Of a stretch of 64,000 bases of DNA, positions 1-64,000 are shown piece by piece. This DNA is from Bacteroidaceae bacterium (GTDB taxonomy: Bacteria > Bacteroidota > Bacteroidia > Bacteroidales > Bacteroidaceae). Both the position numbers and the translations under genes were made by a program. Positions within the stretch are counted from its first letter, which is position 1. Every line of letters begins with the position of its first letter. The stretch spans positions 33,419 to 97,418 of the forward strand of contig JAFUYM010000026.1 of assembly GCA_017470525.1 (NCBI GenBank). Direction: 5' to 3'. A model generated the notes under the pieces. The model did no database searches, was not told where the DNA came from, and saw only the letters and a list, made by a program, of their open reading frames with translations.

Positions 1-837
1 AACGATACACCTGCCGATCTCATCTTCGACCGTTTTGAAGACCTGATTTACGAGGGGCATGCGTTAGGGCACGACATCCTCGGCACAGCGGAAAACGTGA
101 GACGGTTTCAGACAGAGGATGCGCTCAGATTCACCCAAAGGCAATACCGACCCGAAAAGATGGTGTTCTTTTTGTTTGGGAACGTGGCGTTTGAACAAGC
201 AAAGAGAGTGGTGGGAAAGATGATGGAGGGAATGGAGAAAGCGGAAAAGACGAGGACGGAAGAGAAGAGCAGAAAGATAGAAGCGAGAGGAGGACGTTTT
301 GTGGAAGAACGCGGCACCCATCAGGCACATGTGATGATTGGCAGGGCGGCATACGGTTCTGAAGATGACAAACGGATTGCCCTTTACTTCCTCAACAACA
401 TCTTGGGGGGTCCTGGCATGAATTCGCGGTTGAACATCGCCTTGCGGGAGCACGAAGGATTGGTTTATACAGTAGAAAGCACCCTGACGAACTATACAGA
501 CACTTCCACCTGGGCGATTTACTTCGGATGTGACGCAGAGGATGTGGAGCGATGCCTGAAGACGGTGCGACAGGAGTTGGATCAACTGGTGAACGAACCC
601 CTCACCGAACGGCAGTTCCATGCTGCCCTCAAACAAATCAAGGGGCAGATAGGTGTGGCTTGCGACAACTTTGAAAACTATGCCCTCGACATGGCAAAGG
701 CATACTTGCACTACAACAAGTTCGAGGGAATGAAAGATACGATTGAACACTTGCAGAAACTCACCCCGCAACTCTTGCAGGAGGTGGCGAAAGAGGTGTT
801 CGACGAAAAAGGTTTAACAACATTGATATTCAGATAA
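1..837 (+). CDS. M16 (pitrilysin/insulinase) family peptidase, C-terminal portion; 5' end lies outside the window
   Basis: Frame 1 is open from base 1 (NDTPADLIFDRFEDLIYEGHALGHDILGT...) and runs into the listed 97..837 ORF. It contains the M16 non-catalytic-domain style segment GGPGMNSRLNIALREHEGLVYTVES. The TAA stop at 835-837 overlaps the next ATG (TAATG). Confidence 0.7.
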   Translation, partial: NDTPADLIFDRFEDLIYEGHALGHDILGTAENVRRFQTEDALRFTQRQYRPEKMVFFLFGNVAFEQAKRVVGKMMEGMEKAEKTRTEEKSRKIEARGGRFVEERGTHQAHVMIGRAAYGSEDDKRIALYFLNNILGGPGMNSRLNIALREHEGLVYTVESTLTNYTDTSTWAIYFGCDAEDVERCLKTVRQELDQLVNEPLTERQFHAALKQIKGQIGVACDNFENYALDMAKAYLHYNKFEGMKDTIEHLQKLTPQLLQEVAKEVFDEKGLTTLIFR

Positions 838-1763
838 TGAGGAAAGTAATAGGAATCGGAGAAACCATTCTCGACATCATTTTCAAGAACGAACAACCCA
901 CAGCAGCAGTGCCGGGTGGTTCTACATTCAATGGTGTCATCTCTTTGGGACGGATAGGAGTGCCTGTGACGATGATTACAGAGACAGGCAACGACCGTGT
1001 GGGCAGAACGATCAAGCAGTTCATGGAAGACAACGGCATCGACAGCACACATGTGTGTATGTATGAAGATGGGCGTACTGCCATTTCGCTTGCTTATCTG
1101 AACGAGCGAAACGACGCTGAATACACGTTCTACAAGGACTACCCCAATGCCCGACTGGATGTGGAATGGCCTGTGGTCAATAAGGATGACATCGTGATGA
1201 TGGGGTCTTATTTTGTGCTGAATCCCGTCTTGCGAGGCAAGGTGAAAGAGTTTCTTGATTATGCCACGAAGCAGGAAGCACTCATCTATTATGATATCAA
1301 TTTCCGTTCCTCTCATGCTTCGGAAGCCATTAAACTGTATTCCACCATTCTGGAGAATTTCGAGTATGCCAGCATCGTGCGTGGTTCGACAGAAGACTTC
1401 CAGAATATGTTCCGCCTGACAGACCCTGAAAAGGCGTATAAGCAGGAAGTGTTTTATCACTGCAAGCAGATGATTTGCACCGATGCGGAAGGGGAGATTT
1501 GTTTGTTTTCCCCAAGTGTCAACAAGAGATATAAAGTCAATAAAATAGAAACGGTTTCTACTATCGGAGCGGGCGACAACTTCAATGCTGGCATCATCTT
1601 CGGGTTGATGCAGGAAGGCATTGGTCGTGATAACATTGCTGCCCTCAGCGAAGAGCAGTGGAACCGCATCATCGCTCATGGCATGGCATTTGCCGCAGAA
1701 GTGTGCCAGAGCCTCAACAATTCAATCAGTAAAGAATTTGCAATAAATTATGGAAGAAAGTAA
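837..1763 (+). CDS. PfkB-family carbohydrate kinase (fructokinase/ribokinase-like)
   Basis: 308-aa ORF with N-terminal GIGETILDI...AVPGGSTFN and C-terminal STIGAGDNFNAGIIFGL, which is PfkB signature-like. Confidence 0.75.
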   Translation: MRKVIGIGETILDIIFKNEQPTAAVPGGSTFNGVISLGRIGVPVTMITETGNDRVGRTIKQFMEDNGIDSTHVCMYEDGRTAISLAYLNERNDAEYTFYKDYPNARLDVEWPVVNKDDIVMMGSYFVLNPVLRGKVKEFLDYATKQEALIYYDINFRSSHASEAIKLYSTILENFEYASIVRGSTEDFQNMFRLTDPEKAYKQEVFYHCKQMICTDAEGEICLFSPSVNKRYKVNKIETVSTIGAGDNFNAGIIFGLMQEGIGRDNIAALSEEQWNRIIAHGMAFAAEVCQSLNNSISKEFAINYGRK

Positions 1764-3885
1764 CAACATGCAAGAAACTATGGACAACGACATGTCTATC
1801 ATCAACGAACAACCGATGGCTGAGAAAGAACAGCCTATCGTGGACAACGAACAATCAACGGACGAAAATGCCGAACAACCTGTGGTGGATGCTTTCAAGG
1901 CAACAGACACCACCTTCGAGGCATTGGGTGTTTCGGGCGAGATTCTGAAAGCCATCCAAGAGATGGGGTATGTGACTCCTATGCCCGTGCAGGAAAAGGT
2001 GATTCCTTATCTGTTGGGACACAACAACGATGTGGTCGCCCTCGCTCAAACCGGCACTGGCAAGACAGCAGCATACGGGTTGCCCGTATTGCAGAAAATC
2101 GACACCAGCCGCAACGATGTACAAGCCATCATCATGGCACCGACCCGAGAACTGTGCCTCCAAATCACGGATGACCTGAAGGATTATTCCAAATACATCA
2201 AGGGACTGCATGTGCTCGCGGTGTATGGAGGTGCCAGCATCGAGCCTCAGATTCGCGCCCTGAAGAAAGGTGTGCAGGTGATTGTTGCCACACCTGGTCG
2301 TTTGGTCGATCTCATGGAGCGGAAAGTGGCAAAACTTGGTACCGTGGAAAATGTGGTGCTGGATGAGGCGGACGAAATGCTCAACATGGGTTTCTCGGAG
2401 AGCATCGACACCATTCTGGCAGGAGTGCCAGCAGAACGCAACACACTGCTCTTCTCTGCCACCATGAGCAAGGAAATTGAACGCATCTCGAAGAATTACC
2501 TGCACGATGCCAAGGAAATCGTGGTGGGCAGCCGTAACGAGGGTGCTGAACATGTGAACCACATCTATTATATGGTGAGCGCGCGCGACAAGTACAATGC
2601 ACTGAAGCGCGTGGCTGACTACTATCCCGAAATCTACGCCATCATTTTCTGCCGCACCCGCATGGAGACGCAAGAGATAGCCGACAAACTTATCCGCGAC
2701 GGCTACAATGCCGAATCGCTTCATGGCGAACTTTCGCAGGCACAACGCGACCTGACTATGCAGAAGTTCCGCCAGCACCGTGTGCAGTTGTTGGTGGCTA
2801 CCGATGTGGCTGCCCGAGGTTTGGATGTGGATGAACTCACCCACGTCATCAATTATGGTTTGCCCGATGACATCGAGAGTTATACTCACCGTTCGGGCAG
2901 AACGGGACGTGCAGGACGTTCGGGCACTTCCATCTCCATCATCCATGTGAAGGAGAAGCGGAAGGTGCGCGATATCGAAAATCAGATTAAGAAGAAGTTT
3001 GTGCCAGGCATCCTGCCAACAGGTCAGGAAATCTGTGCCAAGCAACTCTATAAAGTCATCGACGACATTGAAAAGGTCGAGGTGGATGAAGAGGAGATTG
3101 CACCATTCCTCCCAGAGGTGTATCGCAAGTTCGACATGATGGAGAAGGAAGACCTTATCAAGCGTATGGTGTCGATGGAATTTAATACGTTCCTCAATTA
3201 CTATAAGAACGCACCTGAAATCATCCAGCCATCGGAGAAGGGTGACAGAGGACGGGACAGAGACAATGCAGGAGGTGAGAAGCGCAACAGGGGCGAACGT
3301 CGCAGTCGTGGCGGAGAACGTAGCCGCACGGCTGAGGCTGGCTACACGCGTCTATTCATCAACCTCGGCAAGAAAGACGGCATCAACCCCAAAGTGTTCA
3401 TGGGATTCATCAATCGCGTGGCACAGGGACAGCACATCGACCTTGGTCGCATCGACCTCATGCAGAACTTCTCATTCTTTGAGGTGCCAGAGCAGCAAAC
3501 GGGCACTGTCCTGCATGTGTTGAATGGCACAGACTTTGACGGCAGAAAAGTGAATGTGGAAGTAACTGACCAAGCAGAAGGACAGCGTGGAGGTGACAAA
3601 AAGCGTGGTGGCAAAGAAGGGGGTAGTTTCCGCTCTGTGAGAGGCGAACGCACCAACCGTAAGGAAGACCGCCGTGACCGCAGAGAAAATCGCTCATACG
3701 GCGAGAAAAAGGGCAAAAAAGGCAGCGGAATCGTTCGTGGTGCTGCTGCCAAACCATCGCGGGAAGAACGTGGACAAAAAGAAGCACACACTCCGAAAGG
3801 TGCTGCTGAATGGGCAAAGTTCTTCGAAGGGCAGGTGGAAGGGCAACCTTTCTACGATGTATTTAAGAAAAAGAAGAAGAAATAG
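1750..3885 (+). CDS. DEAD-box ATP-dependent RNA helicase (DeaD/CsdA-like) with DbpA-type RNA-binding segment and basic tail
   Basis: Helicase motifs AQTGTGKT, PTRELCLQ, DEADEML, SAT, VATDVAARGLD and HRSGRTGRAG are present. A DbpA-like segment (YTRLFINLGKKDGINPKVF) is followed by an Arg/Gly/Lys/Glu-rich tail ending KKKKKK. The start could instead be the Met at 1768. Confidence 0.9.
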   Translation: MEESNNMQETMDNDMSIINEQPMAEKEQPIVDNEQSTDENAEQPVVDAFKATDTTFEALGVSGEILKAIQEMGYVTPMPVQEKVIPYLLGHNNDVVALAQTGTGKTAAYGLPVLQKIDTSRNDVQAIIMAPTRELCLQITDDLKDYSKYIKGLHVLAVYGGASIEPQIRALKKGVQVIVATPGRLVDLMERKVAKLGTVENVVLDEADEMLNMGFSESIDTILAGVPAERNTLLFSATMSKEIERISKNYLHDAKEIVVGSRNEGAEHVNHIYYMVSARDKYNALKRVADYYPEIYAIIFCRTRMETQEIADKLIRDGYNAESLHGELSQAQRDLTMQKFRQHRVQLLVATDVAARGLDVDELTHVINYGLPDDIESYTHRSGRTGRAGRSGTSISIIHVKEKRKVRDIENQIKKKFVPGILPTGQEICAKQLYKVIDDIEKVEVDEEEIAPFLPEVYRKFDMMEKEDLIKRMVSMEFNTFLNYYKNAPEIIQPSEKGDRGRDRDNAGGEKRNRGERRSRGGERSRTAEAGYTRLFINLGKKDGINPKVFMGFINRVAQGQHIDLGRIDLMQNFSFFEVPEQQTGTVLHVLNGTDFDGRKVNVEVTDQAEGQRGGDKKRGGKEGGSFRSVRGERTNRKEDRRDRRENRSYGEKKGKKGSGIVRGAAAKPSREERGQKEAHTPKGAAEWAKFFEGQVEGQPFYDVFKKKKKK

Positions 3886-3894
3886 TGTCTTTTT

Positions 3895-5754
3895 ATGAAT
3901 CAACTCTATTGGAATCATGCCTACCAAGGCATCAACAGCGACTTCAGCACTCGCGAGACACAGCCAGTGATTGGCATCACAGGCAACTACAATCAGGAAA
4001 CCTGCACGTTGGCTGAGGGTTACTATCAATCGGTGGTGAAGGCAGGAGGCATCCCCTTCATCATTCCTCCTTTCTTCGAGACCGACCGTCTCGGGGCGTT
4101 GCTCGACCGTCTTGATGGCATCCTTTTTAGTGGTGGAGGTGATATCAATCCGCTGTTGTTGGGAGAGGAGCCTGTAAAAGAGTTGCATGGCATCACTCCC
4201 GAGCGCGACAGGCAAGAGTTGCTGTTGGCACGTTTGGCGTATGACCGTCAGATTCCGATGTTGGGCATTTGTAAAGGCATTCAAGTCATCAACGCTGCTC
4301 TTGGAGGGACAAACTATCAGGATATTCACACGCAGATGGAGGGAGTGAAGATGAAACATTCGCAGGATGAGGATAGGAGATTTCCATCACATACGGTGAG
4401 CATCACGAAGGGGTCGATGTTGGCTTCATTGTTTGGGGGTGTTGGTTTTGCTGCAACGGCGTTGCAGCAAAGAGAACACAAAGAGATGCTGTTAGCGGTC
4501 AATTCTTTCCATCATCAGGCATGCAGGGAGGTGGCTCCGGGGTTGAAAGTATCGGCGATGAGTCCAGATGGGGTGATTGAAGCGGTGGAAAGCAGTGAGT
4601 TCAAATCCATTTTAGGTGTACAATGGCATCCTGAGACTTACATCTTGAGGGGTAGCAGGGAAATGATGCCAATTTTTGAATGGCTCATTCAGGAAAGTGC
4701 TGAGTTCAAACGTGCCAAGAAACTGCACGACAAGATGCTTACGCTGGACAGCCATTGCGACACACCGATGTTCTTCCACCAAGGCATCAATTTTGCTTCG
4801 CGTGACCCCAAAATCCTCGTGGATTTACATAAAATGACGGAAGGACACCTCGATGCAACGATTATGGTTGCCTATCTGGAACAGCAGGAACGCGACAAGG
4901 CATCCTTGGAAAACGCAACGGCAAAAGCCAATCAGATTCTCACCCAAATCGAAGAGATGGCTGCCAAGAACTGCACCGCTGTCGATATCGCTTACACCCC
5001 CGACGACCTGTGGCGACTGAAGCGGGAGGGCAAACGCGCTATCATGTTAGGCATTGAGAACGGTTATGCGATTGGTAAGGACATCAGCAACGTGGAGGCT
5101 TTCCGCAAACGTGGCGTGGTGTATATGACGTTGTGTCACAACGGTGACAACGACCTCTGCGACTCTGCACGAGGCAAGCATGAACATGGCGGTGTGAGCG
5201 ATTTCGGTGCGAAAGTGATTCAGGAGATGAACCGCGTGGGCATGATGGTCGATTTGAGCCATGCCGGTGAGGAGAGTTTCTATGATGCTTTACAAATCAG
5301 CAAGACTCCCATCGTGTGCAGCCATTCGTCTGCCCGTGCCTTGTGCGACCATCCACGCAATCTGACTGATGCTCAGATGCGCGCATTGGCTAAGGTTGGT
5401 GGTGTGGCACAGGTGACGCTTTATCATGGTTTTCTGGTGAAAGATTCGGTCGATTACAATCCACAAAATCAACTTCGCGCCTTTGCTTCGGAGACAGAAG
5501 GAGTGCGAGAAGCCACCATTCTTGATGCCATTGAGCACCTGAATCACATGGTGAACGTGATGGGCATTGAGCACGTGGGCATCGGCACCGACTTCGATGG
5601 TGACGGTGGCATTCGTGGCTGTGCATCAGCCAGCGAACTCATCAACTTCACCCGTCGTTTGCTGAAGGAACGCTACACAGAAGAACAAATTCAGATGATT
5701 TGGGGCGGTAATTTTCTCCGCGTGATGAGAGAGGTGCAAGCCTATAAGGGATAA
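3895..5754 (+). CDS. Fusion protein: peptidase C26 / class-I glutamine amidotransferase-like domain + M19 membrane (renal-type) dipeptidase domain
   Basis: The N-terminal ~250 aa carry GILFSGGGDINP, MLGICKGIQVIN (nucleophile Cys) and GVQWHPE. The C-terminal ~340 aa carry LDSHCDTP, YMTLCHNGDN, MMVDLSHAG, PIVCSHSSARALCDHPRNL and HVGIGTDFDG. Confidence 0.8.
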   Translation: MNQLYWNHAYQGINSDFSTRETQPVIGITGNYNQETCTLAEGYYQSVVKAGGIPFIIPPFFETDRLGALLDRLDGILFSGGGDINPLLLGEEPVKELHGITPERDRQELLLARLAYDRQIPMLGICKGIQVINAALGGTNYQDIHTQMEGVKMKHSQDEDRRFPSHTVSITKGSMLASLFGGVGFAATALQQREHKEMLLAVNSFHHQACREVAPGLKVSAMSPDGVIEAVESSEFKSILGVQWHPETYILRGSREMMPIFEWLIQESAEFKRAKKLHDKMLTLDSHCDTPMFFHQGINFASRDPKILVDLHKMTEGHLDATIMVAYLEQQERDKASLENATAKANQILTQIEEMAAKNCTAVDIAYTPDDLWRLKREGKRAIMLGIENGYAIGKDISNVEAFRKRGVVYMTLCHNGDNDLCDSARGKHEHGGVSDFGAKVIQEMNRVGMMVDLSHAGEESFYDALQISKTPIVCSHSSARALCDHPRNLTDAQMRALAKVGGVAQVTLYHGFLVKDSVDYNPQNQLRAFASETEGVREATILDAIEHLNHMVNVMGIEHVGIGTDFDGDGGIRGCASASELINFTRRLLKERYTEEQIQMIWGGNFLRVMREVQAYKG

Positions 5755-5818
5755 GCCCACAAAATTATCCTATTTTTTCTTCTTTTTCTTAAATACATCA
5801 TATTCTTATAACAGGTAC

Positions 5819-6247
5819 ATGAAAACATGGATTGAAATAGATGGCAAGATGACGGATTTGGAAAGTCTGTTGTCGGTAGGTAGGCGAATTGTCACATTGG
5901 GCAGATATTCGGAGGAGGCTTACAATGTAGTGGCGATGGAGGATGAAAGGATGGATGTGTTTCAGTGCCAATTTGTAAGGAACGGAGAAGGGTGGAAGGT
6001 GCAGAACGGACAATGGAGGACAGATTGCCCCAAGGGGATTCGTTCAAGGCTACAACACGCTTGCAGCATGTGCATGGGCAGATGTGTGAATGTGCGCCCT
6101 GCCCGTCCCACATACGACTGGAGAATGCCAGAAAAGGCAACGTTGGTGAATGGTGTAGAAATTCTGTCGGAAGAAGGGGTTGATTTGAAAGATGGAGACA
6201 TGATCGAAGCAGGCAGTACAAGGCTGAAAGTTGCTGTTACGGAATAG
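5819..6247 (+). CDS. Small FHA-like domain protein with Cys-rich insertion (hypothetical)
   Basis: 142 aa. FHA-like elements are VTLGR...(acidic)...W.V.NG...ATLVNGVEI...LKDGDMIEAGSTRLKV, interrupted by CPKGIRSRLQHACSMCMGRC. The assignment is by pattern only. Confidence 0.4.
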   Translation: MKTWIEIDGKMTDLESLLSVGRRIVTLGRYSEEAYNVVAMEDERMDVFQCQFVRNGEGWKVQNGQWRTDCPKGIRSRLQHACSMCMGRCVNVRPARPTYDWRMPEKATLVNGVEILSEEGVDLKDGDMIEAGSTRLKVAVTE

Positions 6248-6314
6248 GGGAGGAGCATCGGGAAAGAAGGACAAAAGGGCAAACATCGATAAGAAAAACA
6301 AAAAGAGAATAAAC

Positions 6315-6349
6315 AAAAAAGCCGCAAGTGGATGCACCTGCGGCTTTTT
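6315..6349. terminator. Bidirectional intrinsic terminator between convergent genes
   Basis: The hairpin GCCGCAAGTGGATGCACCTGCGGC (6321-6344) is flanked by an A-run upstream and TTTTT downstream. It lies between the 3' ends of 5819..6247 (+) and 6372..7319 (-). Confidence 0.6.
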
Positions 6350-6371
6350 CTTTGTCTGTACGGGAAGGGGA

Positions 6372-7319
6372 TTATTTCTCGCTCAGATAGAAAGAGAGTT
6401 CCACTTCATAGTCCTTTCCACTATCTGTAATTGTTGCACCGAGTGTGAGGGTGTAATAATTCGTCTTTTTATACTGACGTACATCAAAGACTGCTTCACC
6501 GTTCTCAAATCTGTTACCCATGTCATCACTGTCCCAGTCGTAGTGGATGTAGCCCTTGCTGGCATCTTCCCATGACCACTTACCGATGTAGTGCTCACCA
6601 TTCTCGAAGAAGATGCAGAAAGTCCCTGCTTGTGTGAACTCAACACTGGTGATGACCATGTCCTCATTGAAGTGTTCGTTGATGGTGGCTACGCTCTTGG
6701 CATAGTCGAGGATATCGTTGAGGCTGGCTGGGTTTTCAGCAGGTCTTTCAAACTGCTTGATGCCAGTAACGCTACCTTTATGGCGAAGGCGTGTAGTGGC
6801 AACTGTCCATTCGCGGCAAAGAGCAGTCGTTACATCGTCAGAAGCGATTTTTTCGACAACATCAGCCTCAAATTCAGTGGCATCGATTTCGGCACCATTC
6901 TTCATGTTGATGGTTACGTTAGCCTTGTTGGTGTTTGGCACGATGGTAACCACCAGTTCGCAATATGGATTGCCCTGGTCGTCCAAAATAATGTAGAGGG
7001 TACCCTGAATGGTGTAAGTGCCGATGATGTAATGTGTGTTGCCATTCTTGCCAGAAGCACGACGTTGGTGAGCATTATAAAGTAGGTTCGGAACCTCAAT
7101 GATGGCTTTTCCTGTCTCTGTGAGTTGAAGACTTGTGAGAGGTGCGCTTTCAGAGAATGAGAGGTTGAGTGCTTTGTGAGGCAAATTAGCCCTCAGTTCG
7201 GGTGCATTTCCTGAAGTGGCAGAAGAGGTCAAATCGCCTACATCTTCTCCGTCACTACTACATGCTGCAAATGTCAGCACCAAGGCTAACATGGAAAGAT
7301 AAAAAAGATTTTTTTTCAT
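6372..7319 (-). CDS. Hypothetical lipoprotein
   Basis: 315-aa ORF with a lipoprotein signal peptide (MKKNLFYLSMLALVLTFAAC|SSDGED). No family was recognised. Confidence 0.6.
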   Translation of the reverse strand: MKKNLFYLSMLALVLTFAACSSDGEDVGDLTSSATSGNAPELRANLPHKALNLSFSESAPLTSLQLTETGKAIIEVPNLLYNAHQRRASGKNGNTHYIIGTYTIQGTLYIILDDQGNPYCELVVTIVPNTNKANVTINMKNGAEIDATEFEADVVEKIASDDVTTALCREWTVATTRLRHKGSVTGIKQFERPAENPASLNDILDYAKSVATINEHFNEDMVITSVEFTQAGTFCIFFENGEHYIGKWSWEDASKGYIHYDWDSDDMGNRFENGEAVFDVRQYKKTNYYTLTLGATITDSGKDYEVELSFYLSEK

Positions 7320-7366
7320 GATGTTTGTTTTTTGATTAAATGAATGAATAATGATTTTGCGATTGA

Positions 7367-8098
7367 TTAGAAAATGTTGTAATAGATGCGGAAGTTCAAG
7401 ACTGGATAGACAGAAATGCTTTCAATCGTCTTGACTGCATCGTGGAAGTCCTCATCGTCAATATCTTCCTTGTGCATTTTCACCCAACCTTCTTCATCGG
7501 GTGAATAAACCTTGAGGGCTGGCTTTCCCCAGAACATCACGCCAAGGTCGAAGGCGGTGCCAATTTTATGCTTGGAAGAGATGGGGCGACCAAAACCAAT
7601 TCCTACGTAAGGCTTGAAACTCTGGGTTTGAAGTTTGAATTTAATCAAACCATCGGCATCAGGGTGAATGAACACACTACCGATTTCAAGTCCTTCTCCC
7701 GCACTGATTCCAAGGTCGCCATCACTGCGGATGGTACAAAGGTCTGGAAGACCTGCATAGAAACCTCCTGTCAGGTGGAAAGAACTTTGCTTGAAGGGAT
7801 AGACATCGAGCAAGAGTTTGTAGTCCGACATGTGAACACGACCTAAGATGTCCACATTGTGTTCTTTACCCTTTACGGTGTAGTTCACGTCTGTCTTGAT
7901 GCTGAAGCGGGGCAGGGTAGTGAAGCCTGTTCTTACTGTGAGGTAATGAGTCACTGGCGAGGCTATTTCAAAACCCCATCCTGTGGTTCCTACTTCTGCA
8001 CCGATGGCTACGTGGTCAAAGATTTTTTCTTGTGCAGATAGAGTGTTTGTTGTCAGCATTGCCGCAACAAGTCCCAACAGATAAAATACTTTTTTCAT
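7367..8098 (-). CDS. Outer-membrane beta-barrel protein (hypothetical porin-like)
   Basis: 243 aa. The signal peptide ends LSA|QEK. The mature part shows alternating hydrophobic beta-strand patterning, aromatic girdle residues and a C-terminal ...YYNIF ending in Phe. Confidence 0.55.
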   Translation of the reverse strand: MKKVFYLLGLVAAMLTTNTLSAQEKIFDHVAIGAEVGTTGWGFEIASPVTHYLTVRTGFTTLPRFSIKTDVNYTVKGKEHNVDILGRVHMSDYKLLLDVYPFKQSSFHLTGGFYAGLPDLCTIRSDGDLGISAGEGLEIGSVFIHPDADGLIKFKLQTQSFKPYVGIGFGRPISSKHKIGTAFDLGVMFWGKPALKVYSPDEEGWVKMHKEDIDDEDFHDAVKTIESISVYPVLNFRIYYNIF

Positions 8099-8348
8099 CA
8101 GTTCTTTACTTTTTTTAAGGTTAATATAATTGTTAATAATTTGTCACTTTGGGTTATCAATTCTGTCATTAAAAGGCTTAATATACTTAAGAACTATTTG
8201 CAAAGATATGTAAAAATCATAGTGATTACCAAGAAAAAGGGTGTTTTTTTCGCTTTTTATGGTGAAAAAAGGATAAGTCGGGTAAAAAAATACAAAAAAG
8301 AGGGGGATGATGGGAATTTATGAGAAAAATGAAAATGACGGAAATAGG

Positions 8349-9017
8349 TCAGATAAGATGAAGAAGTTCTGAGGGATGATGGATGAGGGTTTTGGCACCT
8401 GATTGGAGGAGGAAGTCTTGGTCGCGAAATCCCCAAGTGACGGAAATGCAGGGAAGTTGCGAATTTTGGGCTGTTTGGATATCTACTTCGCTGTCGCCGA
8501 TGTAGATGCTGTTGGATGAAAGGATTTGGGTGGCATGGAGGAGGGAAAGTTGACGAATGGATTCGTGTACCATGTCAGGGGCTGGTTTGCGCTGAATGGT
8601 TGGGGTTTCGCCAATGGCTATGTCTATGCAGTCAGCAAAGAAGTGTTGGTGGAGAATCTTGACGGCAGGGTCGAGTTTATTGCTCACGATGGCGGTGAAG
8701 AGTCCTCTTTGTTTACAAGCATGGAGCATGGGCAGGATGCCTTCGAAAGGGGCTGTCTTGTCCATGGAGTGTTCCACATAGTAGGTGCGGAAAGTGTCCA
8801 ACACATGGGCTTTCAAGATTTCGTCTGCTTGGGGACAGACGTGGTTCACACTTTGATAGATGAGTTTCTTGATACCATTGCCAAGAAAGCGTCTTGTGTC
8901 GTTTTTTTCCACAAGGGGAAGTCCTGCCTGTTGAAGAGCAAAGCAAACACTGGCATGTAGGTCGTCTAAAGTGTTCAGCAGTGTGCCGTCAAGGTCGAAG
9001 ATAAGGGTGTTTATCAT
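8349..9017 (-). CDS. HAD-superfamily hydrolase (phosphoglycolate phosphatase-like)
   Basis: HAD motif I is at the N-terminus (LIFDLDGTLLNT), followed by a motif II-like segment (AIVSNK) and a C-terminal GDSEVD motif. Confidence 0.75.
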   Translation of the reverse strand: MINTLIFDLDGTLLNTLDDLHASVCFALQQAGLPLVEKNDTRRFLGNGIKKLIYQSVNHVCPQADEILKAHVLDTFRTYYVEHSMDKTAPFEGILPMLHACKQRGLFTAIVSNKLDPAVKILHQHFFADCIDIAIGETPTIQRKPAPDMVHESIRQLSLLHATQILSSNSIYIGDSEVDIQTAQNSQLPCISVTWGFRDQDFLLQSGAKTLIHHPSELLHLI

Positions 9018-9922
9018 CTGATGTCCTCCAAAAATCTCAGTTCTGCTTCGAGCATTTCCAGTTTTGCCATTCGGTAGCCTGCTTTACGTGCCTCTTGGAT
9101 AGGTCGGGTGTAGAGGTAGTCGATTTCCATGGGGCGATGGAACTCATAGTCGAGTTTCATGCTGGGCGAATAGGGAGTCATGTGGAGCGTGTTGTCAATC
9201 ATCTTGTCAGCAAAAGTGTCGTCGATGTTCTTCACTCCACAGGCTTGGGCTGCTTGAATCACCTCCATCATCTGGTCTTTGACCAGTTGCATGGTGTGAG
9301 GATTTTGCAAGAGAAGGTCAGTCTGCGTGTTGAGTGCCACGGTCATCCCGTTGAAGGGCATGTTCCACACGGCTTTCTTCCATCGCGCTTCGAAATATTC
9401 CACTTCGTTGGCATCCACTCCTGCCTCGCGAAAATCACTGACCACGGCATCTATCACTGAAGGGTTCTTGCACGAGTAGTTGCCGATGTTGATGTAGCCA
9501 TAACATTGGTGGTTCACCCTGCCAGGTTCCGACTTGGCACAGCAAATAAAAGCCAATCCTGCTGCCAGTTCCACCTTTGGGAACATCTTCTGCACGTCTT
9601 CTTCAATGCCAATGCCATTCTGAATCAGCACCACGAGGGTGTCTTCCTTCAGGAGGGGTGGCAGGAGGTCTTGCAAGAGGTGGTTGTTCACCGATTTCAG
9701 TCCCACCAAGACCACATCACACTGTGGCATGTCTTGGGTGCTCCGATAGGCATTCACTGGATCAAGATGAAAACTGCCATCGCAGGAATCGACCTGCAAG
9801 CCGTGCTGCTTCACATGGTCATAGTCGCGATGGAAGAGGAAATGCACCTCTTTGCCGATTTGCGCTAACTTGCCACCATAGAAGCCTCCGATGGCTCCTG
9901 TGCCAATCACTCCGTATTTCAT
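9014..9922 (-). CDS. panE: 2-dehydropantoate 2-reductase (ketopantoate reductase, ApbA/PanE family)
   Basis: N-terminal Rossmann motif MKYGVIGTGAIGGFYGGKLA. The 302-aa length and C-terminal-domain pattern (KPSMKLDYE-like SMKLDYEFHRPMEIDY) fit the family. A 4-nt overlap with the downstream HAD gene suggests co-translation. Confidence 0.7.
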   Translation of the reverse strand: MKYGVIGTGAIGGFYGGKLAQIGKEVHFLFHRDYDHVKQHGLQVDSCDGSFHLDPVNAYRSTQDMPQCDVVLVGLKSVNNHLLQDLLPPLLKEDTLVVLIQNGIGIEEDVQKMFPKVELAAGLAFICCAKSEPGRVNHQCYGYINIGNYSCKNPSVIDAVVSDFREAGVDANEVEYFEARWKKAVWNMPFNGMTVALNTQTDLLLQNPHTMQLVKDQMMEVIQAAQACGVKNIDDTFADKMIDNTLHMTPYSPSMKLDYEFHRPMEIDYLYTRPIQEARKAGYRMAKLEMLEAELRFLEDIR

Positions 9923-9946
9923 GTTGTTTCTCTATTTATCATTTTC

Positions 9947-11179
9947 TTATTTGATGGTCACTTTCAGCGGGTTTCTCACACCTTTGGCTGCATCGCTGAG
10001 ATGGGCTTCCCAGTCGGTGAGGGAATGGAAGTTGGTGGAGGGGTTTTTGTCCCATCCTGAGCCAAAATAGTAGGTGTAGGAAGTGGTTGGCTTGTAGGTG
10101 GTGGTGGCAAGGATATGACCTGTGGCGATGCCGTTCTCACGTTGCTGGTAGGAGACCTTGATGGCTTTGTCGGGATAGAGGAGTCCGATGTAGATTTTGC
10201 CCATCTGCTGGGAGAGTTCTTCCTTGTATTTGGCATTATAGACAGAGGGGTCACCAAGGTCTTCATAGCCTAAGTAGCCACTTTCCTGAGAGAGGACGTA
10301 GGCTGAAGGATTGCTCTTGTGGATGACGGTTCCCGATGCCATCTGAACGGGTTTGGTGAGTCCTTCGTAAGAAAGGGTGACACGGTTGAAATGAGTGCCG
10401 GCATCGAGGGAGATGATGCGGGTTTCGGTCACTTGCTCCCCTTCGTAGTCTTGGGTGGGGTAGGTGAATTTGACGGTGAAGCGGAGAGGTCCTTGGTCGA
10501 GGATTTCAAAGGTCTTGTAGCATTGGGGCATGAAGAGGCTTCCATCCGCCTTCAACAGGGCGTTGGCTCCACCTCCGAGGGTAGGACCTACGGTGTAGCA
10601 ATCCATCCCTTTTCCGTGGTCGATATGGTAGCAGAAAGCGTTATACACCTGGTCTGCCAAATCGTGATAGCCTCGGTCGTGGAGTTGCTTGCTCACGGAG
10701 CGCATTTCCTGGTTCTGTTCGGAGGCATACCAATAGTCGAGCATGAGGTCAGAGGTGCTTTTGTTGAAGAGGTCATAACCCACGGCTCCTCCATGTCCAT
10801 AGACGCGATATGCCACACGGTCATTTTCCCAACCAAATTCGTCCTGCCGTTCGGTGAAAAGGCGACCCTTGGCTCTGACTTCATACTGATGCGGAGTGCC
10901 TTTCTTCACATAATAGAGAGATTTTCCCTTGGCTCCCACTCCTGCCTGAAAGATGAGTTTACCGTTCCATGTGAGTTGCGAGGGGATTTCCTTTCCGTCG
11001 GCATCGGTCACGATGATTTGTTCTGTGCCCAGTTTCTTTTTCAACACAGAAAAGTCCACCTCAACCACTTCCACACGTGCTTTTGTGAGGGGGTTAGACA
11101 CGGTGATGGTCACACGGTCGGCTGCATTCATCAGGACAGCCGACAAGAAGGTCAATAAGAAAATAAAGGTCTTTTTCAT
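9947..11179 (-). CDS. Secreted DUF4861-like protein (hypothetical)
   Basis: 410 aa with a signal peptide (MKKTFIFLLTFLSAVLMNAADR). The overall look recalls Bacteroidales DUF4861 proteins. This is from memory only. Confidence 0.4.
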   Translation of the reverse strand: MKKTFIFLLTFLSAVLMNAADRVTITVSNPLTKARVEVVEVDFSVLKKKLGTEQIIVTDADGKEIPSQLTWNGKLIFQAGVGAKGKSLYYVKKGTPHQYEVRAKGRLFTERQDEFGWENDRVAYRVYGHGGAVGYDLFNKSTSDLMLDYWYASEQNQEMRSVSKQLHDRGYHDLADQVYNAFCYHIDHGKGMDCYTVGPTLGGGANALLKADGSLFMPQCYKTFEILDQGPLRFTVKFTYPTQDYEGEQVTETRIISLDAGTHFNRVTLSYEGLTKPVQMASGTVIHKSNPSAYVLSQESGYLGYEDLGDPSVYNAKYKEELSQQMGKIYIGLLYPDKAIKVSYQQRENGIATGHILATTTYKPTTSYTYYFGSGWDKNPSTNFHSLTDWEAHLSDAAKGVRNPLKVTIK

Positions 11180-11300
11180 AAGTCAGTATCATTAGTTTGC
11201 CACAAAGATAAAGAGAATCATTCACATGGCAAAGGAAAACACGAAAAAAGACTCCAATACGTTGAGTACTGGAGCCTTCTTTGATTGATGAGATTTATTT

Positions 11301-11495
11301 TTAACAACGAATGATACGAATTTTTCGAATTTTTTCTTTTTCAATGCCGTGGGACGGCGACGAATGGAAACGAATTGAAAGTGTTTTCTTCACAAGGATG
11401 AGTCAGACACCCTGCATTCGTCAGAATCCGCAAGGATTCAATTCGTCGGGGCTTGCCCCATTTCCATATTCGTGAAATTAGATAAATTCGTTGTT
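11301..11495 (+). repeat. ~195-bp structured MITE-like repeat, copy A (abuts groEL stop codon)
   Basis: About 98% identical (4 differences by eye) to 13176-13371. Its termini are inverted (AACAACGAAT ... ATTCGTTGTT). Internally, CGAAT words in the left half face ATTCG words in the right half, with the hairpins GAATCC-GCAA-GGATTC and GGGG-CTTG-CCCC. Confidence 0.85.
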
Positions 11496-11515
11496 GAAAA
11501 AAATGATTCGTTGTT

Positions 11516-13371
<1,856 letters not shown>

Positions 13372-13419
13372 TTTATTAAATTCTATTCGTTGTTTCTAAA
13401 AATTAATTGTTTCTATTAA

Positions 13420-13692
13420 TTATTTCAGTATTGCAAGTACATCACTTTGTCTCATGATGAGATATTTCACACCTTCGTATTCCAGTTCTGAGCCTGAATA
13501 CTTTCCGTAGAGCACCTGGTCGCCCACCTTGAGCACCATTTCCTCGTCCTTTGTGCCGTTTCCAGCGGCAACCACTTCGCCCTGCAGGGGCTTTTCCTTA
13601 GCGGTGTCGGGAATGATGATTCCGCCCACCGTCTTTTCTTCTGCTGGCTTGGGGAGCACGAGCACCCTGTCTGCCAATGGTTGAATGTTCAT
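13420..13692 (-). CDS. groS: Co-chaperonin GroES (Hsp10)
   Basis: [46 protein letters not shown]... The start was moved from 13767 to the conserved Met at 13692, giving 90 aa. Confidence 0.95.
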
Positions 13693-13865
13693 AGTCTTCT
13701 GAGTTTTTAGAGTTTGTATTTCAATATAGAATTTATTTTTTAATGATGTATGGATTTCAAATTCCACAGAATCCTACCCACAAATGACATGCCACCCACC
13801 GACATCAACTGACAGGGGTGACAAACTGACATAAACAGGGTGACAAAAAGGAAAAAAGGGATGAT

Positions 13866-14228
13866 TCACCACCCCATCATGGAAGCAGGAGTGATGTGCA
13901 ATGTGTGGCAAAGACGACGGGCTATTTTCAAGGTCGGTTCTGTGCGCCCGGACACATAATCGCTGATGCGTGAAGGACTCACTCCCACTTCCTGCGCCAA
14001 CTGCTTCTGGGTCATCTTCCTCTCTTCGAGCGAGAGTGCAATCAGTTGAGCCACAGTTGGTTTGCTGATGGGATAATGCTCCTTCTCGTAGGCAATCACA
14101 ATGTCCGACATCAGTGTCAACTCCACCGCATTGCGGTCATTGGCAGGTGTGTTGTCATCCACCAGCGGAAGCAATTCCTCTATCCGCTGAAGTGCAAACT
14201 CATATTGTTCCTTCGTCATCTGGCTCAT
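13866..14228 (-). CDS. higA: HigA-type antitoxin (XRE-family HTH)
   Basis: 120 aa with a C-terminal HTH (MTQKQLAQEVGVSPSRISDYVSGRTEPTLKIARRL). It starts 15 nt downstream of a HigB-like toxin gene, the toxin-first order typical of higBA. Confidence 0.7.
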   Translation of the reverse strand: MSQMTKEQYEFALQRIEELLPLVDDNTPANDRNAVELTLMSDIVIAYEKEHYPISKPTVAQLIALSLEERKMTQKQLAQEVGVSPSRISDYVSGRTEPTLKIARRLCHTLHITPASMMGW

Positions 14229-14243
14229 GTGCCCTCCTTTCGT

Positions 14244-14543
14244 TTATATGGTTGAAGCATCAATCTTGTCATAATCGGCATGAGTGCCGACAAAACGGAT
14301 GAAAATGTGTCCAATCGTGAATTTCACCACCACAATCAGCCGGTACTTGTTCCCTCTGATGTTGAACACATAGTGCTGGTTCCCCACATAATCCGTAGCA
14401 GGAAAATCCACCTTGATGTCCGAAAGACTGTGCCATTCCGCCTGTTCAGCGATGTCATACCAGCGTTCAAGAGCAGTCTGGGCATCTCCATGTCCCTCGG
14501 AACTGTAAAATTCCACCAATTTTCTATGTGACACGATTCTCAT
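14244..14543 (-). CDS. higB: HigB-family type II toxin (mRNA interferase)
   Basis: 99 aa from the Met at 14543: MRIVSHRKLVEFY...ERWYDIAEQAEWHSLSDIKVDFPATDYVGNQHYVFNIRGNKYRLIVVVKF...IRFVGTHADYDKID. The listed ORF extends 38 codons further upstream, without support. Confidence 0.7.
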   Translation of the reverse strand: MRIVSHRKLVEFYSSEGHGDAQTALERWYDIAEQAEWHSLSDIKVDFPATDYVGNQHYVFNIRGNKYRLIVVVKFTIGHIFIRFVGTHADYDKIDASTI

Positions 14544-14551
14544 TTCACCTG

Positions 14552-14611
14552 CAAAAATAGGCAATAATTTTGATTTCCGCAAGAATCTAACCAAAAAATT
14601 TTGATTTCCGC
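14552..14611 (-). promoter_or_regulatory. higBA promoter region: TAnnTTTG box plus two 15-bp direct repeats (candidate operator)
   Basis: On the minus strand, TATTTTTG (14552-14559) lies 8 nt from the ATG. AATTTTGATTTCCGC occurs twice (14566-14580 and 14597-14611), 31 bp apart. Confidence 0.45.
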
Positions 14612-14761
14612 CATCATTATACGACAAATTCTTCTTTCTCCTGCCTGAAAACAACACAAAAAGCCCTCATGCATCTGTGTCCATGCACAAGGGCTCCCTA
14701 AACTCTCATTCCAATCCTTCCAATCTAATCTAATAAGGCTTCTTTCTATCCATTTCTTTCC

Positions 14762-14907
14762 AATCCGAAAAATCCGTTAAATCCGTTTCATCATCGCGAA
14801 GCGATATGTTTTTTATAAAGACAAGTTCCTTCGGAACGATTGAGCGGATTGAGCGGATGAAGAAATTGGAATCCGAAAAATCCGCTGAATCCAGCGCGAA
14901 GCGCGAT
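14762..14907. repeat. Pair of ~40-nt direct repeats, each ending in a GCGAAGC-type mini-hairpin, with an inverted AATCCG-word block between them
   Basis: 14762-14806 reads AATCCGAAAAATCCGTTAAATCC...ATCGCGAAGCGAT. 14870-14907 reads AATCCGAAAAATCCGCTGAATCCAGCGCGAAGCGCGAT. The complement words GAGCGGATTGAGCGGAT lie at 14842-14858, and a GTTCC-TTC-GGAAC hairpin lies at ~14825-14837. Confidence 0.8.
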
Positions 14908-14949
14908 GTCTCAATTCATGAGGGTATGTCAAAATACATGCTTATATAG

Positions 14950-15030
14950 CCTCTGAATCGATGTCGTCGACATCGACTGACCGACGTCGACGACATCGGT
15001 TAACCGACATCGACGACGTCGATTTCGAGG
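14950..15030. repeat. ~80-nt imperfect palindrome built from three TCGAC/GTCGA-rich 19-mers
   Basis: CCTCTGAATCGATGTCGTCGACATCGA / CCGACGTCGACGACATCGG / CCGACATCGACGACGTCGATTTCGAGG. The outer arms pair with each other and the middle unit is nearly self-complementary. Confidence 0.8.
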
Positions 15031-15344
15031 AGTTGAGACGACGTGATTTGACACACCATTATCGAACCTTTCAAAAACCCACCTTCAACATCCTAAACCC
15101 ATACTTACAACCTCTGTGAACTTCCTTCCACAATTCTCACAAGTCTTCACCCACAACCCTCGTGAGCCTGCTGACACATCCTTGTCAGACACCCATAATA
15201 TCGCTTGTTCATCATTTTAAAATCTTTATATGTTAATCAAACTTCAATCAATTTATTTAACAGAAAGACATTAACAAACCTTTTCTTTTTTATTCTTCAC
15301 CCAACTTTTTTCCTCAAATCCTTGTTTGTAAACAAATGATTCCG

Positions 15345-15352
15345 TATATTTG
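15345..15352 (+). promoter_or_regulatory. Candidate Bacteroidota -7 promoter box (TATATTTG)
   Basis: It matches TAnnTTTG and is preceded by the TTGTTTGTAAACAA palindrome. It lies 302 nt upstream of the ATG at 15655, which implies a long leader or a separate small RNA. Confidence 0.35.
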
Positions 15353-15654
15353 CCCCGTCGATTGCACGAAGACTCTTCTGAGTCCGGAAGCATGAGACAG
15401 GGCGTTTAGCAAAATTACCTCTACCAGAATCTGGACAATTCTTGACTGAAGGTGATGAGCATGAACGCTCACATCAATGGTATATGATGCCATCATTGGC
15501 TTATTATATCGTTTGGTGTGGGCATTGCTTATTATTCAGTCAGGGCAGTCCAGAGCCAAGGTAGGTAATAAGCCATTAGTTCCCACGCCTTTCTTTATGT
15601 CTTTTTACTAACCGCTGATGTCTGGGAATTGGTAGGCAAGAAAAGCAAATCTTT

Positions 15655-16554
15655 ATGAAAAAACTAACTTTAATTCTATTATTCACCTCTGCCTTGCTGC
15701 AAGGTAGTGCACAAGAAGCCACGTGCCATCTATTATTCCAATTCGCTGGTGAAGATGAATATCAAAAAGAAAAGGCGTTTGTCAATGATGTTCTTAGCGA
15801 ATACACTTTTGATTCAGAAGAACAAAAGAATGCTGCAATTAATGAGGCTTTGAAGTTCTATGCTGAAAATAAAGAAGCAATCTTGATGGACTTGAAAATA
15901 GAAGAAACTAATCAACTTTTCAGTGAGATTATGGACATAAAGGCTGCAAAAAGAGAAGCCATGTGGACAAATGTACTTAATGGTACGGTGGCAGGATTGC
16001 AGACTCTATCTACTCAACAAGGCAATACACAGACTTATACAGCACCGACAAATTCGTATTCTACGCAATCAGCCACAAATACGAACACTTACACCGCACC
16101 AACTACAAGACAAACTACAACAACTTATCAACAAATAAATCCAGCAGTTCAACAGGAAGTGGCAAGACTGAGAAATCTGGCAAGAAACACTTCTGACCCT
16201 CAAAAAGCACAAGCATATTTACTTGAAGCAGAGAGGATAGAAAGAGAGGGAAAATTGCCAACGAGCACATCTGTATCCACACAAAATGAATCTGTCGTGA
16301 CAGGTGCTGCACTAATCAATGGTACACTGGTTGCTGTTCAACTGAAAGTGGTGAATAATAAGGTTACAGCGATAAAACTGAGTAACCCTCGTCCAGATTT
16401 GAATGAATTGAGCAGTTGGTATCCCATTGGAAATGTCACTGTTCAAGCAACAAGTTTCCAGTATGATGGTGAAATATCAAAAAGTTATTCACGAAAGTTC
16501 CTTTACACTTTACCTGTCGCCAATGGAGGTTCAACAACCATTTTTTTTAACTAA
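15655..16554 (+). CDS. Hypothetical secreted protein with Thr/Gln/Asn-rich linker
   Basis: 299 aa. The signal peptide is MKKLTLILLFTSALLQGSA|QEA. A low-complexity segment (TQTYTAPTNSYSTQSATNTNTYTAPTTRQTTTTYQQ) follows. The DNA is visibly AT-rich compared with its neighbours. Confidence 0.6.
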   Translation: MKKLTLILLFTSALLQGSAQEATCHLLFQFAGEDEYQKEKAFVNDVLSEYTFDSEEQKNAAINEALKFYAENKEAILMDLKIEETNQLFSEIMDIKAAKREAMWTNVLNGTVAGLQTLSTQQGNTQTYTAPTNSYSTQSATNTNTYTAPTTRQTTTTYQQINPAVQQEVARLRNLARNTSDPQKAQAYLLEAERIEREGKLPTSTSVSTQNESVVTGAALINGTLVAVQLKVVNNKVTAIKLSNPRPDLNELSSWYPIGNVTVQATSFQYDGEISKSYSRKFLYTLPVANGGSTTIFFN

Positions 16555-16570
16555 TAAAATCGATTACATT

Positions 16571-17170
16571 ATGAAAAAGTATATATTCTTCATCGCAACA
16601 TGTTTCATGTTTGGAACATCTGTATATGCTCAAAAGATAACATATAATAAAATGTATAATGGAGTGAATCGTTTATGCACTGAACCCCTTAAGATAAAAA
16701 TGGAAGATGACGTCCTATTTGCATTAAATATCTTTTTTGATAAAGAAAATTACGAATTCTTTATTGAGATAGGAACTGAGAAAGATAAAATGTACAATTT
16801 CCCAGAAGAAGCAAAGTTGTTATTCAAAACAATGGATGGTTCAGTTATTGAATTAAAATCATGCTATACGTACATAACAAAAGGAGTGGATTACAGACAA
16901 ATTGACTACAGAATTCCTGGCGCATATTATCCAATTTCTGAAAAACAACTACAATCTTTATTCACAGGAGTCTCGAAAGTTAGAGTGGAGTTACTATCTT
17001 ACAACAAAAAAGAGAAAACCATTTTCAAGGACTTTCAAGATGTTGAATATAAGAAAGATACATTTGGCAAATTCTTGCAAAAGTCATACACAAAATTAAT
17101 GACTGAAAAAAGCAAGATAGATAAACAAAATGCAGCATTGTTGAACAAAGATGCATCAGCAGATTTTTAA
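16571..17170 (+). CDS. Hypothetical secreted protein
   Basis: The start was moved to the Met at 16571 (MKKYIFFIATCFMFGTSVYA|QKI signal peptide), giving 199 aa. It lies in the AT-rich islet. No family was recognised. Confidence 0.55.
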   Translation: MKKYIFFIATCFMFGTSVYAQKITYNKMYNGVNRLCTEPLKIKMEDDVLFALNIFFDKENYEFFIEIGTEKDKMYNFPEEAKLLFKTMDGSVIELKSCYTYITKGVDYRQIDYRIPGAYYPISEKQLQSLFTGVSKVRVELLSYNKKEKTIFKDFQDVEYKKDTFGKFLQKSYTKLMTEKSKIDKQNAALLNKDASADF

Positions 17171-17191
17171 TAATCCTAAATACTTACGATT

Positions 17192-17662
17192 ATGAAAGTT
17201 ATAATAATTTCCTTATTTTTGGTGGCTGCTACAACTGCACAGGCGCAATTTGTACAGTACACGCCAGTTACAACACCAACTACACCTAAAAGTAATTCAT
17301 ATAGTTATTCAGACCCATTCAGTGATATTGATGCAGAAATAGCAAGGCATCATTATCAAAATCAAGTTGTGGAAAGTGATATTATTAATTCATGTGCTAT
17401 AAATCCTAATACTGGTAACGTCTATTCTATACAAGTAAAGACAGAAATGAAACGTAATGGAAATTACACTTTAAAATGTATAGGAATAAAGATGAATAAT
17501 AAATGGATAAGTTGCGAAAGTGATTTATCGGACTTGAGAGATGCATATAAAGAGGCTAAAACTCAATCTGATAAAAGTTTTCTGTTAGAACTAATGGAGA
17601 TAGCAAATTTTGCATTTATATATAACAAAACTCTCTATCTAATTCCAAAGCCTGAACAATAA
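17192..17662 (+). CDS. Hypothetical secreted protein
   Basis: 156 aa with signal peptide MKVIIISLFLVAATTAQA|QF. It lies in the AT-rich islet. No family was recognised. Confidence 0.55.
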   Translation: MKVIIISLFLVAATTAQAQFVQYTPVTTPTTPKSNSYSYSDPFSDIDAEIARHHYQNQVVESDIINSCAINPNTGNVYSIQVKTEMKRNGNYTLKCIGIKMNNKWISCESDLSDLRDAYKEAKTQSDKSFLLELMEIANFAFIYNKTLYLIPKPEQ

Positions 17663-17683
17663 CATCTAATGTATATAAAAAAT

Positions 17684-17719
17684 GGGGGCGCACCACAATG
17701 ATGTGCCCCCGTTTTCTTT
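17684..17719. terminator. Intrinsic terminator hairpin between convergent genes
   Basis: GGGGGCGCA (17684-17692) pairs with TGTGCCCCC (17702-17710). The hairpin is preceded by an A-run and followed by GTTTTCTTT. Confidence 0.6.
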
Positions 17720-17880
17720 CAAAGCAACAGATACATTGCCTCGTCCAATCTGATGGTTTCGACTTTTGGGAAGTCCAAATCTTTCAGTTCATTGTAGTGG
17801 CGGTCTTCAGTGACTATGAACTTGGCATTGGCAACTACGGCACAATCCACAAACTTGTTGTCAAGAACGAGACGTGCCAT
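17719..17880 (-). pseudogene. 3' remnant of a PIN-domain TA toxin
   Basis: This 53-codon ORF is below the track cutoff: MARLVLDNKFVDCAVVANAKFIVTEDRHYNELKDLDFPKVETIRLDEAMYLLL. It resembles only the C-terminal third of PIN-family toxins (the ...A.A.fLVT.D... segment), and the N-terminal catalytic part is missing. Confidence 0.5.
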
Positions 17881-17892
17881 CTTTGCTACAGA

Positions 17893-18111
17893 TTATGGTC
17901 TTGCATGAAAATCTTCATGGCGAAGGGCATCCAGCCGCTCTTGGTTCAAGATTCCCGCATTCCAAAGTCTGTCAGACTCAGCATCCAGTTTCTCCTGAAA
18001 ATGCTGGGTGAGCACTTTCTTTATTTCGAGAACAAACTCCTCGCTGTTGTTGAAGGAAAACAGTTTCAGAAGATGCATCTGAGTGGGGTTGAGCGTATTT
18101 GCTTGTATCAT
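17893..18111 (-). CDS. Small antitoxin-like protein (hypothetical), partner of the decayed PIN toxin
   Basis: 72 aa (MIQANTLNPTQMHLLKLFSFNNSEEFVLEIKKVLTQHFQEKLDAESDRLW...). It ends 12 nt upstream of the PIN remnant. The family assignment is from recollection only. Confidence 0.4.
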   Translation of the reverse strand: MIQANTLNPTQMHLLKLFSFNNSEEFVLEIKKVLTQHFQEKLDAESDRLWNAGILNQERLDALRHEDFHARP

Positions 18112-18603
18112 AATGAAAGAATGATGTTATGTGTTATCGCGTTGCAAAATTACAATCAATATTGCTATCCACCAAATTATTTCAACTTTTTTTCATAGAA
18201 ACCACCACACGACATACATGTACCACCTTTTTTATTCCCAACCAAAGGAAACCACAGATTTTTTTCAGATGAACAAATTTCCTTCAGCCAGGCACAGCAA
18301 CACACATCATTATATATATTCTCTTTTTTTCTTTTATTTTTAAAAACTTATTTGTTGATGTTAATAGTGTGTGGATAGTGTGGATAAGTTTTTGAAGTGG
18401 TTTGTTGTCAGTGGGTTAGGATGTTGGGAAGTGGATGAGAGGGTATTGAAAATTGGTGGAAAAAAAAGAATAAGTTTTTTTGGTGGTCTCGGAGGAAATG
18501 GGGTATATAAATCATTTTCGGATGGGCAAGAAAAGTTGTTAGAAGTTGTTATGAACTTATCAAGTGAATGTGAACAGGGTTGTTGACCGAAAGTGTTGAT
18601 AAG

Positions 18604-18795
18604 TCACTGCCGCAGCAGTTCCATGAACCGCTTCTTCATGGCTGCCTTCAGTTCTCCTTCGTTGAGGATGTAGTCATTGATGACTTCTTCGAAGGCGCGT
18701 TCCGCTTTCTGTCGCATCTGGGCTTTGCCTGCACGGAGTCCTGAGGAGAGGTCGGTCTTGGGCAGGAGTTGTCTGTTGAAATTTCCGTCGCTCAT
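18604..18795 (-). CDS. Small hypothetical protein (63 aa)
   Basis: The ORF has normal local composition. A TAAATTTG box sits on the minus strand at 18833-18840, 37 nt upstream of the ATG. No family was recognised. Confidence 0.4.
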   Translation of the reverse strand: MSDGNFNRQLLPKTDLSSGLRAGKAQMRQKAERAFEEVINDYILNEGELKAAMKKRFMELLRQ

Positions 18796-18883
18796 AGTTC
18801 CTTTGTCGATAACTTTGTTGATAAATCGTGGGCAAATTTACGATAAATTATTGGTTTATTCGCCTTAATCGGGTGATTTTTAT

Positions 18884-18891
18884 TAACTTTG
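18884..18891 (+). promoter_or_regulatory. -7 promoter box TAACTTTG for ribD
   Basis: It matches the Bacteroidota TAnnTTTG consensus and lies 28 nt upstream of the ribD ATG. Confidence 0.55.
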
Positions 18892-18919
18892 CACTTGTCA
18901 ATACTGATTTTAATAACTT

Positions 18920-19912
18920 ATGGACACTCTGTTGAAATCTGACGAATTGTATATGCGCCGTTGTCTTCAGTTGGCACGTAATGGCTGGATGAATGCTCAA
19001 CCTAACCCGATGGTGGGGGCTGTCATTGTTTGCGATGGCAGGATTATCGGGGAGGGTTATCATGTGCGTTGTGGAGAAGGACATGCCGAGGTGAATGCTT
19101 GCGCATCGGTCAGGAAGGAAGATGAGCACCTGTTGACGAGCAGCACAATTTATGTGAGTCTGGAACCTTGCAGTCATTATGGCAAGACGCCTCCTTGTGC
19201 AGACTTGTTGATAAGCAAGGGTTTCCGTCGTTGTGTGATTGGTTGTCAAGACCCGTTTGCGAAGGTGCAGGGAAGAGGCATCCAGAAGTTGAAGGACGCT
19301 GGCATGGAAGTGACGGTAGGTGTGTTGGAAAAGGAATGCAGGGCGCTGAACAAGCGTTTCATGACGTTTCACGGCAAGCATCGTCCCTTTGTCACCTTGA
19401 AGTGGGCTGAATCGGCTGATGGATTCATCGATGGTCAGATTTCCAATGCGCACACCCAGATGCTGTGTCATAAGTTGAGGGCGGAGCATCAAGCTATTCT
19501 GGTGGGGAGAAGGACTTTTGAGGTGGATAACCCTTCGCTGAACACGCGCGAATGGTATGGCAATTCTCCCAAGCGCTTTGTGGTGTCTTCTCAACCGCTG
19601 GACTTGCCCGAGGGCTATCATCACATCTTGTCAACAAGTGTTGATAACCTTCTTCATCAGTTGTACGAAGAGGGCATCCAGACTGTCCTTGTGGAGGGTG
19701 GGGCGAAACTCCATCAGTCATTTATCGACAGCGGACTATGGGATGAATGCTATGTGGAGAAGGGCACTCAAGTCCTTCATGGAAGTGTGTCTGCTCCTGT
19801 CCTTTCGCACGAGGCAGTGGTGGCAGAGCGTTCGTTTTTCGAATCAAATGGTTTCAATTCCCCACTTATATCTTATAATAAGTACCTCAATTTGAAAAAT
19901 ATTGAACGCTAA
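18920..19912 (+). CDS. ribD: Bifunctional riboflavin biosynthesis protein RibD (pyrimidine deaminase / uracil reductase)
   Basis: The deaminase zinc motifs HAEVNA and PCSHYGKTPPCA are present, followed by a C-terminal reductase-like domain (RPFVTLKWAESADGFI..., LVEGGAKLHQSF). Confidence 0.9.
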   Translation: MDTLLKSDELYMRRCLQLARNGWMNAQPNPMVGAVIVCDGRIIGEGYHVRCGEGHAEVNACASVRKEDEHLLTSSTIYVSLEPCSHYGKTPPCADLLISKGFRRCVIGCQDPFAKVQGRGIQKLKDAGMEVTVGVLEKECRALNKRFMTFHGKHRPFVTLKWAESADGFIDGQISNAHTQMLCHKLRAEHQAILVGRRTFEVDNPSLNTREWYGNSPKRFVVSSQPLDLPEGYHHILSTSVDNLLHQLYEEGIQTVLVEGGAKLHQSFIDSGLWDECYVEKGTQVLHGSVSAPVLSHEAVVAERSFFESNGFNSPLISYNKYLNLKNIER

Positions 19913-19937
19913 TCCGCTAATTGTAAATTAAAAAGCC

Positions 19938-19945
19938 TAACTTTG
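19938..19945 (+). promoter_or_regulatory. -7 promoter box TAACTTTG for cysE
   Basis: It matches TAnnTTTG and lies 28 nt upstream of the ATG at 19974. Confidence 0.55.
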
Positions 19946-19973
19946 CACCCAAAAGTTATATATAACAGACAAA

Positions 19974-20894
19974 ATGAGCGCAAGGACTCTTGCTAACACC
20001 CTGACACAGGTTGTGGAGGAACTGGCACAGCCGGAATCCTACAAGTTTCTCTATCATGAGCATAGCAACGGTGTACAATTGCCTTCAGGCGAGGTGTTGC
20101 AGAAAATCATCGACCTGGCTCGGGAAATCCTCTTTCCTGGCTATTACGGTCATTCATGTATTGAGACAAACACATTAAAGTATCATCTTGGGGTTGCTAC
20201 GGAGCAACTCTATTCACTTCTCGTCACACAGATTCAGGCTGGTTTGGCTTTCTCCAATTTTGAGGAAGGCACTGCCGTGTTTGCTGCTTACAACCAGAAC
20301 ACGGTCAATGCTGAGATGCTTCGCATGGCAGAAGAAAGAGCAAAAGTGTTCGTCAGTCACCTGCCTGAATTGAGACGGGTGTTGGCAACCGATGTGGTAG
20401 CAGCCTTCAATGGTGACCCCGCAGCCAAGAACTATGGGGAAATCATCAGTTGCTATCCTGTCATCAAGGAATTGACGGTCTATCGTGTGGCACACGAACT
20501 GTGGAACCTCGATGTGCCCCTCATTCCGCGCATGTTGACAGAAATGGCACATTCGGAGACTGGTATCGACATCCATCCGGGAGCCACCATCGGTGAATAC
20601 TTCACCATCGACCACGGCACAGGTGTGGTGATTGGCGAAACCTCCATCATAGGCAATAATGTGAAACTGTATCAGGGTGTCACCTTAGGAGCCAAGAGTT
20701 TCCCGCTGGACGAAGATGGAAACCCCATCAAGGGCATCCCTCGTCATCCGATTCTGGAAGACGATGTGATTGTCTATTCCAATGCTTCCATCTTAGGCAG
20801 AATCACCATCGGCAAGGGAGCCATGATTGGTGGTAACATTTGGGTGACACAAGATGTTCCGGCAGGAGCAAGTATAACGCAAAAAAGAGTATGA
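19974..20894 (+). CDS. cysE: Serine O-acetyltransferase (long EpsC-type)
   Basis: FNGDPAAKNYGEIISCYPVIKELTVYRVAHELW is followed by left-handed beta-helix hexapeptide repeats (HPGATIGEYFTIDHGTGVVIGETSIIGNNVKLYQGVTLGA). Confidence 0.85.
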   Translation: MSARTLANTLTQVVEELAQPESYKFLYHEHSNGVQLPSGEVLQKIIDLAREILFPGYYGHSCIETNTLKYHLGVATEQLYSLLVTQIQAGLAFSNFEEGTAVFAAYNQNTVNAEMLRMAEERAKVFVSHLPELRRVLATDVVAAFNGDPAAKNYGEIISCYPVIKELTVYRVAHELWNLDVPLIPRMLTEMAHSETGIDIHPGATIGEYFTIDHGTGVVIGETSIIGNNVKLYQGVTLGAKSFPLDEDGNPIKGIPRHPILEDDVIVYSNASILGRITIGKGAMIGGNIWVTQDVPAGASITQKRV

Positions 20895-22678
20895 CAGAAT
20901 TCAAAATCATAGCCAAGACCTTCCAAGGGTTGGAAGAGGTGTTGGCAAAGGAACTCATCAATTTGGGTGCCAACAATGTAGAGATAGGACGTCGGATGGT
21001 GGCTTTCACTGGTAACAAGGAAATGCTCTACAAGGCAAACTTCTGCACACGTACAGCCGTGAAGGTGCTCAAACCCATCAAGGAGTTTAAGGCTACCGAT
21101 GCAGACGAAGTGTATGAAGTGGTGAAGCAGATAGACTGGGAGCAATACATGGATGTGAAGAACACCTTCCTGGTTGACTCCGTCGTTTTCAGTGAAAATT
21201 TCCGCCACTCCAAGTTTGTGGCATACCGTGTGAAGGACGCCATTGCTGATTATTGGCGCGACAAGACAGGTGACCGTCCCAATGTGGGCATCAGCAACCC
21301 CGACATTCGCATCAACGTGCACATCGCTGAGGATTTGGTCACTGTTTCCCTCGACTCGTCAGGAGAAAGCCTGCACCAACGTGGTTACAAGACAGCCACT
21401 GTCTCAGCACCCATCAACGAAGTGTTGGCAGCAGGTCTCATCATGTTGACAGGTTGGGATGGTGAATGTGACTTGATTGACCCCTTCTGTGGTTCAGGCA
21501 CCATCTTGATAGAAGCAGCCCTGATAGCCTTGAATGTCTATCCGGGTGTGTTCCGCAAGGAGTATGCTTTTGAGAAGTGGAAGGACTTTGATGCTGACCT
21601 CTTCGACCGCATCTACAATGATGACAGTCAGGAGCGGGAGTTCAATCACAAGATTTATGGTTATGATATCAACCGTCAGGCTGTACAAATCTCTATTGAC
21701 AATGTGCAAAACGCTGGTGTGAAGGAAGTGGTGAGTGTGGAACAAAGGGACTTCTACGAGTTTGAGCAGCCCCTCGACAAAGCCATCATCATAACCAATC
21801 CTCCATACGGAGACCGCATCACCACCGATGACATTTATGACCTCTACGAAACCATTGGCAAGAACCTGAAACGCAATTTTGTGGGCAACGATGCATGGAT
21901 TATCACACACCATGAGGAGTTGTTCGACAGGATTGGTTTCCGCCCATCCACCAAATATGCCCTGTTCAATGGTTCTTTGGAATGTGAGTTCCGCAAGTAC
22001 CAGATTTTCGATGGCAAGTTGAAAGACCGTCGTGAAGAAGGTATGGACATCAAGTCGGATGATGAACGTCGCCACAACCTGAAATTTAAGCCTCACAAGA
22101 AGAATGAGGATGGAGAATGGGGAGAAGACCGCCAGACGGATGATGAAAACCACTACTTCAAATCGAAGCCCTACAAGGACAAGCCCTACAAAGAACGTGG
22201 CAGCAAGGACTACAACTATGAGGAAAGACCCAAGAGCAGAAATGAACGCTGGAAGATGCTGGAGGCTGAAGACGAAGAAGAGGCTGAAATCATCAACCGT
22301 CATTTAGGCAAATGGGGAGACCGCGTGGTTCGCCCTTCAAAAGGTGGAAAACCTTTTGACCGCAGAGACAGCAAACCTTTCGACCGCAGGGATAGCAAAC
22401 CTTTCGACCGCAGGGACGGCAAGAGAAAGGATGACAACCGAGGTGAAGAAAGGGAACGCTACACCACCAGAGAATCGCGTCAGGAAGCCCGCAAGGAGTT
22501 CTTCTCTAACCCCAACGGCGACACTAAGAAAAATTTTGGAAAATCCTATAACGAGGGTCGCAAAGGTTTTCAAGAAGAGAGACGTCCACACAGAGATGGT
22601 GAGCGACCTGCTCGTAAATTTGATGGACAGAAAGGGGGAGGTCGTCCGTTTCCAGGAAAAAAGGGTGACCAGAAGTAA
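20891..22678 (+). CDS. THUMP-domain class I SAM-dependent RNA methyltransferase with ~210-aa charged low-complexity C-terminal extension
   Basis: The start was moved to the Met at 20891 (ATGA overlap with the cysE stop). The protein has a THUMP-like N-terminus, DPFCGSGTILIEA (SAM motif I) and IIITNPPYGDRI (motif IV). From ~nt 22030 it becomes a Lys/Arg/Asp/Glu-rich tail. Confidence 0.85.
   Translation: MTEFKIIAKTFQGLEEVLAKELINLGANNVEIGRRMVAFTGNKEMLYKANFCTRTAVKVLKPIKEFKATDADEVYEVVKQIDWEQYMDVKNTFLVDSVVFSENFRHSKFVAYRVKDAIADYWRDKTGDRPNVGISNPDIRINVHIAEDLVTVSLDSSGESLHQRGYKTATVSAPINEVLAAGLIMLTGWDGECDLIDPFCGSGTILIEAALIALNVYPGVFRKEYAFEKWKDFDADLFDRIYNDDSQEREFNHKIYGYDINRQAVQISIDNVQNAGVKEVVSVEQRDFYEFEQPLDKAIIITNPPYGDRITTDDIYDLYETIGKNLKRNFVGNDAWIITHHEELFDRIGFRPSTKYALFNGSLECEFRKYQIFDGKLKDRREEGMDIKSDDERRHNLKFKPHKKNEDGEWGEDRQTDDENHYFKSKPYKDKPYKERGSKDYNYEERPKSRNERWKMLEAEDEEEAEIINRHLGKWGDRVVRPSKGGKPFDRRDSKPFDRRDSKPFDRRDGKRKDDNRGEERERYTTRESRQEARKEFFSNPNGDTKKNFGKSYNEGRKGFQEERRPHRDGERPARKFDGQKGGGRPFPGKKGDQK
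22349..22420 (+). repeat. Three tandem 24-nt coding repeats (KPFDRRDS x3) inside the methyltransferase tail
   Basis: AAACCTTT(T/C)GACCGCAG(A/G)GA(C/T)(A/G)GC occurs three times in frame. Confidence 0.9.
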
Positions 22679-23189
22679 AGACGAACCGTAAAGATTCAAC
22701 ATTGTATAGATGACCGAAGGAAAGCAAAAATCCTTTGGTCATCAATTGTTTTGCCAGTTGAGGCTTCCCCCTGAATCCATGAATCACCCAAGGCTGTGGT
22801 TGCTTTCCCTCCTGTTGGCAGTCCTTTTCGAGTTGTTCGCGCAGAGACAGGATTTCGTTGTAAGCCCTCACACAATGAATCACCATCGGTTTCCCCACTT
22901 CTTCAGCCAAAGCAACGTGAGCCTTGAAAGCCTCTGTTTGCACCGAAAGAGCCTCACCACGCACCTTATCAAGTCCACACTCACCAATTGCCCACACAGA
23001 GTCTTTCATCGCCATAGCGCGGACGAGCGTAAAGGTCTTTTGCCAATCATTGGTGACGTGCCAGGGATGAATCCCCACCGACAACCTAACAGGAGCAGGA
23101 TAAACCTCCTCCACATGGGCAATGTCCACATTCAGTAAACAAGGCACTTCATCAATCTGGTAAGTATGGAAATTGAACATCATCGTCAA
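22524..23189 (-). CDS. TatD-family metal-dependent hydrolase
   Basis: 221 aa with WAIGECGLD, VIHCVRAYNEIL, VIHGFRGKPQLAKQLMTKGFLLSFG and a LETD motif. Its 3' end overlaps the convergent methyltransferase gene by 155 nt. Confidence 0.75.
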   Translation of the reverse strand: MTMMFNFHTYQIDEVPCLLNVDIAHVEEVYPAPVRLSVGIHPWHVTNDWQKTFTLVRAMAMKDSVWAIGECGLDKVRGEALSVQTEAFKAHVALAEEVGKPMVIHCVRAYNEILSLREQLEKDCQQEGKQPQPWVIHGFRGKPQLAKQLMTKGFLLSFGHLYNVESLRFVFTSGHPFFLETDDLPLSVHQIYEQVAHHLCVDVSLLENLCDPRYRIFQNFS

Positions 23190-23227
23190 TGAAACTTGAG
23201 CATCTTGTCAATGGAAATAAGGCATCC

Positions 23228-23494
23228 TCACCAATGGAATTTTTCGGGCACAGGGTCGTAACCATGACCTCCCCACGGATGGCATCTCAAAACACGTCGG
23301 CAAGCCAGATAGAATCCCTTGAACGGACCATGCTTCTGAATGGCATCGATGGCATATTGCGAACAAGTGGGAGTGAATCGGCATGTAGGTGGAAACATCG
23401 GTGAAATAGCCAACCGATAAAATCGGATGGGCAACATCAAAAGAAAAGAAAGGGCAGCATTGATGACTTGAAAAATGGAAGAGAAGATTTTCAT
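23228..23494 (-). CDS. yidD: Membrane protein insertion efficiency factor YidD
   Basis: [59 protein letters not shown]. Confidence 0.9.
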
Positions 23495-23545
23495 AAAAGT
23501 ATTTTTATGACCGTGTTTTCACAAAGGCATTTCCATGACTGCATT

Positions 23546-23986
23546 TCACAGTTTCTCTGAGATTCTGACAAGTGCCTTGGTCACACTCTTCTTCACAGCA
23601 GGAAAAGTAGGCAGCACATCAGTGATGCACACAAAGGCAATCACCAATCTGTATGTTTTCCCTTCCATAGCCTCCCAAAGAATATGCTTGTTCAGTCGAT
23701 AAGCCTCCCTCACCAGCCTTTTCATCCTGTTTCTATCTACCGCATGACGAAACCTCTTTTTGGGAACAGAAACCAAGATAGACACGGGAGGCTCTATGGA
23801 AAAATGAGCCGAACCAGAAAGACTATCCGCACCAGATGGGTTGGAAACATCCTTCTCTTCCTCCATCTTCATATAAACAACTCGCAGGGGAAACACTGCC
23901 ATTGAAGCATTTCCTCCTGCGAAAAGTTTGTCTATTGTGAGTTGGCTGGTGAGCCGCTCTGATTTCTTCAGTGTATGTTTTATCAT
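23546..23986 (-). CDS. rnpA: Ribonuclease P protein component
   Basis: LKKSERLTSQLTIDKLF...FPLRVVY...KKRFRHAVDRNRMKRLVREAYRLNK. It sits upstream of yidD, as in many bacteria. Confidence 0.85.
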   Translation of the reverse strand: MIKHTLKKSERLTSQLTIDKLFAGGNASMAVFPLRVVYMKMEEEKDVSNPSGADSLSGSAHFSIEPPVSILVSVPKKRFRHAVDRNRMKRLVREAYRLNKHILWEAMEGKTYRLVIAFVCITDVLPTFPAVKKSVTKALVRISEKL

Positions 23987-24720
23987 AGAGTCTTGGCGTA
24001 TGCCTCTATGATGGCTGGCACGGAGCGAAGTTCAGCAGTAGGCTGATAATCCACATGCAGACCAGCATCTTCCGCAGCCTTCACTGTCTTTGCACCCAAA
24101 CAAGCCACCTTGATTTTGTTCTGCTTGAAGTCGGGGAAATTCTTGACAAGCGAGTTGATACCTTCTGGTGAGAAGAACACCAGCATGTTGTAGTCGAACA
24201 CCTCATCAGCGGTGAAGTCGTTAGCCACCGTGTAGTACATGACAGCCTCGTCGTGGTCGAGTTCAGCCTCGTCCAGCATCTTCTTCATGTCATCGTTGTG
24301 AGCCGACGACTGAGGCACAAAATACTTCTCGTTACTGTGCTTCACCATGATAGGAATCAAATCGGCAATGTGTCCACTCTCTGGAAAGAAGTTCTTGCGC
24401 TTGCGGTACTGCACATATTTCTGGATGTAGAGCGAAACTTGCTCCGACACACAGAAGTATTTCATATCGTCAGGAATGTTCACACGCAACTCCTTGCACA
24501 GACCAAAGAAATGGTCTATGGCATGGCGGGAAGTGAAAACAATTGCTGTATGACCTGGAATAGATACCTTCTGCTGACGAAAATCCTTGGCAGACATCGG
24601 CTCTATCTTGATGAATGGTCGGAAAACCAAATCGATGTCGTATTTTTTTGCCACCTCGAAATAGGGTGACTTTTCTGTCTGCGGTTTGGGTTGAGATACT
24701 AAGATCTTTGTTGCCATCAA
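23983..24720 (-). CDS. hemD: Uroporphyrinogen-III synthase (HemD-like)
   Basis: 245 aa. The sequence KILVSQPKPQTEKSPYFEVAKKYDIDLVFRPFIKIEP...TAIVFTSRHAIDHFF is typical of the Bacteroidota HemD-like family. It overlaps rnpA by 4 nt. Confidence 0.65.
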   Translation of the reverse strand: MMATKILVSQPKPQTEKSPYFEVAKKYDIDLVFRPFIKIEPMSAKDFRQQKVSIPGHTAIVFTSRHAIDHFFGLCKELRVNIPDDMKYFCVSEQVSLYIQKYVQYRKRKNFFPESGHIADLIPIMVKHSNEKYFVPQSSAHNDDMKKMLDEAELDHDEAVMYYTVANDFTADEVFDYNMLVFFSPEGINSLVKNFPDFKQNKIKVACLGAKTVKAAEDAGLHVDYQPTAELRSVPAIIEAYAKTL

Positions 24721-25535
24721 TATAACAAATTTTTGACGATAAAATTGTCACTTATCCACACTGTCAAATGCCCCAACACCAACACTGGAAGCAGTTCGAC
24801 GGTGCAAAAGTACAAAATATTTAACAAATAGCCATATTTTTTAACCTTAAAGTTAGTTATAAGTTTATAAAACAATAGCATTTCATATAAAATTGCTACC
24901 AAAATGGCACTTGAAATGACAATGTCATCATAAGAATTGGCATAGACATCCACCAGTGCAATCGGGTAGAAAACAAAGGCTGTCATGGAGGTCAAGAACA
25001 GGTAATTTCTCATCCATTGCTTGCTGGATTCCGCATCGAAAAACACCCAGTTCACCAACGCATACAGCCACGCTTTTGCATAGATGAAGAGGAAGAATGC
25101 CACAAATCCTGCGGCATAAAGCCAATAGGGAATGCTCATGGCTGTGCTCAGCCGCGACTGGTTGAAGAGGTCATCAAGATAGATGGCTGACACACTCAAA
25201 GCACTGATGGAGGTCAGCACCAGAATCTCAATTGCTTCACTTGCATTCTCTGCCACATCCTCATCGACATACTTCCGCTTGGCGGTGAAGAAATTCTTGA
25301 GGCGATAGGCAATCACGCTGCGACTGTGAAACAAGATGAAAGCCAGCAGGAAGAACATCACAGCCATTCCCCCCACAACATAGTCGTCATAGGCTACATT
25401 ATAGGTACGCTCCACCATTGCCACAGTGCGATCTGGCACGGTAGCCCCCATTTGATAGAACTCCGTGCTGTTGATGGCATTCGAGTCCCTCGTTATCAAA
25501 AGGCTGTCGTAATCCCCCATGATTCTAAAGGGCAA
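24717..25535 (-). CDS. Multi-pass membrane protein (DUF4271-like)
   Basis: 272 aa with about 6 hydrophobic helices. A position next to the hemD-like gene is typical for DUF4271 in Bacteroidota (from memory). Confidence 0.5.
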
Positions 25536-26850
25536 AAACCTCCTTTATCTGTCCTTGATACTTTTCCGTTTCCTCCCAGGGGAAAAGGGTCACTTCCATC
25601 TCCTTGTCGCCTTGATAGCGATTGGTGAATTTCTTGATGACCCGTTCCGTCTTTCTTCCAAAGTGCCCGTAGGATGCAGTTTCCAGATAGATGGGCTTGC
25701 GCAGGTCGAACCGTTCCTCAATTGCCTTGGGGCGCAAGTCGAAAATCTCTCCAATCTTCGTAGCAATCTCTCCATCAGAGAGTGCCACCTTCGAGGTACC
25801 ATACGTGTTCACATAGATGCTCACAGGCTTTGCCACACCGATGGCATAACTCAATTGCACCAGCACTTCATCTGCAACACCAGCCACCACCAGGTTCTTA
25901 GCGATGTGGCGAGCAGCATACGCAGCCGACCTATCCACCTTGCTGGGGTCTTTGCCCGAGAAAGCACCTCCACCATGGGCACCCTTGCCACCATAGGTAT
26001 CCACGATAATCTTTCTTCCCGTCAAACCCGTATCGCCATGAGGACCGCCAATCACAAACTTACCCGTCGGGTTGATATGATAGGTGATGCCCTCCTTGAA
26101 GAGTTGCTTCACATGCTCATCTCCAATCTCGGCAATGACACGTGGAATGAGGATGTTGATAATGTCATCTTTGATGCGGCGAAGCATCATTTTGTCAGCC
26201 TCCTCTTGTGTGAGGTGATTCTCTGCATTGGGCACAATGAACTCATCATGCTGGGTGCTCACCACGATGGTGTGCACGCGCTGTGGCTTTCCGTCATCAC
26301 CATATTCAATCGTCACCTGACTCTTCGCATCGGGACGCAGATAAGTGACCTCCTTCCCATTCGGACGGATATACGTCATCACCTTTCCTTCCCGTCTGAT
26401 GTCAGCCAACACACGCAAGATGCGATGAGAGAGGTCCAACGGAAGCGGCATGCAGTTTTCAGTCTCATTGGTAGCATAACCAAACATCATGCCTTGGTCG
26501 CCAGCACCCTGTTCCTCCGGCACTTCACGTTCCACTCCACGGTTGATGTCACCACTCTGCTCATGAATGGCATTCAGCACTCCACAACTTTCACCGTCAA
26601 ACTTATAAGAAGACCTTGTGTAGCCAATCCGGTTGATGGTCTCACGAGCCACCTCCTGCAGGTCCACATAAGCATTGCTCTTCACCTCACCAGCCACTAC
26701 CACCTGACCTGTAGTGACCAGCGTTTCGCAAGCCACCTTCGATTCGGGGTCGTAAGCCAGCAAGTTATCCAACACAGCATCGCTGATTTGGTCAGCCACT
26801 TTGTCGGGATGTCCCTCCGACACAGATTCTGATGTAAATAAATATCCCAT
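25525..26850 (-). CDS. metK: S-adenosylmethionine synthetase
   Basis: The start was moved to the Met at 26850 ([28 protein letters not shown]). [12 protein letters not shown] and [19 protein letters not shown] are present. Confidence 0.95.
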
Positions 26851-27020
26851 AACAAATTGATAATTAAAAGAATTAATAATTAATAATGTATGGGGAAAGA
26901 ATTGGGGAAGATGCACAGACAAATACGCACCTCGCAGGGGAGGCTTCCGTGGTTGTCGTTTTAGCATTTTTTACTGTGGTTGCAAGCAGCCCAAATCTGT
27001 CCACATTTTAATTTCGGCTG
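26851..27020 (-). promoter_or_regulatory. ~170-nt metK 5' leader; candidate SAM-II/SAM-V-like riboswitch core at ~26957-26998
   Basis: On the minus strand the leader reads ...GATTTGGGCTGCTTGCAACCACAGTAAAAAATGCTAAAACG..., which resembles my recollection of the SAM-II consensus (GAUUU..GGCU...GCA....AAAAAGCUAAAA). The match is imperfect and was not folded rigorously. Confidence 0.3.
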
Positions 27021-27028
27021 CAAAGGTA
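27021..27028 (-). promoter_or_regulatory. -7 promoter box TACCTTTG for metK
   Basis: The reverse complement of CAAAGGTA matches TAnnTTTG. It lies ~170 nt upstream of the metK ATG. Confidence 0.5.
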
Positions 27029-27131
27029 CGGAAATAATTGATAATAGCCAATTGATCATTGATAAATTTACCTTTCGGGTCACTTTTTTGCTCAACTCCC
27101 CACTTTTTCCTACCTTTCCTCCCTATAAAAC

Positions 27132-27311
27132 AAAAACAAAAAAATTATCGGAACAAATTATCGTTAATTATCGGCAATTATCGTTTATCTTGCGCCGCAG
27201 CGCAAGAGCCTGCCCCATAAAATTATTTGCTCCTTCGCCGTCAAAACGGCTTGGAAAAACGATAATTGCCGATAATTAACGATAATTTGTTCCGATAATT
27301 TTTTTGTTTTT
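27132..27311. repeat. Perfect 55-bp inverted repeat (arms 27132-27186 / 27257-27311) with 70-nt spacer
   Basis: The left arm is AAAAACAAAAAAATTATCGGAACAAATTATCGTTAATTATCGGCAATTATCGTTT and the right arm is its exact reverse complement. Each arm holds four ATTATCG words at 10-13-nt spacing. The spacer contains the CTTGCGC-CGCA-GCGCAAG hairpin (27189-27206). Confidence 0.95.
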
Positions 27312-27390
27312 TCTTTGTCCGATGGAGGCGAAACTTCGGTATCAGGCAAATGCCTCTTCCACAGCCTCTTTTACAATGTTTCCACAGCCT

Positions 27391-27469
27391 CTAAAGGGGA
27401 GAGAGTCTTACCCTTCCAAGGGAGAGAGTCTTACCCTTTAAGGGGTGAGAGTCACTCCCCTTTAGGGGT
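27391..27469 (-). repeat. REP-like tandem hairpin array immediately after the last gene of the pilus operon (probable terminator)
   Basis: It has three ~22-nt units (GGAGAGAGTCTTACCCTT x2, then GGTGAGAGTCACTCCCCTT) and abuts the TAA stop at 27470-27472. It is the reverse complement of the array at 58166-58270. Confidence 0.85.
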
Positions 27470-28255
27470 TTAAAGTGTACCGTTTTGCAGGTATTGCAAT
27501 AAAGTCTGTAGATTGGCATCTTTCAGCACCACTCGCTTCTGCTTGTCGAGCAAATAGAGAGTAGGGGTGAAAGGCACATAATACTCTGTTTTCAAATCTT
27601 CTTTCTTCATGCGCACCACGTTCAACAGAGGGTTCTGCATGATGAGTGGCTCCTGCTTCATTTGTGCCTCCAAGCGTTGGCAACGTCGGCAATCAGGGTC
27701 GTAAAAAATGAGCAACGTCTGTTCTCCCTCCATGCGATGAAGGTGTTTCCGCTTTCCATTGAGGTCAGTCACCATGATGTCAGTCGCCACCATGCCCACT
27801 TGATTCTTTGCCAATTGCTGCAAGAGCCATTCCCGCTGAGGAGTCTGTGGCAACGCGCGAAGCAGATGGGCATACACCACATCATTATGTAAGGGAGATT
27901 CGGGGTCAACCAAATAGCGTTCCATCTGTTCCGTAAAGAACGAAACACTCCCTGGATGCTTTGCCAAAGAGTCGGCAAAAACCATCGCCCCACGTGCAGC
28001 AGAAAGCGAGTCAGCATGCTGCATGAGATTCATGAAATCCACCATGCCCTGCTCTCCCACCTGACGATTCGTCGCCGTGCTGTCAGCAAACACATAATGC
28101 TGCCAAAAATGCTCCAGCATGTAACGGAGCCGCGCCTCAGGCTCCTCCATCTCATCGGGAATGTCAGGATAGGGAAAGGCTGCCTCCTGTGCCCTCACAG
28201 AGAGGACACAGCAAAGCAGCCCAATCATCATATAAATCTTACGTGCCATGTGCAT
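27470..28255 (-). CDS. Secreted DUF5106-like / thioredoxin-fold protein with CxxC motif
   Basis: 261 aa. The signal peptide ends VRA|QEA. The C-terminal TlpA-like fold has LLIFYDPDCRRCQ (CxxC encoded at 27680-27691). Its ATG overlaps the stop of the 2601-aa gene (TAATG). Confidence 0.7.
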   Translation of the reverse strand: MHMARKIYMMIGLLCCVLSVRAQEAAFPYPDIPDEMEEPEARLRYMLEHFWQHYVFADSTATNRQVGEQGMVDFMNLMQHADSLSAARGAMVFADSLAKHPGSVSFFTEQMERYLVDPESPLHNDVVYAHLLRALPQTPQREWLLQQLAKNQVGMVATDIMVTDLNGKRKHLHRMEGEQTLLIFYDPDCRRCQRLEAQMKQEPLIMQNPLLNVVRMKKEDLKTEYYVPFTPTLYLLDKQKRVVLKDANLQTLLQYLQNGTL

Positions 28256-31200
28256 TATGGCTCAGAAGTTGAGTCGGTGTTGGAGTCAGAATCAGAATTT
28301 GTCCCCGATGTGGTAGTAGCCTCCTTGCCGATGGTCACATGCGTATCGCCCGTCACCTCTGCATTGTTGCCGCCACCAAACACATTACCCCTAATGTCAG
28401 CACCTTCCACCGTATGGGTGCGTTCTGTATCTGTAGTATCTTCTTCCACTTCCACCTCTTCCTCTTCATTCTCACCATTCACTTTCTTTTTCACAGTCTT
28501 CTTGGCAGGTGTCATAAACACTTCACTCTCTGTCGTGCCAATGTTCACATACGTATCGCCATCCACTTTTGCCGCATTGCCACCACCAAACACTTTGTTG
28601 ATGGCACCAATCTTGTCAGCATCATGAGCAGGCAGAAAGACTGGGACTTTTTGGTTTTGAATGACGCGATTGCCGTCATCGTCATATTCAAAATCACCAT
28701 CCTCTGTGCGGACATATTCCTTAAATTCAATCTCCTTATGACCGATATGGTTTGCGATTGTAGTGCCATCTGTGTATGTATAGGAACCGTCTTTGTAATC
28801 ACCCTCACACACATTGATGTTCACATGTGTATCGCCCGTCACCACGGCAGTCTTACCATAACCACCGCCATACACCTCACCGATGCTGGTGAAAGAACGT
28901 ACATTGAGTGTAGGGCCATCTTTCCTTTCTGTCTTGGAACCATCTTTGAAAGGTGCCGTATAAGGAGCCTGATTGCCGCCACCATAAAGTTGTCCGATGA
29001 TGATAGGCTTACATCCCGTTTCCTCAATGTTCACCGTGATGGTGCCTTTGATGTCTCCTTTTACATTGTTGCCACCAAACACACGGTCGAACGTGCCGTT
29101 AGTGATGGTCAGATTCACATCGCCCTCTATTTGGGCATCCTCTGCACCACCGTATGCTACAGTCAAGCCCGGAATGCATGCCATCTCCAATCTTGATTCA
29201 GCATCCATCGACGCACTCTTGCCGCCTCCGTAAGCCTCATCCACATCGAAATCACAGCCACTCTCATCCTCCAGCATCGTCACAGCAGAAATACGCACAT
29301 TACCCTTCGTATTGGAACCGCCGTACACACGGTGTATCTTACCACCACGAATCTTCACGCGAGCCTCACCTGTGCCGTAAGTATATTTGTTGATAAATTC
29401 ATCTGTTTGTCTATCTGCCTTAGTAGGATACGTATCTTCTACGTCAAAGTAGTTCTTGAAACCTACATTAGCACCAGGGTTATCTGAACCATCAGGCAGT
29501 TTGTCCTTACCATTGCCACCGCCAAACACCTCGTCTATCTCATACGTTTCATCAATCTCCACCTGTGTGGCAGGAGTGGAAGCCGCATTGCCACCGCCAT
29601 ACACCTGTTGGATGCTGGTATATCCACAACCCTCGATGATGACTCTTGTGGAACCGTTTTCCAAATCTGTCGGTTCGTATGCCGCCATGTTGCCACCACC
29701 ATAAACGGCATGTAGGTCGTAGCGTCCAGGCACCTTAGCATTCGTCACAGCCGCTTTCCCTTCAGAAGCCGCAGCATTGGCAATTTGAGAAGCATCCTTG
29801 TTTTGTGTCTTATGAATATGTACGGTGACAGTACCCAGTGGCGATGTGTTCATGTTGTTACAACCGAAAATGTCGCCCAGCACCACACAACCCTTGTCTG
29901 TGTCCGCCACATTTTCGTTCAGGTCAACAGTGACGTTGCGAGAAATGCCCAAAGAGTTAGCCGTGTGATAGGTGTCATCGGTCGTGCCCATACCACCACC
30001 GAAGACGTTCTGATGGATGGTGCCACCCTTCAGAGCCACCGTGATGTTGCCGTGGTTTTCAGGATTGTCGGTGTGCAACTTACCATAGTTTGCTGCATTA
30101 GGATCAGTGAAGTAAGTACCCACCGAGGCAAGTTGCCCGCCGCCATAGACGGAACCTTTAATAGAACCATCCAAAATGGTAAGATTAATATTGCCACTCA
30201 CGACTCCAGCAGTCAGTGCGGTAGAGGAACCTTTACCACCACCAAACACATTCCCGTCGTAGCCAGAAGCACCGTCACAACCGATAACAGGCGCTGACTT
30301 TCCTTCACCTGTTTCTTTACTGATGGTCGTCATGGCATTATCCAATACGTGACCGTCCTCACCACTACCATAAACAGAGCCGTAGATGATGCCGCCAGTA
30401 ATCTCAATATCCACGCTTCCCACGTTGGTCATCGTATTGAAATAGGTACGCGGGTCGCCCTTTCCTGCACCAAAGAGGTTGCCAGTCATTGGATTTTCCT
30501 TAATCTGTTCCAAGGTACGCGGTACGCCGATTGTACCGCCAGACATTTTCACCGTACTTTTACCCTTAACGTCGGTATATTCATTAGCACCATAGACATT
30601 GGTCAAGATATGACCACCCTTGATTTCTACCAAGGTATTGCCCTCCACCCATCCTGCCGAACGAACCCATCCGTAGCCTGTACCATCACTCTTCTCGTAG
30701 GGGTAGTAGCCAGAGCCACCGCCGAACACACAGCCAATCCATGTTTTACCGTCAGAAGGATGCGAAGTGCTACCAGGGGAGAAGTCTTCGGGAATGTTAT
30801 CCTTGTATTTTCCTGTTACATAATATTTATCGTAGTATGGGTCGAAAGTTTCATATACCCATTCGGGGGACTCTGTAGTGCCAATATTCCTTCCGTAAGG
30901 GAAGTGAGAGCACTCGACCAGAGCATTCGAATCGGTGACAGGCGTTGTGAGAGGATTGATGAACTGTTCATCTTCATAGCGCTTGGGTTTGAGCACATCA
31001 TTCACGGTTTCTGTCTGGTTTTTTCCCACACCAATCTGACAGTCATCCTGAATCGTTACGTGCGTATTGCCAAGCACACGTCCGAACTCACCACCACCTA
31101 TGATGGACTCCAGAATGAAGGCATCACCGCCGACGGTCACATCGGTTTCATTAACGTAAGCAGTGAAGTGCGTATCTGGGTTATCCTCTGGGTCCTCGAT

Positions 31201-34200
31201 TAAACCTCTTCCTCCACCCCATATCCAGCCTTCCCTGACAGGACCACTTTCTCTTGTCATACCCTCTGTTGCCACCTCTATGGGACCAATCTGACCGCCA
31301 GTAACAACAATCGTACATTTGCCAGTGTTTTCTGCACATGACACAGGCTTGCCAATACAGTCGTCATGAGGAGTATGACCAAAGATTGTTACATCTGTTG
31401 CTGCCGTTGACCTTGTAAATGTTCCTACCGAACCGGAAAGTCCACCACCAAAGATACCGTTAAAGACATAACCGTCCTCCATCGCCACATAGGTATTGCC
31501 CATCACATCAGCCTCGTTGCCGCCACCATAGACACTGCCATTGATGGTACCAGCCAAGATAATGATGGTGTCATTGTCAAGCGACTTACTTTCATTACCA
31601 CCACCAAACACGTTTTCTTCTATTGTGCCACCGTCGATGGTGAGTTTAATGGCACCTGTCACGTTGCCCAAGGATGCCATCGTCTCTGTAGTTAATCCTG
31701 TCGAGAGGGTTTTGTTGGTAGGGTTATTGTCACCGAGTGTACCACCTGCCTGCCAGTTCCATGTTTCAGGGTCAACGGTTCCAAATTCGGTGAACAGAGC
31801 CATATCTGTCTTGTATATAGAGTATGTGGGTTGTGTGTCGGTATAGACTTTGATTTCGTTCGACTCAGCCTTGAAGCCACCACCGAAGGCACTGCCTTCT
31901 ACTGTACAGCCTGTTAATGTGGAGGTGACCGTACCATTCACCTTACCTTGACAACCAGCACCGTAGAAGTCTTTCAAAATGGTACAGCCATCCAGCACAT
32001 TAGTGACATTGCCAGTTGTGGCTAACGAGAACTGTGCATAGCCAGTATAGAAACGAGCCACAGCCTGGTAACCGTTGGAGTGGTAGATGTATTCCATTTT
32101 ATAGCAGGTGCCGATGCCATAGTTTTCCTTATTCGTCAACCGTTTGTAGTTGGTGAATGCTAATGGATAAATAATATCGTTATTAGTTGCAACAGTGTTA
32201 TTTTGGTCTTCACGGTTGTATGTAATAGACGTTCCTCCGAAGCCTGCTCCATAGTATTCACCAAAGGTGGTATTGATGGCATGGGTAGTGACGGTCTTGC
32301 CGTCGTTCATATCACCGAATTCGGGACCACCACAATAGAAATCGACCTTGCTGTTGTTGATGGTGATATCAATATCTCCCGTAATGGGGGCTGCAGCCGA
32401 GGTGCCGCCGCCAAAGAAGCGGCCGATAAGTGCATGGTCTATCTTGGCAGTCATATTGACACTTCCATCACTGGTTGACGTCTGTTTGGGCTTTTCCATA
32501 TATGCACCAAGGAATTTGCCAATCTTACCCCCTGCACACCAGAAACGGATGTCGCTACCCACTGCTGGACAATTGTATGTGTTATAGCCCGTCATAAAAC
32601 ATTCCTTCACCTCTCCGCCTACGACATTTATTGGAACGATGGTGGTGGTTCGTGCCGCATTGTCTCCAGTACCACTTCCCTGGTCAGAGTGTGCCCCAGG
32701 ATAAAGTTCCCCGACGTAAGCATTTCCACCTATTTTCAGATAACTGAGTTTGCTGCAATTAGTTCCCTTTGAACGGACAATCTGAACGAAATAACCACTA
32801 TTGATAACAACAGGATTGTTGCCTTTGCCATTATTGGTAGTAGTGTAATTACCAGAATCTATCTCCCACTGACTGGAGTAGAATACGCAGGTCTCAGTGA
32901 GTTCGAACCACCCACGGGTTTTCCACAGCGGTACACTGGGGTAGCCGCGACTACTTGTTAAGTGTGCTGCCATACCGACGGGCACGACAGGCACGAAATC
33001 GAAACGCACGGGAGGGATGCCTGGACGGCTGCTGCCATTGTGACTATAGAAACCATAGTCAGGTTCTTGGTTGTTGTCGGCATCAATGCTCATCAGCGTG
33101 AATGCCTTGGTATAAGCATCTATTGGACCATCGTTGAAGTGATAGTTGCCAACGAGCACGATGGCTTGGTCGTGGGGGGATGTAGTTGCGGTCATGGGAG
33201 AATCAGCACTCGTCAGCAGGGTCTTCAGATTGGTATAGACGGTCTGACCATGATAGGAACTTGGAACGGAGCCACCCAACTGTACAGGATTGGTGTATTG
33301 ATTTGAAGCGTACTGCAAGCCTATCTCATAACTGGGGTCGCTCAGATAATAAGCCTTAGCGAAGTTTGCCTCGATATTAATGGCAGTCACTCCATTGGGT
33401 ACAATATAATTGCCGCCTTGGGCAAAGATGTAACCAGTTGTGCTGTAAAGGTCTTTGGATGTGCAGTCACGGTCGGCAAAGTTATAATTGGTCAGTGAGC
33501 CTGCTGTACCACCACTGACAGAGATAATTTTCCACCCTGTGCATATCTTCGTATAGTCGGTGTTCACCTCAAACTCATTGGCGAAGGGCAGCACCACTTT
33601 GCCGTAAGTATAGTCATAATGCAAGGTGTCCATATCGGTAATGGGTAACTTTGCGCTGTATTTGCGACCGTTGATGGTGATGTTGGCTGTCAAGTAGCCA
33701 TTTGTACCACGGTCAGTGAGCACTTTACCCCCATAATCCCTTGTAGCAGTCGTAGTTGTGACCGTCGGTAAGTTGTCCTTCAGGTCAACAGTAATGCGCT
33801 TGGTATTGCTCTCCCATTCCTCTATCACAGGGTAGGGAGGAGTATCATCGCCTTGCTTCAGTACCCAGTGTCCAATTTCATCAATTTGAGTCGTTGTAAT
33901 TGCACTCACATAGTCGGTGCTCTCTTTGGCGGTGTTGGGTGCAAACAGAAAATAGGCAGCCAACTCGCGGTGGGTGTTCAATATATGACGATAGAAGGGG
34001 AAGCGCGTCAGATGCCATTCGTCAGAGATGGCAAGTTGGTCATTATAGTTACCTGAAGTGTAAGATAGGTCTTGAAGAACGATTTCTTCTTTTCCTTTCT
34101 CCTCATTAAAAACTCTTTTACTGTATAGCCAATAGTTATATTCCGTGAAGTTCTGTACGTTGCTGGTGTGGTTGCCTGTATAGACGGGTGAAATGGTCTT

Positions 34201-36060
34201 TGCTCCAGTGACATTGCCGTACATCATGCACATCGCAATACGAACATCACCCACTGTGCCCTCATTTTTACCTACGATACCAGCAGCATTGCTATTGCTC
34301 GTACCACTCACATTGGCATAGTTGTAGCAGTTGACCACACGCACCTTCGAGCCACTGCTGATGAGACCCACCAATCCACCGACATTGGTCTTACCGCTCA
34401 CCTTACCTGAAAGCACACCGCAATTGTATATTTTTGCTTCACCCTTGGCTTCATTGCAGATGGCTCCTGCATTGCCATTCGTGCTGATGTCAACACCTGA
34501 AAGCATCACGTTCTTTACCGTGCCACCATCGATAGTGCCGAACAGTGGTTTGGTGAGACCGCTAATGGTATAGTAGGAGCCATCGAGTGAGCCCATGAAG
34601 GTGACGTTACTTCCATCATACCCTTTAGCATCAATGTCGTTGGCAAGGATGAGGTCACCGTTCAAATTGTTGAGCACCTCACTGAGTGTACTGACAAAGA
34701 TTCCCCGACTGGCTTCCTTTTCAGCCACGCAAGAAGCACTGTAGCCCTCTTGTTTGGCGATTGCCATGATAGTAACTGTTCCCGTACCATTGCTGAGCGT
34801 AATAGGTCCATTATACAATGTCCCTGTAGTCTCTGAAGGTATTGTAGTTCCATCAGTCGTGTAACGGATAGTCCCTTCGCCGCTGATGGTGACAGTCTTG
34901 CCTTTCACACTGATGATGGGCATTGCCGTGGCTGGTTCATACGAGTATTCAGCCACAGAGGATGAACGTTCCAAATTAGCAATTGCTTTGATGGTACACC
35001 TCTCATCGTGTCTGAAGGGGCCTGTGTAGAGTGTGCCATTACTCAGTGTAGGTTTGCTGCCGTCGGTGGTGTAATAGATGGTATTGCCAGAAGCCGCTGT
35101 TATCGTGACGATGTTCGAGCAGTCACTTGATGAAGTGATGGTTGGCGGGTCGGGCGTACCCACAATCTGGTCTGCCACCTCCGACAACACCACACCATAA
35201 CGGGCAATCACAGCCTTGATGTGGCAATTGCTGATAATATGCTGTGGTGTGGTACCATCCCATGTGGTCACACCTGTACCGCCTACTGTGGGGTCATTGC
35301 CATTGGTCGTAAAGAGGAATGAGTAGCCATCAGGCAGAATGCTGTTAGGATAACTGAAGGTATAGGTTTCTGTCTCATCATTGATATGGATGGTGGGGGC
35401 AGGAAGTTTGGCTGTCTCAAGTTTCCAATTTCCGTCAGTATATAGACCCACCATACCTGAATGAAGATAAGTATCTGTACCATAATAACGGTTTTGATTG
35501 CCTCCAGCAGGATTGAAAAATCTGTTTCCCTTGTCCACATTTATCGGACGGAATGTATAATTGTCTGATCCTGCAATGTCAAATTTTGTGTTATTCCCAG
35601 GACTATCTAAAGACAAAAGGTGGATAGATTTTCGATTGGTTGCACTTTGGTAAGGAGGTTGATAAACAATATATTTACCCGTTGTGGCATGTATGATATT
35701 CCAATATCCGTCGGTGGATGGTGCTATAATCCACAATGAATTATTGTCTTTGTTTGTCTTATAGGTCGTCAAGAAAGGTTGCTCTGGATCGCCATAGTTG
35801 TCACCCGTATAGTCGCCATTTCCGCTTTGGTTGCAATATTGGTTATTGAAATATGCATCGGCAAAGTGGGACGTTTGTGGATCCTTGGCAGGTACAATAT
35901 AATAGTTTTTTGTAAAATCCATTGCATCATAGCCACTGCTCCACGCAATATGGTATATGCCACTCTGCCCCCATGCAAAATCCACAGTTACAGCCATCAT
36001 GACCAAAACAGCCATGAGTTTTCCTATGTAATATCTGCTTAAAAATCCTTGTTCTTTCAT
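28255..36060 (-). CDS. Giant secreted protein B (2601 aa): N-terminal globular modules, chitobiase/Fn3-associated-like repeats, GLUG module, C-terminal [YF]GGG beta-helix-like repeats; no T9SS CTD
   Basis: A single uninterrupted ORF. The signal peptide is ...VDFAWG|QSG. Modules include NTIYYTTDGSKPT and GTIRYTTDGTTIPS, and a GLUG-like segment NVGGLVGLISSGSKVRVVNCYNYANVSG. About 30 motifs such as NVFGGGNESK, SVYGGGNEAD, QVYGGGNAAS and KVFGGGNAAKVDGDTYVNIG follow. The protein ends in TTTSGTNSDSDSNTDSTSEP. Confidence 0.85.
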   Translation of the reverse strand: MKEQGFLSRYYIGKLMAVLVMMAVTVDFAWGQSGIYHIAWSSGYDAMDFTKNYYIVPAKDPQTSHFADAYFNNQYCNQSGNGDYTGDNYGDPEQPFLTTYKTNKDNNSLWIIAPSTDGYWNIIHATTGKYIVYQPPYQSATNRKSIHLLSLDSPGNNTKFDIAGSDNYTFRPINVDKGNRFFNPAGGNQNRYYGTDTYLHSGMVGLYTDGNWKLETAKLPAPTIHINDETETYTFSYPNSILPDGYSFLFTTNGNDPTVGGTGVTTWDGTTPQHIISNCHIKAVIARYGVVLSEVADQIVGTPDPPTITSSSDCSNIVTITAASGNTIYYTTDGSKPTLSNGTLYTGPFRHDERCTIKAIANLERSSSVAEYSYEPATAMPIISVKGKTVTISGEGTIRYTTDGTTIPSETTGTLYNGPITLSNGTGTVTIMAIAKQEGYSASCVAEKEASRGIFVSTLSEVLNNLNGDLILANDIDAKGYDGSNVTFMGSLDGSYYTISGLTKPLFGTIDGGTVKNVMLSGVDISTNGNAGAICNEAKGEAKIYNCGVLSGKVSGKTNVGGLVGLISSGSKVRVVNCYNYANVSGTSNSNAAGIVGKNEGTVGDVRIAMCMMYGNVTGAKTISPVYTGNHTSNVQNFTEYNYWLYSKRVFNEEKGKEEIVLQDLSYTSGNYNDQLAISDEWHLTRFPFYRHILNTHRELAAYFLFAPNTAKESTDYVSAITTTQIDEIGHWVLKQGDDTPPYPVIEEWESNTKRITVDLKDNLPTVTTTTATRDYGGKVLTDRGTNGYLTANITINGRKYSAKLPITDMDTLHYDYTYGKVVLPFANEFEVNTDYTKICTGWKIISVSGGTAGSLTNYNFADRDCTSKDLYSTTGYIFAQGGNYIVPNGVTAINIEANFAKAYYLSDPSYEIGLQYASNQYTNPVQLGGSVPSSYHGQTVYTNLKTLLTSADSPMTATTSPHDQAIVLVGNYHFNDGPIDAYTKAFTLMSIDADNNQEPDYGFYSHNGSSRPGIPPVRFDFVPVVPVGMAAHLTSSRGYPSVPLWKTRGWFELTETCVFYSSQWEIDSGNYTTTNNGKGNNPVVINSGYFVQIVRSKGTNCSKLSYLKIGGNAYVGELYPGAHSDQGSGTGDNAARTTTIVPINVVGGEVKECFMTGYNTYNCPAVGSDIRFWCAGGKIGKFLGAYMEKPKQTSTSDGSVNMTAKIDHALIGRFFGGGTSAAAPITGDIDITINNSKVDFYCGGPEFGDMNDGKTVTTHAINTTFGEYYGAGFGGTSITYNREDQNNTVATNNDIIYPLAFTNYKRLTNKENYGIGTCYKMEYIYHSNGYQAVARFYTGYAQFSLATTGNVTNVLDGCTILKDFYGAGCQGKVNGTVTSTLTGCTVEGSAFGGGFKAESNEIKVYTDTQPTYSIYKTDMALFTEFGTVDPETWNWQAGGTLGDNNPTNKTLSTGLTTETMASLGNVTGAIKLTIDGGTIEENVFGGGNESKSLDNDTIIILAGTINGSVYGGGNEADVMGNTYVAMEDGYVFNGIFGGGLSGSVGTFTRSTAATDVTIFGHTPHDDCIGKPVSCAENTGKCTIVVTGGQIGPIEVATEGMTRESGPVREGWIWGGGRGLIEDPEDNPDTHFTAYVNETDVTVGGDAFILESIIGGGEFGRVLGNTHVTIQDDCQIGVGKNQTETVNDVLKPKRYEDEQFINPLTTPVTDSNALVECSHFPYGRNIGTTESPEWVYETFDPYYDKYYVTGKYKDNIPEDFSPGSTSHPSDGKTWIGCVFGGGSGYYPYEKSDGTGYGWVRSAGWVEGNTLVEIKGGHILTNVYGANEYTDVKGKSTVKMSGGTIGVPRTLEQIKENPMTGNLFGAGKGDPRTYFNTMTNVGSVDIEITGGIIYGSVYGSGEDGHVLDNAMTTISKETGEGKSAPVIGCDGASGYDGNVFGGGKGSSTALTAGVVSGNINLTILDGSIKGSVYGGGQLASVGTYFTDPNAANYGKLHTDNPENHGNITVALKGGTIHQNVFGGGMGTTDDTYHTANSLGISRNVTVDLNENVADTDKGCVVLGDIFGCNNMNTSPLGTVTVHIHKTQNKDASQIANAAASEGKAAVTNAKVPGRYDLHAVYGGGNMAAYEPTDLENGSTRVIIEGCGYTSIQQVYGGGNAASTPATQVEIDETYEIDEVFGGGNGKDKLPDGSDNPGANVGFKNYFDVEDTYPTKADRQTDEFINKYTYGTGEARVKIRGGKIHRVYGGSNTKGNVRISAVTMLEDESGCDFDVDEAYGGGKSASMDAESRLEMACIPGLTVAYGGAEDAQIEGDVNLTITNGTFDRVFGGNNVKGDIKGTITVNIEETGCKPIIIGQLYGGGNQAPYTAPFKDGSKTERKDGPTLNVRSFTSIGEVYGGGYGKTAVVTGDTHVNINVCEGDYKDGSYTYTDGTTIANHIGHKEIEFKEYVRTEDGDFEYDDDGNRVIQNQKVPVFLPAHDADKIGAINKVFGGGNAAKVDGDTYVNIGTTESEVFMTPAKKTVKKKVNGENEEEEVEVEEDTTDTERTHTVEGADIRGNVFGGGNNAEVTGDTHVTIGKEATTTSGTNSDSDSNTDSTSEP

Positions 36061-36169
36061 CTTCTTTATCTTTAGCCCTTGTGGGCAATTTCTTTTCTTT
36101 TATACCTTTTTTCCTTCTTAGTACTTCCTCAGAAATGCTGAGTTAGCAATGCACTCGAACCGCAGGAGG

Positions 36170-39100
36170 TTATTTCACCATCAGTTTATGCTTGTTGACA
36201 ATATAGACACCTCCCATCGGAACTTGTGTCTCAATGGTTTCGCCTGGCTGGATCGTGAAGGAGGCTATGGTCAAACCACCCGTGTTGACAATGGTCACGT
36301 TGGTGGCTGTGCGGAGTGATGAGGTGACGCCGATGAGGTGCTTCTTGGTGTAGAAGGTCAGGCTGCCACTGGCTTCGCCTTGGGTCGGGTCATTGTCATC
36401 GAAGTCGAATGAGGTGTCGTCGCTCTTATCGAATATGATATGCTCTACCATTTGTCGAGGTTTTGCCGAGGCTGTACCCGCAATGAAGTATGGGCGGAAC
36501 GGAACGGCTGCTATAGCAGTTTCAGTCTTGTCGAAACTGCTGCCCTCTGTGTCGAGCAGATAGCCTTCCACCTCTTTGCTCAAATAGTTTGGCACGAAGG
36601 TGTAGCCATCCTTTGCCGCTTTTTTCATTTCGTCGTCGCTGACATGGATTGTCTCACCCTCTGCAGAAACGAAGGTGATGGTTTGTTTATCCAGTTTTTC
36701 AGGATTGCTCTCGGCTGTGGTCAAGGCTCTGAAGTTGCCGCTCAAGTCGAACTCATAGTAAGTCTGACCAGGGAATCCGATGAGGTAAGGTGTGTCGGCA
36801 GCCAGCAATGGGTAGCCATCATATTGGCGTGACGGCTGCTGATAGTAAGTTTGGTAGGTGTCACCGTTGAGGTCTTTCTGGGCGTTCTTGCTGTAGTAGT
36901 AGTCCCACAGGAAGGTGTTGGTCACCGTCTTGGGGGTGGTTTGTTGAGCGGGGTAATCGAACAGGGCAGTAAAGACATTGTTGTCGCTAATTTTCTTGCC
37001 CTTGTACTCCCGCAGCCAGTACTCGTGTCCCTTCAAACTGCCATCATAGAAGTGGGTCAACTCGCCCTTGTTTTGGGTGGTGACAAGTTCGGCGGTGAAT
37101 GGAATGCTGATTGCCTCCCAGCCCTTCGTCAGGTCAACGAAATTGTCTGGTGTGCGCTGATACCACATACGGTAGTCGCCCATGCGGTATTCGATAGGCG
37201 CATTGAAGTCTTCCTTATCAACGAGCATGTGGTCGTTGGGGGCAACATAGCCATCGTCTGCCAATTGCACTCTATGACCATGTATGTTGTCTTTATAGGT
37301 GTCCCATGGTGCCACTGTGCGATAGGTCGCACGGCGAGTCTCCACGTATGCCTCATCGTACAGATAAGTGCCTACCACATTGTCTGTCTGTGTGTCGGCT
37401 TTGGTATAGACGAGCAGGTTTTTGGTCAGGTCAATGTTCTTGATGCTACAGATACCATTATCATCAAGCAGAGGTTGATAGAAAAGTTGCCCATTGAATC
37501 CTTGTCGATAGGTCGCATCGCCATATCCGGTGAAGTCAATCGCTGTCATGTTGGGGTAGGCTGTATGTGCTTTGTCTTTCGATTGAGCAGCCAAGAGCAC
37601 ATCTGGATTGAAGTGTACTGCCCCCATCTGCTTGCTTTGGAAATAAGCAGGTGCGCGATAGACACGGTTGTTACTTGTGATGTGTGTCGGCAACTCATCG
37701 TGTGACGACGATTCATCGTCTGGCTTCGTTGAATCTTGTGACGGCGTTGAGTAGTAGCCGTATGTAAGCCTCTGTCCGAAGAAGAGATAGTCATCAGGCC
37801 AAATCGGGGCATAGACAGGGGTGACAGCCGCACCTTCCGTTTGAGTTCTCATGCGGATGTCGCTGCTTTCAGGAAGTTTTCCGTTAGCATAGATGAAGTC
37901 CACGTTGGCATAGCGTCTCTCCACATAACCCAAGTCGCCGTATTGAGCATTGTCGCTGGTCAGAACAGGATAATAAATCGGACTCATTTCCTCCGACAAG
38001 GTGCCATCAGCGTTGGTGGTGAGGTAGTTGTATTCTGTATCTCCTGTCTGTTGGATGCCATCGTAGTAGCGGCGTTTCAGATAGAAGCCATTGAGGTTGT
38101 ATGCCACTTCGCCATTGTAGAAGGCTTGTGGTGTCTTTGGGATAGGTATGCCATAGTTGCTGCTGTGGTTGGTGTACTTGTTGGCAGCATCCTTTTCTTC
38201 AGCATAATAGCAGTTCACGATACGGTAAGGACGTGTATCGTTGAGGTTTGTAGGTTCGCCAAAGACGGGCTTGGTCGTCTTGGGTTCTGTGCTGGTGGTG
38301 CTTATCCAACAGTTTTCCACATAACCGCTACCTTTCTCTGCAATACCGGCTCCTGTGAATGTACCAGTGACTCCAAGGTTATAGACATCACTGCAGAGAG
38401 AGCCAAACAACGAGTGGTCAAGACCACTAATGGTATATCCGTCGCCATGGAAGGTACCAGCAAAGCATTGGGAATCATTGCCAATGGATGTCCATGAGCC
38501 AGGATGGTCAATGTCGGTGCGGAGGAAGAAATCAAGGTTCTCACCACCTTTCACATTTTCATTCAGCAAGGCGTGACCTTCGGTGGCTCCGCTGTTTGCC
38601 ACAGAAGTTTGGCAACTGAGGTCGAAGAAGTTCTTTAGTATGTCGAGACCATTCTTGTCGTCGTCACTATAATCGTTGATGTAGATTTTGCAGTGGCGCG
38701 TCAATTTGGCAGGGTCATAATCTACATACATGTGGTGCTCTGTGTCTGCCATCACGTTTGCCATGTCGTGGTAGTTTGCCACGCTGAGCGGCACGGAGTT
38801 GGAGTAGGTCTTGCCCAGATAAGTCTTGGCATAATAAGCCACGTAACTCCGTTGGTTCTGGTACCAATAGACTTGAGTCTGGTTGGGTGTGAAAGGTTTT
38901 CCGTTGCGGTGGTTTTCGGCATCGGTCTTATTGTCATAGATTTCCCATCCACCACCGATGATTTCGAAGGCACCTGGAATGATGGGTCGGGGTTCCTTTG
39001 TTCCCACGGTGTTTCCTGGCAGTACGGTAGATGGAGGTGTCAGTGTGCCGACAGATGGCACACCGCTCTCGAACTGTACGTGTATGTTGATGACGTGCAG

Positions 39101-42100
39101 TTCGTTGACCAATTCCACGTTCTCGCCAGAGTCATCACCTTCGTTGTAGGTATATTGATAGATGACACTATAAATGCGTTCCTTCGACAGGTCGTTGATG
39201 TCGCTTTCTCGTGCCACATAGAGTGTGGTAGTCTCAGTAGGCTCCATTCCCTTGATGAGGAAGTTCTTCTGCAAGTTCGGCAAGTTCTTATACTCTTCCT
39301 TGGTGATGAACGTGCCTTTAGGTATGGTGTTGCCTACATAGTATTTCTTGCTACCATCGAAGACATCTGTATAGACGACTTCATTTGTTCCATTTCGCTT
39401 CTGTTCATCCGTGTAACCACCTTTTTCGCCGACTACAAAGTCTTCTCGACAATAGAAGTAGTACACATATTCGTCGTCGTTTTGTGTGGTATTAAGGAAC
39501 TTCTGCACTTCTATGTATTCCTCTCTTTCTGTTCCAGTCAATGCTCGATAGACACTTGCACTGACAAGTTGTCCTACCTCGTATGGAATGTCGGCACGAA
39601 CAAACCGTTTCTTCACGATGTAGTAGTCTTCACCTTCATCGTTTATCAATTCAGCAGGAGTCTTCGTCACCTTGATGGGTGTGAAGTGATATTGCTCATT
39701 GGCAATATACTTTTCATAGTCCACATTTGTCAGTTCGGGGTTCGTCTCATTGACAACTGTAGGTGTCGTTTCTCCCTCTTTTGTAAAGGAGATGCTTGTC
39801 AAGTCATCGCTTGCCTGGAACATGGCAGTGTATTCCACTGGGTAGGTCTTGCAATAAGGTTCGCCATATCTGTACAACTCGCCATTATCGTTCAGACCGC
39901 CATTTTCTCCTGTTGTGCGTCCCCTGAAATCTGGGTCGATGAGCAGGTCAAACGCATCGCCATTGAATAGGAAGTGCTTTCGGTCTTCTGATGAGAGTGA
40001 GCACCATGAATCAATCGGGCTATAGTTCGTATTGCTGCTGAAGATTTTGCCGCCATAAAGACCTGCAGCATCGCAGTAGTAGGCAGGAGTCAGATAGCCT
40101 TGAATGAGTTCCTCGCCTTCTGCCTTCAGCCGTGCCTTTTCAGCATTTCTCTCTTCTTCTGTTGCTGTTTCAAATTTCTTTTCGTCGAAGTGTCCGTCCA
40201 CGTAGGTGAGTGCCAAATTCTCTATATCGGGGCTTGTCACTACATCGCCGACGAAGAGGTATGCATTTTCCGCAAGTTGTACGGTGTTGGTGCATACTTG
40301 AGCCTGTTCCAGTTTATTTTTGGTGCTCTCGTCAAGACGATTGTAGATGGTTTCAGAAATCGCTGTGCCTGAAGGGAATGTGCCCTCATGCGTTTCTCCA
40401 TGTTCATCAGTGTAAGAATATTCCACCTCATCCGTTTTGGCAGCATACGCCTTCACCACCTTTGCCTGTCCCTCTTGATTTTCCAGTGATTCTGGGTAAT
40501 TTTCGACAACGACTTCTGGAATGACCTCGCCTTGTTCATAGTAGCGTTGACCGTATGGCGTACTCTCTGTGGCTGTTGTACGGAAAGTGGGACCCTGTAT
40601 GTATTTGATGCTGTCTGCATGCGTTGTCAATGCCGCATAATCAGGAGTGTTGATGCTGCTGGGAGCACCCTCAATGAGCGAGTACCACTTGTTCCAGTCT
40701 TGAGGACTGTCCATCTCGAAGGTGAGCACATAGCCATTGGAAGAACTCATGTTGTTCGACGAATGGTACACCTCGTCAGCCTCCACCCATTGCTGTTTCG
40801 TTACATCATAGAGTGGATGCTGGATGGTGACAGATTGGTCATCAATGGTGACAATTTTTGCAGATAACCCGTTCACGAAATTATTGTATGCCGATGGTGT
40901 CATCACTTTTCCTGCCTTGATGGTGTCGGTAGATGTTTCAGACAGGGTGTAATCGGTTACGCTGACCTTCGTTTCTGGCACAAACACCTTTTGGTCGTTC
41001 TCGTTGAGTTGGCTGTAGTCCCAGTAACTGATGACATCGTTCAGGAGAACAGTTCTTGTGTTGTTTTCGATTTTCGTGCTGTCAACAATTGCTTCGGTTT
41101 GCTGACCATTCTTCCAATAAGCATAAAGATTAGGCTGCACGTTCAACAATGTCAGTCGTCCGTGAGAACCAGGCGTGATGGTGAGTGGGATTTTTTCTTG
41201 CTTAGGATAAGCGTTGGCACTTCCTGTGTAGGCTGAGATAATCTGGTCGTAGATGTAGATATTACCTTTGACGAACCAGTAGTGCGCCTTTGAATAGTTC
41301 TCTTTTGTTGGGTCGTATTCTGCATTGTTGGGGTAGCAATCGTCAATGATACGTTTATGGCTGTCGTGGATAAAGTTACCCGAAGTTTGAATGATTTCCA
41401 GGTTCTGTTCGTCGTAGGTGTATCGTTTGTAGGTGACAACGTTCTGGTTGTAGGGAGAAAGCGTGACATTCTCTGCATCTTCGTGGAAGGTGGGCGTTCC
41501 ATGTTCGTTCTTGGCATAGATATAGCCACCGCCCACTTCGTCAGTTTTGGCATTGATGAGGTCGAGTTCCACTACACCTGTGATGTAACCATAGTCTTTT
41601 TCATCCTTCGTGCTATTTTCGGTGGTCAGTTCGAGGAACACACCAGATGCCAATGCCACTTCGTTATGACAAGTTCCCACATTGCGTTTGCGGTTGTTGT
41701 GGTTGGTTTGCTTCCATTGGTAGTAGGTAGTCGTTCCGTCTGTGTCGTTGGTGTCGGAGGTGCGAACGTGTTCCATCTTCACGTCGCTACTCAAATTACC
41801 TAAATAATTCACCAAACTATAAATACCGAAGTAGTTTCCGTGTGACTTGCTTGCATCATCGGTATCATTCGCAGTGGTTGCTTGTGAATGGAGTGACAGT
41901 TCGCCCACACGATTGAGGGTGTAGCGCGTATAGTCAGCCACATCCACCACGCGGTCACGTGCTCCCATCAGCACGATACGAGAACCATACACACCGCACA
42001 AATCGGCTCGCTGGATGGTGTTGAGCAATCGACCTGCATAAATGGAGCAGACACCATCGGTTGTCCAATACTCATCACTTTGATACTCATCTTCCAAATC

Positions 42101-45100
42101 TTCATATTCCTCTTGGTAAATGGGGTCACCCACATTGTATGCTTTATGAAAGATACCATAATTATCCGTATAAGAAGCAATATACTTCTTGCAAGTATAG
42201 CGCAGACGGAAGTAAGCCTTTTCGCGGTCAGTTAAACGATAGTACTGTTCCAGAGGAATGGTTTGAGTCAGTCCATAGTAGTCGGTGCCGTAGTTGGCGA
42301 TGTGCAATTCGCGATAGCCATCGACCAACGACAAGTTGCCACCTCCATAAAGACCACCCACACGTTCATAACCCACCGTGATGAGGTCGCGATGATAGAC
42401 ATCGCGCAGAGTCGCCGTCACATTGCCAAACACGGTGGTGGCATTCGCATAGATTTGATCGGAACCTGACGACACATTGCCGCCACCGAATACTGCATTG
42501 TGGATAATGATGCCTGTATCGTCGAGTTTCGCCCACTTGGCTCGGTCACTTTCCAGTAACAGATGGTTGTATGCGTTCGTATTTTCAGTAACTCCACTGC
42601 CGATGTTGCTGATGTCGTTCTTGCCTTTCAGGGTGTTCAAAGTATCGGTAGGGACATATTGACCAGGCAGATAGTCATGACCGCCAATCGTCACCACACC
42701 TGTCACAGCAGTCTCCTCATCGTTTGTCTTGTCATCGTCGTTGTTGCGAGGATTGGTGATATCCTTCCATGTCTTCTTCACTTGGGCGTATGGCTCAATC
42801 ACCACCTTGCAGTCCTCCGTCAGGTGTCCGTCTTTTTTGTAATAATAGTGACCAGGAGAGCCCGTTGTCTCCGTATAGTCTGCTTCGCCATTGCCATACA
42901 CATAACCAATGTCGCCGCCACCAAACACGTTGCCGTAACCTTCGTCAATTCCATCGATGGTACCGATTTCACCGCCATGGATATAGACCTCCGTTTGTCC
43001 AAACACGTAACCATCCGTATAAAGTTCGTGTCCCACTCCGTATCTCAACTTGTTGTAGCCTTTGCCACCGCCAAACACGTTGCGCAACACATGACCGTTG
43101 TACATCTCAATATGTGTTCCGCCATGTCTGTAGATTTGGTCTAACTCGCGTATGACACCTGTTTTCTGTTTGGTTGCACCACGTCCTACTGTGGCGATTT
43201 CGCCACCACCGAAAAGACCATTGCGAATCACGCCACCATACACCTTGACATTGGTGTAGTCGCATGTGCTCAAGTCGTCGTAACCACCGCCAAATGCGTT
43301 CCCGCAGTCTTCCAGTCGAGTGTTAGGAGTTCCCAGAGGGTGGGTTTGGTCATGCCATGTTTCGTCGTAGATTTTCTCCTTATAAGGTTTTTGGGTATCT
43401 TGGGGGTCGTAATAATAGCCGATGTAGCCATTATTGATGGTGAGATTGGCTGTGCCATAGATGGAGCCACCTTCGCCACCACTAAAGGCATTACGTTGGA
43501 TGGCGGGCACACCTCTATAGTAAGTCAAGCCTGTCTCGTCCAAATCTCCACGAATACCGATGATGACATTTGTCACCGCAAGCACGTCGTTATCCCAAGC
43601 GGCACTGAGTGCCCCTTCATGCTTACCTACGTGACCCTGATAGCCACCACCATAAACATTACGTACTGTACCACCTTCGATATAGACATTGGTGCTTGCT
43701 GTGAAGGTCGAGTCGGTTTTGCTTTCATACTTGTTGAGCACGGAACCACCATAGCCAGAGCCGTAGAGGTCTTTGGCAACAGTGCCGCCGTGCAATCCGA
43801 TGTAGGTTGTTCCGCTGACATTGGCAGTAGAACCAAACCCACCACCATAACAATAGCCACCGCTAAGGTCCCCCTTGTAATAGTAGCCACTCACACTGCC
43901 ACCCTGATTGATGTTGACGTTGGTGTTGGTGATGCTGCCCAATCGGTTGGGTTTGACAAGTTTACTTTCTATTTTCTGTAAGTCTGCTTCGGTATAGTTA
44001 TCGATGGCTGTATAGAGTGTTTTCTCTTGTTCTTGCTCTTGTGCTTTCCATTTTGCAACAGATGCCTTGTTGAGCACCATGCCCGCATTGCCACCTCCGT
44101 ATGCTTCATAGACCTTTGCACCGTCGTTGAGGTTCACCACGGTATATTCTGACCAGGTGTCCTGACCATAACCTGCTCCAAAGACCGTTCCATAATATTC
44201 CTGCTCTTTATCATAGAAAACAGGAGCATTGATGTTGACAAAACTGTAGAGGGTGCGGCGGTAGTTGTTGTTACCACCATAAATACCATCACGATAATTA
44301 CCCACAAGTGCTTGGTTGCTGCTGAAATTTACATGGGCTTCAATCACATCGCAGGGTACGCTGTTCTTTATGCCGTATGCACCGCCAAAGATGCGGTTCA
44401 TCTGGATGGTAGAACCACTGGGCACATTGACCACAGTGCGCCTCGTGATGCCTTCCTCATAACTGGCACCGTAGGCTGCATTAATCCGCCCATGAACAAG
44501 GTCGATGATGGCTGAGGCTCTGTCAGGATTTTCTTCCACAGAAAGACCATCAGGATTCTCGTCGTCTTTATCCTTTTTGACACCCATGCCCAATCCACTC
44601 CAAGCACCTGCACCAAACACTTCCATGTTCTGATAGTTGTTGGTCATGTCTTGCGGAATGTCGATGAGCACATAACTACGTTCTTGCATTACGTCGCGGT
44701 CTCCGTCGCCAGGATAGCCCTGTCCTGCACCGTACACTTTTTCCACATAGTTATACTCGTTGGTTTTCAGTTCGCTGGTGGAAGTGGGTCGGAAATTGAT
44801 GAACGCATTGCCCATGCGAGGTTTGGTAAAGCCTTCCTTGGCATTCCCATTCTCATCAGTATATTGACGGAATTTTTCATCTTTATAATTATAGGTGCCG
44901 AAGCAGCCACCGAAGATACCTAACGCACGTCCTTGTCTATATTCTATGTATGCCGAAGCAGTCAGCACGTCGGGGGCAGTATTCCCAGGGTCTGTTTCTG
45001 TACTTGCCTGATAGCCATACACCATGCCCAGTGTCTCCTCATCGCGAACTTGGTCTTTGAAACTCTTTTCGTTCAAAATTCTACCACCCAAGTCATTGCC

Positions 45101-48067
45101 GCCATACACATAGTCGCGGATGTAGGGGAAGCCTTCGCTGAAACTGCCATCGTCATTGACTTGACGACCGATGTAGGTTTCTGAATGCCCCAAGATGTCA
45201 GCATTACATGCACCAGCAAAAGAGTTGAAGATGCGTCCTTGACCTAAGTTGATAATGGTGTTTCCGATGATGGGTCCTAAGAAACCGCCACCATACATGA
45301 ATTCGCATTCCGCCATGCTCTCGCTTTGGTCTTTCTGTTTCGACACGCCTGCATTTTTACCTCTCAGGTTGACGTAGCAACTGTATCTGGGGTCGTAACT
45401 GTAAATCTTATCGTTGAAGGAATAGTTGCCTTCTGTTTTAGGTCTGCCGATGACACCTTCCTCACTGCCACCAAATACTTGGAAGGTATAACCTCGATTC
45501 AGGTTAATCGTGGTGCTACCCCAGATTTCGGTGTCCTTACCTTTGCCGCCACCATACACATTGAGGGCTGTGCCGAGCACATCCATACCTTGCTGACCAA
45601 GAATGACACCTGTGCGACGTTCCAGAATGGTGTAATGTCCTTGATTTAAGATGTTGTCGCCATAGTTACTGGCTTCTCCCTCACTGTCTTCCTTTACTTT
45701 GTCGAAGAGCAGGTTGCGATTCACGGTGGTGGCATTCAGGTTGATGACCACATTTCCGTTCACGATTCCACTGGTATAGCAGCCACCATAGATGTGACCA
45801 CCATCCAAACGACGGTCAAGGTCCGCCTCCGTACTTTTCCCGTCTGCTGCAAGGGCGAGTTCTTCCGCTGTTGGGGTATATGGTTCGCCTGTACTGGATT
45901 TGATGATGTTCCATTCCAAATCTGTGCGGTCGGCATTCCATCGTTTGGGGAGAAATTGTACACCTAAGCCACCGTTGATGCTGTCACCTACGTTCAGTAC
46001 GAGTCGGTTTCTGATGTTGCCGTCCTCGTCAGTATAACTATAACCATCATCATTTGTTATCTGTTCGGCTGCCGTGCCAAGAATGCCGCCTTCGTAGCGG
46101 GCATTGAGTGCATTTCCGTTGGCATCTTTCTTTATTGGCACTATCGCATTGTTGCAGCCACCGACGATTTTATCATATATATATACGGGCACATTGAAGT
46201 TCATCGTGTCGGTGCCTTCATAGGTCATGCTGCCCACATTGCCACCGCAATAAAAGGAACCGATGGAGGTTGTGTATGGTATGTAAGTGGCAGGGTCTCC
46301 TTTGATTTGATTGTCAAAAGTGACACTGGGTATCAAATCCATAGCAGCACCTTTCATGTACTCGGCAAAGGTGGCTGGGTTGGTTAAATTCAAAGTGCTG
46401 AAATTCTCTTCTTCTCGGTATTTGGCAAGCAAATCTTCTGTCACCATGTTAGCACCGTTGTTGCCGAGGAAAACATTGTCGGCAATGACGTATGACCCAA
46501 CCTTCAGTTCGACGGTTGGGTGGCTCATGCCTGCCTTTCTTTTCAGTGTGGCACTATTTCCACCAAGGAAAATGCTACCATGAATGATGGTGTTGACAAC
46601 GACAGAATCTGTGGAATTTGCCTCTTTGGGCACTTTCTTTCCTGCTACGCGGATGGAGACCTGTTCAGCATTAGGGCGAAAAGCATTGAGGGCATCAGCA
46701 GAAGAAGTACCAGTACTTGGGTCGTAGTAGTAGTCACCATATTCAAGTGTTTCCTTCAAGTCTTCGTTGTCTGTATAGGGATAAGAGCCATTACCGCCGC
46801 CATAGATATCCCCTTGAATACTGGTATAAACACCGACAGCATTGCCACCCTTGACACTACCAGTGATGTCGTTGCCGCCATACACATTGTTGATATGTCC
46901 ACCTCTAACGAGCACACGGGCAGACAAACCTGCGGGGAACCTGTATTTTGCACTTCCATCCTCGTTGGTGTCAGACAGTTGGATGCTTGATTCAGCCACG
47001 TCGTCCCCATTTGCAGTCTTTGGGTGCACATCCGCTTTACGGCATCCACCATAGACATTGTCCACCATGATTTGAGAGTTTTCCAGAATTTCAAGCAACA
47101 AACCCTCAGGGCTGGTCATAGGACCTTCGTTACCACCGCTGTAAAGATTCTCAATATTGCCTTTCTCCAGATGCCAAGTAGGGCGGATATGCATCTCGGC
47201 TTTGTTGTTGCCACCGAACACTCGGGAGAAATGGTAGGTGTCTCTTAGGATAACATCTTCTAATACGGCAATGCCCATGTCCTTCAAACGCTCGCCGTTG
47301 TTTTTAATCAATAGATTGTTGTCTGAAGTTGCCCCTGTGGGGATGGCTGTCGTTACTTCACTGTTATTGTTGATGCAGATATCGGTGGCTGTAGTCACCG
47401 TGGCGTTGTTACCACCACCATAGAGGTAGGCAATGGTGCCACCTTTAATTTCAAGGTATGCCTTCCCCAGTTCGGGCTTTTCAACATCGTCCAAAGTAGT
47501 TGTCGTATGAACGAATGCCTCCTCATCTTCATCCCAAACCGAATCTGGAATGGTTGCGGTGTATTTCCCGTTCTCCTTTTCCACATAAGTATAGTCGCCA
47601 TTGCCTCCGCCGAAAAGGTTACCAATGAAGATGTGGTGAGGTTGAGAGGTGGTTGTTTCTCCCTCCTCGGTTTTAGTTTCTGTTTTTTCTGGGCTGACGA
47701 GAACAAAAGCACTGTAACTGTTGTCAATGTTGTTGGCAGCGGCTTCGGTGAGTCCTGTTGGCATCGCTGTGGAAGTTCCGATAGTTCCCGCAATGTCATT
47801 ACCTCCATAAACGGCATTGATAAGGATGTCATCACTCATATTTTCTCCGTCAATATGGACGAAGGCAGAACCCTCCACATTCGCTTGACGGGCACCTCCA
47901 AACACTTTCCCTTGAATGTTGCCACCACGGATGGTCACGCTGGTACTGCCACCAAGGTTGCCCGCATTGCCACCACCATAGACGTTGCCACCGATGGTAA
48001 TGGCTCTTTGTGCTTGCATGAATGATGCAATGAAGGTGAGTAATAATATGATGAGTATTTTACGCAT
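36170..48067 (-). CDS. Giant T9SS-targeted surface protein A (3965 aa): N-terminal [YF]GGG beta-helix-like repeats, long non-repetitive middle, GLUG-like module, T9SS type-A C-terminal sorting domain
   Basis: A single uninterrupted ORF. The signal peptide is MRKILIILLLTFIASFMQA|QR. About three dozen turns such as NVYGGGNAGNLGGSTSVTIRGGNIQGKVFGG are present. The GLUG-like module is CFAGTFHGDGYTISGLDHSLFG. The C-terminus ...NVTIVNTGGLTIASFTIQPGETIETQVPMGGVYIVNKHKLMVK fits the Por/T9SS CTD pattern. Confidence 0.85.
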   Translation of the reverse strand: MRKILIILLLTFIASFMQAQRAITIGGNVYGGGNAGNLGGSTSVTIRGGNIQGKVFGGARQANVEGSAFVHIDGENMSDDILINAVYGGNDIAGTIGTSTAMPTGLTEAAANNIDNSYSAFVLVSPEKTETKTEEGETTTSQPHHIFIGNLFGGGNGDYTYVEKENGKYTATIPDSVWDEDEEAFVHTTTTLDDVEKPELGKAYLEIKGGTIAYLYGGGNNATVTTATDICINNNSEVTTAIPTGATSDNNLLIKNNGERLKDMGIAVLEDVILRDTYHFSRVFGGNNKAEMHIRPTWHLEKGNIENLYSGGNEGPMTSPEGLLLEILENSQIMVDNVYGGCRKADVHPKTANGDDVAESSIQLSDTNEDGSAKYRFPAGLSARVLVRGGHINNVYGGNDITGSVKGGNAVGVYTSIQGDIYGGGNGSYPYTDNEDLKETLEYGDYYYDPSTGTSSADALNAFRPNAEQVSIRVAGKKVPKEANSTDSVVVNTIIHGSIFLGGNSATLKRKAGMSHPTVELKVGSYVIADNVFLGNNGANMVTEDLLAKYREEENFSTLNLTNPATFAEYMKGAAMDLIPSVTFDNQIKGDPATYIPYTTSIGSFYCGGNVGSMTYEGTDTMNFNVPVYIYDKIVGGCNNAIVPIKKDANGNALNARYEGGILGTAAEQITNDDGYSYTDEDGNIRNRLVLNVGDSINGGLGVQFLPKRWNADRTDLEWNIIKSSTGEPYTPTAEELALAADGKSTEADLDRRLDGGHIYGGCYTSGIVNGNVVINLNATTVNRNLLFDKVKEDSEGEASNYGDNILNQGHYTILERRTGVILGQQGMDVLGTALNVYGGGKGKDTEIWGSTTINLNRGYTFQVFGGSEEGVIGRPKTEGNYSFNDKIYSYDPRYSCYVNLRGKNAGVSKQKDQSESMAECEFMYGGGFLGPIIGNTIINLGQGRIFNSFAGACNADILGHSETYIGRQVNDDGSFSEGFPYIRDYVYGGNDLGGRILNEKSFKDQVRDEETLGMVYGYQASTETDPGNTAPDVLTASAYIEYRQGRALGIFGGCFGTYNYKDEKFRQYTDENGNAKEGFTKPRMGNAFINFRPTSTSELKTNEYNYVEKVYGAGQGYPGDGDRDVMQERSYVLIDIPQDMTNNYQNMEVFGAGAWSGLGMGVKKDKDDENPDGLSVEENPDRASAIIDLVHGRINAAYGASYEEGITRRTVVNVPSGSTIQMNRIFGGAYGIKNSVPCDVIEAHVNFSSNQALVGNYRDGIYGGNNNYRRTLYSFVNINAPVFYDKEQEYYGTVFGAGYGQDTWSEYTVVNLNDGAKVYEAYGGGNAGMVLNKASVAKWKAQEQEQEKTLYTAIDNYTEADLQKIESKLVKPNRLGSITNTNVNINQGGSVSGYYYKGDLSGGYCYGGGFGSTANVSGTTYIGLHGGTVAKDLYGSGYGGSVLNKYESKTDSTFTASTNVYIEGGTVRNVYGGGYQGHVGKHEGALSAAWDNDVLAVTNVIIGIRGDLDETGLTYYRGVPAIQRNAFSGGEGGSIYGTANLTINNGYIGYYYDPQDTQKPYKEKIYDETWHDQTHPLGTPNTRLEDCGNAFGGGYDDLSTCDYTNVKVYGGVIRNGLFGGGEIATVGRGATKQKTGVIRELDQIYRHGGTHIEMYNGHVLRNVFGGGKGYNKLRYGVGHELYTDGYVFGQTEVYIHGGEIGTIDGIDEGYGNVFGGGDIGYVYGNGEADYTETTGSPGHYYYKKDGHLTEDCKVVIEPYAQVKKTWKDITNPRNNDDDKTNDEETAVTGVVTIGGHDYLPGQYVPTDTLNTLKGKNDISNIGSGVTENTNAYNHLLLESDRAKWAKLDDTGIIIHNAVFGGGNVSSGSDQIYANATTVFGNVTATLRDVYHRDLITVGYERVGGLYGGGNLSLVDGYRELHIANYGTDYYGLTQTIPLEQYYRLTDREKAYFRLRYTCKKYIASYTDNYGIFHKAYNVGDPIYQEEYEDLEDEYQSDEYWTTDGVCSIYAGRLLNTIQRADLCGVYGSRIVLMGARDRVVDVADYTRYTLNRVGELSLHSQATTANDTDDASKSHGNYFGIYSLVNYLGNLSSDVKMEHVRTSDTNDTDGTTTYYQWKQTNHNNRKRNVGTCHNEVALASGVFLELTTENSTKDEKDYGYITGVVELDLINAKTDEVGGGYIYAKNEHGTPTFHEDAENVTLSPYNQNVVTYKRYTYDEQNLEIIQTSGNFIHDSHKRIIDDCYPNNAEYDPTKENYSKAHYWFVKGNIYIYDQIISAYTGSANAYPKQEKIPLTITPGSHGRLTLLNVQPNLYAYWKNGQQTEAIVDSTKIENNTRTVLLNDVISYWDYSQLNENDQKVFVPETKVSVTDYTLSETSTDTIKAGKVMTPSAYNNFVNGLSAKIVTIDDQSVTIQHPLYDVTKQQWVEADEVYHSSNNMSSSNGYVLTFEMDSPQDWNKWYSLIEGAPSSINTPDYAALTTHADSIKYIQGPTFRTTATESTPYGQRYYEQGEVIPEVVVENYPESLENQEGQAKVVKAYAAKTDEVEYSYTDEHGETHEGTFPSGTAISETIYNRLDESTKNKLEQAQVCTNTVQLAENAYLFVGDVVTSPDIENLALTYVDGHFDEKKFETATEEERNAEKARLKAEGEELIQGYLTPAYYCDAAGLYGGKIFSSNTNYSPIDSWCSLSSEDRKHFLFNGDAFDLLIDPDFRGRTTGENGGLNDNGELYRYGEPYCKTYPVEYTAMFQASDDLTSISFTKEGETTPTVVNETNPELTNVDYEKYIANEQYHFTPIKVTKTPAELINDEGEDYYIVKKRFVRADIPYEVGQLVSASVYRALTGTEREEYIEVQKFLNTTQNDDEYVYYFYCREDFVVGEKGGYTDEQKRNGTNEVVYTDVFDGSKKYYVGNTIPKGTFITKEEYKNLPNLQKNFLIKGMEPTETTTLYVARESDINDLSKERIYSVIYQYTYNEGDDSGENVELVNELHVINIHVQFESGVPSVGTLTPPSTVLPGNTVGTKEPRPIIPGAFEIIGGGWEIYDNKTDAENHRNGKPFTPNQTQVYWYQNQRSYVAYYAKTYLGKTYSNSVPLSVANYHDMANVMADTEHHMYVDYDPAKLTRHCKIYINDYSDDDKNGLDILKNFFDLSCQTSVANSGATEGHALLNENVKGGENLDFFLRTDIDHPGSWTSIGNDSQCFAGTFHGDGYTISGLDHSLFGSLCSDVYNLGVTGTFTGAGIAEKGSGYVENCWISTTSTEPKTTKPVFGEPTNLNDTRPYRIVNCYYAEEKDAANKYTNHSSNYGIPIPKTPQAFYNGEVAYNLNGFYLKRRYYDGIQQTGDTEYNYLTTNADGTLSEEMSPIYYPVLTSDNAQYGDLGYVERRYANVDFIYANGKLPESSDIRMRTQTEGAAVTPVYAPIWPDDYLFFGQRLTYGYYSTPSQDSTKPDDESSSHDELPTHITSNNRVYRAPAYFQSKQMGAVHFNPDVLLAAQSKDKAHTAYPNMTAIDFTGYGDATYRQGFNGQLFYQPLLDDNGICSIKNIDLTKNLLVYTKADTQTDNVVGTYLYDEAYVETRRATYRTVAPWDTYKDNIHGHRVQLADDGYVAPNDHMLVDKEDFNAPIEYRMGDYRMWYQRTPDNFVDLTKGWEAISIPFTAELVTTQNKGELTHFYDGSLKGHEYWLREYKGKKISDNNVFTALFDYPAQQTTPKTVTNTFLWDYYYSKNAQKDLNGDTYQTYYQQPSRQYDGYPLLAADTPYLIGFPGQTYYEFDLSGNFRALTTAESNPEKLDKQTITFVSAEGETIHVSDDEMKKAAKDGYTFVPNYLSKEVEGYLLDTEGSSFDKTETAIAAVPFRPYFIAGTASAKPRQMVEHIIFDKSDDTSFDFDDNDPTQGEASGSLTFYTKKHLIGVTSSLRTATNVTIVNTGGLTIASFTIQPGETIETQVPMGGVYIVNKHKLMVK

Positions 48068-48103
48068 GTTTCAGTCTTTAATTTTCAACTTTCACTTTTC
48101 AAC

Positions 48104-49312
48104 TTATTGATTCGTCACGGTAAATGTCGGATTGTCAAGGTCTGGTTCCGACAACACATAAAGATAGGTTGGGGTGACCGTTATCTGAACAGTATATTTC
48201 TTACCGGGCTGTAAAATTCCATTAGTTCCTTGGATCGTGAAGATATTCTCTGCTGCGCAGTCTTCTCGAATAAGATTACCTTTCCTGTCATATATATTGT
48301 AGATACTCTTCATAAGAAACCTATTGACAGAAGGAGGAGCATAATAGCCTTGTAAATTCTGATACATCGTGGTCAACTTCGGTAACTGGTCATCATCGGT
48401 AGAAGTGAGTTCCGAATTGTCGTATAGAGTGATTGGCTTTTCGTTTCCATTCGATTTGGAGGTAAAAGTGACAGCATTTGTCCCGATGATAGGACTCACT
48501 CCTTGGGTGTTTGCAGTGATATTGACTGTGCCTGTCATCGTTTCAATTTTCTCATTATTGTCTGACAAAGCCCAGATTTTCAGAGATTTTAGTTTGATGG
48601 AACGTAAGGTGGCGTAGGTTTCATCCACCTTCATTTGGAGGTCAATGCCAGCACAAATGTGGTCTAATAGCAGGCAGACATAGTCATTATATGCGGTGGA
48701 GAATTGATAACTGAATGCTCCTGGCACGATATTGACATTTTCGAAGGATATATTGTCGGTGGCTTGTTTAACACCAGAGATGACGCATACATCGCTCAGG
48801 GTGACGGCATTCATATCATTGATGGTCAGACATGCCCCCTTGCTATAATTGGTTTCTCCTCTCAGCAGGGAGATGTCCACGTCAGATGATGTGTCATCGG
48901 CTGAAATAGGCATAAAACCATAAATGTAGTAGGGGTGACTTTCGTCCAGAATCGTGACGTTGGTGCTCCATTGGTAATTGTTAAAATACAATCGACGGGT
49001 GGCAACGTCTTGTCGCGCAGGATTTTCGGTGGAAGGAGTGAAGAACACCACCATGTTGCTCTGGGCATCGATGGCATTGGGATGAAGTGTTTGATAATCC
49101 TCGTAGCCACTGGGTAGAGAACGAGTGGAGAGGGATGATTCCACATCCTTCAATTGTTGTGACCCAAGCATGAAATGCACCTGATGGTCTGATGTCTGAA
49201 TGTCTTGTGATGTATCATCGGAACAACCACAACAAAAGAGTATCGCTACCATTAGGAGCGTTACGCTTATCTTGTTATATGTGGTCTTCTTCTTGAGCAT
49301 GATAATTTTCAT
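48104..49312 (-). CDS. Pilin-like lipoprotein (fimbrial accessory subunit candidate, Mfa4 position)
   Basis: The start was moved to the Met at 49312 (MKIIMLKKKTTYNKISVTLLMVAILFCCGC|SDD lipobox), giving 402 aa. The call rests on its position in the Mfa-like operon. Sequence similarity to pilins was not verified. Confidence 0.45.
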   Translation of the reverse strand: MKIIMLKKKTTYNKISVTLLMVAILFCCGCSDDTSQDIQTSDHQVHFMLGSQQLKDVESSLSTRSLPSGYEDYQTLHPNAIDAQSNMVVFFTPSTENPARQDVATRRLYFNNYQWSTNVTILDESHPYYIYGFMPISADDTSSDVDISLLRGETNYSKGACLTINDMNAVTLSDVCVISGVKQATDNISFENVNIVPGAFSYQFSTAYNDYVCLLLDHICAGIDLQMKVDETYATLRSIKLKSLKIWALSDNNEKIETMTGTVNITANTQGVSPIIGTNAVTFTSKSNGNEKPITLYDNSELTSTDDDQLPKLTTMYQNLQGYYAPPSVNRFLMKSIYNIYDRKGNLIREDCAAENIFTIQGTNGILQPGKKYTVQITVTPTYLYVLSEPDLDNPTFTVTNQ

Positions 49313-49353
49313 TTTTCTCTCTCCTTCTCTCCTAAACAGGAGAATCGAAGGGG

Positions 49354-51138
49354 TCACCAATTATAAGTGGAATGGCTGGTTGTTGATTCCGCCTTCCATT
49401 CCTGAATGCCTGCCTGTACAGTGTTGAAAATGTGCAGATTATCGCTATCCAAACTGGGTAAGGCATTGTAGGCATGGGTCAAGTTGTTGATATCGAGATG
49501 AACTTCTGTGATGTAATCTTTTGTAAATACGCGTTTCGTAAAATCCTCTGCGGGTGTGGCAGGTACATTGATGCTGGCAACCAGATAGAACTTCGTTCCT
49601 TTGTAGATGATGCCGTTTTCACTTACAAAATCCTTACTGTTGTTCAGAAATTCCAACACCAGTTTCACAGGCTTCTTTTCTTGCGTTTGCAGTGCCAAGG
49701 TGAAAAGAGGGGAGGAATATTGGGAGACAACGGCACCTAAGCAGACACTTTCATCTTGGAGCGTTGGGTCATAGATGATGTATTCATCATATTGGTCGCC
49801 TATTTTTTGAGGCTCAAAATTGTAACCTTGTCGCGTTTGTCCACCAATAAGAATGCCTGTCAGGGGGAAGGTTCCTGCATCCAGTGTCACGTCTTGCAGT
49901 GTCAGGTCTTCATTTGCATCTTTTAATGTAGAACTTGTTGCTTTTATATAGGTCTTCAAACACCCAACAGCATAATCCAATGGTTCCTTGATGGCTACAG
50001 ACAGGGTGTTTGTAGTCACTTCGGCATTATCATTCTCATAATAGTGCAATACGCCACTCTCGCCAGACCATGTTGAGAGATTGTAATGTTCTTTCTCACT
50101 GCTTGCAGAGGTCTTGATGGAACTATGCTTGAAATAGTATAGTTCAGCAGGATAGACGAAACGGTTAAGGCTATTAATGTCGTTGAATGCGGTTTGATTC
50201 AATATGGGTTCGAATTGAGAGGTTGTTTTATTCCATTGAATGACGGCTGCACCATCGGGAAGATGGGTTGGATAGTCATCCATTGTTGTTCCCAGATTGG
50301 TGACCTCATGGTTGTTCGTATCGAAAGTCACACCTGTTGTGATGGCAGACAAGATGGTTCTTTGAAGGGTGGCGCCTTCTGAACCAGTACCATAATTCAG
50401 TTTTGCAATGTCTTGATACAATTTGCTGACCATTGCCTTGATGTTACGGCTGGAACCTGCAAAACTGGAGTATTCGCCAGTGTTGTTGAGATTGACGAAT
50501 TTTTTGAATAAGTCTCTTAATTCTGATAATGTCTCATTTTCATCAGTTACTTGATTCCAATGTCCTGCTGTTGCAATATTCGTCAGATATGTTGCAATGG
50601 CTTGTGCCTTATTGTCAGGCACATAGATGGGTTCTGGGTCAAAATAAGAGTTCAGGGGATTTTCTTCGTCATAATGAGCATTAAAAAAGCCATTCTTGAA
50701 TTTGGCAACTTCGTTGTTCTCTGTGAAAGGAATGGCCCTTCCATAGCACAGGAAAGAAGATGTTCCAATAGAGAGTTCCACTTGATGAGTGCTAAGATAA
50801 TTGTAGGTATCTCCTTGCCTGGTCAGATTGCCAATGTAATCAGGTGAAACGGGTTCTTCAGATGCCATAGGATATAACCTTAATTCCTGCACTCCTCGGA
50901 ACTTCCCAGACGTTTGGGTTACATCAAATTGATTGACATCTGAAGATGCTGGCATTCTCGTGTCTGCACCATTCGGTTCATTCGCTGTTTTCTGATGTGC
51001 AGACACATTTAACACCACATCGACAGTCACGATACCTTCTTTCTTGATAGGCTCATCACTGTCACTTGTTGAACAACTTTGTAATCCGCAAGTTGTTAAC
51101 AGGGTCAATACAATTATTATATATATTCTACTTTTCAA
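49354..51138 (-). CDS. Mfa1-family-like fimbrial lipoprotein (accessory/tip candidate, Mfa3 position)
   Basis: 594 aa with a TTG start codon and lipobox LQSC|S. It has a DTRM motif ~60 aa in, then FRGVQELRLYP. The C-terminal FTKDYITEV...LPSLD is related to the two upstream paralogues. Confidence 0.55.
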   Translation of the reverse strand: MKSRIYIIIVLTLLTTCGLQSCSTSDSDEPIKKEGIVTVDVVLNVSAHQKTANEPNGADTRMPASSDVNQFDVTQTSGKFRGVQELRLYPMASEEPVSPDYIGNLTRQGDTYNYLSTHQVELSIGTSSFLCYGRAIPFTENNEVAKFKNGFFNAHYDEENPLNSYFDPEPIYVPDNKAQAIATYLTNIATAGHWNQVTDENETLSELRDLFKKFVNLNNTGEYSSFAGSSRNIKAMVSKLYQDIAKLNYGTGSEGATLQRTILSAITTGVTFDTNNHEVTNLGTTMDDYPTHLPDGAAVIQWNKTTSQFEPILNQTAFNDINSLNRFVYPAELYYFKHSSIKTSASSEKEHYNLSTWSGESGVLHYYENDNAEVTTNTLSVAIKEPLDYAVGCLKTYIKATSSTLKDANEDLTLQDVTLDAGTFPLTGILIGGQTRQGYNFEPQKIGDQYDEYIIYDPTLQDESVCLGAVVSQYSSPLFTLALQTQEKKPVKLVLEFLNNSKDFVSENGIIYKGTKFYLVASINVPATPAEDFTKRVFTKDYITEVHLDINNLTHAYNALPSLDSDNLHIFNTVQAGIQEWKAESTTSHSTYNW

Positions 51139-51217
51139 CTCTCAACTTTTATAATGTATAATTCATAATTGCCATGCGGCTTGTACATATCGTGTCAGCC
51201 CAATTGTCGATTATCAA

Positions 51218-52330
51218 TTATAAATGTGGAGTAAACTCTGAACCTTCCTTCCAATTGAGTTTCACGCTGGCGGCAACCTCTTGGTCGTCTGTCTTGACTA
51301 CACCTTTTTCGTCCAACCAGCACTTGATGATTTTCAATTGTCCACCGCGCAAAGGCTCTTTGATGCCCAAGCGCGTTTCTGTGATGGTGCCATCAGCGCA
51401 AGGTACGTATGTACGGAACTCCCACAGTGTTTCTTCATCTGCCTCGGCAACAAAAGCATCTGTCGTCTCAATGATGGTGCGTGTATTGCCATGAGCAGCA
51501 TGTTCGCGTGAAGGGAACGTCACGGAGCAGAAGGCTGTGAGGTTGCTTTCTTCAGACGTGATGGTCTGTGTGCGTACGATGGGTGACTGTTTGGGATAGG
51601 AGAAAATGCTGTCAGCCACCTGAAACGCAGTAGCGAATCCCGTGCTGAAAACACGCATTCCATCCATATTTTTTCCTCTGGGGTCGAGCACGAGTGCGGC
51701 AGCACAATTTGCCATATAGAGCCGCACGTTAAACTTCTGGTCGATGCCTTCCACAACCTCCATGGGTTGGCGGGCGGTGAAAAGTCCCGTAGTGTGCGAG
51801 GAAATTGTGTCGATGCCTGTTGATGAAGCCAGCGTTTGCCCTTTCTGATAGAGTTGTGATGTGTGGCAAACCTCATCCTTTTCAAGTGAGACAAGTGGGT
51901 TGTTCACCACGTTGGCAACAGCCAAGTGCATGTACTGCCGCATGGGCAGATAAAGCGTGTAACTGGCTTGATTGGCATTCATGATGTGCTCATCGTGCTG
52001 CAAACGAAGAGAGTCACCTTCGGTTTCGTAGAACGAAAGGTCAATGTCGTGGGCAAAGTCCGTGAAGATGCCGCTCAAGTGTGTACGTAAGGCATTGGCG
52101 ATGGTCACTTCTGTTTGCGTCGTCAGTTCCGTTTGCAACTCTGTACTGATGTTGGTCACCAGTTGTAGTTCATAGTTCAACTGGTAGTCATTTCCACAGT
52201 CGCTCAAGTCATCATCAATGGAAGAACAGCCTGTTATGAGCGTAAGCAGCAACGAGAGGACACACACCATCGGTATGTGTCTCTCGTGCTTCAATTCGTA
52301 TGTTTTTTTCACGCTCATAACAACGCTCAT
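51218..52330 (-). CDS. FimB/Mfa2-family fimbrial anchor/length-regulator subunit
   Basis: The start was placed at the Met at 52330, 2 nt after the upstream stop. The lipobox is LITGC|SSIDDDLSDC, followed by NYELQLVTN... as in Mfa2-type proteins. Its ~370-aa size and its position after the Mfa1-like genes fit the call. Confidence 0.6.
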   Translation of the reverse strand: MSVVMSVKKTYELKHERHIPMVCVLSLLLTLITGCSSIDDDLSDCGNDYQLNYELQLVTNISTELQTELTTQTEVTIANALRTHLSGIFTDFAHDIDLSFYETEGDSLRLQHDEHIMNANQASYTLYLPMRQYMHLAVANVVNNPLVSLEKDEVCHTSQLYQKGQTLASSTGIDTISSHTTGLFTARQPMEVVEGIDQKFNVRLYMANCAAALVLDPRGKNMDGMRVFSTGFATAFQVADSIFSYPKQSPIVRTQTITSEESNLTAFCSVTFPSREHAAHGNTRTIIETTDAFVAEADEETLWEFRTYVPCADGTITETRLGIKEPLRGGQLKIIKCWLDEKGVVKTDDQEVAASVKLNWKEGSEFTPHL

Positions 52331-52332
52331 GA

Positions 52333-54084
52333 TTAGAGGTCCTTCGTGAATGTGATACCTGCTTGCCATTCGAGGTTGACAGAGAAGGCAACCTCCAATT
52401 GTGGAGTCTTCAAATCGGGAATCACATTGTAAGCAGCACCAAGTCCATTGCTGTTGTTGGCTCCTAATGTTCCCTTGCTAATCGTGAACAAAGCCTTCGT
52501 GATATAATCCTGTTCAAAGACTTTCTTCCGGTTATTTGGATTGGTGATTTCGTCTGTTTTCTCCAGATTAAGTACGCCAACAAGATAGAATTTGCCGCCA
52601 GCAGGAACGATACCGTCTTTGCCTGCAAAGTCTTGACCCGTATTGTTGGTCATTTCCACGGCGACATTCACTTGTTTCATGTCTTCAGCAGTTTCCAACA
52701 CCAAAGTGTGATTAGTTCCAGTGGGACCATCTACCGTTGCAGCGAAATTGCCGTTAATCACTTTATCGTAGATAGTGTATTCTTTAGATGTTGCGATGGG
52801 TGCGAACTGGAAGTTTACATTCTTTTGGTGACCGACAAGGACTGCAGAGATTGGGAAACCGTCACTGTTGACCGTCACGGCTTCACCCTTCGCATCGTAA
52901 AGCGTCTCACCGTCCGTTTGTACTTGCAAATCCAGGCGTCCTACGGCATATTGTATTTGGTTCTGCAAAGCGATAGAGCGAGTGTTACCTGTTACCTTCT
53001 GTCCCCAGTTGTAGAGATTGGCTTCTAAAATTGCCTGCCAAGTGAGACCATTGAATTGGTCGGATACTTTGTCGTTATTAGATGTACCGATTGCAGTGTT
53101 GGCGCGATAGCAAAGGGCAGCAGGGTAAGTGTAACTGTTGAGTGGAGATACGTACATGCCTTCGCGACCTCCCGTCACAATCGTGGGCTCTGTCCCCGAC
53201 CAGTCGATGGAGGCTGCACCATCTGGCAGGTTCAGGTTGGCAGGATAACCTGTCACCTTTTCGTTCACCAAGGTCACCTTATTGTCGCTACTGATGGTTG
53301 CATAAGAAATACCACCCTGTTCGATGATAGCCGCTCTTACAGCAGCAACTCCGGTTGCATCGTCTGTAATGGCACGTGCCTTGTCCCACAAGTGCTGAGT
53401 ACTTATTTCGATGCTGGCAGAAGAACCTGCCGTTGGCTGGAAAGCCACGAGATAAGCATGAAGGGTATGGTTGGTGACATTGTTTGCTACCGCGCGGATG
53501 CCCTTTACATAGTTCAATAGGGCTTCGGCACGTTCATTGACCGCACCCGAAGGATAGATGGGTTCCAAAGCGAAAGTATAGTTGGCGGCAGATTGGACAT
53601 ACTCCGTAGGAGCAATGATGGAGCCATTGTCGAATTTGTTCTCACCCGTCTTGATGGCTTGACCATATAGCATAAAGGCACCTGTGCCCACAGGAATGGC
53701 AAGGTCGTTATACACTTTGGCATTTTGCTTGCCTCCGTTATCGAAGGCTGTGAGGTTTGTCAATGTGTAAACCTTGTCTTGAAGGGGGCGGACATCAGGA
53801 TTGATGCTGGGCACAAATGTCTCGTATGGAATCAGTTTGATGTCTTGAATGCCACGGAAAACAGGAGTGACCTGTCCCTGCACCGTTGCAGTAGTCATAC
53901 GAGTATCGGTGGTGGTATGTGCATTCTCTGATAGTGAGATAGCCAGTTGTGTCTTTACCGTGTTCTCCACAGGGTCATAGTTGGGATTGTTAATGACCTC
54001 GTCCTCCGACGAACACGCTATGAATGTTGTTGTGCCTGCAAGTGCTATCGCGCTCGTCAAGGCAAATTCATAAAACTTTTTCAT
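52333..54084 (-). CDS. Mfa1-family fimbrial major-subunit-like lipoprotein (paralogue 2)
   Basis: 583 aa with lipobox FIAC|SSEDE and DTRMTTATVQGQVTPVFRGIQDIKLIPY. The C-terminus (EQDYITKALF...IPDLKTPQLEVAFSVNLEWQAG) is homologous to paralogue 1. Confidence 0.65.
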   Translation of the reverse strand: MKKFYEFALTSAIALAGTTTFIACSSEDEVINNPNYDPVENTVKTQLAISLSENAHTTTDTRMTTATVQGQVTPVFRGIQDIKLIPYETFVPSINPDVRPLQDKVYTLTNLTAFDNGGKQNAKVYNDLAIPVGTGAFMLYGQAIKTGENKFDNGSIIAPTEYVQSAANYTFALEPIYPSGAVNERAEALLNYVKGIRAVANNVTNHTLHAYLVAFQPTAGSSASIEISTQHLWDKARAITDDATGVAAVRAAIIEQGGISYATISSDNKVTLVNEKVTGYPANLNLPDGAASIDWSGTEPTIVTGGREGMYVSPLNSYTYPAALCYRANTAIGTSNNDKVSDQFNGLTWQAILEANLYNWGQKVTGNTRSIALQNQIQYAVGRLDLQVQTDGETLYDAKGEAVTVNSDGFPISAVLVGHQKNVNFQFAPIATSKEYTIYDKVINGNFAATVDGPTGTNHTLVLETAEDMKQVNVAVEMTNNTGQDFAGKDGIVPAGGKFYLVGVLNLEKTDEITNPNNRKKVFEQDYITKALFTISKGTLGANNSNGLGAAYNVIPDLKTPQLEVAFSVNLEWQAGITFTKDL

Positions 54085-54125
54085 ATATAATATAGTTTTT
54101 GAGATTTATACTTTTTATTGATTAT

Positions 54126-56000
54126 TTACTGGATGATAATCGTCTGCTTAATTCCTTGTTGCCAAGTCAAATCCACAGAAAGTCCCATTTCCAATTCTGG
54201 CGACCGAAGGTCCGGCAGTGTATTGTAGGCTTTCTCAAAATTTTTAATCTGGAAATTGGCTGTTGTGACATAGTCTTGTTTGAAGGCTTGTTTGATATTG
54301 TTCGTATTAGTGGTATTAGCGGAAGTATCTGATGGGTCTAATTCACCCACTAAATAGAACTTGGTACCAGGATAGATGATACAATTGTCCTTTCCTTTCA
54401 AAGCCTTCCCCGTGTTGTTCTTGAATTCCAAAGCAATCTTCACCTTGGCATTCTCTTCATTCCCCGTAGTACTTTCTGGAGTTTCCAACACTAAGGTGTG
54501 ATTGATTGTCGTGTTGGTGGGGTTGGCTGTAGTCAGATAAATCTCGCCATTATTATTTATGTTGCGGTCATAGAGGGTATAAAGTTTTGTTGTGTTATTG
54601 CGGATAGGTTGAAATTGATAATCAACAGGCGACTGGTTTCCGACAAGAACGCCCGTCAGTTGGAAGTTCGTGCCAATAGGCTGTACGGTTTGACCAGAAA
54701 AGTCCGGAAGGCTCCAATCTGTTGCTTGTATTGTAACGTCAAGACGTCCTACTGCATATTGTACAGGATCCACCATAATGATGGAGTGGGTGTTGCCTTT
54801 CACCTTGGTATTATCTGATTCATTATAACTGTTGACTATATTCGTCCATTCAGCATCATCCTTATATTCGCTGGCTTTTGATGTGGAAGACACTTTGATG
54901 CCGCTCAAAGCACGATAGTACAATGCAGCAGGGTAAGCATAGTCGGTGATGCCGGCGTAATTGATGTTTGTATTTTGTTTTGTCAAATCATACGAGAATT
55001 GATTATTTGAAAAAGACACGTAGGCTGCACCGTCTGGGAGTCCCATGTCAGCGGGGAAGTCACCCATTTCTGCAAATGTCAGTATGCCGTTCTCCACTTT
55101 TGTCACGAATTTACTGTTTTCTGCGTATGTAGTCTCTGTAATGGCCTTCTTAATCGCCGTAGATAATGCTTCCGGGCGATTGAGAAGGGTGGTATAGAGT
55201 TGTTGTACAGCCCCTTTGATACTTGCCCACGAACCAGCGGTGATGCTGGTGAATTGGTTGTAAAGGATTCCCAGAATGAACGCATCTGTGTCTTTCCAAG
55301 TTGTGCCGTCTGTTGTTTTTGCGGTGGCAATGGCTGTCAAGTAGTTGGCGATGTAAGTGCCATTGTTGGTTACTGTAGTAGCACTTGAGATGGGTTGTGG
55401 CGAAAAAGTAATGGCACCAAGAGTATTATCGTCACTACTTCCCAATGATGGAACAAGCGTTCCTTCAGCAAAATTGTTTTCGGTGCTTTGGCGAAGGGCT
55501 TGACCATAGAACATAAAGGTCTCTGCGCCAATCGGAATCTCTAAGTTCTGATAAAGGTGAGACTTGCTTGTATTGTATAGAGCACTATTATTATATGTGT
55601 TGTTTGTAAGTACATCCCCATCAATGATATTGGCAGAAGTTCCACTTGCTCCCACCTTTCCCACAGTACCACCTGCAAATGAGATGACTGAAGGAATGGC
55701 AATAGCTCCAGCAGATGTTCCTGTAAGAGTCGTTTCTGCCTCCTTAAAAGCATACAACTTCATATCTTGTATGCCACGAAAAACCGGAGTGGTTTGTCCC
55801 TGCACCGTTGCGGTGGTCATACGGGTTGTTCCTGCTATGTTATTGGGGAACGAAATGGTGAACTCAGCCTTCACGACACCCAGGGAACCTTCGGGGTTTA
55901 GTTCTTCGTCTTCGCTGCTGGAACAAGCAGTGAAGAGCATGGCGATGAACAATGCGGCAAAGTAGGGCACTGTCTTCACATTCATTAAACTTGTTTTCAT
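54126..56000 (-). CDS. Mfa1-family fimbrial major-subunit-like lipoprotein (paralogue 1)
   Basis: 624 aa with lipobox LFTAC|SSSEDE, GTTRMTTATVQGQTTPVFRGIQDMKLYAF and the C-terminal KQDYVTTANF...LPDLRSPELEMGLSVDLTWQQG. Confidence 0.65.
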   Translation of the reverse strand: MKTSLMNVKTVPYFAALFIAMLFTACSSSEDEELNPEGSLGVVKAEFTISFPNNIAGTTRMTTATVQGQTTPVFRGIQDMKLYAFKEAETTLTGTSAGAIAIPSVISFAGGTVGKVGASGTSANIIDGDVLTNNTYNNSALYNTSKSHLYQNLEIPIGAETFMFYGQALRQSTENNFAEGTLVPSLGSSDDNTLGAITFSPQPISSATTVTNNGTYIANYLTAIATAKTTDGTTWKDTDAFILGILYNQFTSITAGSWASIKGAVQQLYTTLLNRPEALSTAIKKAITETTYAENSKFVTKVENGILTFAEMGDFPADMGLPDGAAYVSFSNNQFSYDLTKQNTNINYAGITDYAYPAALYYRALSGIKVSSTSKASEYKDDAEWTNIVNSYNESDNTKVKGNTHSIIMVDPVQYAVGRLDVTIQATDWSLPDFSGQTVQPIGTNFQLTGVLVGNQSPVDYQFQPIRNNTTKLYTLYDRNINNNGEIYLTTANPTNTTINHTLVLETPESTTGNEENAKVKIALEFKNNTGKALKGKDNCIIYPGTKFYLVGELDPSDTSANTTNTNNIKQAFKQDYVTTANFQIKNFEKAYNTLPDLRSPELEMGLSVDLTWQQGIKQTIIIQ

Positions 56001-56041
56001 TTTCTTATTGTTTTATGTGTTAATATATTGCTCTTGTTGGT

Positions 56042-57580
56042 TTATTTTTCCAGTTCTCGGAGGTTCCGCTGTGCATCGGCATTTCCGTTGGCTGCAGCAC
56101 GGCGGAAGCATTGCATGGCTTGCTCTTTCTGACCAGTCATGTAGAGTGCCACACCGAGCGCGTTTTGGGCGCGTTCGTCGGTGCTCACGGTCTTGAGCAA
56201 GGTGAGGGCTTCCTGATAGTGTTCCTGCCCGATGAGTTCGGAGGCTTGATTGATGATTTCTGCCTGACGGTCGGGCACACGGTCGAAGTAGATGCGCAGA
56301 TAGCCGGAGTTGCGCTGTTGTGGCAACAGATTCTCAAAGATGTAGCGGAAGGTGTTGCCGCCATTGAGTTGGCGCAAACGCTGTTCGCGGCGGGTCAAAT
56401 CTGGCTCGCTGTCGATGAGGGCGATTGCCTCACGCAATGCTGCCGCATGAGCAGGAGACACTTCGGTGTCGTGGATGGCGTCGTTGATTTGGTCGCGCAG
56501 TTCTGTCCAGGCTTCGCCGCCATTGGCGAGTTCGTAGATGGAGTCAGGGGTGCTGACATGTTGCTGGATGTAGCGTTTCAGTGCCTCTGCACGGTTGGCT
56601 GCCAATGTCTCATTGCCCTTCACGGCACCTTCGATGCTTGCCAAACCTATGATTTGAATGAGGCGCACATTGCTGGCGGTGTCAGCCACAATCTGTTGGG
56701 TAATGTCGATGATGCGGTCGAGCGTGGCTGCATTGTCGCGATAGTCGTGTTGCAGGTCGGAACTGCCCAAGGGGAAGTGTACAAACAGGGCACCTTTCTC
56801 CTTGCGCAAGATGCGGGTTTGGTCGTAAGGAATGTAATCCTTGTATTCAGCCAACACGGGGTTGTCTGCCAGCAGGCGGTCGCTGACCGTAGCAGGTCGG
56901 ACGCGCGAAACTGCCAGCACGGGCTCTTCGGGTGTTGGCGGTTCGACGGGTTCCACAATGGGCGGAGGAACAATGGGCTGCTCCTTCTTCTTATGGTCAA
57001 GCACCAGGTTCACAGCCAGTTTCGGCACGAGGAACGGTTTGTCGTCGCGCCCCAAGTAGGCGCCGCAGTGCGGGCAGTCATACTTCTTTGCCCACGCGTA
57101 GCCAATGCCCACACCCAGTTCTGCCTCGAGGCGGAACCAACTGTTGAGTCGCCACGTCCTGCCATAGAAGGCTCCGATGGCGGCGAGGTCGCCTTGCAGT
57201 CGATGGTCGCGAACGGATTTATACATGCCCAGAGGGAATTTCACGCCCCCCACGTTGTAATGGCTATAGATGAGGTTCAAGCCCCAGTATGTGCGGTGGA
57301 AAACACTGTCGTTCCAGTGGCGCAGTTCGGGTGCCAGCAGCAGGTGTCTCCACTTCTTCTCCTTGTTGTCGTCGGTGGGCCAAGGGCGATAGCCGGCATT
57401 CATGCCCCATGTCCAGTGAGGCGAAATGCGCATGTCGAACCCCAGATTGGGAGTGCCCGAAAGGTCATAGCACAGGTTATTGCGGACAGCAATGTGTTGC
57501 TGTCCTAACGCCTTCTGACCCGCTCCCAATAACAGGAGCAACAAGGCAAATTTCCCAATGATTCCCAATCGTTTATACAA
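56042..57580 (-). CDS. DUF3575-like outer-membrane domain + OmpA-like/TPR C-terminal region protein (first gene of pilus operon)
   Basis: 512 aa with a TTG start. The signal peptide ends ALG|QQH. The N-terminus (NNLCYDLSGTPNLGFDMRISPHWTWGMNAGYRPW...YWGLNLIYSHYNVGG) looks DUF3575-like. The C-terminal IIGLASIEGAVKGNETLAANRAEALKRYI is an OmpA-like motif, followed by a TPR-like end. Confidence 0.6.
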   Translation of the reverse strand: MYKRLGIIGKFALLLLLLGAGQKALGQQHIAVRNNLCYDLSGTPNLGFDMRISPHWTWGMNAGYRPWPTDDNKEKKWRHLLLAPELRHWNDSVFHRTYWGLNLIYSHYNVGGVKFPLGMYKSVRDHRLQGDLAAIGAFYGRTWRLNSWFRLEAELGVGIGYAWAKKYDCPHCGAYLGRDDKPFLVPKLAVNLVLDHKKKEQPIVPPPIVEPVEPPTPEEPVLAVSRVRPATVSDRLLADNPVLAEYKDYIPYDQTRILRKEKGALFVHFPLGSSDLQHDYRDNAATLDRIIDITQQIVADTASNVRLIQIIGLASIEGAVKGNETLAANRAEALKRYIQQHVSTPDSIYELANGGEAWTELRDQINDAIHDTEVSPAHAAALREAIALIDSEPDLTRREQRLRQLNGGNTFRYIFENLLPQQRNSGYLRIYFDRVPDRQAEIINQASELIGQEHYQEALTLLKTVSTDERAQNALGVALYMTGQKEQAMQCFRRAAANGNADAQRNLRELEK

Positions 57581-57634
57581 AATAAAATTCTCCTTTTTTA
57601 TTTAAAATTCTATTTTTCTCATTAGAAAATTTTA

Positions 57635-57642
57635 CAAATATA
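57635..57642 (-). promoter_or_regulatory. -7 promoter box TATATTTG for the pilus operon
   Basis: The reverse complement of CAAATATA matches TAnnTTTG and lies 54 nt upstream of the TTG start at 57580. An A8 run (T8 on the plus strand, 57645-57652) lies immediately upstream, in the -33/-7 spacer. Confidence 0.45.
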
Positions 57643-57684
57643 GGTTTTTTTTAACAACTCGCTATAGCGAAAACCTACAAATTA

Positions 57685-57693
57685 CCCCCCCCC
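57685..57693. repeat. Homopolymeric C9/G9 tract upstream of the pilus operon promoter
   Basis: ATTACCCCCCCCCGTT contains nine consecutive C. The tract lies ~45 nt upstream of the candidate -7 box on the operon strand. Confidence 0.9.
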
Positions 57694-57874
57694 GTTAACA
57701 AAATTTAACTCTTTTTGACCCAAACAGCCTATTTTGTAGGTGGGGAAATGGCAAGATCACTCAAAAAGTGTTGTGTAAGGGAATCTGTTTTTTGATTGGG
57801 GAAAACCTCCACCGTTTAGGGATTTCACGTTTTCTTTTAGGAGAAACGTTCATGGCGGGCAGCAAGAAAGCCCG

Positions 57875-57882
57875 TAACTTTG
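57875..57882 (+). promoter_or_regulatory. -7 promoter box TAACTTTG for the small lipoprotein gene
   Basis: It matches TAnnTTTG and lies 101 nt upstream of the ATG at 57984. Confidence 0.4.
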
Positions 57883-57983
57883 CACTAGAAACAAAAAACG
57901 ACGGGAGCCGTCCGAGCAGAATGTGACAGACCTCCTGGCGGAACAAACAAATCGTTTAACGACTTAAAAAAGTAGAAAGCCTT

Positions 57984-58139
57984 ATGAAAAAGATGATTTT
58001 CCTTCTTGCAGTGATTCTTGGTTCACTTCTGATGCAATCTTGCATTTGCGAACACGATTTTTGGGGACCTGGTGTCGTTTATGGCCATCCTGCACCTCCT
58101 CCGCCCCCTCCCCCTCATCGCCACGTTTATGTTTGGTAA
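57984..58139 (+). CDS. Small proline-rich lipoprotein (51 aa, hypothetical)
   Basis: It is not in the ORF track because it is under 60 aa: MKKMIFLLAVILGSLLMQSC|ICEHDFWGPGVVYGHPAPPPPPPPHRHVYVW. It has a lipobox, an upstream TAnnTTTG box and a REP-like hairpin array directly downstream. Confidence 0.5.
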   Translation: MKKMIFLLAVILGSLLMQSCICEHDFWGPGVVYGHPAPPPPPPPHRHVYVW

Positions 58140-58165
58140 AGTGATGAAGAATACTCTTTTCCACA

Positions 58166-58270
58166 CCCCCTGAAGGGGAGTGACTCTCACCCCTTAAAGG
58201 GTAAGACTCTCTCCCTTCAAAGGGTAAGACTCTCTCCCTTCAAAGGGTAAGACTCTCTCCCCTTTAGGGG
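58166..58270 (+). repeat. REP-like tandem hairpin array (probable terminator), inverted copy of 27391-27469
   Basis: CCCCTGAAGGGGAGTGACTCTCACCCCTTAAAGGGTAAGACTCTCTCCCTTCAAAGGGTAAGACTCTCTCCCTTCAAAGGGTAAGACTCTCTCCCCTTTAGGGG. The units are ~22-23 nt, each able to form CCCTT-loop-AAGGG-centred stems. Confidence 0.85.
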
Positions 58271-58433
58271 TGCTGAAAGAACGTTTGTCAGCCATCAATG
58301 CAAAAACACAATTAGGATTATACAACATAGATATTGGTTAGTTTATTTAGTCGATAGCCTCGAAGCCGTGATGGTTTTGAGGCTATTTTACAAATTACCA
58401 CATTATTTATAATGGAATGTCAAAAAAAAGATG

Positions 58434-58441
58434 TACCTTTG
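58434..58441 (+). promoter_or_regulatory. -7 promoter box TACCTTTG for aroQ
   Basis: It matches TAnnTTTG and lies 22 nt upstream of the Met at 58464. This argues against the longer listed ORF start at 58431. Confidence 0.5.
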
Positions 58442-58463
58442 CAACGAACTAAATGAAGAAGCA

Positions 58464-58892
58464 ATGAAGATTCTGATTTTGAATGGCCCCAATCTGAACT
58501 TGCTGGGCAAGCGTGAGCCAGGCATTTACGGGTCGCGCGGTTTTGAGGATTATCTGGAAGAACTTCGGCAGAAGTTTCCCGAGGTGGAACTGGCATATTT
58601 CCAGTCGAACGTGGAAGGTGAACTCATCAACAAGATTCATGAGGTGGGCTTCGATTGGGACGGGATTGTGCTGAATGCAGGTGCTTACACACACACGAGC
58701 ATCGCGCTTCAGGATGCGATTCGTGGGGTGAAGACCCCCGTGGTGGAGGTGCATATCTCCAACGTGCATCAGCGCGAGGAGTTCCGTCATCACTCCATGA
58801 TTAGTTGTGCCTGCGTGGGTGTGATTTGTGGCTTCGGATTGGACAGTTATCGGCTGGCGGTGGAGGCGTTGAGGCGCAATGAAGGAAAGTGA
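58464..58892 (+). CDS. aroQ: Type II 3-dehydroquinate dehydratase
   Basis: MKILILNGPNLNLLGKREPGIYG...NAGAYTHTSIALQDAI...VEVHISNVHQREEFRHHS. Confidence 0.93.
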   Translation: MKILILNGPNLNLLGKREPGIYGSRGFEDYLEELRQKFPEVELAYFQSNVEGELINKIHEVGFDWDGIVLNAGAYTHTSIALQDAIRGVKTPVVEVHISNVHQREEFRHHSMISCACVGVICGFGLDSYRLAVEALRRNEGK

Positions 58893-59532
58893 AAAGATAG
58901 ACGAATATATCCTCCAGCACATTGACCAGGAGAGCGACTATATGCATCGGCTGTGGCGGGCGACCCAGTTGCACCTGCTCTATGGGCGGATGGCGAGCGG
59001 TCACTTGCAGGGGCGGTTGCTCAAGATGCTGGTGGGGATGGTGAAGCCAAAGTTGGTGCTGGAGATAGGGACCTACTCGGGCTATTCGGGGTTGTGCATT
59101 GCCGAAGGCTTGCCTGATGGCAGCCATCTGCACACGGTGGAGATTAACGATGAGCAGGAAGACTTCACGCTGCCTTGGTTTCAGGGTTCACCCTATGCCG
59201 ACAGAATCACCATGCACATCGGTGATGCGATGGAGGTGGTGCCCCGACTGGGCTTGCAGTTCGACATGGCGTTCATCGATGCCGACAAGCGCAGATATGT
59301 GGAGTATTATGAGATGGTGATGAAGCACCTGAATGTGGGGGGCTACATCTTGGCAGACAACACGCTGTGGGACGGGCATGTGGTGGAAGAGGATACGCAC
59401 GATGCGCAGACACTTGGCATCCGGGCGTTCAACGACCATGTGGCGGAGGACGAGCGGGTGGAGAAAGTGATTCTGCCGTTACGGGACGGATTGACGATTA
59501 TAAAAAAGGTGAAAGTGAAAAATGAAAAGTGA
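58879..59532 (+). CDS. Class I SAM-dependent O-methyltransferase (caffeoyl-CoA OMT-like family)
   Basis: VLEIGTYSGYSGLCIAEGL, MAFIDADKRRYVEYYE and GGYILADNTLWDGHV are present. The C-terminal KKVKVKNEK is encoded by GTGAAAA-type heptad repeats. Confidence 0.8.
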   Translation: MKESEKIDEYILQHIDQESDYMHRLWRATQLHLLYGRMASGHLQGRLLKMLVGMVKPKLVLEIGTYSGYSGLCIAEGLPDGSHLHTVEINDEQEDFTLPWFQGSPYADRITMHIGDAMEVVPRLGLQFDMAFIDADKRRYVEYYEMVMKHLNVGGYILADNTLWDGHVVEEDTHDAQTLGIRAFNDHVAEDERVEKVILPLRDGLTIIKKVKVKNEK

Positions 59533-59542
59533 AAAATGAGAA

Positions 59543-59623
59543 GTGAAAAGTGAAAAATTTGCTACCGCGAGAGTTTGCCACCTGTTGCCGCACAAGTGCG
59601 GTAGCAAATTTTTCACTTTTCAT
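59543..59623. terminator. Long hairpin (26-bp arms, 25/26 paired) after the O-methyltransferase gene
   Basis: GTGAAAAGTGAAAAATTTGCTACCGC (59543-59568) pairs with GCGGTAGCAAATTTTTCACTTTTCAT (59598-59623). T-rich tracts follow. Confidence 0.6.
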
Positions 59624-59653
59624 TCATCACTTTTCACTTGATAGGAATAGATT

Positions 59654-59989
59654 ATGGAAACAACAAGACAGAATAAGATTGCGCGCCTGATTCAGAAAGA
59701 CTTGAGCAACATCTTTCAGGCGCAGACGAGGCAGACGAGAAATCTGCTGGTGAGTGTGAGCGTGGTGAGGGTAAGCCCCGACTTGAGTGTGGCGAAAGCC
59801 TATCTGAGCATCTTCCCCTCGGAAAGGGCGCAGGAGGTGTTGCAGAACATCAACAGCCATGCTTCCGAAGTGCGCTATGAATTGGGCAAGTTGGAACGCC
59901 ACCAGTTGCGCATCATCCCCGAACTGAAATTCTTTCTGGATGATTCGCTGGATTATGTGGAGCACATTGATGAGTTGCTGAACAAGTAG
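59654..59989 (+). CDS. rbfA: Ribosome-binding factor A
   Basis: 111 aa: RQNKIARLIQKDLSNIF...VSVSVVRVSPDLSVAKAYLSIFP...LRIIPELKFFLDDSL. Confidence 0.85.
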   Translation: METTRQNKIARLIQKDLSNIFQAQTRQTRNLLVSVSVVRVSPDLSVAKAYLSIFPSERAQEVLQNINSHASEVRYELGKLERHQLRIIPELKFFLDDSLDYVEHIDELLNK

Positions 59990-60002
59990 GGAGGTTTTTC
60001 TG

Positions 60003-60055
60003 AACAACGAATATTTCTAATGTTTCGAATCGTAAAATTAGTTTCATTCGTTGTT
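60003..60055 (+). repeat. 53-bp mini version of the groEL-flanking MITE-like element
   Basis: AACAACGAATATTTCTAATGTTTCGAATCGTAAAATTAGTTTCATTCGTTGTT shares both termini (AACAACGAAT..TTTCGAAT / CGT.AAATTAG...ATTCGTTGTT) with the 195-bp element but lacks its core. Confidence 0.7.
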
Positions 60056-60066
60056 GAAAGAAAGGT

Positions 60067-61299
60067 ATGAATGTATCGTTTTACATAGCCAAACGTTACC
60101 TGCTGTCGAAAAAGTCGCACAGTGCCATCAACATCATTTCGGGTGTGTCGGTGGCAGGTGTGGCGATTGCGACGGCTGCCTTGGTGTGCATCCTGTCGGT
60201 GTTCAATGGTTTTCAGGACATGGTGGCAGGACTCTTCACGGCGTTTGACCCCCAGTTGAAGGTCGTGCCTGTGGAGGGGAAGTTCATGGCAGCAGACAAG
60301 CAGGGGCTGAAGGCGTTGCGGGCAGATGCCGATGTGGAGGTCTATACGGAAACCCTCGAAGACAACGCCCTCTTGATGATTAACAACCGCCAGACGATGG
60401 TGACCATCAAGGGAGTGGAGGACAACTTTGAGGACTTGGTCAATATCAATGGGATTCTGATTGGCGACGGGGTGTTTGAGTTGCATGCCGATGTGATTGA
60501 CTATGGCATCTTAGGCTCCAACCTGCTCTTGCAGTTGGGGCTTCCTGCCGATTTCTCCTCTGCCATTCAGGTGTATGCCCCCCGGAAAGGAGAGCGGATT
60601 GACCTGAACGACCCACGGGAAAGCCTGAATCAGGAGGAACTGTACTCGCCGAAAGTGGGCTTCATGGTGAAGCAGAACAAATATGACTCCAACTACGTGA
60701 TTACGAACCTTGCCTTTGCCAGAAGGTTGTTTGAGCGGCAAGGCGAGGTGTCGGCTGTGGAGTTGAGGCTCAGGGAGGGTGCCGATGTGGGCGCGGTGAA
60801 GTCGCGGTTGCAGAAGATGCTGGGTGAGGAATACAAGGTGATGGATCGCTATGAGCAGCAGGAAGACACGTTCAAGATTATGCAGATTGAGAAACTCATC
60901 TCCTACATCTTCTTGACCTTCATCCTGATGATAGCATGCTTCAACATCATCGGTTCCTTGTCAATGCTGATTATCGACAAGAAGCAGGATGCCATCACTT
61001 TGCGAAATCTGGGAGCCAACGAGCAGCAGATTCGTGGCATCTTCATGGTGGAGGGCAGGATGATTTGTGTGTTGGGTGCAGTGGTTGGCATTGCCGTAGG
61101 ACTGACACTCTGCTATTTGCAGCAGGAGTTTGGCTTGGTGCGTTTCGGCAACAGCGAAGGCAGTTACATCATCGATGCCTACCCCGTCAGTGTGCATCTG
61201 GTCGATATTGGGGTGGTGCTGCTCACGGTGATAGCCGTCGGATTCTTGTCGGTGTGGTACCCTGTGCGGCATTTGAGTAGGAAATATACTAAAAACTAA
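60067..61299 (+). CDS. FtsX-like ABC transporter permease (LolC/LolE-like)
   Basis: 410 aa beginning MNVSFYIAKRYLLSKKSHSAINIISGVSVAGVAIATAALVCILSVFNGF. It has a MacB-like periplasmic domain followed by three C-terminal TM helices. Confidence 0.8.
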   Translation: MNVSFYIAKRYLLSKKSHSAINIISGVSVAGVAIATAALVCILSVFNGFQDMVAGLFTAFDPQLKVVPVEGKFMAADKQGLKALRADADVEVYTETLEDNALLMINNRQTMVTIKGVEDNFEDLVNINGILIGDGVFELHADVIDYGILGSNLLLQLGLPADFSSAIQVYAPRKGERIDLNDPRESLNQEELYSPKVGFMVKQNKYDSNYVITNLAFARRLFERQGEVSAVELRLREGADVGAVKSRLQKMLGEEYKVMDRYEQQEDTFKIMQIEKLISYIFLTFILMIACFNIIGSLSMLIIDKKQDAITLRNLGANEQQIRGIFMVEGRMICVLGAVVGIAVGLTLCYLQQEFGLVRFGNSEGSYIIDAYPVSVHLVDIGVVLLTVIAVGFLSVWYPVRHLSRKYTKN

Positions 61300-61305
61300 C
61301 AAGAT

Positions 61306-62982
61306 ATGAAGAAAAGAATCTTAGGGCTGTTGCCCGTGTGTGCAGCCGTGCTGTTGTCTGGTTGTAGTAAGCAGAAAACATTTGTGTCCGACAACTTTGC
61401 CGTGTCGCCCACTCCGCTGGAGTATGTGGCTGGCGATGTGCCGGCTACCATCAGCATCAATGTGCCAGCCAAGATGATGTCTAAGAAGGTGGTGGTGGAA
61501 TGTGTGCCCGTGCTGAAGTGGGATGGCGGTTCATTGGCTGGCGACCCCTTTACCCTGCAAGGCGAGATGGTGGAGGCAAACCACACCATCATCTCTTATA
61601 AGAATGGCGGTCACGCCACGATGCGCTTCTGTGTGCCCTTCAAGGACGGCATGGAGAAGAGCGACCTCATGATGCAGTTCAATGCCACCAAAGGCAAGAA
61701 GGTCCTGAAGATGCCTACCGTGAAAATCGGCAATGGCGTGAAGTGTACGGCTTCTCTTGTCACGAAGACGGCAAAGACGGCGAACTTCGGGGTTGCCACT
61801 GACAACTTCCAGCGCGTCATCAGCCAGAAGCAGGAGGCTGCTGTGAAGTTCCTCATCGGACAAGCCAACCTGCGTGGAAGCGAACTGAACAGCCAAACTG
61901 TGCAGGACTTCATCGCTACGCTGAAGAACATCAAGAATGATGAACAGAGCCTTGTGCTGAACAACATCGAGGTGAGTGCCTACGCCTCCCCTGATGGTGC
62001 CTACGCCATCAACGAACGTTTGGCAGAAAAGCGTGGCGATGTGTCGGCAGGATATGTCAACCAGCAGTTGAAGCAGAACAACCTCGCCACGGCAGTCGAT
62101 ACCAAATACACGGCAGAAGACTGGGAAGGCTTTCAGGCATTGGTGTCGCAATCCAATCTGCCCGACAAGGATGTGATTCTCCGGGTGCTTTCCATGTACC
62201 AAGACCCCGAGCAGCGTGAACGCGAAATCCGCAACGTGGCAGTGGTTTATAAGGAACTGGCAGAAGCCGTGTTGCCAGAGTTGCGACGTGCCCGTATGGT
62301 CATCAACTACGACGTGATTGGTCGCAGCGACGATGCCATCATGGAACAATACGAAAAGGATGCCTCCAAACTGAGTGCTGAAGAACTCATCTATGCTGCC
62401 AACATGCTTTCCTCCACTGTTGGTCAGAAAGAGCAACTCCTGAAGAAAACCGTTTCACTCTATCCTAACGATTACCGTGCCTACAACAACTTGGGCGAAC
62501 TCGCCTTGCAGAGTGGCAATCTCGATGCAGCACAAGGTTATCTGCGACAGGCATTGAGCATCAACCCCAATGCAGCCGAACCCAACGTCAACCTCGGCAT
62601 GATTGCCGTGCAGGAAGGCAACTTCCAGGATGCCGAAATGTACATCGCCAAAGGTGTGAGTGCCAACAATTTCGATGAGGCTTTGGGACACCTTTATTTG
62701 GCACAAGGGAAATACAACCAAGCATCCGCTAAGTTCCATAACTCATCCAACAACAGCGCGGCACTTTCCAACATTCTCTCGCAAGACTATGCCGATGCCC
62801 TCAAGACCCTGTCGAACATCAAGAACCCCGATGCCATGACCTACTACCTCCGAGCAGTTTTGGCTGCCCGCATGGAAGATAAGTCAGAGGTGAAAGAGAA
62901 TCTGGCGAAAGCCATTGCCCTCGACCCATCCTTGGCAAAACGGGCATCCAACGATGCTGAATTTTCAGACGACAACAAGTGA
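61306..62982 (+). CDS. TPR-repeat lipoprotein with OmpA-like (ASPDG...N..LA..R) motif
   Basis: 558 aa with lipobox LLSGC|SKQ. IEVSAYASPDGAYAINERLAEKRGDVSAGYV is present, and the C-terminus has TPR-like repeats (YNNLGELALQSGNLDAAQGYLRQALSINPN...). Confidence 0.6.
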   Translation: MKKRILGLLPVCAAVLLSGCSKQKTFVSDNFAVSPTPLEYVAGDVPATISINVPAKMMSKKVVVECVPVLKWDGGSLAGDPFTLQGEMVEANHTIISYKNGGHATMRFCVPFKDGMEKSDLMMQFNATKGKKVLKMPTVKIGNGVKCTASLVTKTAKTANFGVATDNFQRVISQKQEAAVKFLIGQANLRGSELNSQTVQDFIATLKNIKNDEQSLVLNNIEVSAYASPDGAYAINERLAEKRGDVSAGYVNQQLKQNNLATAVDTKYTAEDWEGFQALVSQSNLPDKDVILRVLSMYQDPEQREREIRNVAVVYKELAEAVLPELRRARMVINYDVIGRSDDAIMEQYEKDASKLSAEELIYAANMLSSTVGQKEQLLKKTVSLYPNDYRAYNNLGELALQSGNLDAAQGYLRQALSINPNAAEPNVNLGMIAVQEGNFQDAEMYIAKGVSANNFDEALGHLYLAQGKYNQASAKFHNSSNNSAALSNILSQDYADALKTLSNIKNPDAMTYYLRAVLAARMEDKSEVKENLAKAIALDPSLAKRASNDAEFSDDNK

Positions 62983-63025
62983 TGACAGACGACAACAAGT
63001 GATGACAGACGATAACAAGCGATGA
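62966..63025 (+). repeat. Three tandem 20-bp repeats spanning a gene junction
   Basis: CAGACGACAACAAGTGATGA occurs twice, then CAGACGATAACAAGCGATGA once. Copy 1 contains the upstream gene's TGA stop (62980-62982) and copy 3 contains the downstream gene's ATG (63022). Confidence 0.95.
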
Positions 63026-64000
63026 CGAAACCCTTCCTACACATATTATATATAATAGGAGTCGCAATGCTCCTGTTCACCTCCTGCGGTCCCAGCGGCT
63101 CCTCCTTCCGCATCAAAGGCAAGTTTCGCGACATGCAGACAGGAGAGTTGTACATCTACAACCTTTCTGACGACCATGCCCGTCTCGACACCCTCACCAT
63201 TCAGGAAGGTCGTTTCCTCTATCGTGGTGAAGCAGAAGATGTGACCCCTTACATGCTCGTCTTTCCGAATGGAGTGGAACAAGTCATCTTCGTTTCCCCT
63301 GCCACTGACATCGAGTATGAAGCCACAGCCAACGACCTGAAGAACTACGTGGTCAATGGCAGCGACGAAAACAAACTCATGAACCTGTTCCGGCAGGAAA
63401 CCTACACCCAGAACCCATCCGAAGCGAAAGTCACTGCCCGCAAGTACATCAAGGAGAACCCCACTTCTGCCGTTGCCATCTATCTGCTTCATAGTTACTT
63501 CGTGCAAGACGAAGAAGTCAGCAGTGCCGAAATTCACGAACTGCTGAAGGTGCTGAAAAAAGCGCAGCCTCACCATCACTACCTGCTCGACATCGACAGC
63601 AAAGTCAGCAGCATCCAGCGGAGGGAAGAAGGCAAACTCCTGCCCGATGTCACCTTGACTCCCAAAGATAGGCATCCCGTCAAACTATGGTCAAAGTCAA
63701 AGCCCTACAACCTTGTGGCGTTTTGGGCACTCTGGATGCCCAGTGGTTATGACCTTCTGTGGAAGTTGCGTCTGATTCAGGATAAATACACCTCCGACGG
63801 AAACCTTCGCATTGTCGCCGTATCACTCGACCTCGAACGCTTCCGTTGGGAAGAAGCCATCCGTCCCGATTCCACCGCCCACATCGAGCACTATTGCGAC
63901 GGGCTTGCCTTCGAGTCGAAAGCCATCAAGACCCTTGGAGTGCAAGCCTTGCCTTTCTACGTCCTCACTGACAAAACCCATCGAGTGTTGGACAGCGGCA
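63022..64000 (+). CDS. Lipoprotein with DUF4369-like N-domain and thioredoxin (TlpA/AhpC-TSA-like) fold lacking the CxxC cysteines; 3' end outside window
   Basis: It is not in the ORF track because it is open at the window end. My translation reads MTKPFLHILYIIGVAMLLFTSC|GPSG..FRIKGKFRDMQTGELYIYNL... and later NLVAFWALWMPSGYDLLWKL, where the family normally has W-C-x-x-C (63733-63744). Confidence 0.7.
   Translation, partial: MTKPFLHILYIIGVAMLLFTSCGPSGSSFRIKGKFRDMQTGELYIYNLSDDHARLDTLTIQEGRFLYRGEAEDVTPYMLVFPNGVEQVIFVSPATDIEYEATANDLKNYVVNGSDENKLMNLFRQETYTQNPSEAKVTARKYIKENPTSAVAIYLLHSYFVQDEEVSSAEIHELLKVLKKAQPHHHYLLDIDSKVSSIQRREEGKLLPDVTLTPKDRHPVKLWSKSKPYNLVAFWALWMPSGYDLLWKLRLIQDKYTSDGNLRIVAVSLDLERFRWEEAIRPDSTAHIEHYCDGLAFESKAIKTLGVQALPFYVLTDKTHRVLDSG

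Follow-up and report, generated by a model that had tools for sequence, protein, structure and literature searches.

Does a run of nine genes on one strand of a Bacteroidaceae genome encode a single surface appendage and, if so, what takes the place of the tip adhesin? We addressed this question in a stretch of 64,000 nucleotides (hereafter, the window), in which a first-pass annotation had proposed a pilus operon extended by two giant proteins and a thioredoxin-fold gene. The reading that we favour, and hold to be probable, is that the cluster is a chromosomal Mfa-type (type V) pilus operon of a rumen Prevotella-like member of the Bacteroidales, in which a giant fibrous adhesin, composed of two or more proteins, fills the tip-adhesin slot.

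Layout and transcription of the gene cluster

The nine co-directional genes occupy positions 27470-57580 on the minus strand, and their open reading frames were found as first described, with intergenic gaps of -1 to 109 nt. The end coordinate originally given, 57642, falls not on a start codon but on the opening base of the TATATTTG box. The features are as follows:

57635..57642, minus strand: TATATTTG box, ~55 nt ahead of the g1 start; fits TAnnTTTG, the -7 promoter consensus of Bacteroides
57580-56042, minus strand: g1, 512 aa, TTG start; outer-membrane protein with a signal peptide and a DUF3575 beta-barrel domain
56000-54126, minus strand: g2, 624 aa; lipoprotein, Mfa1-like stalk-type pilin paralogue
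54084-52333, minus strand: g3, 583 aa; lipoprotein, Mfa1-like stalk-type pilin
52321-51218 (longest ORF from 52369), minus strand: g4, 367/383 aa; lipoprotein, Mfa2/FimB-like anchor pilin
51138-49354, minus strand: g5, 594 aa; third Mfa1-like pilin paralogue, candidate adaptor pilin
49312-48104 (longest ORF from 49360), minus strand: g6, 402/418 aa; fimbrillin-like accessory or tip-type lipoprotein
48067-36170, minus strand: giant 1, 3965 aa; signal peptide, predicted [YF]GGG solenoid, non-repeat domains, C-terminal sorting domain (CTD)
36173..36382, minus strand: T9SS type A CTD of giant 1, residues ~3896-3965
36060-28255, minus strand: giant 2, 2601 aa; Sec signal peptide, head, predicted [YF]GGG solenoid, no CTD
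28255-27470, minus strand: g9, 261 aa; periplasmic DUF5106 and thioredoxin-fold protein, with 1 nt of overlap between its start and the stop of giant 2

With the likeliest start codons (for g4 this is likely the Met at 52321, and for g6 the Met at 49312), the gaps in gene order measure 41, 41, 11-32, 79, 41, 36, 109 and -1 nt. The two giant genes together span 19,704 nt and make up 30.8% of the window, which agrees with the earlier estimate of ~31%.

The TATATTTG box is a candidate operon promoter. On the minus strand between 27000 and 58500, TAnnTTTG has only one other intergenic match, at 27028-27021, which precedes a SAM-II riboswitch and metK. None of the gaps inside the nine-gene cluster contains such a box, and no terminator-like site was found at the junctions 36061-36169 and 48068-48103. 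The short gaps and the lack of internal boxes and junction terminators favour a single transcription unit, in which all nine genes would be transcribed from the one TAnnTTTG promoter upstream of g1.

At the two ends of the cluster, the original labels were upheld in part. The DUF3575 assignment of g1 is clear (Pfam, E 2e-44), but the OmpA part of the label fell below the Pfam cut-off (23.3 bits), as did a C-terminal TPR match. Most related loci with available upstream sequence likewise have a DUF3575 gene immediately ahead of the pilin gene. The g9 product has a signal peptide, DUF5106 (E 2e-27), a Thioredoxin_2 match (30.1 bits) and a CRRC motif, so that the CxxC thioredoxin-fold gene is indeed present, but it is not a conserved member: a thioredoxin-fold gene follows giant 2 in one of four relatives (L092, AhpC-TSA) and is absent from L090, L091 and L093. 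This distribution suggests that g9 is a weakly conserved passenger of the cluster.

Pilin-like genes

Because no direct match to Pfam, NCBIfam or PDB sequences was obtained for any of the five pilin-like products (g2-g6), the pilus reading required indirect evidence. Direct searches with HMMs and against PDB sequences did not reproduce the initial pilin and Mfa2-like labels, but structure prediction and family-level scans recovered them. The AlphaFold model of g3 (pLDDT 80.5, pTM 0.77) shows the two-domain beta-sandwich fold of the FimA/Mfa superfamily, and the top 27 matches in a Foldseek search of the PDB were all Bacteroidales pilins of this superfamily, among them 4gpv (the best, E 6e-5), Mfa1 (5nf3, E 9e-4), Mfa4 and Mfa3. 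The scores are modest (E 6e-5, TM 0.29/0.46), the TM-scores owing to a helical insertion at ~184-254. The g3 family comprises at least 1871 homologues, all unannotated.

In g3, the lipobox Cys24 and Arg62 are conserved without exception across the 29 sequences of the family alignment; Arg62 lies in a low-confidence loop of the model, after strand 42-50, and the C-terminal motif described below is modelled as a last strand (574-582) that follows a disordered linker. The g2 protein, 38% identical to g3, has a lipobox Cys, a TTRM Arg site and the C-terminal motif LSVDLTWQQG. The g5 protein is related to g3 over its full length (28% identity, E 1e-45), has the lipobox LQSC and is present in all relatives of the giant 1 type. 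Lipoboxes are visible in all five proteins.

The assignments of g4 and g6 draw on their homologues. Six of 19 g4 family members match Pfam PF08842 (Mfa2; best E 2.5e-7); the window protein itself gives no such match and is 26-71% identical to the aligned members. The lipobox Cys is invariant in this family (19/19), and no conserved Arg or Lys was found within the first 110 residues. The stalk and anchor families have in common a C-terminal motif of 25 aa (hhalign E 7e-5, 52% identity), which is donor-strand-like and might serve in strand exchange. As for g6, Pfam PF13149 (Mfa_like_1) is matched by four of 19 family members (best E 1.4e-5), the window protein itself scoring below curated HMM thresholds, and a local profile match links g6 to the stalk pilins (E 4e-6). 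Cys30 and Arg64 are invariant in the g6 family (lipobox Cys 19/19), its C-terminus lacks the 25-aa motif of the stalk and anchor families, and g6 directly precedes giant 1 in every relative that has giant 1. The relatives' clusters also include a gene matching P_gingi_FimA.

Taken together, the g3 fold, the Mfa2 and Mfa_like_1 matches of the g4 and g6 families and the pattern of lipobox, Arg and donor-strand motif bear out the proposal of an Mfa-type pilus cluster and strongly support g2 and g3 as stalk pilins, g4 as the anchor and g5 and g6 as adaptor or tip-type pilins, all of them lipoproteins. The invariant Arg, which the stalk and accessory pilins have and the anchor lacks, would correspond to the site at which type V pilins are cut, and cleavage there is predicted.

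The giant proteins

Giant 1 begins with a signal peptide and a predicted [YF]GGG-repeat solenoid (residues ~21-1950). Non-repeat domains fill the next ~1900 aa, and the protein closes with a T9SS type A CTD. It has no Pfam (E <= 0.1), NCBIfam or PDB sequence match, and its 10-11 full-length relatives have no Pfam match at E <= 0.01. Giant 1 therefore has no vWA, as had been noted by eye. The GLUG model gave no match; a GLUG/M26_N-like segment among the non-repeat domains of giant 1 (residues ~3177-3300) is related to an M26_N segment of giant 2. The family forms 235 clusters at 50% identity, with full-length members of about 3400 to 4700 aa; the 11 members aligned in full are all colinear, and the signal peptide is conserved, with an A|Q cleavage context.

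The CTD that had been ascribed to giant 1 was confirmed at the level of the family. TIGR04183 is matched by 18 of 20 homologous tails (best 5e-8) and Por_Secre_tail (PF18962) by six of 20; the window protein's own tail scores E 0.055 and 13.5 bits against TIGR04183, under the 23-bit cut-off. One homologue (P0233) bears the NCBI name 'T9SS type A sorting domain-containing protein'. With a Sec signal and a type A CTD, giant 1 has the features predicted of T9SS type A cargo. None of the genes scanned in the 64-kb window encodes a T9SS component.

The head of giant 2 contains a weak ricin-like match, two Fn3_assoc/CHB_HEX_C domains and a Peptidase_M26_N-like segment (residues 457-605; Peptidase_M26_N E 1.8e-10, IgA1 protease chains 6xja and 7jgj E 9e-6). 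The likeness to streptococcal IgA1 protease and ZmpA is confined to this non-catalytic, N-terminal GLUG-type module; the metalloprotease domain is absent here. After the head and an uncharacterised middle region comes the predicted [YF]GGG solenoid (residues ~1216-2580), and the protein ends in a solenoid rung and a Ser/Asp-rich tail. The [YF]GGG motifs are spaced by 25-26 residues. The homologues all end in ...ADIRGNVYGGGNNAEVTGNTNVxIGK, and no CTD was detected in giant 2 or any of them, in keeping with the earlier remark that the second giant has no sorting signal. As giant 2 has a signal peptide but no CTD, it is not canonical T9SS cargo. We know of no route by which it would cross the outer membrane.

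The beta-helix description of the giants is based on a confident AlphaFold model of giant 2 residues 1602-2601 (pLDDT 80, pTM 0.84), which is all-beta with short regular strands, but Foldseek returned no significant match for this solenoid. The best sub-threshold ones (E >= 0.15) are all solenoid adhesins, and the only structural neighbours of the model are the beta-helical adhesins of Proteobacteria (Hap, pertactin, Ag43 and the TpsA protein EtpA). These resemble giant 2 in the long, all-beta solenoid predicted for it, but differ from it in having no sequence relationship, in their translocator or TPS domains, in the rung motif ([YF]GGGN here) and in the secretion route.

Such an architecture, together with EtpA and Hap, which are two-partner-secretion and autotransporter adhesins, among the sub-threshold neighbours, would also suit contact-dependent or polymorphic toxin delivery (CdiA/TpsA-like, or a MAF-like filament), with the thioredoxin as an accessory or immunity-like protein. 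We consider this extremely improbable: domain scans of the giants and of giant 1 relatives revealed nothing of the toxin, immunity, TpsB or POTRA kind, and conservation of the thioredoxin gene is poor. Since giant 1 ends in a conserved CTD and giant 2 in a conserved rung, neither has a variable C-terminal toxin, and no family member was seen to combine such a domain with a small immunity gene next to it.

Three relatives (L091, L092 and L093) encode the counterpart of giant 2 as separately secreted proteins, the break falling at the same solenoid rung in each. A rung closes the upstream ORF, and the downstream ORF opens with a signal peptide of its own and passes directly into a rung, the layout also seen at the N-terminus of giant 1. 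These fixed-rung splits suggest that solenoid ends can work between polypeptides.

Linkage of pilin and giant genes and a proposed assembly

Pilin and giant genes remain linked in many species. In 47 of 50 species-level loci, the anchor and accessory pilin genes are followed by an ORF of at least 1000 aa, so the survey retained the association whose absence from relatives had been named at the outset as grounds for refuting the idea. Two of the three exceptions (L023 and L029) have a FimD tip adhesin in this slot (NF052322, E 2e-70, above cut-off). The gene order is the same in L001-L007, which lie in four different genomic neighbourhoods; giant 1 comes after the pilin genes in these loci and in 16 loci of the wider survey, and it is followed by giant 2 parts in all six relatives examined (L008, L009 and L090-L093). 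Overall, the slot is shared by two distinct giant families with no apparent relationship to each other. Identity to the closest relative falls from g3 (76%), g4 (70%) and g1 (66%) to giant 1 (~50%), g5 (40%) and g6 (34%), a pattern expected if distal components diversify fastest.

The arrangement can be compared with the mfa1-mfa5 cluster of P. gingivalis, in which stalk, anchor and accessory pilins are likewise followed by a large T9SS-CTD protein in last place (PMC13655056, PMC7835359). The two clusters also share lipoprotein pilins with an Arg site and a C-terminal motif, putatively of donor type, common to stalk and anchor, and the g3 model matches the structures of Mfa1, Mfa3 and Mfa4. 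They differ in several respects: the pilin sequences here escape the curated Mfa1 and FimA models; the first gene is DUF3575/OmpA-like, and there are two stalk paralogues and a third Mfa1-like gene; the slot protein has 3965 aa and neither a vWA nor any other known domain, whereas Mfa5 is a vWA protein of ~1.2 kaa; and a second, CTD-less protein of 2601 aa follows. The position of giant 1 after the accessory pilins, and the FimD that fills the same slot in L023 and L029, support its earlier placement in the Mfa5 slot. Those two loci belong to the same pilin clade and carry FimD_tip_adhes (NF052322), the tip adhesin of P. gingivalis and Bacteroides Fim-type pili, where other loci have the giants, whereas in the window and the 47 of 50 loci the slot ORF of at least 1000 aa has no FimD similarity.

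Among the giant T9SS adhesins of Bacteroidota, SprB of Flavobacterium johnsoniae is a repetitive surface protein of multi-thousand residues that is exported by the T9SS, with a type B CTD and a PorP/SprF-like partner. Giant 1 would likewise be a giant repetitive T9SS surface protein, but its CTD is of type A (TIGR04183) and its neighbours are type V pilin genes; Pfam and NCBIfam scans matched no cluster protein to PorP/SprF models.

Anionic LPS is the usual attachment site of type A CTD cargo, and such anchoring needs no pilus. Pilus and giants may be neighbours and not partners: the pilus would be an ordinary type V pilus, and giant 1 independent T9SS cargo, sortase-cleaved and held on anionic LPS as a free-standing adhesin, their common role in adhesion being the only reason for the genes to lie together and perhaps to be regulated together. 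The type A CTD, for which LPS anchoring is usual, is in line with this account, as is the lack of a detectable pilin-like domain in giant 1 by profile comparison, and two apparently unrelated giant families in one slot suit a loose association as well as a strict coupling. We nevertheless regard it as rather unlikely, though the most serious of the alternatives, given that the linkage is near-universal and position-specific (47/50 loci, with short same-strand gaps) and that a true fimbrial tip adhesin, FimD, sits in the slot of the exceptions. Moreover, Mfa5 offers a precedent of a CTD protein that is nonetheless a pilus component (PMC7835359, PMC13655056).

A second alternative dispenses with a classical pilus: the pilin-like lipoproteins and the DUF3575 barrel would serve as base, chaperone or anchor, and a multi-subunit beta-solenoid fibre, built of the giants or their split versions, would itself be the appendage. 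It gains from the giant ORF in 47 of 50 loci of the pilin clade, from the modularity of the solenoid proteins, which are split at fixed rungs with a signal peptide on each, and from a stalk pilin family so divergent that the Mfa1 and FimA HMMs miss it. However, the invariant Arg after the first strand and the C-terminal donor-like motif common with the anchor are fully conserved and matter for strand-exchange polymerisation only, and two or three stalk-type paralogues are retained, which makes this alternative improbable.

We thus return to the pilus with a giant adhesin in its tip slot. From gene position and linkage we infer that the pilus may display the giants or be co-assembled with them. 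Under this reading, the pilins would reach the surface as lipoproteins and polymerise on the g4 anchor by protease-triggered strand exchange, with g1 as an outer-membrane base or assembly factor and g9 as a local add-on. By analogy with Mfa5, giant 1 would be exported by the T9SS and sit on or beside the pilus tip. Giant 2 would then join it, probably via uncapped solenoid ends, with its C-terminal rung set against the N-terminal one of the mature giant 1 protein; this would hold the lectin-like head, which is part of giant 2, far from the cell, where it could bind plant or microbial glycans.

A bolder version, which we think unlikely, is that giant 1 and the CTD-less solenoid proteins (giant 2, or the split forms of the relatives) stack end to end by their uncapped rungs into a multi-subunit fibre that the single CTD, on giant 1, carries through the T9SS and that is mounted on the type V pilus tip. 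If true, this would be a hybrid appendage uniting two Bacteroidota-specific surface machineries, and its lectin-like head would reach tens of nanometres past the pilus. A type V pilus cluster in which two giant, unannotated, predicted beta-solenoid proteins take the slot of the usual tip adhesin recurs in dozens of related species and seems to be undescribed.

Two tandem repeat arrays flank the cluster:

27394..27468: array of a 23-nt unit, 3.3 copies, directly after the g9 stop
58164..58263: array of a 23-nt unit, 4.3 copies, ~580 nt upstream of g1

The arrays are mutually inverted, and the nine genes lie between them. The 23-nt unit has five matches in the window (0.02 expected), at these two sites only.

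Layout of the gene cluster and its flanks

The nine co-directional open reading frames (ORFs) of the cluster lie on the minus strand of the window, from 57580 to 27470, and are listed here in transcription order.

Genes of the cluster (coordinates, strand, product)
57580-56042, minus strand: g1, DUF3575 outer-membrane protein, 512 aa
56000-54126, minus strand: g2, stalk-type pilin, 624 aa
54084-52333, minus strand: g3, stalk-type pilin, 583 aa
52321-51218, minus strand: g4, anchor, 367 aa counted from the likely Met
51138-49354, minus strand: g5, accessory pilin, 594 aa
49312-48104, minus strand: g6, accessory pilin, 402 aa
48067-36170, minus strand: giant 1, 3965 aa
36060-28255, minus strand: giant 2, 2601 aa
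28255-27470, minus strand: g9, thioredoxin-fold protein, 261 aa

The first-pass annotation had described nine same-strand genes with gaps of -1 to 109 nt, and both the ORFs and the intergenic gaps were found as claimed; its estimate that the two giants together cover 19.7 kb, or ~31% of the window, agrees with the 30.8% that we computed. The end coordinate it gave for the cluster, position 57642, is the first base of TATATTTG, which fits the Bacteroides -7 promoter consensus TAnnTTTG. A promoter and terminator scan based on sigma-70, which is the wrong model for Bacteroidota, performed no better than on shuffled sequence, and was replaced by a search for TAnnTTTG as the promoter test. On the minus strand between 27000 and 58500, this search returned only one intergenic box besides TATATTTG, located before the SAM-II riboswitch and metK, and none in the internal gaps of the cluster. 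Nor was a terminator-like hairpin found at the giant junctions (48068-48103 and 36061-36169). Having neither internal boxes nor such hairpins at these junctions, the sequence is consistent with the nine genes forming one transcription unit.

Housekeeping genes flank the cluster, with metK, DUF4271 and hemD on one side, and genes for an O-methyltransferase, an FtsX-type permease and a TPR protein on the other. The SAM-II riboswitch downstream of the cluster (long-loop type, 57.8 bits; 26951-27010, minus strand) lies directly upstream of the S-adenosylmethionine synthetase gene (25525-26967, minus strand) and has its own TAnnTTTG box at 27028-27021. Between g9 and this metK promoter we observed a long near-perfect inverted repeat with arms of ~35 nt (CGGAACAAATTATCGTTAATTATCGGCAATTATCG; ~27148-27182 and ~27262-27300, coordinates judged by eye), which looks like a MITE or an operator. 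In addition, a 23-nt tandem repeat (unit AAGGGTAAGACTCTCTCCC...) occurs at 27394-27468 and 58164-58263 and nowhere else in the window (5 unit matches versus 0.02 expected), the two arrays being mutually inverted and sited one on either side of the nine-gene cluster. Related copies were absent from 93 related loci, and no dispersed family was found in JGI metagenomes; they may represent an array of terminator or REP-like hairpins, or else mark the ends of a segment that was inserted or can be inverted. Outside the pilus cluster, the GC content drops to 0.35-0.42 at 14001-18000 (~0.48 elsewhere), a stretch that may be horizontally acquired DNA.

Pilin families of the cluster

Direct searches of Pfam, NCBIfam and PDB sequences yielded no useful match for g2-g6, and profile searches of PDB sequences with the pilin-like families yielded no match either. 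The pilus reading therefore rests on indirect lines, i.e., fold, family matches, processing signals and a common motif. The g3 family comprises at least 1871 clusters at 90% identity, all of them unannotated. When an AlphaFold model of g3, built from 29 homologues (pLDDT 80.5, pTM 0.77), was compared with the PDB, the top 27 matches were all Bacteroidales FimA/Mfa-superfamily pilins, including 4gpv (E 6e-5), Mfa1 5nf3 (E 9e-4), Mfa4 5dhm and Mfa3 5nf4, with modest TM-scores owing to a helical insertion in g3. g2 and g5 are 38% and 28% identical to g3, respectively. In the g4 family, 6 of 19 members matched Pfam Mfa2 (best E 2.5e-7), and in the g6 family 4 of 19 matched Mfa_like_1 (best E 1.4e-5), while several relatives carry one further cluster gene with a P_gingi_FimA match. 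Thus, the pilin and Mfa2-like labels given in the first-pass annotation draw support from the g3 fold and the g4 and g6 family matches, but not from the direct searches. Similarly, of its DUF3575/OmpA-like description of g1, the DUF3575 part held (E 2e-44), whereas the OmpA match was sub-threshold, as was a TPR match.

The lipobox cysteine is invariant in all three families, i.e., those of the stalk (g3), g4 and g6. Arg62 is also invariant in the stalk family, where it is sited in a disordered loop past the first strand; the g6 family keeps Arg64, and at the corresponding site the g4 family conserves no basic residue. At the level of sequence, this matches a published distinction between stalk and accessory pilins, which are cleavable, and the anchor, which is left uncleaved (PMC13655056). 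The stalk and anchor families further have in common a C-terminal 25-residue motif (hhalign E 7e-5), as expected for putative donor strands, which is missing from the g6 family, just as from tip-type pilins. Taken together, we conclude that the cluster encodes a type V pilus, whose pilins comprise a pair of stalk paralogues, the anchor, one adaptor-like and one tip-like member.

The giant proteins and their modules

Giant 1 had no Pfam, NCBIfam or PDB sequence match, and ten more full-length members of its family (44-54% identical to it) had no Pfam match either; it therefore has no vWA domain, in agreement with what had been read from the sequence at first. Full-length family members measure about 3400 to 4700 aa, and the central 1200 aa of giant 1 found only 235 clusters (50% identity) among 1.84 billion representatives. 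Homologues of giant 1 were searched for in 1000-aa pieces, and since the longest match in that index was ~1750 aa, most giant matches there are probably fragments. In giant 1 the [YF]GGG motif of the solenoid repeats (rungs) occurs only within residues 30-1907, and these repeats, together with a GLUG/M26_N-like module, are common to both giants. In every family member the mature protein starts with A|Q..IxIGGNVYGGGN. The last ~70 residues fall within a tail family of which 18 of 20 members match TIGR04183 (T9SS type A; best 5e-8), the window tail itself scoring 13.5 bits, below the 23-bit cut-off, and one homologue bears the NCBI name of a T9SS type A sorting-domain protein. The T9SS C-terminal sorting domain (CTD) previously ascribed to giant 1 is hence upheld at the family level.

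Giant 2 consists of a Sec signal peptide, a head and a solenoid. As claimed earlier, it carries no sorting signal: it has no CTD, and its homologues all have the same terminal rung (...ADIRGNVYGGGNNAEVTGNTNVxIGK). The head contains a weak ricin-like match, two Fn3_assoc/CHB_HEX_C domains and a Peptidase_M26_N-like segment, which matched IgA1 protease structures too, and the [YF]GGG motifs occupy residues 1216-2561 only. An AlphaFold model of residues 1602-2601 was all-beta and confident (pTM 0.84). Foldseek found no significant neighbour for it, the best sub-threshold matches all being solenoid adhesins (Hap, IgA1 protease autotransporter, RsaA, pertactin, EtpA and Ag43). The beta-helix proposed earlier is thus backed by the model but not by a significant structural neighbour, and we regard this fold as likely for the repeat region.

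Three relatives (L091, L092 and L093) have a split counterpart of giant 2, broken in each case at the same place inside the solenoid (~residues 1505-1529). The upstream ORF ends in the rung ...GNVFGGGNxxxVGGSTTVxI, and the downstream ORF opens with a signal peptide of its own, directly followed by the rung GGSVYGGGNxADV, a start that resembles that of mature giant 1. The lectin-like/Fn3_assoc head can likewise be a separate ORF (L008 7499-9838, L009 13689-17663 and L092 4127-6301), with a T9SS-CTD-like tail (...WYTLDGRxLxGKPxxxGLYIxNGKK..IK, judged by eye) that the fused giant 2 of the window lacks. Depending on the genome, the two to four secreted modules that make up the giants are fused or split. 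Given that the solenoid tolerates a break into separate polypeptides at one fixed rung, its ends are probably competent for intermolecular stacking, and it would be plausible for giant 2 to dock by its C-terminus onto the giant 1 N-terminus.

Nuclease-like genes were also observed in relatives, either amid the cluster genes or separating the parts of a split giant 2, suggesting that selfish elements were recurrently inserted at module boundaries.

AAA-ATPase_like/PDDEXK_9 or DUF1016/YhcG genes in related loci
L006: 11884-13506
L092: 2264-3490
L093: 6825-9978
L091: 962-1990 and 8394-9689

In L009 (1-9900), phage-type genes (VapE, DNA polymerase A, PDDEXK_1 and a ssDNA-binding protein) lie right next to a giant 1 homologue truncated to 1214 aa, an arrangement that resembles a prophage insertion in the giant gene.

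Linkage, distribution and proposed assembly

Relatives on long contigs present the order DUF3575, pilin(s), anchor, Mfa1-like, (FimA-like), g6-like and then a 3689-4015-aa ORF, and the DUF3575-to-giant order was found in four different genomic neighbourhoods. A survey with each GTDB species represented by a single genome found 80 loci in Prevotella, Hallella, Paludibacteraceae and other Bacteroidales of rumen and gut, mostly rumen MAGs. An assembly artefact was rejected, as the same gene order recurs across many independent assemblies. Among the 50 loci with at least 8 kb past the anchor gene, 47 carry a same-strand ORF of at least 1000 aa past the anchor; the linkage of pilin and giant genes in relatives, on which the first reading had been made to depend, is therefore present. 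This ORF belongs to the giant 1 family in 11 of the 47, after two or three accessory genes, and in the other 36 to a second giant family, usually after a single ~365-aa gene and with no Pfam matches. Two of the three exceptions (L023 and L029) have the FimD tip adhesin in this slot (NF052322, E 2e-70), placing the giants in the fimbrial tip-adhesin position. Giant-2-type genes lie downstream of giant 1 in all six relatives examined. The thioredoxin-fold gene, initially counted as part of the cluster, is not conserved, L092 alone among L090-L093 having one after giant 2 (AhpC-TSA, overlapping the giant 2 end), and g9 was rejected as a core member. Identity to the closest relative is 76% for g3, 70% for g4, 66% for g1, ~50% for giant 1, 40% for g5 and 34% for g6, a gradient in keeping with distal parts that putatively evolve faster.

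Among known systems, the mfa operon of P. gingivalis comes closest; its Mfa5, a vWA protein of ~1.2 kaa that carries a CTD, is a tip component dependent on the T9SS (PMC7835359; PMC13655056). The window cluster is similar in gene logic, pilin features and the CTD protein in the last structural slot. However, its slot protein lacks a vWA domain, is three times larger and comes with a CTD-less partner; moreover, a DUF3575 gene heads the cluster, there are extra Mfa1-like paralogues, and the pilin families are invisible to curated models. As first surmised, the open-access literature and bioRxiv yielded no account of giant proteins in a type V pilus operon; the pilus-plus-giant cluster is widespread and wholly unannotated.

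From sequence features and the P. gingivalis paradigm we infer five steps of assembly. Lipoprotein pilins would reach the surface, where cleavage at the conserved Arg would let them polymerise by strand exchange, up to the addition of g4, the anchor that cannot be cleaved; giant 1, exported by the T9SS, would take the role of Mfa5/FimD at or near the tip; giant 2 would join it and present its lectin-like head; g1 would form the base in the outer membrane, and g9 would be a local passenger. Central to this proposal, and testable, is the putative physical coupling of the giants to the pilus. The main rival explanation is that the giants are LPS-anchored adhesins only co-located with pilus genes, and it is in line with the profile comparison of the g6 and giant 1 families, which found no pilin-like domain in giant 1. 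Two other candidates were rejected: a toxin-delivery filament, given that there are no toxin/immunity genes and the C-termini are conserved, and an SprB-like gliding adhesin, given that the CTD is of type A and no cluster protein matched the PorP/SprF model.

To our knowledge, nearly all that is known of type V pili comes from P. gingivalis and a small number of human-gut Bacteroides. The cluster defines a large unannotated pilus clade whose tip slot nearly always holds a protein of 1000 to >4000 aa, and bears on the tip ligands of type V pili and on how T9SS-exported tip proteins are joined to a lipoprotein-built pilus. Slots with FimD, the giant 1 family or the second giant family offer natural variants of this cargo-pilus coupling, the CTD-less partners are a case of proteins that must somehow cross the outer membrane, and the solenoid family tolerates a split at a fixed rung. 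The giants are also candidate adhesins of dominant rumen bacteria for plant fibre or other microbes. Experiments are feasible in four cultured carriers (Hallella mizrahii LKV-178-WT-2A, H. absiana YH-C38, Prevotella lacticifex JCM 34664 and Prevotella sp. AGR2160), which have a sibling form of the cluster with the second giant family in the slot.

This second family, seen downstream of the anchor gene at L014, L017, L026, L030, L041, L047 and ~30 other loci, has an N-terminus like TIRYV..G.YANDG.SW..AK.N.QDAI and runs past 2000-2640 aa to the locus end. It has no BLAST similarity to giants 1 or 2, and a complete copy in L034 (1942 aa) had no TIGR04183 match. Finally, no AraC/HTH_18 plus TPR gene was seen upstream of the window cluster; in L005, such a regulator gene (7351-9048) lies directly upstream of the DUF3575 gene and is a candidate regulator of the cluster in that locus.

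Follow-up and report, generated by a model that had tools for sequence, protein, structure and literature searches.

A giant β-solenoid protein of rumen Bacteroidales and its possible end-to-end docking on a neighboring giant with a T9SS signal

The Locus

The window analyzed here, a stretch of 64,000 nucleotides from a Bacteroidaceae bacterium, contains two very large neighboring genes, giant A and giant B, which form the end of a conserved operon opening with a DUF3575/OmpA protein:

27470..28255, minus strand: DUF5106 and thioredoxin-fold protein with a CRRC motif and a signal peptide
28255..36060, minus strand: giant B, 2601 aa, ATG start, stop codon included, intact
36170..48067, minus strand: giant A, 3965 aa, directly upstream of B with a 109-nt gap
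48104..57580, minus strand: upstream operon genes, namely a DUF3575/OmpA/TPR protein (56042-57580, by Pfam) and five lipoproteins

From its N-terminus, giant B consists of a signal peptide, a β-trefoil lectin-like domain, three Ig-like modules, a GLUG module, a central domain and a β-solenoid, and contains 35 cysteines. An identical protein is encoded on contigs of two assemblies, one from ENA and an independent one from Logan, so that an assembly artefact can be dismissed. Its relatives number in the hundreds, with conserved termini and many invariant residues, and range in size from ~1450 to >7500 aa in several arrangements. Giant B is thus a real, intact protein of rumen Bacteroidales with an adhesin-like “head plus shaft” design. 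Profile searches reveal no outer-membrane targeting signal, as would be expected if B were periplasmic or not made and had no surface role, or if it were the decaying remnant of a formerly CTD-bearing gene. Such a fate is nevertheless highly improbable, given the intact 7.8-kb frame shared by both assemblies, the many relatives with conserved ends, and the lectin, Ig-like and GLUG modules, which are typical of surface proteins. Moreover, a lost CTD would have had no space, since the ATG of the next gene overlaps the stop codon of B by 1 nt, as it also does in Prevotella communis. This gene, which matches DUF5106 (E 2e-27) and Thioredoxin_2 in Pfam, follows B in only ~11 related loci.

The Head of Giant B

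The N-terminal half of the protein is composed of the following parts:

35968..36060, minus strand: predicted signal peptide (aa 1-31; MKEQ..LMAVLVMMAVTVDFAWG followed by QSG), with putative cleavage between AWG and QSG
35410..35964, minus strand: β-trefoil, lectin-like domain (aa ~33-217; weak Pfam match, Foldseek)
34705..35397, minus strand: three Ig-like CHB_HEX_C_1/Fn3_assoc modules (aa ~222-452; Pfam, AF2, Foldseek)
34201..34692, minus strand: GLUG/IgA1-protease N-terminal-like module (aa ~457-620; Pfam, NCBIfam, PDB, Foldseek)
32461..34143, minus strand: central domain (aa ~640-1200), strongly conserved in the family

A first-pass annotation, made from the letters of the DNA, had placed the signal peptide cleavage between FAWG and QSG, which is plausible: W-G-Q at this site is conserved in the family consensus, cleavage before Gln is the SPase I pattern of Bacteroidetes, and aa 1-31 have a pLDDT <50 in the AF2 model. 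The same annotation considered the following region to be Trp/Tyr-rich and possibly lectin-like. Indeed, Trp and Tyr make up 12% of aa 33-215 compared with 6.5% of the whole protein, and the AF2 model of the region (pLDDT 81) is matched by Foldseek to β-trefoil lectins (3pg0, TMt 0.72; 1t9f, 0.63; MOA; and Cry78Aa). By sequence, RicinB_lectin_2 of Pfam gives a weak match below the cut-off (E 0.008), and several homologues carry a precomputed PF14200.

Three chitobiase/Fn3-associated-like modules had been described for the next region, where Pfam recognizes two CHB_HEX_C_1/Fn3_assoc stretches (E 1.6e-20 and 2.9e-17). A third, divergent module at aa ~222-300 (FLFTTNGNDPT) forms a β-sandwich in the AF2 model, and therefore the count of three is correct; Foldseek matches the region to Fn3/Ig tandems. 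The GLUG module is likewise borne out, with Peptidase_M26_N on aa 457-549 (Pfam, E 1.8e-10), ZmpA on aa 487-605 (NCBIfam) and a PDB sequence match to the IgA1 protease 6XJA (E 9e-6), which is also the top Foldseek match. Overlooked, by contrast, in an otherwise accurate list of modules was the central domain, which retains 50-56% identity even to short “head-only” relatives and has many invariant residues, D993, D995, E999, P1000 and D1001 among them. Pfam and PDB sequence searches gave no match for this domain.

The Shaft and the C-terminal End of Giant B

The head is followed by a long repetitive shaft, which extends almost to the C-terminus:

28315..32460, minus strand: β-solenoid shaft (aa ~1201-2582) with 27 [YFW]G[GASC][GANSC] turns (AF2)
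28423..28509, minus strand: acidic patch (aa 2518-2546), a predicted disordered loop from the penultimate to the last rung
28321..28422, minus strand: terminal rung (aa 2547-2580; ..GADIRGNVFGGGNNAEVTGDTHVTIGKE), conserved, the proposed docking end
28258..28320, minus strand: Ser/Thr/Asp tail (aa 2581-2601), predicted disordered, not conserved

All turns lie within aa 1216-2561. About 30 turns of the [YF]GGG type had been reported, a number that holds approximately for the relaxed motif, but not for strict [YF]GGG, of which there are 17. The AF2 model of aa 1402-2601 is a single rigid solenoid (pLDDT 82, pTM 0.85), for which Foldseek returned no significant PDB fold match, but only autotransporter and TPS β-helices at non-significant scores (E 0.29 or worse). 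The [YF]GGGN rung was also considered as a Pmp or PATR repeat and rejected, with no match in Pfam or NCBIfam.

Both the acidic patch and the Ser/Thr/Asp tail were already noted in the first-pass annotation, and both are predicted to be disordered. The patch has a pLDDT <50 and varies across the family alignment, while the tail has a pLDDT of ~40 (<50 over aa 2583-2601) and, at 21 aa, is longer than in 100 of 115 relatives, in which only 0-3 aa follow the terminal rung. The terminal rung itself is modeled at pLDDT 84-92 and no ordered cap follows it, so that the solenoid end appears uncapped and open. In 115 of 121 B-family members, the last GN[VI][YF]GGG motif lies 20-55 aa, or one rung, from the C-terminus, and the family consensus ends with G[AV]DIRGNVYGGGNNAEVTGxTxVxIGKK. 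As judged from this alignment, the C-terminal end of B is a trait of the family and not a truncation, and the idea that B could be a 3′-truncated pseudogene fails, also because none of the 79 B-like ORFs of related loci carries a CTD.

Sorting Signals and the Ends of Giant A

The absence of a T9SS CTD, a lipobox and a barrel from B, as originally reported, was upheld by searches with NCBIfam TIGR04183 and TIGR04131, the CTD family of Pfam and, for the barrel, the Pfam domains, all of which were negative; nor is there a Cys at the signal-peptide cleavage site. Together with the CTD-less B-like ORFs of the related loci, this supports the view that the absence of a recognizable sorting or anchoring signal is common to the whole B family. 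A different picture emerges for giant A, both ends of which are informative:

47933..48010, minus strand: opening rung of mature A (aa 20-45; QRAITIGGNVYGGGNAGNLGGSTSVT), which would accept B
38180..38539, minus strand: GLUG-like module of A (aa 3177-3296), supported solely by BLASTP to B aa 467-589
36173..36397, minus strand: C-terminal domain of A (..GGVYIVNKHKLMVK), a T9SS type A CTD of shortened form

The TIGR04183 profile does not match giant A's own sequence, but it matches eight of nine homologues aligned to the C-terminal region of A (E 2e-7 to 4e-4, three above the cut-off), and nr lists one of the homologues as “T9SS type A sorting domain-containing protein”. Since giant A has a CTD, the organism is likely to possess a T9SS, although genes for its machinery are absent from the window. 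To our knowledge, no protein lacking a CTD is known to pass the T9SS with the help of a partner, and a phrase search of one review of T9SS effectors found neither co-secretion nor cargo without a CTD mentioned. In Prevotella, the mature C-terminus serves to anchor T9SS cargo (PMC11969387).

In the A family the β-helix opens directly after the cleavage site (AQ/IxIGGNVYGGGN, with the slash marking the site), and in 89 of 116 representatives the first 90 aa comprise a signal peptide and then the pattern Q-(2-9 aa)-Gx[VI][YF]GGG. The observation that A opens with the repeat type that closes B is thereby confirmed from both sequences. The proposed mirror-image relationship of the two giants, however, is approximate: the rungs and a GLUG-like module are shared, while the lectin and CHB_HEX modules are absent from A. 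Even the shared parts are only distantly similar, with 27-36% identity for the rungs (BLASTP, E about 1e-5) and 33% for the GLUG-like module (E 1e-4), which has no Pfam match in A.

Pairing and Splitting of Genes in Related Loci

The first-pass annotation had raised the question of whether the two giants co-occur. Among the 63 loci with enough flanking sequence to be assessed, 49 have a same-strand A-like gene upstream of the B-like gene, mostly adjacent, and in all 49 this neighbor ends with a type A CTD. These loci come from several species, including the cultured Prevotella communis. The comparison shows that the pairing of A and B and both of their termini are conserved, as far as can be read from the genomes, in many Prevotellaceae and Bacteroidales of the rumen and gut.

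In eight loci the relatives of B are “head-only” proteins, which stop at the equivalent of B aa ~1529 (..GNVFGGGNKAxVxGSATVNIxE, then stop) and are followed by separate “shaft” genes, in which a signal peptide precedes Q/GVVVHGNVFGGGN and the encoded proteins are homologous to B aa ~1470-2580. All split loci share one position within the rung at which head and shaft part, and several of the separate shaft proteins are closed by the terminal rung of B. Head and shaft can thus be separate genes, and therefore the family appears to routinely spread one helix over several secreted chains. Some loci have two heads per acceptor end. The break between B and A, too, has a consistent position within the repeat: joining the conserved end of B to the start of mature A would leave ~30 residues between GGG motifs, compared with internal spacing modes of 25-27 and 31-35. 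Neither the 120 B-family proteins nor the 150 A-family representatives included a natural fusion of B to A.

A Possible Docking of B on A

These comparative findings support, but do not prove, an end-to-end docking of B on A, in which A would provide T9SS export and anchoring; the stacking idea draws its support from the start of the A-family helix at the cleavage site and from the split head and shaft genes, which share this design of rung end and rung start. The preferred reading, held tentatively and with a probability just short of even, is that B serves as the adhesive subunit at the far end of a multi-polypeptide surface fiber, docked on T9SS-exported A. B would be exported by Sec and fold in the periplasm, for which its 35 cysteines and the translationally coupled gene for a thiol-disulfide oxidoreductase would be relevant. 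There, the uncapped C-terminal rung of B would dock on the equally uncapped rung with which mature A begins, giving one continuous β-helix across two chains, and the CTD of A would carry the complex through the T9SS. After removal of the CTD, A would be fixed to the surface by a C-terminal glycan linkage, as is usual, or by an Mfa5-like entry into a filament of the lipoproteins, so that the end product would be a rod running from the outer membrane via A to B, with the lectin at the far end. The unusually long 21-aa disordered tail of B sits exactly at the proposed interface, which speaks against docking, as do the two heads per acceptor end of some loci, the lack of a natural fusion among the proteins compared and the lack of a known precedent for CTD-less cargo, and the conserved termini could merely reflect constraints on the folding or nucleation of solenoids.

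Alternatively, B could be exported and displayed independently of A by a route that is not recognizable from sequence, such as an unrecognized T9SS signal in the terminal rung, release in outer-membrane vesicles or another translocon, with adjacency reflecting shared regulation or a shared target. An upstream A-like gene is missing from 14 of the 63 loci, mostly head-only types in other arrangements, which, like the weak similarity between A and B, counts against docking and in favor of independent export; the wide range of sizes and arrangements in the B family and the strong conservation of the terminal rung, which could itself be the signal, point the same way. Yet the T9SS signals known so far are folded, ~70-100-aa domains, and nothing of this kind fits beyond the last rung. 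Moreover, independent export leaves unexplained why the helix starts at mature residue +1 in A-family and shaft proteins and why the split between head and shaft genes always has the same position in the rung. It is therefore considered rather unlikely.

A further route is suggested by the operon upstream, which was missed in the initial account of the locus and offers a second means of anchoring. Its five lipoproteins (624, 583, 383, 594 and 418 aa) show a lipobox Cys that is followed after ~34 residues by an invariant Thr-Arg, and a conserved C-terminal strand with a Trp, features that we take to resemble those of type V pilins. Type V pili polymerize through C-terminal strand donation, and B, perhaps together with A, could be attached to a type V-like pilus of these lipoproteins by donating its C-terminal strand into a pilin groove, without stacking on A. 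This would be in line with the position of A and B at the close of the operon, the order of which (DUF3575, lipoproteins, A) is retained in five divergent metagenome loci, and Mfa5 shows that a T9SS protein can be part of a type V pilus. However, the pilin nature of the lipoproteins is only putative because they have no sequence match to any pilin in Pfam, NCBIfam or the PDB. In addition, a subunit that does nothing but donate a C-terminal strand forms the base of type V pili and not the tip, which is unsuited to an adhesin, and the passage of B across the outer membrane would still have to be solved. Pilus attachment of B is accordingly regarded as improbable.

Comparison With Known Systems

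Giant A, the partner on which B is proposed to dock, recalls Mfa5 of the Porphyromonas gingivalis Mfa1 fimbria, a large accessory protein with variable N-terminal halves, of which tandem copies occur. The gene for Mfa5 closes a type V pilus operon at its 3′ end, and the protein is exported via its CTD by the T9SS before it becomes part of the tip of the pilus (PMC8512630). A has the same operon position and a type A CTD. Unlike Mfa5, however, A and B are β-solenoids of 3965 and 2601 aa without a vWA domain, a CTD-less partner is not described for Mfa5, and the lipoproteins upstream of A match no known pilin by sequence. Very large, repeat-rich and T9SS-dependent surface fibers of Bacteroidota are also formed by Flavobacterium SprB and the Aureispira grappling-hook protein GhpA, both of which have a CTD within the chain itself, whereas B has none. 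The Ig-like region of B matches the GhpA fragments 9g8b, 9flw and 9flx (Foldseek, E 6e-5 to 9e-5), but this likeness is limited to generic Ig-like repeats. Similarly, the N-terminal GLUG-containing region of streptococcal M26 IgA1 proteases (ZmpA family) matches B aa ~457-605, a likeness that spans ~6% of B, which lacks both the M26 catalytic domain and an HExxH motif.

As long right-handed β-helix rods that display adhesive or enzymatic modules, Hap, Haemophilus IgA1 protease, pertactin, EtpA and HxuA resemble the overall design of B, and these autotransporter and TPS adhesins are the best, albeit non-significant, structural neighbors of its shaft. B differs from them in having neither a C-terminal barrel nor a TPS domain, and the export signal would here reside on the partner A and be of the T9SS type. 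For the docking itself, the closest parallels are curli, where CsgA joins CsgB, and bactofilin filaments. No sequence or structural relationship of A or B to either was found, and these are homopolymers of small subunits, which in the case of curli cross the outer membrane unfolded via CsgG, whereas A and B would form a defined hetero-oligomer of giant, Cys-rich and probably pre-folded chains. Nevertheless, in both systems separate open-ended β-solenoid chains are joined rung to rung, which is the mode proposed here for the docking of B on A and likewise for that of a head on its shaft.

Domain Architecture of Giant B

Giant B is encoded by an intact open reading frame with an ATG start, and an identical protein is found in a 119-kb rumen-type contig from ENA and in an independent Logan assembly. 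In the window, its surroundings are those of an ordinary chromosome, with, among others, metK, hemD, groEL, ribD and the gene for a DEAD-box helicase. The modules described in the first-pass annotation are all present; that list lacked a conserved central domain (aa ~640-1200), which is included here.

Genes of the giant B cluster (window coordinates, all minus strand) and modules of giant B (residues)
48104-57580: start of the cluster, a DUF3575/OmpA/TPR protein and five lipoproteins of 624, 583, 383, 594 and 418 aa
36170..48067: giant A, 3965 aa
28255..36060: giant B, 2601 aa
27470-28255: DUF5106 and thioredoxin-fold protein with signal peptide and CRRC motif
B aa 1-31: predicted signal peptide, cleaved between AWG and QSG; W-G-Q conserved across the family
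B aa ~33-217: beta-trefoil, lectin-like domain (RicinB_lectin_2, E 0.008, below cut-off; Foldseek 3pg0, TMt 0.72)
B aa ~222-452: three Ig-like CHB_HEX/Fn3_assoc modules (Pfam E 1.6e-20 and 2.9e-17 for two stretches; the third from the model)
B aa 457-620: GLUG / IgA1-protease-N-like module (Peptidase_M26_N, E 1.8e-10; ZmpA; PDB 6XJA, E 9e-6)
B aa ~640-1200 (window 32461-34143): central domain, 50-56% identical to short relatives
B aa ~1201-2582: beta-solenoid shaft, 17 strict [YF]GGG and 27 relaxed motifs
B aa 2518-2546: acidic patch, a disordered loop (pLDDT below 50)
B aa 2547-2582: last rung, i.e. solenoid turn (pLDDT 84-92), with nothing ordered beyond
B aa ~2583-2601: disordered S/T/D tail (pLDDT about 40)

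The AF2 model of aa 1-1200, based on a 46-sequence alignment, reached a mean pLDDT of 81 and a pTM of 0.68, and the model of aa 1402-2601 (pLDDT 82, pTM 0.85) predicts a single long rigid solenoid; GGG-type motifs are confined to aa 1216-2561. Ricin-B-type lectins are defined by a beta-trefoil fold, (QxW)3-like repeats and sugar-binding residues. The predicted trefoil of B matches the fold of ThreeFoil (3pg0) and of other trefoil lectins in Foldseek searches, and scores 17.3 bits for ricin-B lectins in Pfam (cut-off 25.6). The Ig-like region reaches 73.3 and 62.8 bits (Pfam cut-offs 23 and 22, respectively) and places B in the CHB_HEX_C_1/Fn3_assoc group, whose members have one or more PF13290 or PF13287 domains that pass the gathering cut-off; NCBI names the homologues of B accordingly as CHB_HEX_C_1/Fn3_assoc domain-containing, a name that covers ~8% of B. 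M26 IgA1-specific metallopeptidases are defined by the M26 catalytic domain and its HExxH zinc site; B matches their N-terminal region alone, scores 36 bits with the ZmpA model (cut-off 3000), and no HExxH motif was found in the protein.

No part of the family is more conserved than the central domain, which keeps 50-56% identity even to head-only relatives and contains an invariant acidic cluster (D993, D995, E999, D1001), together with P1000 and a VLVGNYH motif. It has no sequence match in Pfam or the PDB, and may have an enzymatic or a Ca-binding role. For the shaft, Foldseek returned no significant PDB neighbour, the best being autotransporter/TPS beta-helices (E 0.29 or worse). B contains 35 cysteines, many of them invariant.

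The C-Terminus of Giant B

[quoted passage not shown] The type A models (TIGR04183, Pfam Por_Secre_tail) were matched neither by whole B nor, with the threshold relaxed to E 1, by its last 149 aa. The type B CTD (TIGR04131, ‘gliding motility-associated’) was absent from the same 149 aa at this threshold and from whole B at E up to 0.1 (NCBIfam). A barrel, or any other domain, was likewise not found in the last 149 aa (Pfam, NCBIfam, E up to 1). In type V secretion a beta-helix passenger is accompanied by a 12-strand barrel at the C-terminus or by a TPS domain at the N-terminus, and Pfam detects no Autotransporter, TPS or related domain in B. The final ordered element of the protein is a solenoid rung, which is followed by 21 disordered residues. 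These results bear out the earlier statement that B has no recognisable sorting signal, and extend it to the family: a CTD is present in none of the 79 ORFs that contain the central domain of B, by contrast with all 49 ORFs that contain the C-terminal region of A.

It had also been considered that B might be a 3′-truncated pseudogene of a CTD-bearing protein. A homologue search retrieved more than 600 relatives of 1450-4550 aa from Prevotella, Prevotellaceae and Bacteroidaceae assemblies, and in 115 of 121 B-family sequences the last GN[VI][YF]GGG motif lies 20-55 residues from the terminus. As a consensus, the chains end in G[AV]DIRGNVYGGGNNAEVTGxTxVxIGKK, beyond which 100 of these 115 have 0-3 residues; the 21-aa S/T/D tail of B is unusually long and not conserved. 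Furthermore, the stop codon of B shares one base with the ATG of the next gene, which leaves no room for a lost domain. Since the termini are alike in kind throughout the family and the stop codon is overlapped, truncation is ruled out. That the B gene is nevertheless decaying or unexpressed, or its product periplasmic, appears very improbable in view of the intact frame and the conserved ending.

Giant A and Its Co-occurrence With Giant B

Giant A has no Pfam or NCBIfam match of its own. When its C-terminal 1000 aa are used as a query, homologues with obvious type A CTDs are found; 8 of 9 homologues of this region match TIGR04183 with E-values of 2e-7 to 4e-4, three of them exceeding the curated cut-off, and one homologue is called ‘T9SS type A sorting domain-containing protein’ in nr. 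The C-terminus of A (window 36173-36397, minus strand) is a short-loop variant of the CTD (..GGVYIVNKHKLMVK), and A qualifies by homology as type A CTD cargo. Its CTD escapes TIGR04183 and Pfam, so that automatic annotation would miss A as a T9SS cargo.

At the other end, a search with the first 450 aa of A against 1.84 billion representatives matched 464 proteins, most of ~3700-4500 aa. In 89 of 116 Met-starting representatives the signal peptide ends in Ala/Gly-Gln and Gx[VI][YF]GGG follows within 2-9 residues, the modal start being AQ, cleavage, and IxIGGNVYGGGN. Mature A therefore begins with a solenoid strand and is uncapped; full-length representatives terminate in a CTD.

A scan of one genome per species yielded 573 stretches encoding B relatives, nearly all from ruminant/other gut Prevotellaceae and Bacteroidales MAGs. 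In 49 of the 63 loci with enough upstream flank, the B-like gene has an A-like, CTD-ending gene upstream of it in the same orientation, directly adjacent in most and separated by one or a few genes in some. Cultured Prevotella communis, represented by CP091792.1, has the same arrangement (4027-aa A-like and 2423-aa B-like genes), as has one further contig. The expectation that the two giants co-occur across orthologous loci therefore holds for the majority, but the remaining 14 loci are arranged differently. Export of B independently of A, through an unrecognised signal or by vesicles, would accommodate these 14 loci; it is a less likely alternative, but one that we take seriously. Two loci only, the window and the related metagenome locus L049, cover within their flanks both the rung with which B ends and the one with which A starts. 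Among 120 B-family and 150 A-family proteins there was no natural (Rosetta stone) fusion of B with A; the known fission concerns head and shaft, not B and A.

Several related loci (L numbers) encode further proteins in this region. Proteins of ~370-520 aa lie between the A-like and B-like genes (L010 2648-5529, L023, L036, L051, L052, L058, L064), and a 473-aa gene precedes both head genes of L080 (2929-4350); the two C-termini inspected, those of L010 and L080, are T9SS-CTD-like (..GIYI.NGKKVVIK). Genes of the BT4734-like_N/VapE-like/DUF5906 type adjoin the fibre loci in L004 (19073-21016), L080 (568-2667) and L081 (6936-9780), the latter two also having a DUF6078 gene. They recur in unrelated contigs and may be mobile-element remnants or functionally linked.

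Separate Heads and Shafts

In loci without an upstream A, the B relatives are mostly short (1450-1900 aa). They correspond to B aa 1 to ~1529 (head) and end in ..GNVFGGGNKAxVxGSATVNIxE and the stop codon. Downstream of them lie separate giant genes, which encode a signal peptide with the cleavage site between Q and GVVVHGNVFGGGN and are homologous to B aa ~1470-2580 (shaft). A rung start and the canonical terminal rung of B are found in the shafts of L010 (1214 aa), L062 (3766 aa), L076 (2872 aa) and L067 (678 aa). B is thus a fusion of head and shaft, and within the family a single solenoid is repeatedly divided among secreted chains. The chain break always falls after a TxVxI strand, and the next chain restarts at an xIxIG strand. 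For the pair in the window, the conserved end of B and the start of mature A together place ~30 residues between GGG motifs, internal spacings having modes at 25-27 and 31-35. Many loci contain two tandem heads per single shaft (L016, L021, L010, L066, L030, L075), which suggests that a stalk can have either of two tips.

Far longer B-like ORFs, ~3x the size of B at 5900-7900 aa, also occur (L061 5903-28588, L064 6263-30040, L043, L069, L031). Those that are complete retain a rung-like motif at their end; in L043 and in L069 the ORF is interrupted by one end of the locus.

Operon Context

Among the large genes of their cluster, A and B come last. The whole order is kept in the metagenome loci L082-L085 and L049, with a last lipoprotein of only 30-38% identity. 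In the lipoproteins, the lipobox Cys and a Thr-Arg ~34 residues on are invariant and a Trp-containing C-terminal strand is conserved, features that we take to recall type V pilins. Searches of Pfam, NCBIfam and the PDB (phmmer) assigned them to no known family or structure, and neither a 30-sequence profile run against the PDB nor Pfam scans of all 30 members returned anything relevant; they may nevertheless represent type V pilins. B itself is neither a lipoprotein nor such a pilin: type V pilins combine a lipobox Cys at +1 with an Arg/Lys processing site and with a pilin fold that has donor strands at the C-terminus, and B has a predicted cleavage site without a nearby Cys and a fold of beta-trefoil, Ig-like modules and solenoid. 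Donation of the C-terminal strand of B to one of the pilin-like lipoproteins would draw on their presence in the same cluster, and is improbable.

The one-base overlap between the B-like stop codon and the ATG of the DUF5106 gene recurs in Prevotella communis (L003). As a universal partner of B the DUF5106 thioredoxin is ruled out, since it lies downstream of B-like genes in only ~11 related loci. Elsewhere in the window, ~14000-18500 has a low GC content (35-42%, compared with about 48% elsewhere) and contains ORFs without a Pfam match (15655-16554, 17192-17662, 17698-18198); this stretch may be an island.

Proposed Assembly and Export

In the proposed mechanism, the one with the most support among the readings considered, B would be exported by Sec and fold in the periplasm, for which its 35 cysteines and the translationally coupled DUF5106/thioredoxin CxxC protein downstream are suggestive. 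The open last rung of B would then dock onto the open first rung of mature A, and B would leave the cell together with A through the T9SS. Subsequently, A could be anchored via its processed C-terminus or via the lipoprotein filament, which would place the lectin-like tip on the distal end of a rod whose length, roughly estimated from ~4.8 Å per rung, would be tens of nanometres. The proposed class of split beta-helix fibres pairs a donor, whose chain ends in a rung, with an acceptor, whose chain starts with one, the two being in physical end-to-end contact; B and A offer a conserved open C-terminal rung, a partner helix at +1 and conserved adjacency.

The first-pass annotation had suggested, from one locus, that B stacks on A head to tail or is exported piggyback. 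This is now partly supported by comparative evidence, in that the termini, the adjacency and the fission of heads and shafts all speak for it, but the 14 of 63 differing loci, the loci with two heads per acceptor and the long tail of B, located at the proposed interface, speak against it. The anatomy, the termini, the adjacency and the fission pattern are observations; the contact, the moment of docking and the co-export are inferred. A broader interpretation, which we put forward tentatively as a possibility, is that in rumen and gut Bacteroidales separately encoded giant beta-helix chains click end to end into modular surface fibres with interchangeable lectin-bearing heads, optional shaft extensions and one base subunit. 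As the base alone would have a T9SS signal, the CTD-less chains would cross the outer membrane as hitchhikers on it.

Significance and Comparison With Known Systems

The family of B is large and essentially unannotated: its members are common in ruminant/other gut Bacteroidales, and the several hundred relatives in protein collections are labelled only ‘chitobiase C-terminal domain-containing’ or ‘hypothetical’. If correct, this interpretation would give type IX secretion its first hitchhiker mechanism and bacterial adhesins a new assembly principle, and would widen the known range of T9SS cargo. Fibres of several chains, of which the base alone is addressed to the T9SS, would account for the arrival of very large CTD-less proteins at the surface, and tandem alternative heads would constitute a natural system for swapping adhesive tips on a common stalk, with a bearing on the attachment of Prevotella to plant fibre, mucus or other cells. 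For annotation, genes that end in a rung can be matched to genes that start with one. Literature searches on the B family or on T9SS piggyback export returned nothing relevant, the phrases related to hitchhiking that were looked for do not occur in a T9SS effector review, and we know of no precedent for T9SS hitchhiking.

The nearest precedent for the A/B arrangement is Mfa5 of P. gingivalis, a CTD-bearing T9SS protein whose gene closes a type V pilus operon; Mfa5 requires its CTD and PorU and then joins the pilus tip (PMC8512630). With regard to anchoring, T9SS cargo of Prevotella intermedia is cleaved and glycosylated at the mature C-terminus (PMC11969387). Fragments of GhpA, the T9SS grappling-hook protein of Aureispira, also match the Ig-like region of B. 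The B/A system belongs among the T9SS-associated giant surface adhesins, and is distinctive in that the helix is split across chains and the CTD is found on one chain only.

Follow-up and report, generated by a model that had tools for sequence, protein, structure and literature searches.

[quoted passage not shown] We assign to this reading, in which we infer T9SS export, cleavage, anchoring, adhesive function and association with a pilus, a probability of about 0.55; the ORF, its repeats, the family, the synteny, the absence of known domains and the predicted folds are what the analysis shows. The gene and its neighbors (Table 1) lie in a window of 64,000 nucleotides, the whole stretch of DNA that was analyzed, and the giant is among the largest proteins made by the cells that carry it. 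Prevotellaceae dominate the rumen, where little is known of how they adhere to plant particles, the host or other microbes. The family is present on 430 contigs of species-representative genomes, and the giant and most of its ~30-kb operon lack annotation. If a type V fimbria indeed contains the protein as a component delivered by the T9SS, the principle of Mfa5, in which a single appendage is served by two converging export pathways, would reach far outside oral Porphyromonas, with an adhesive module that is completely different from that of Mfa5 and far larger. Prevotella sp. tc2-28 is a cultured carrier of the family.

Table 1. The gene cluster of the giant in transcriptional order, with positions counted within the window.
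Feature	Positions	Strand	Remarks
First cluster gene: DUF3575 beta-barrel-like domain, OmpA-like domain and TPR	56042..57580	minus	
Two paralogous lipoproteins, 583 and 624 aa	52333..56000	minus	Candidate stalk subunits
Mfa2-anchor-like lipoprotein, 383 aa (366 aa as annotated)	51218..52369	minus	Orthologs match PF08842
Lipoprotein, 594 aa	49354..51138	minus	Paralog of the 624- and 583-aa lipoproteins; no family match
Lipoprotein, 398-418 aa	48104..49360	minus	Directly upstream of the giant; no family match
Giant ORF, 3965 aa (~436 kDa)	36170..48067	minus	GenBank MBR1667393.1
Sec signal peptide, residues 1-19	48011..48067	minus	FMQA/QR, Gln at +1; predicted cleavage site
[YF]GGG array, residues 27-1925	42293..47989	minus	28-31 HMM-detectable units of ~26-31 aa, with insertions; predicted beta-solenoid-like body
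Non-repetitive central region, residues 1926-3089	38801..42292	minus	Thr/Tyr/Glu/Asn/Asp-rich; no family or PDB match
Hypervariable stretch, residues ~2401-2900	39368..40867	minus	19-28 % identity
Conserved C-terminal module, residues 3090-3883	36419..38800	minus	Homolog clusters and model
Small beta-helix-like "GLUG-like" segment, residues 3177-3296	38180..38539	minus	Paralogous to the Peptidase_M26_N-matching segment of the neighboring giant
Disordered acidic linker DTSFDFDDNDPTQGEA, residues 3884-3899	36371..36418	minus	pLDDT <50; likely CTD cleavage site
Divergent type-A T9SS CTD (best reading), residues 3900-3965	36173..36370	minus	Seven predicted beta-strands; motifs B, D, E
Second giant ORF, 2601 aa	28255..36060	minus	Signal peptide; Fn3_assoc/CHB_HEX_C x2; [YF]GGG units
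Last gene: DUF5106 and thioredoxin-like protein	27470..28255	minus	Start overlaps the stop of the second giant

The giant protein and its C-terminal domain

The open reading frame consists of 3965 uninterrupted codons with an ATG start, and its product is identical to a GenBank entry named "hypothetical protein IJ693_03825 [Bacteroidaceae bacterium]". The original prediction had described a giant secreted protein with Gln at position +1, and both points are supported; its conversions of residues to nucleotides were correct as well. By eye, the N-terminus (MRKILIILLLTFIASFMQA followed by QRA) has the features of a typical Sec signal peptide, whose predicted cleavage leaves Gln at +1, as stated in the Bacteroidetes Q-rule for the residue exposed by signal peptide cleavage (PMC5837995), and the head AQ(A)/Q-I-x-I-GG-N-V-Y-GGG-N, where the slash marks the predicted cut, is common to about 70 full-length homologs. 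Neither the whole protein nor six segments of it gave Pfam or NCBIfam matches beyond noise at E ≤ 10, those to a PorU N-domain (E 0.11), an aminotransferase, PFK gamma and AcrF2 being rejected as chance, and none of the PDB sequence models matches any part of it.

A type-A T9SS sorting domain (CTD) had been predicted at the C-terminus, with the proviso that the call would fall if the Por_Secre_tail HMM gave no significant hit there. Neither this HMM (PF18962) nor TIGR04183 matches the whole giant, its last 146 aa or its last 1045 aa at E ≤ 10, and the GenBank name is not that of a T9SS sorting-domain protein. By that proviso the call formally falls for this protein, but a divergent type-A T9SS sorting domain remains the best reading of the C-terminus; the sequence evidence for it is sub-threshold throughout and is joined by family-wide motifs, seven strands and a structural match to RemZ. 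The strands are found in the last 62 residues of the AF2 model, which Foldseek aligns with the CTD of RemZ in the SprA-PorV translocon (8gl8_D; probability 0.98, E 0.03, TM 0.46, 23 % identity). Among PDB sequences, the family tail profile matches RemA best, at its C-terminal end (residues 1357-1394 of 1436) and below threshold, and PF18962 is touched, again below threshold, by 22 of the 42 ortholog tails (best E 1.3e-3), with no other family recurring. Across the alignment of these 42 tails, G66 and K96 never vary, and G88 and Y90 are nearly invariant. [quoted passage not shown] Where motif B has a Tyr, Val is found here and in most of the family. The 16 residues of low confidence that precede the domain likely contain the cleavage site, by comparison with the CTD cleavage sites located in linkers of other proteins (PMC11969387), and the D-P-[ST] motif of this linker is seen again in ortholog tails. 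No T9SS genes were found among the window ORFs scanned.

The same beta-sandwich might be a plain Ig-like domain, in which case the giant would be periplasmic or exported in another way, for example with the DUF3575/OmpA protein. The lack of a significant Por_Secre_tail or TIGR04183 match and the NCBI name "hypothetical" agree with such a reading, as does the second giant, which has the same repeats and no CTD and yet presumably must reach its destination. We nevertheless consider it rather improbable, given that the domain sits at the extreme C-terminus behind a disordered linker, that motifs B, D and E keep their places throughout the family, and that nothing but CTDs of Flavobacterium T9SS cargo matches it specifically in structure or sequence, with half of the ortholog tails touching PF18962 and no other family doing so repeatedly.

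Repeat array, central region and conserved module

The strict motif [VILFMA][YF]GG[GNCSA] occurs 25 times within residues 29-1906 of the giant and never in the other 2015 residues, compared with 0.38 on average and at most 4 in 1000 shuffles of the N-terminal part; a relaxed pattern has 36 sites. A repeat HMM built de novo from the units (consensus GNVFGGGNGASVYGDTTVNIN) detects 28-31 of them in residues 27-1925, against 0-1 in 20 shuffled copies. Of the other 69 ORFs in the window that reach 150 aa, the neighboring 2601-aa ORF is the only one in which it detects any. The spacing is 25-31 aa between adjacent units and ~57-68 aa or more across insertions. The motif, HMM and spacing counts therefore make "about three dozen degenerate 25-30-aa units", as originally proposed, a fair description. 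The claim that the array belongs to no curated family holds too, since Pfam and NCBIfam (E ≤ 10) and a search of PDB sequences with a 56-sequence profile returned nothing for it. Profile searches of PDB sequences were empty or at chance level (E ≥ 0.3) for the N-terminal 600 aa, and the Chlam_PMP, PATR, RTX, haemagglutinin, Hep_Hag, LRR, Flg_new and Pec_lyase-clan HMMs do not match the giant.

The AF2 model of residues 21-620 is all-beta, with a pLDDT of 93.2 and a pTM of 0.93, the latter indicating one rigid body in the predicted structure, and DSSP assigns three short strands to each of the first units. Foldseek with this 600-aa N-terminal model found no significant neighbor (best E 0.053 in PDB and 0.31 in BFVD, TM ≤ 0.27). 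Many of its weak long alignments (E ≥ 0.05, TM ≤ 0.27) are to beta-solenoids or beta-rolls, among them RTX proteins, Ag43, AlgE6-R, DUF4097 adhesins, HpmA, 7jvi and VacA. The right-handed parallel beta-helix suggested before is a possible reading of this confident all-beta model with its three short strands per unit, and the array is described here as a predicted beta-solenoid-like body. The GGxN/D turns and the RTX protein at the top of the Foldseek list brought calcium-binding RTX-like turns into consideration, whose nonapeptide pattern does not fit. A model of very high confidence that has no neighbor in PDB or BFVD recommends the first 600 residues for structure determination and for the definition of a new Pfam repeat or domain.

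The part that follows was correctly described as non-repetitive: self-BLAST found no internal repeats or duplications in residues 1950-3965, including residues 1950-3190, in which T makes up 9.4 %, Y 8.2 %, E 8.1 %, N 7.3 % and D 7.1 %. A profile of the central region found nothing above chance among PDB sequences (E ≥ 0.3). When 25 full-length homologs are compared, identity drops within residues ~2401-2900 to the values given in Table 1, against 40-60 % elsewhere. The conserved module beyond has 266 homologous clusters at 40-53 % identity and is modeled as a multi-domain structure (pLDDT 86.5). Foldseek matches of the 876-aa C-terminal model to alphavirus E2 and to chaperone-usher Ig-like domains were discarded as generic beta-sandwich hits of a multi-domain query (TM <0.1 of the query).

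Within this module, a GLUG-like segment had been proposed. The GLUG (PF07581) and Peptidase_M26_N (PF05342) HMMs do not match the giant at E ≤ 10, and neither family appears in the precomputed Pfam domains of 120 C-terminal homologs among the matches listed; the segment is nonetheless related to such modules through the neighboring giant. Residues 3177-3296 align with residues 467-589 of that protein (E 2e-5), a stretch that itself matches Peptidase_M26_N PF05342 (E 1.8e-10) and ZmpA (9e-10). In the model, the segment is a run of short strands at pLDDT >95, and the family profile A4 weakly matches 3n6z_A, a putative IgA1 protease structure (E 0.24). An HExxH motif was sought in the giant and is absent, and one homolog of the C-terminal module (P0052) carries a GDSL-type hydrolase domain.

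Such a protein could also be a secreted polysaccharide-active enzyme, a beta-helix of the pectate-lyase or glycosidase type that attacks plant cell walls. Beta-helices are common among enzymes that act on pectin, the lineage of the host degrades fiber in the rumen, the second giant has CHB_HEX_C/Fn3_assoc domains, which are associated with carbohydrate enzymes, and the hydrolase domain of P0052 points the same way. Against this, no lyase, hydrolase or beta-helix family matches the giant, Foldseek returned no such enzyme, HExxH is missing, and the size and the fimbria-like operon favor a structural or adhesive role, which makes an enzyme very unlikely. A predicted beta-solenoid of this size with a hypervariable internal segment and a two-partner-secretion haemolysin among its weak Foldseek matches further recalls the contact-dependent or polymorphic-toxin delivery fibers of the FHA/CdiA type, the variable part being the effector. 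The variable part of the giant is, however, internal and its C-terminal 900 residues are conserved, and toxin or immunity domains and a TpsB partner were sought and not found; we regard this reading as extremely unlikely.

The gene cluster and its distribution

The ~30-kb cluster, all genes of which are on the same strand and either overlap or are separated by gaps of 36-109 nt, runs from the DUF3575/OmpA gene through five lipoprotein genes, one of them Mfa2-anchor-like, to the giant and to a second giant with the same repeats. GenBank calls six of its nine products "hypothetical protein". A scan of positions 25000-37000 for sigma-70 promoters and terminators stayed at shuffle level, with no terminator-like site between the two giants, Bacteroidota promoters being outside the models of the tool. 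The second giant has a Peptidase_M26_N/ZmpA-like segment at residues 457-605 and 17-22 [YF]GGG units within residues ~1483-2578; it lacks a CTD and terminates in a Ser/Thr/Asp-rich tail.

An exhaustive phmmer search with the giant yielded 411 clusters at E ≤ 1e-3, about 70 of them full-length (3300-4700 aa) with the same head and tail, and the homologs are collinear with it along the entire length. The best 80 of the 430 contigs belong to ruminant-gut Prevotella, Prevotellaceae, Bacteroidaceae and Bacteroidales MAGs (one labeled "uncultured bacterium") and to the isolate Prevotella sp. tc2-28. The 418-aa lipoprotein gene adjoins the giant in 78 of these 80 related loci, the remaining cluster lipoproteins are found in 48-50, and a DUF3575/OmpA gene lies upstream within the 10-kb flank in 36; a gene of the second-giant type is also located downstream of the giant in loci L082 and L083. 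The original prediction was silent on this orthologous family with its hundreds of members, on the conserved operon and on the second giant.

All five products upstream of the giant have a lipobox. PF08842 (Mfa2, the type V pilus anchor) is matched by 8 of 22 orthologs of the 383-aa lipoprotein (best E 3.5e-6). The window copy has no Pfam match, and its family gave no NCBIfam match and nothing above chance among PDB sequences, which should presumably include P. gingivalis Mfa2 as entry 5NF3. It is through this one gene, with its 8 of 22 orthologs, that the cluster is linked to pili. The 583- and 624-aa lipoproteins share a nearly invariant Arg ~34 residues past the lipobox Cys; no fimbrillin family or structure was matched by the stalk-sized lipoproteins, three lipoprotein family profiles were empty or at chance level (E ≥ 0.3) against PDB sequences, and hhalign between the lipoprotein families aligned the signal peptides and nothing else detectable. 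[quoted passage not shown]

The giant may instead be a stand-alone T9SS cargo, anchored to LPS after CTD cleavage and acting as an adhesin or a surface-coat fibril, with neighbors that are co-regulated or form a separate structure. The evidence for the CTD serves this alternative equally, most type-A cargo is LPS-anchored (PMC10202324, PMC11969387), and the stalk-sized lipoproteins are not recognizable as fimbrillins. It is less easily reconciled with the very tight and widespread linkage that ties the giant to the lipoprotein gene before it (78 of 80 loci) and to the other genes of the cluster, with the Mfa2-like gene inside that cluster, and with a gene order collinear with mfa1-mfa5 (PMC8512630, PMC13655056). 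We consider the stand-alone cargo possible, at well below even odds.

Proposed role and comparison with known systems

In the preferred reading, that of a fimbrial component, the giant would be carried across the inner membrane by Sec, signal peptide cleavage exposing the Gln, and the divergent type-A CTD would take it through the outer membrane via the T9SS. The CTD would then be cleaved in the acidic linker near the junction of D-P-T and Q-G-E, by analogy with other type-A cargo. The N-terminal ~1900 residues, with ~30 [YF]GGG units, would form a solenoid-like rod, rigid and all-beta. The non-repetitive region comes next, its hypervariable center (~residues 2400-2900) being the likely determinant of specificity, and the conserved ~800-residue module, with its small beta-helix resembling the N-terminal part of IgA1 proteases, would adjoin the anchor point. 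The gene appears to occupy the "mfa5 position", that is, it follows DUF3575/OmpA, stalk-sized lipoproteins, a Mfa2-like anchor and two accessory-sized lipoproteins and precedes the second giant; it is this position in a conserved ~30-kb cluster that leads us to propose the giant as a T9SS-delivered fimbrial component. A more far-reaching and speculative reading, which we hold only tentatively, is that of an undescribed surface appendage of rumen Prevotellaceae, a type V scaffold with a 400-kDa T9SS-delivered rod at the Mfa5 position. In such an appendage, the [YF]GGG solenoid would be a fold class with no solved relative, and the CTD-less second giant would stack on the first solenoid-to-solenoid in a two-protein fiber with a hypervariable binding region.

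The proposed rod of short, Gly-turn-bounded beta-strand units resembles beta-helical adhesins such as Ag43, pertactin, chlamydial Pmp, FHA/HpmA and the RTX beta-rolls. These are exported by type V secretion or the T1SS, whereas the T9SS is the presumed route of the giant, which has no Pmp, PATR, RTX, haemagglutinin or Pec_lyase-clan HMM match and a TM of at most 0.27. Residues 3177-3296 are akin to streptococcal IgA1/ZmpA metalloproteases and to Bacteroides 3n6z, through the M26_N/ZmpA segment of the neighbor and the weak 3n6z match, but the giant has no direct HMM match, M26 catalytic domain or HExxH. Like SprB and RemA/RemZ of Flavobacterium johnsoniae, the giant is a very large predicted surface cargo with a C-terminal sorting domain, and its tail specifically matches, by structure and by profile, only the CTDs of RemZ and RemA; it differs in having no SprB repeats and no lectin domain and in its operon context. 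Prevotella are not known as gliding bacteria.

The closest parallel proposed here is Mfa5 of P. gingivalis, a CTD-bearing, T9SS-dependent, tip-located and polymorphic protein encoded by the last gene of the mfa operon, which is sometimes tandemly duplicated; some Mfa5 genotypes lack the vWA half, and the PDB holds the N-terminal part only (PMC8512630). [quoted passage not shown] On the other hand, both proteins far exceed the pilins in size and combine a Sec signal peptide and a C-terminal T9SS-type domain, which is a predicted one in the giant, with the lack of a lipobox, both have a conserved C-terminal half with a variable part elsewhere, both may be accompanied by a second large gene in tandem, and the giant, like Mfa5, comes after stalk-sized lipoproteins, a putative Mfa2-type anchor and two accessory-sized lipoproteins (PMC8512630).

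Repeat array and its predicted fold

The 3965-residue protein (hereafter the giant) is encoded by 3965 open codons beginning with ATG, and is identical to GenBank MBR1667393.1 ("hypothetical protein IJ693_03825", Bacteroidaceae MAG); it is also found on a Logan contig. The protein starts with MRKILIILLLTFIASFMQA↓QRA, apparently a Sec signal peptide whose +1 residue is Gln, and the head ..AQ(A)Q-I-x-I-GG-N-V-Y-GGG-N is common to about 70 full-length homologues, in agreement with the Bacteroidetes Q-rule (PMC5837995). Within residues 29-1906 there are 25 copies of the strict motif [VILFMA][YF]GG[GNCSA], with not one in the other 2015 residues, the mean in 1000 shuffles being 0.38 and the maximum 4. 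The units were used to build an HMM (consensus GNVFGGGNGASVYGDTTVNIN), which detects 28-31 of them in residues 27-1925, with 0-1 in shuffled copies, and its sole match among the other 69 window ORFs of at least 150 aa is the neighboring 2601-aa ORF, with 17-22 units in the C-terminal half. Residues 1950-3965 contain no internal duplication, and the central region is rich in Thr, Tyr, Glu, Asn and Asp. Because the ORF, the repeat counts, the composition and the lack of duplication all agree with it, the original description of the sequence, from signal peptide and repeats to the non-repetitive remainder, was correct.

The whole protein had no match in Pfam-A or NCBIfam at E<=1, and six segments of it, among them the final 146 residues and the "GLUG" stretch, yielded only a few chance-level matches at E<=10; Por_Secre_tail, TIGR04183, GLUG, Chlam_PMP, PATR, RTX, LRR and the pectate-lyase clan were all absent. 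Among PDB sequences, nothing significant was found for profiles of the N-terminal 600 and C-terminal 876 residues or, with a single-sequence query, for the central region. These searches bear out the claim that the [YF]GGG repeats lie outside any curated family.

The AlphaFold2 model of residues 21-620 (56-sequence alignment; mean pLDDT 93.2, pTM 0.93) consists mostly of beta-strand and coil, with occasional short helices. For the first units, DSSP assigns three short strands per ~26 residues, one on x-V-[YF] immediately preceding the GG(G) turn, one on N-[LV] (two residues) and one on T-x-V-x-I, as expected of a three-sided solenoid coil; insertions are modeled as longer hairpins (e.g., model residues 149-213). 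The prediction of a solenoid-like rod appears well founded, and its coils may form the right-handed parallel beta-helix that the repeat spacing would suit. Foldseek found no match for this model in PDB or BFVD at E<=1e-3, so the modeled array is apparently devoid of a close solved relative. Many of the weak, long PDB alignments, all with TM<=0.27, are to beta-solenoids or beta-rolls (CyaA RTX, Ag43, the AlgE6 R-module, DUF4097 "putative adhesins", HpmA, the beta-helix 7jvi from capybara, VacA, an ice-binding protein). As alternative functions, a polysaccharide-active beta-helix enzyme is very improbable and a toxin-delivery fiber still more so.

C-terminal domain and GLUG-like segment

A type-A sorting domain (C-terminal domain, CTD, of the Por_Secre_tail/TIGR04183 kind) had also been predicted, with a Por_Secre_tail HMM match as its criterion; the C-terminus has none, which formally refutes the call. 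Despite this null result, four independent lines favor a divergent type-A CTD. The tails of 42 orthologues share the pattern L-x-I...I-x-V-x-S...V-R-I-V-N-x-x-G...F-T-I-Q-P-G-E-T-V-E-T...G-V-Y-I-V...K-K-x-x-V-K, in which the motif B Gly and the motif E Lys are invariant and the motif D GxY nearly so (motif definitions in PMC11969387). PF18962 is matched by 22 of these tails (best E 1.3e-3), and, noise such as PF08139 (LPAM_1) aside, no other family appears in more than one. The best PDB match of the tail profile is the C-terminal end of RemA, a Flavobacterium T9SS cargo (residues 1357-1394 of 1436, E 0.55). In the AlphaFold2 model of the C-terminal 876 residues (alignment of 75 sequences; pLDDT 86.5, pTM 0.82), the final 62 residues form seven strands preceded by a 16-residue acidic linker, DTSFDFDDNDPTQGEA, with pLDDT<50, resembling type-A CTDs, in which seven strands follow a flexible linker with the cleavage site (PMC11285876, PMC11969387); Foldseek aligns this domain with 8gl8 chain D, the CTD of RemZ trapped inside the SprA-PorV translocon (probability 0.98, target TM 0.46, 23 % identity). 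The alternative that the Ig-like C-terminal domain is not a secretion signal agrees with the silent HMM and is improbable given the conserved tail and the likeness to RemZ. Export of the giant by T9SS is likely; a scan of the window ORFs revealed no T9SS gene.

The GLUG-like module of the original prediction holds as a resemblance and not as family membership, the stretch having no direct HMM match. Residues 3177-3296, modeled as a run of short strands with pLDDT>95, align (E 2e-5) with residues 467-589 of the 2601-aa protein, which match Peptidase_M26_N (1.8e-10) and NCBIfam ZmpA (9e-10), and the best PDB match for the profile of the C-terminal 876 residues, which include the conserved C-terminal module (residues 3090-3883), is 3n6z_A, a "putative immunoglobulin A1 protease" (E 0.24).

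Family, variability and hosts

An exhaustive phmmer search of 1.84 billion representatives with residues 21-1200 yielded 411 clusters at E<=1e-3, 218 of them at E<=1e-30; about 70 are proteins of 3300-4700 aa with the same head and tail. Homologous clusters number 296 for the N-terminal 600 aa and 266 for the C-terminal 876 aa. In a MAFFT alignment, 26 full-length members are collinear end to end with 40-60 % identity per 100-residue block, except for a hypervariable stretch at ~2400-2900 of the giant (19-28 %). All named homologues are "hypothetical protein", and a precomputed Pfam domain is present in one of the 240 listed matches. These matches do not exceed ~1530 aa, versus many ~4000-aa members in the representative library; they appear to be fragmentary, having come from contigs that are short or broken, so that their lengths are not protein sizes. 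One 1348-aa homologue of the C-terminal module, P0052, on a short contig, carries a precomputed GDSL-type lipase/esterase domain (PF13472) upstream of the module, a hint from sequence that some family members may include an enzyme domain.

A relative is encoded on 430 contigs of the GTDB species-representative genomes. Gut samples of ruminants (roe deer, sheep, goat, yak, buffalo, cattle) are the source of the best 80, whose labels read Prevotella, Prevotellaceae, Bacteroidaceae or Bacteroidales, one being only "uncultured bacterium"; the single cultured strain among them is Prevotella sp. tc2-28. Three MAGs, RGIG4948 (loci L048/L049), RUG12526 (L026/L041) and RUG14468 (L018/L068), each have two separate loci with a relative of the N-terminus, hence the system can exceed one copy per genome. 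On metagenome contig L083, a 1214-aa ORF (10001-13645) comprises the conserved C-terminal module only, and directly before it, on the other strand (1-9900), lies a phage- or mobile-element-like block (VapE, DNA polymerase A, PDDEXK nuclease, MerR); an insertion may have disrupted the giant gene at this site.

Gene cluster and possible likeness to Mfa fimbriae

The genomic context changes the reading of the giant, which is one of nine co-directional genes running from 57580 down to 27470 (-) with gaps of 36-109 nt or overlaps.

Genes of the cluster and other features of the window
Feature	Position	Strand	Description
Gene 1		-	DUF3575 + OmpA + TPR protein
Genes 2-3		-	Paralogous lipoproteins, 624 and 583 aa
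Gene 4		-	Lipoprotein, 383 aa (366 as annotated)
Gene 5		-	Lipoprotein, 594 aa, third paralogue of the 624/583-aa pair
Gene 6		-	Lipoprotein, 418 aa (398 or 402 as called)
Gene 7	36170..48067	-	Giant, 3965 aa
Gene 8	28255-36060	-	Second giant, 2601 aa
Gene 9	27470-28255	-	DUF5106/thioredoxin-like; start on stop codon of gene 8
ORF pair	13866-14657	-	137 and 120 aa, adjacent, just downstream of groES/groEL
Low-GC island	15655-17662	+	Three small proteins (299, 247, 156 aa), signal-peptide-like N-termini

In the second giant, too, the signal peptide is followed by Gln (AWG↓QSG), and its [YF]GGG units lie at the C-terminal end, followed by the tail ...TTTSGTNSDSDSNTDSTSEP; it lacks a C-terminal sorting domain. 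In two further loci, the protein downstream of the giant combines Fn3_assoc/CHB_HEX_C with Peptidase_M26_N. The product of the thioredoxin-like gene may be a dedicated thiol-disulfide oxidoreductase of the cluster; the first giant contains 31 Cys. Elsewhere in the window, the island has 35-42 % GC (~48 % elsewhere) and its first protein had no Pfam match; the second ORF of the pair near groES/groEL has an HTH-like C-terminal half, so that by eye the two resemble a HigB/HigA-like toxin-antitoxin pair.

All five cluster lipoproteins possess a lipobox Cys. Searched against Pfam, NCBIfam and PDB sequences, they had no match, with one exception: among 22 orthologues of the 383-aa lipoprotein, 53-70 % identical to the window copy, 8 match Pfam PF08842 (Mfa2), the family of type V pilus anchors (best E 3.5e-6). 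The 624/583/594 family has a nearly invariant Arg ~34 residues past the lipobox Cys, presumably where type V pilins are cleaved. By tblastn, the gene immediately upstream of the giant encodes the 418-aa lipoprotein in 78 of 80 related loci; the other lipoproteins are found in 48-50 of these loci, and the DUF3575 protein, within a 10-kb flank, in 36. Along the cluster, stalk-sized lipoproteins are followed by an Mfa2-like anchor, a pair of accessory-sized lipoproteins, a large protein with a CTD and another large protein, an order that runs parallel to mfa1-mfa2-mfa3-mfa4-mfa5(-mfa5-2) in P. gingivalis. Of the fimbrial components in that species, Mfa5 alone bears a CTD; it requires T9SS and is located at the fimbrial tip; its C-terminal half is conserved, the remainder is polymorphic, and it is often tandemly duplicated (PMC8512630; for the operon logic, see also PMC13655056).

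We tentatively propose, with a probability of roughly 45 %, that the giant associates with a type V-like fimbria made of the upstream lipoproteins. After Sec export and removal of the signal peptide before Gln20, T9SS would recognize the CTD and, by analogy, the acidic linker would be cut, perhaps at D-P-T↓Q-G-E. The mature protein of ~3880 residues would then be displayed, its N-terminal ~1900 residues as a rigid rod of ~15 nm plus insertions (~30 coils at ~4.8 A per coil), its hypervariable center as the probable ligand-specific part, and its conserved C-terminal module adjoining the attachment point. A stand-alone LPS-anchored adhesin, which would share the CTD, is unlikely in view of the near-constant position of the 418-aa lipoprotein gene and the Mfa2-like neighbor.

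There are precedents for T9SS cargo of large size, for beta-solenoid adhesins and for the Mfa5 arrangement. What is new is the family of the giant, with no curated domain over 3965 residues, an N-terminal fold that is confidently predicted and would have no solved neighbor, the partner giant, and the position of the giant within a fimbria-like operon, which is conserved in hundreds of species of rumen Prevotellaceae.
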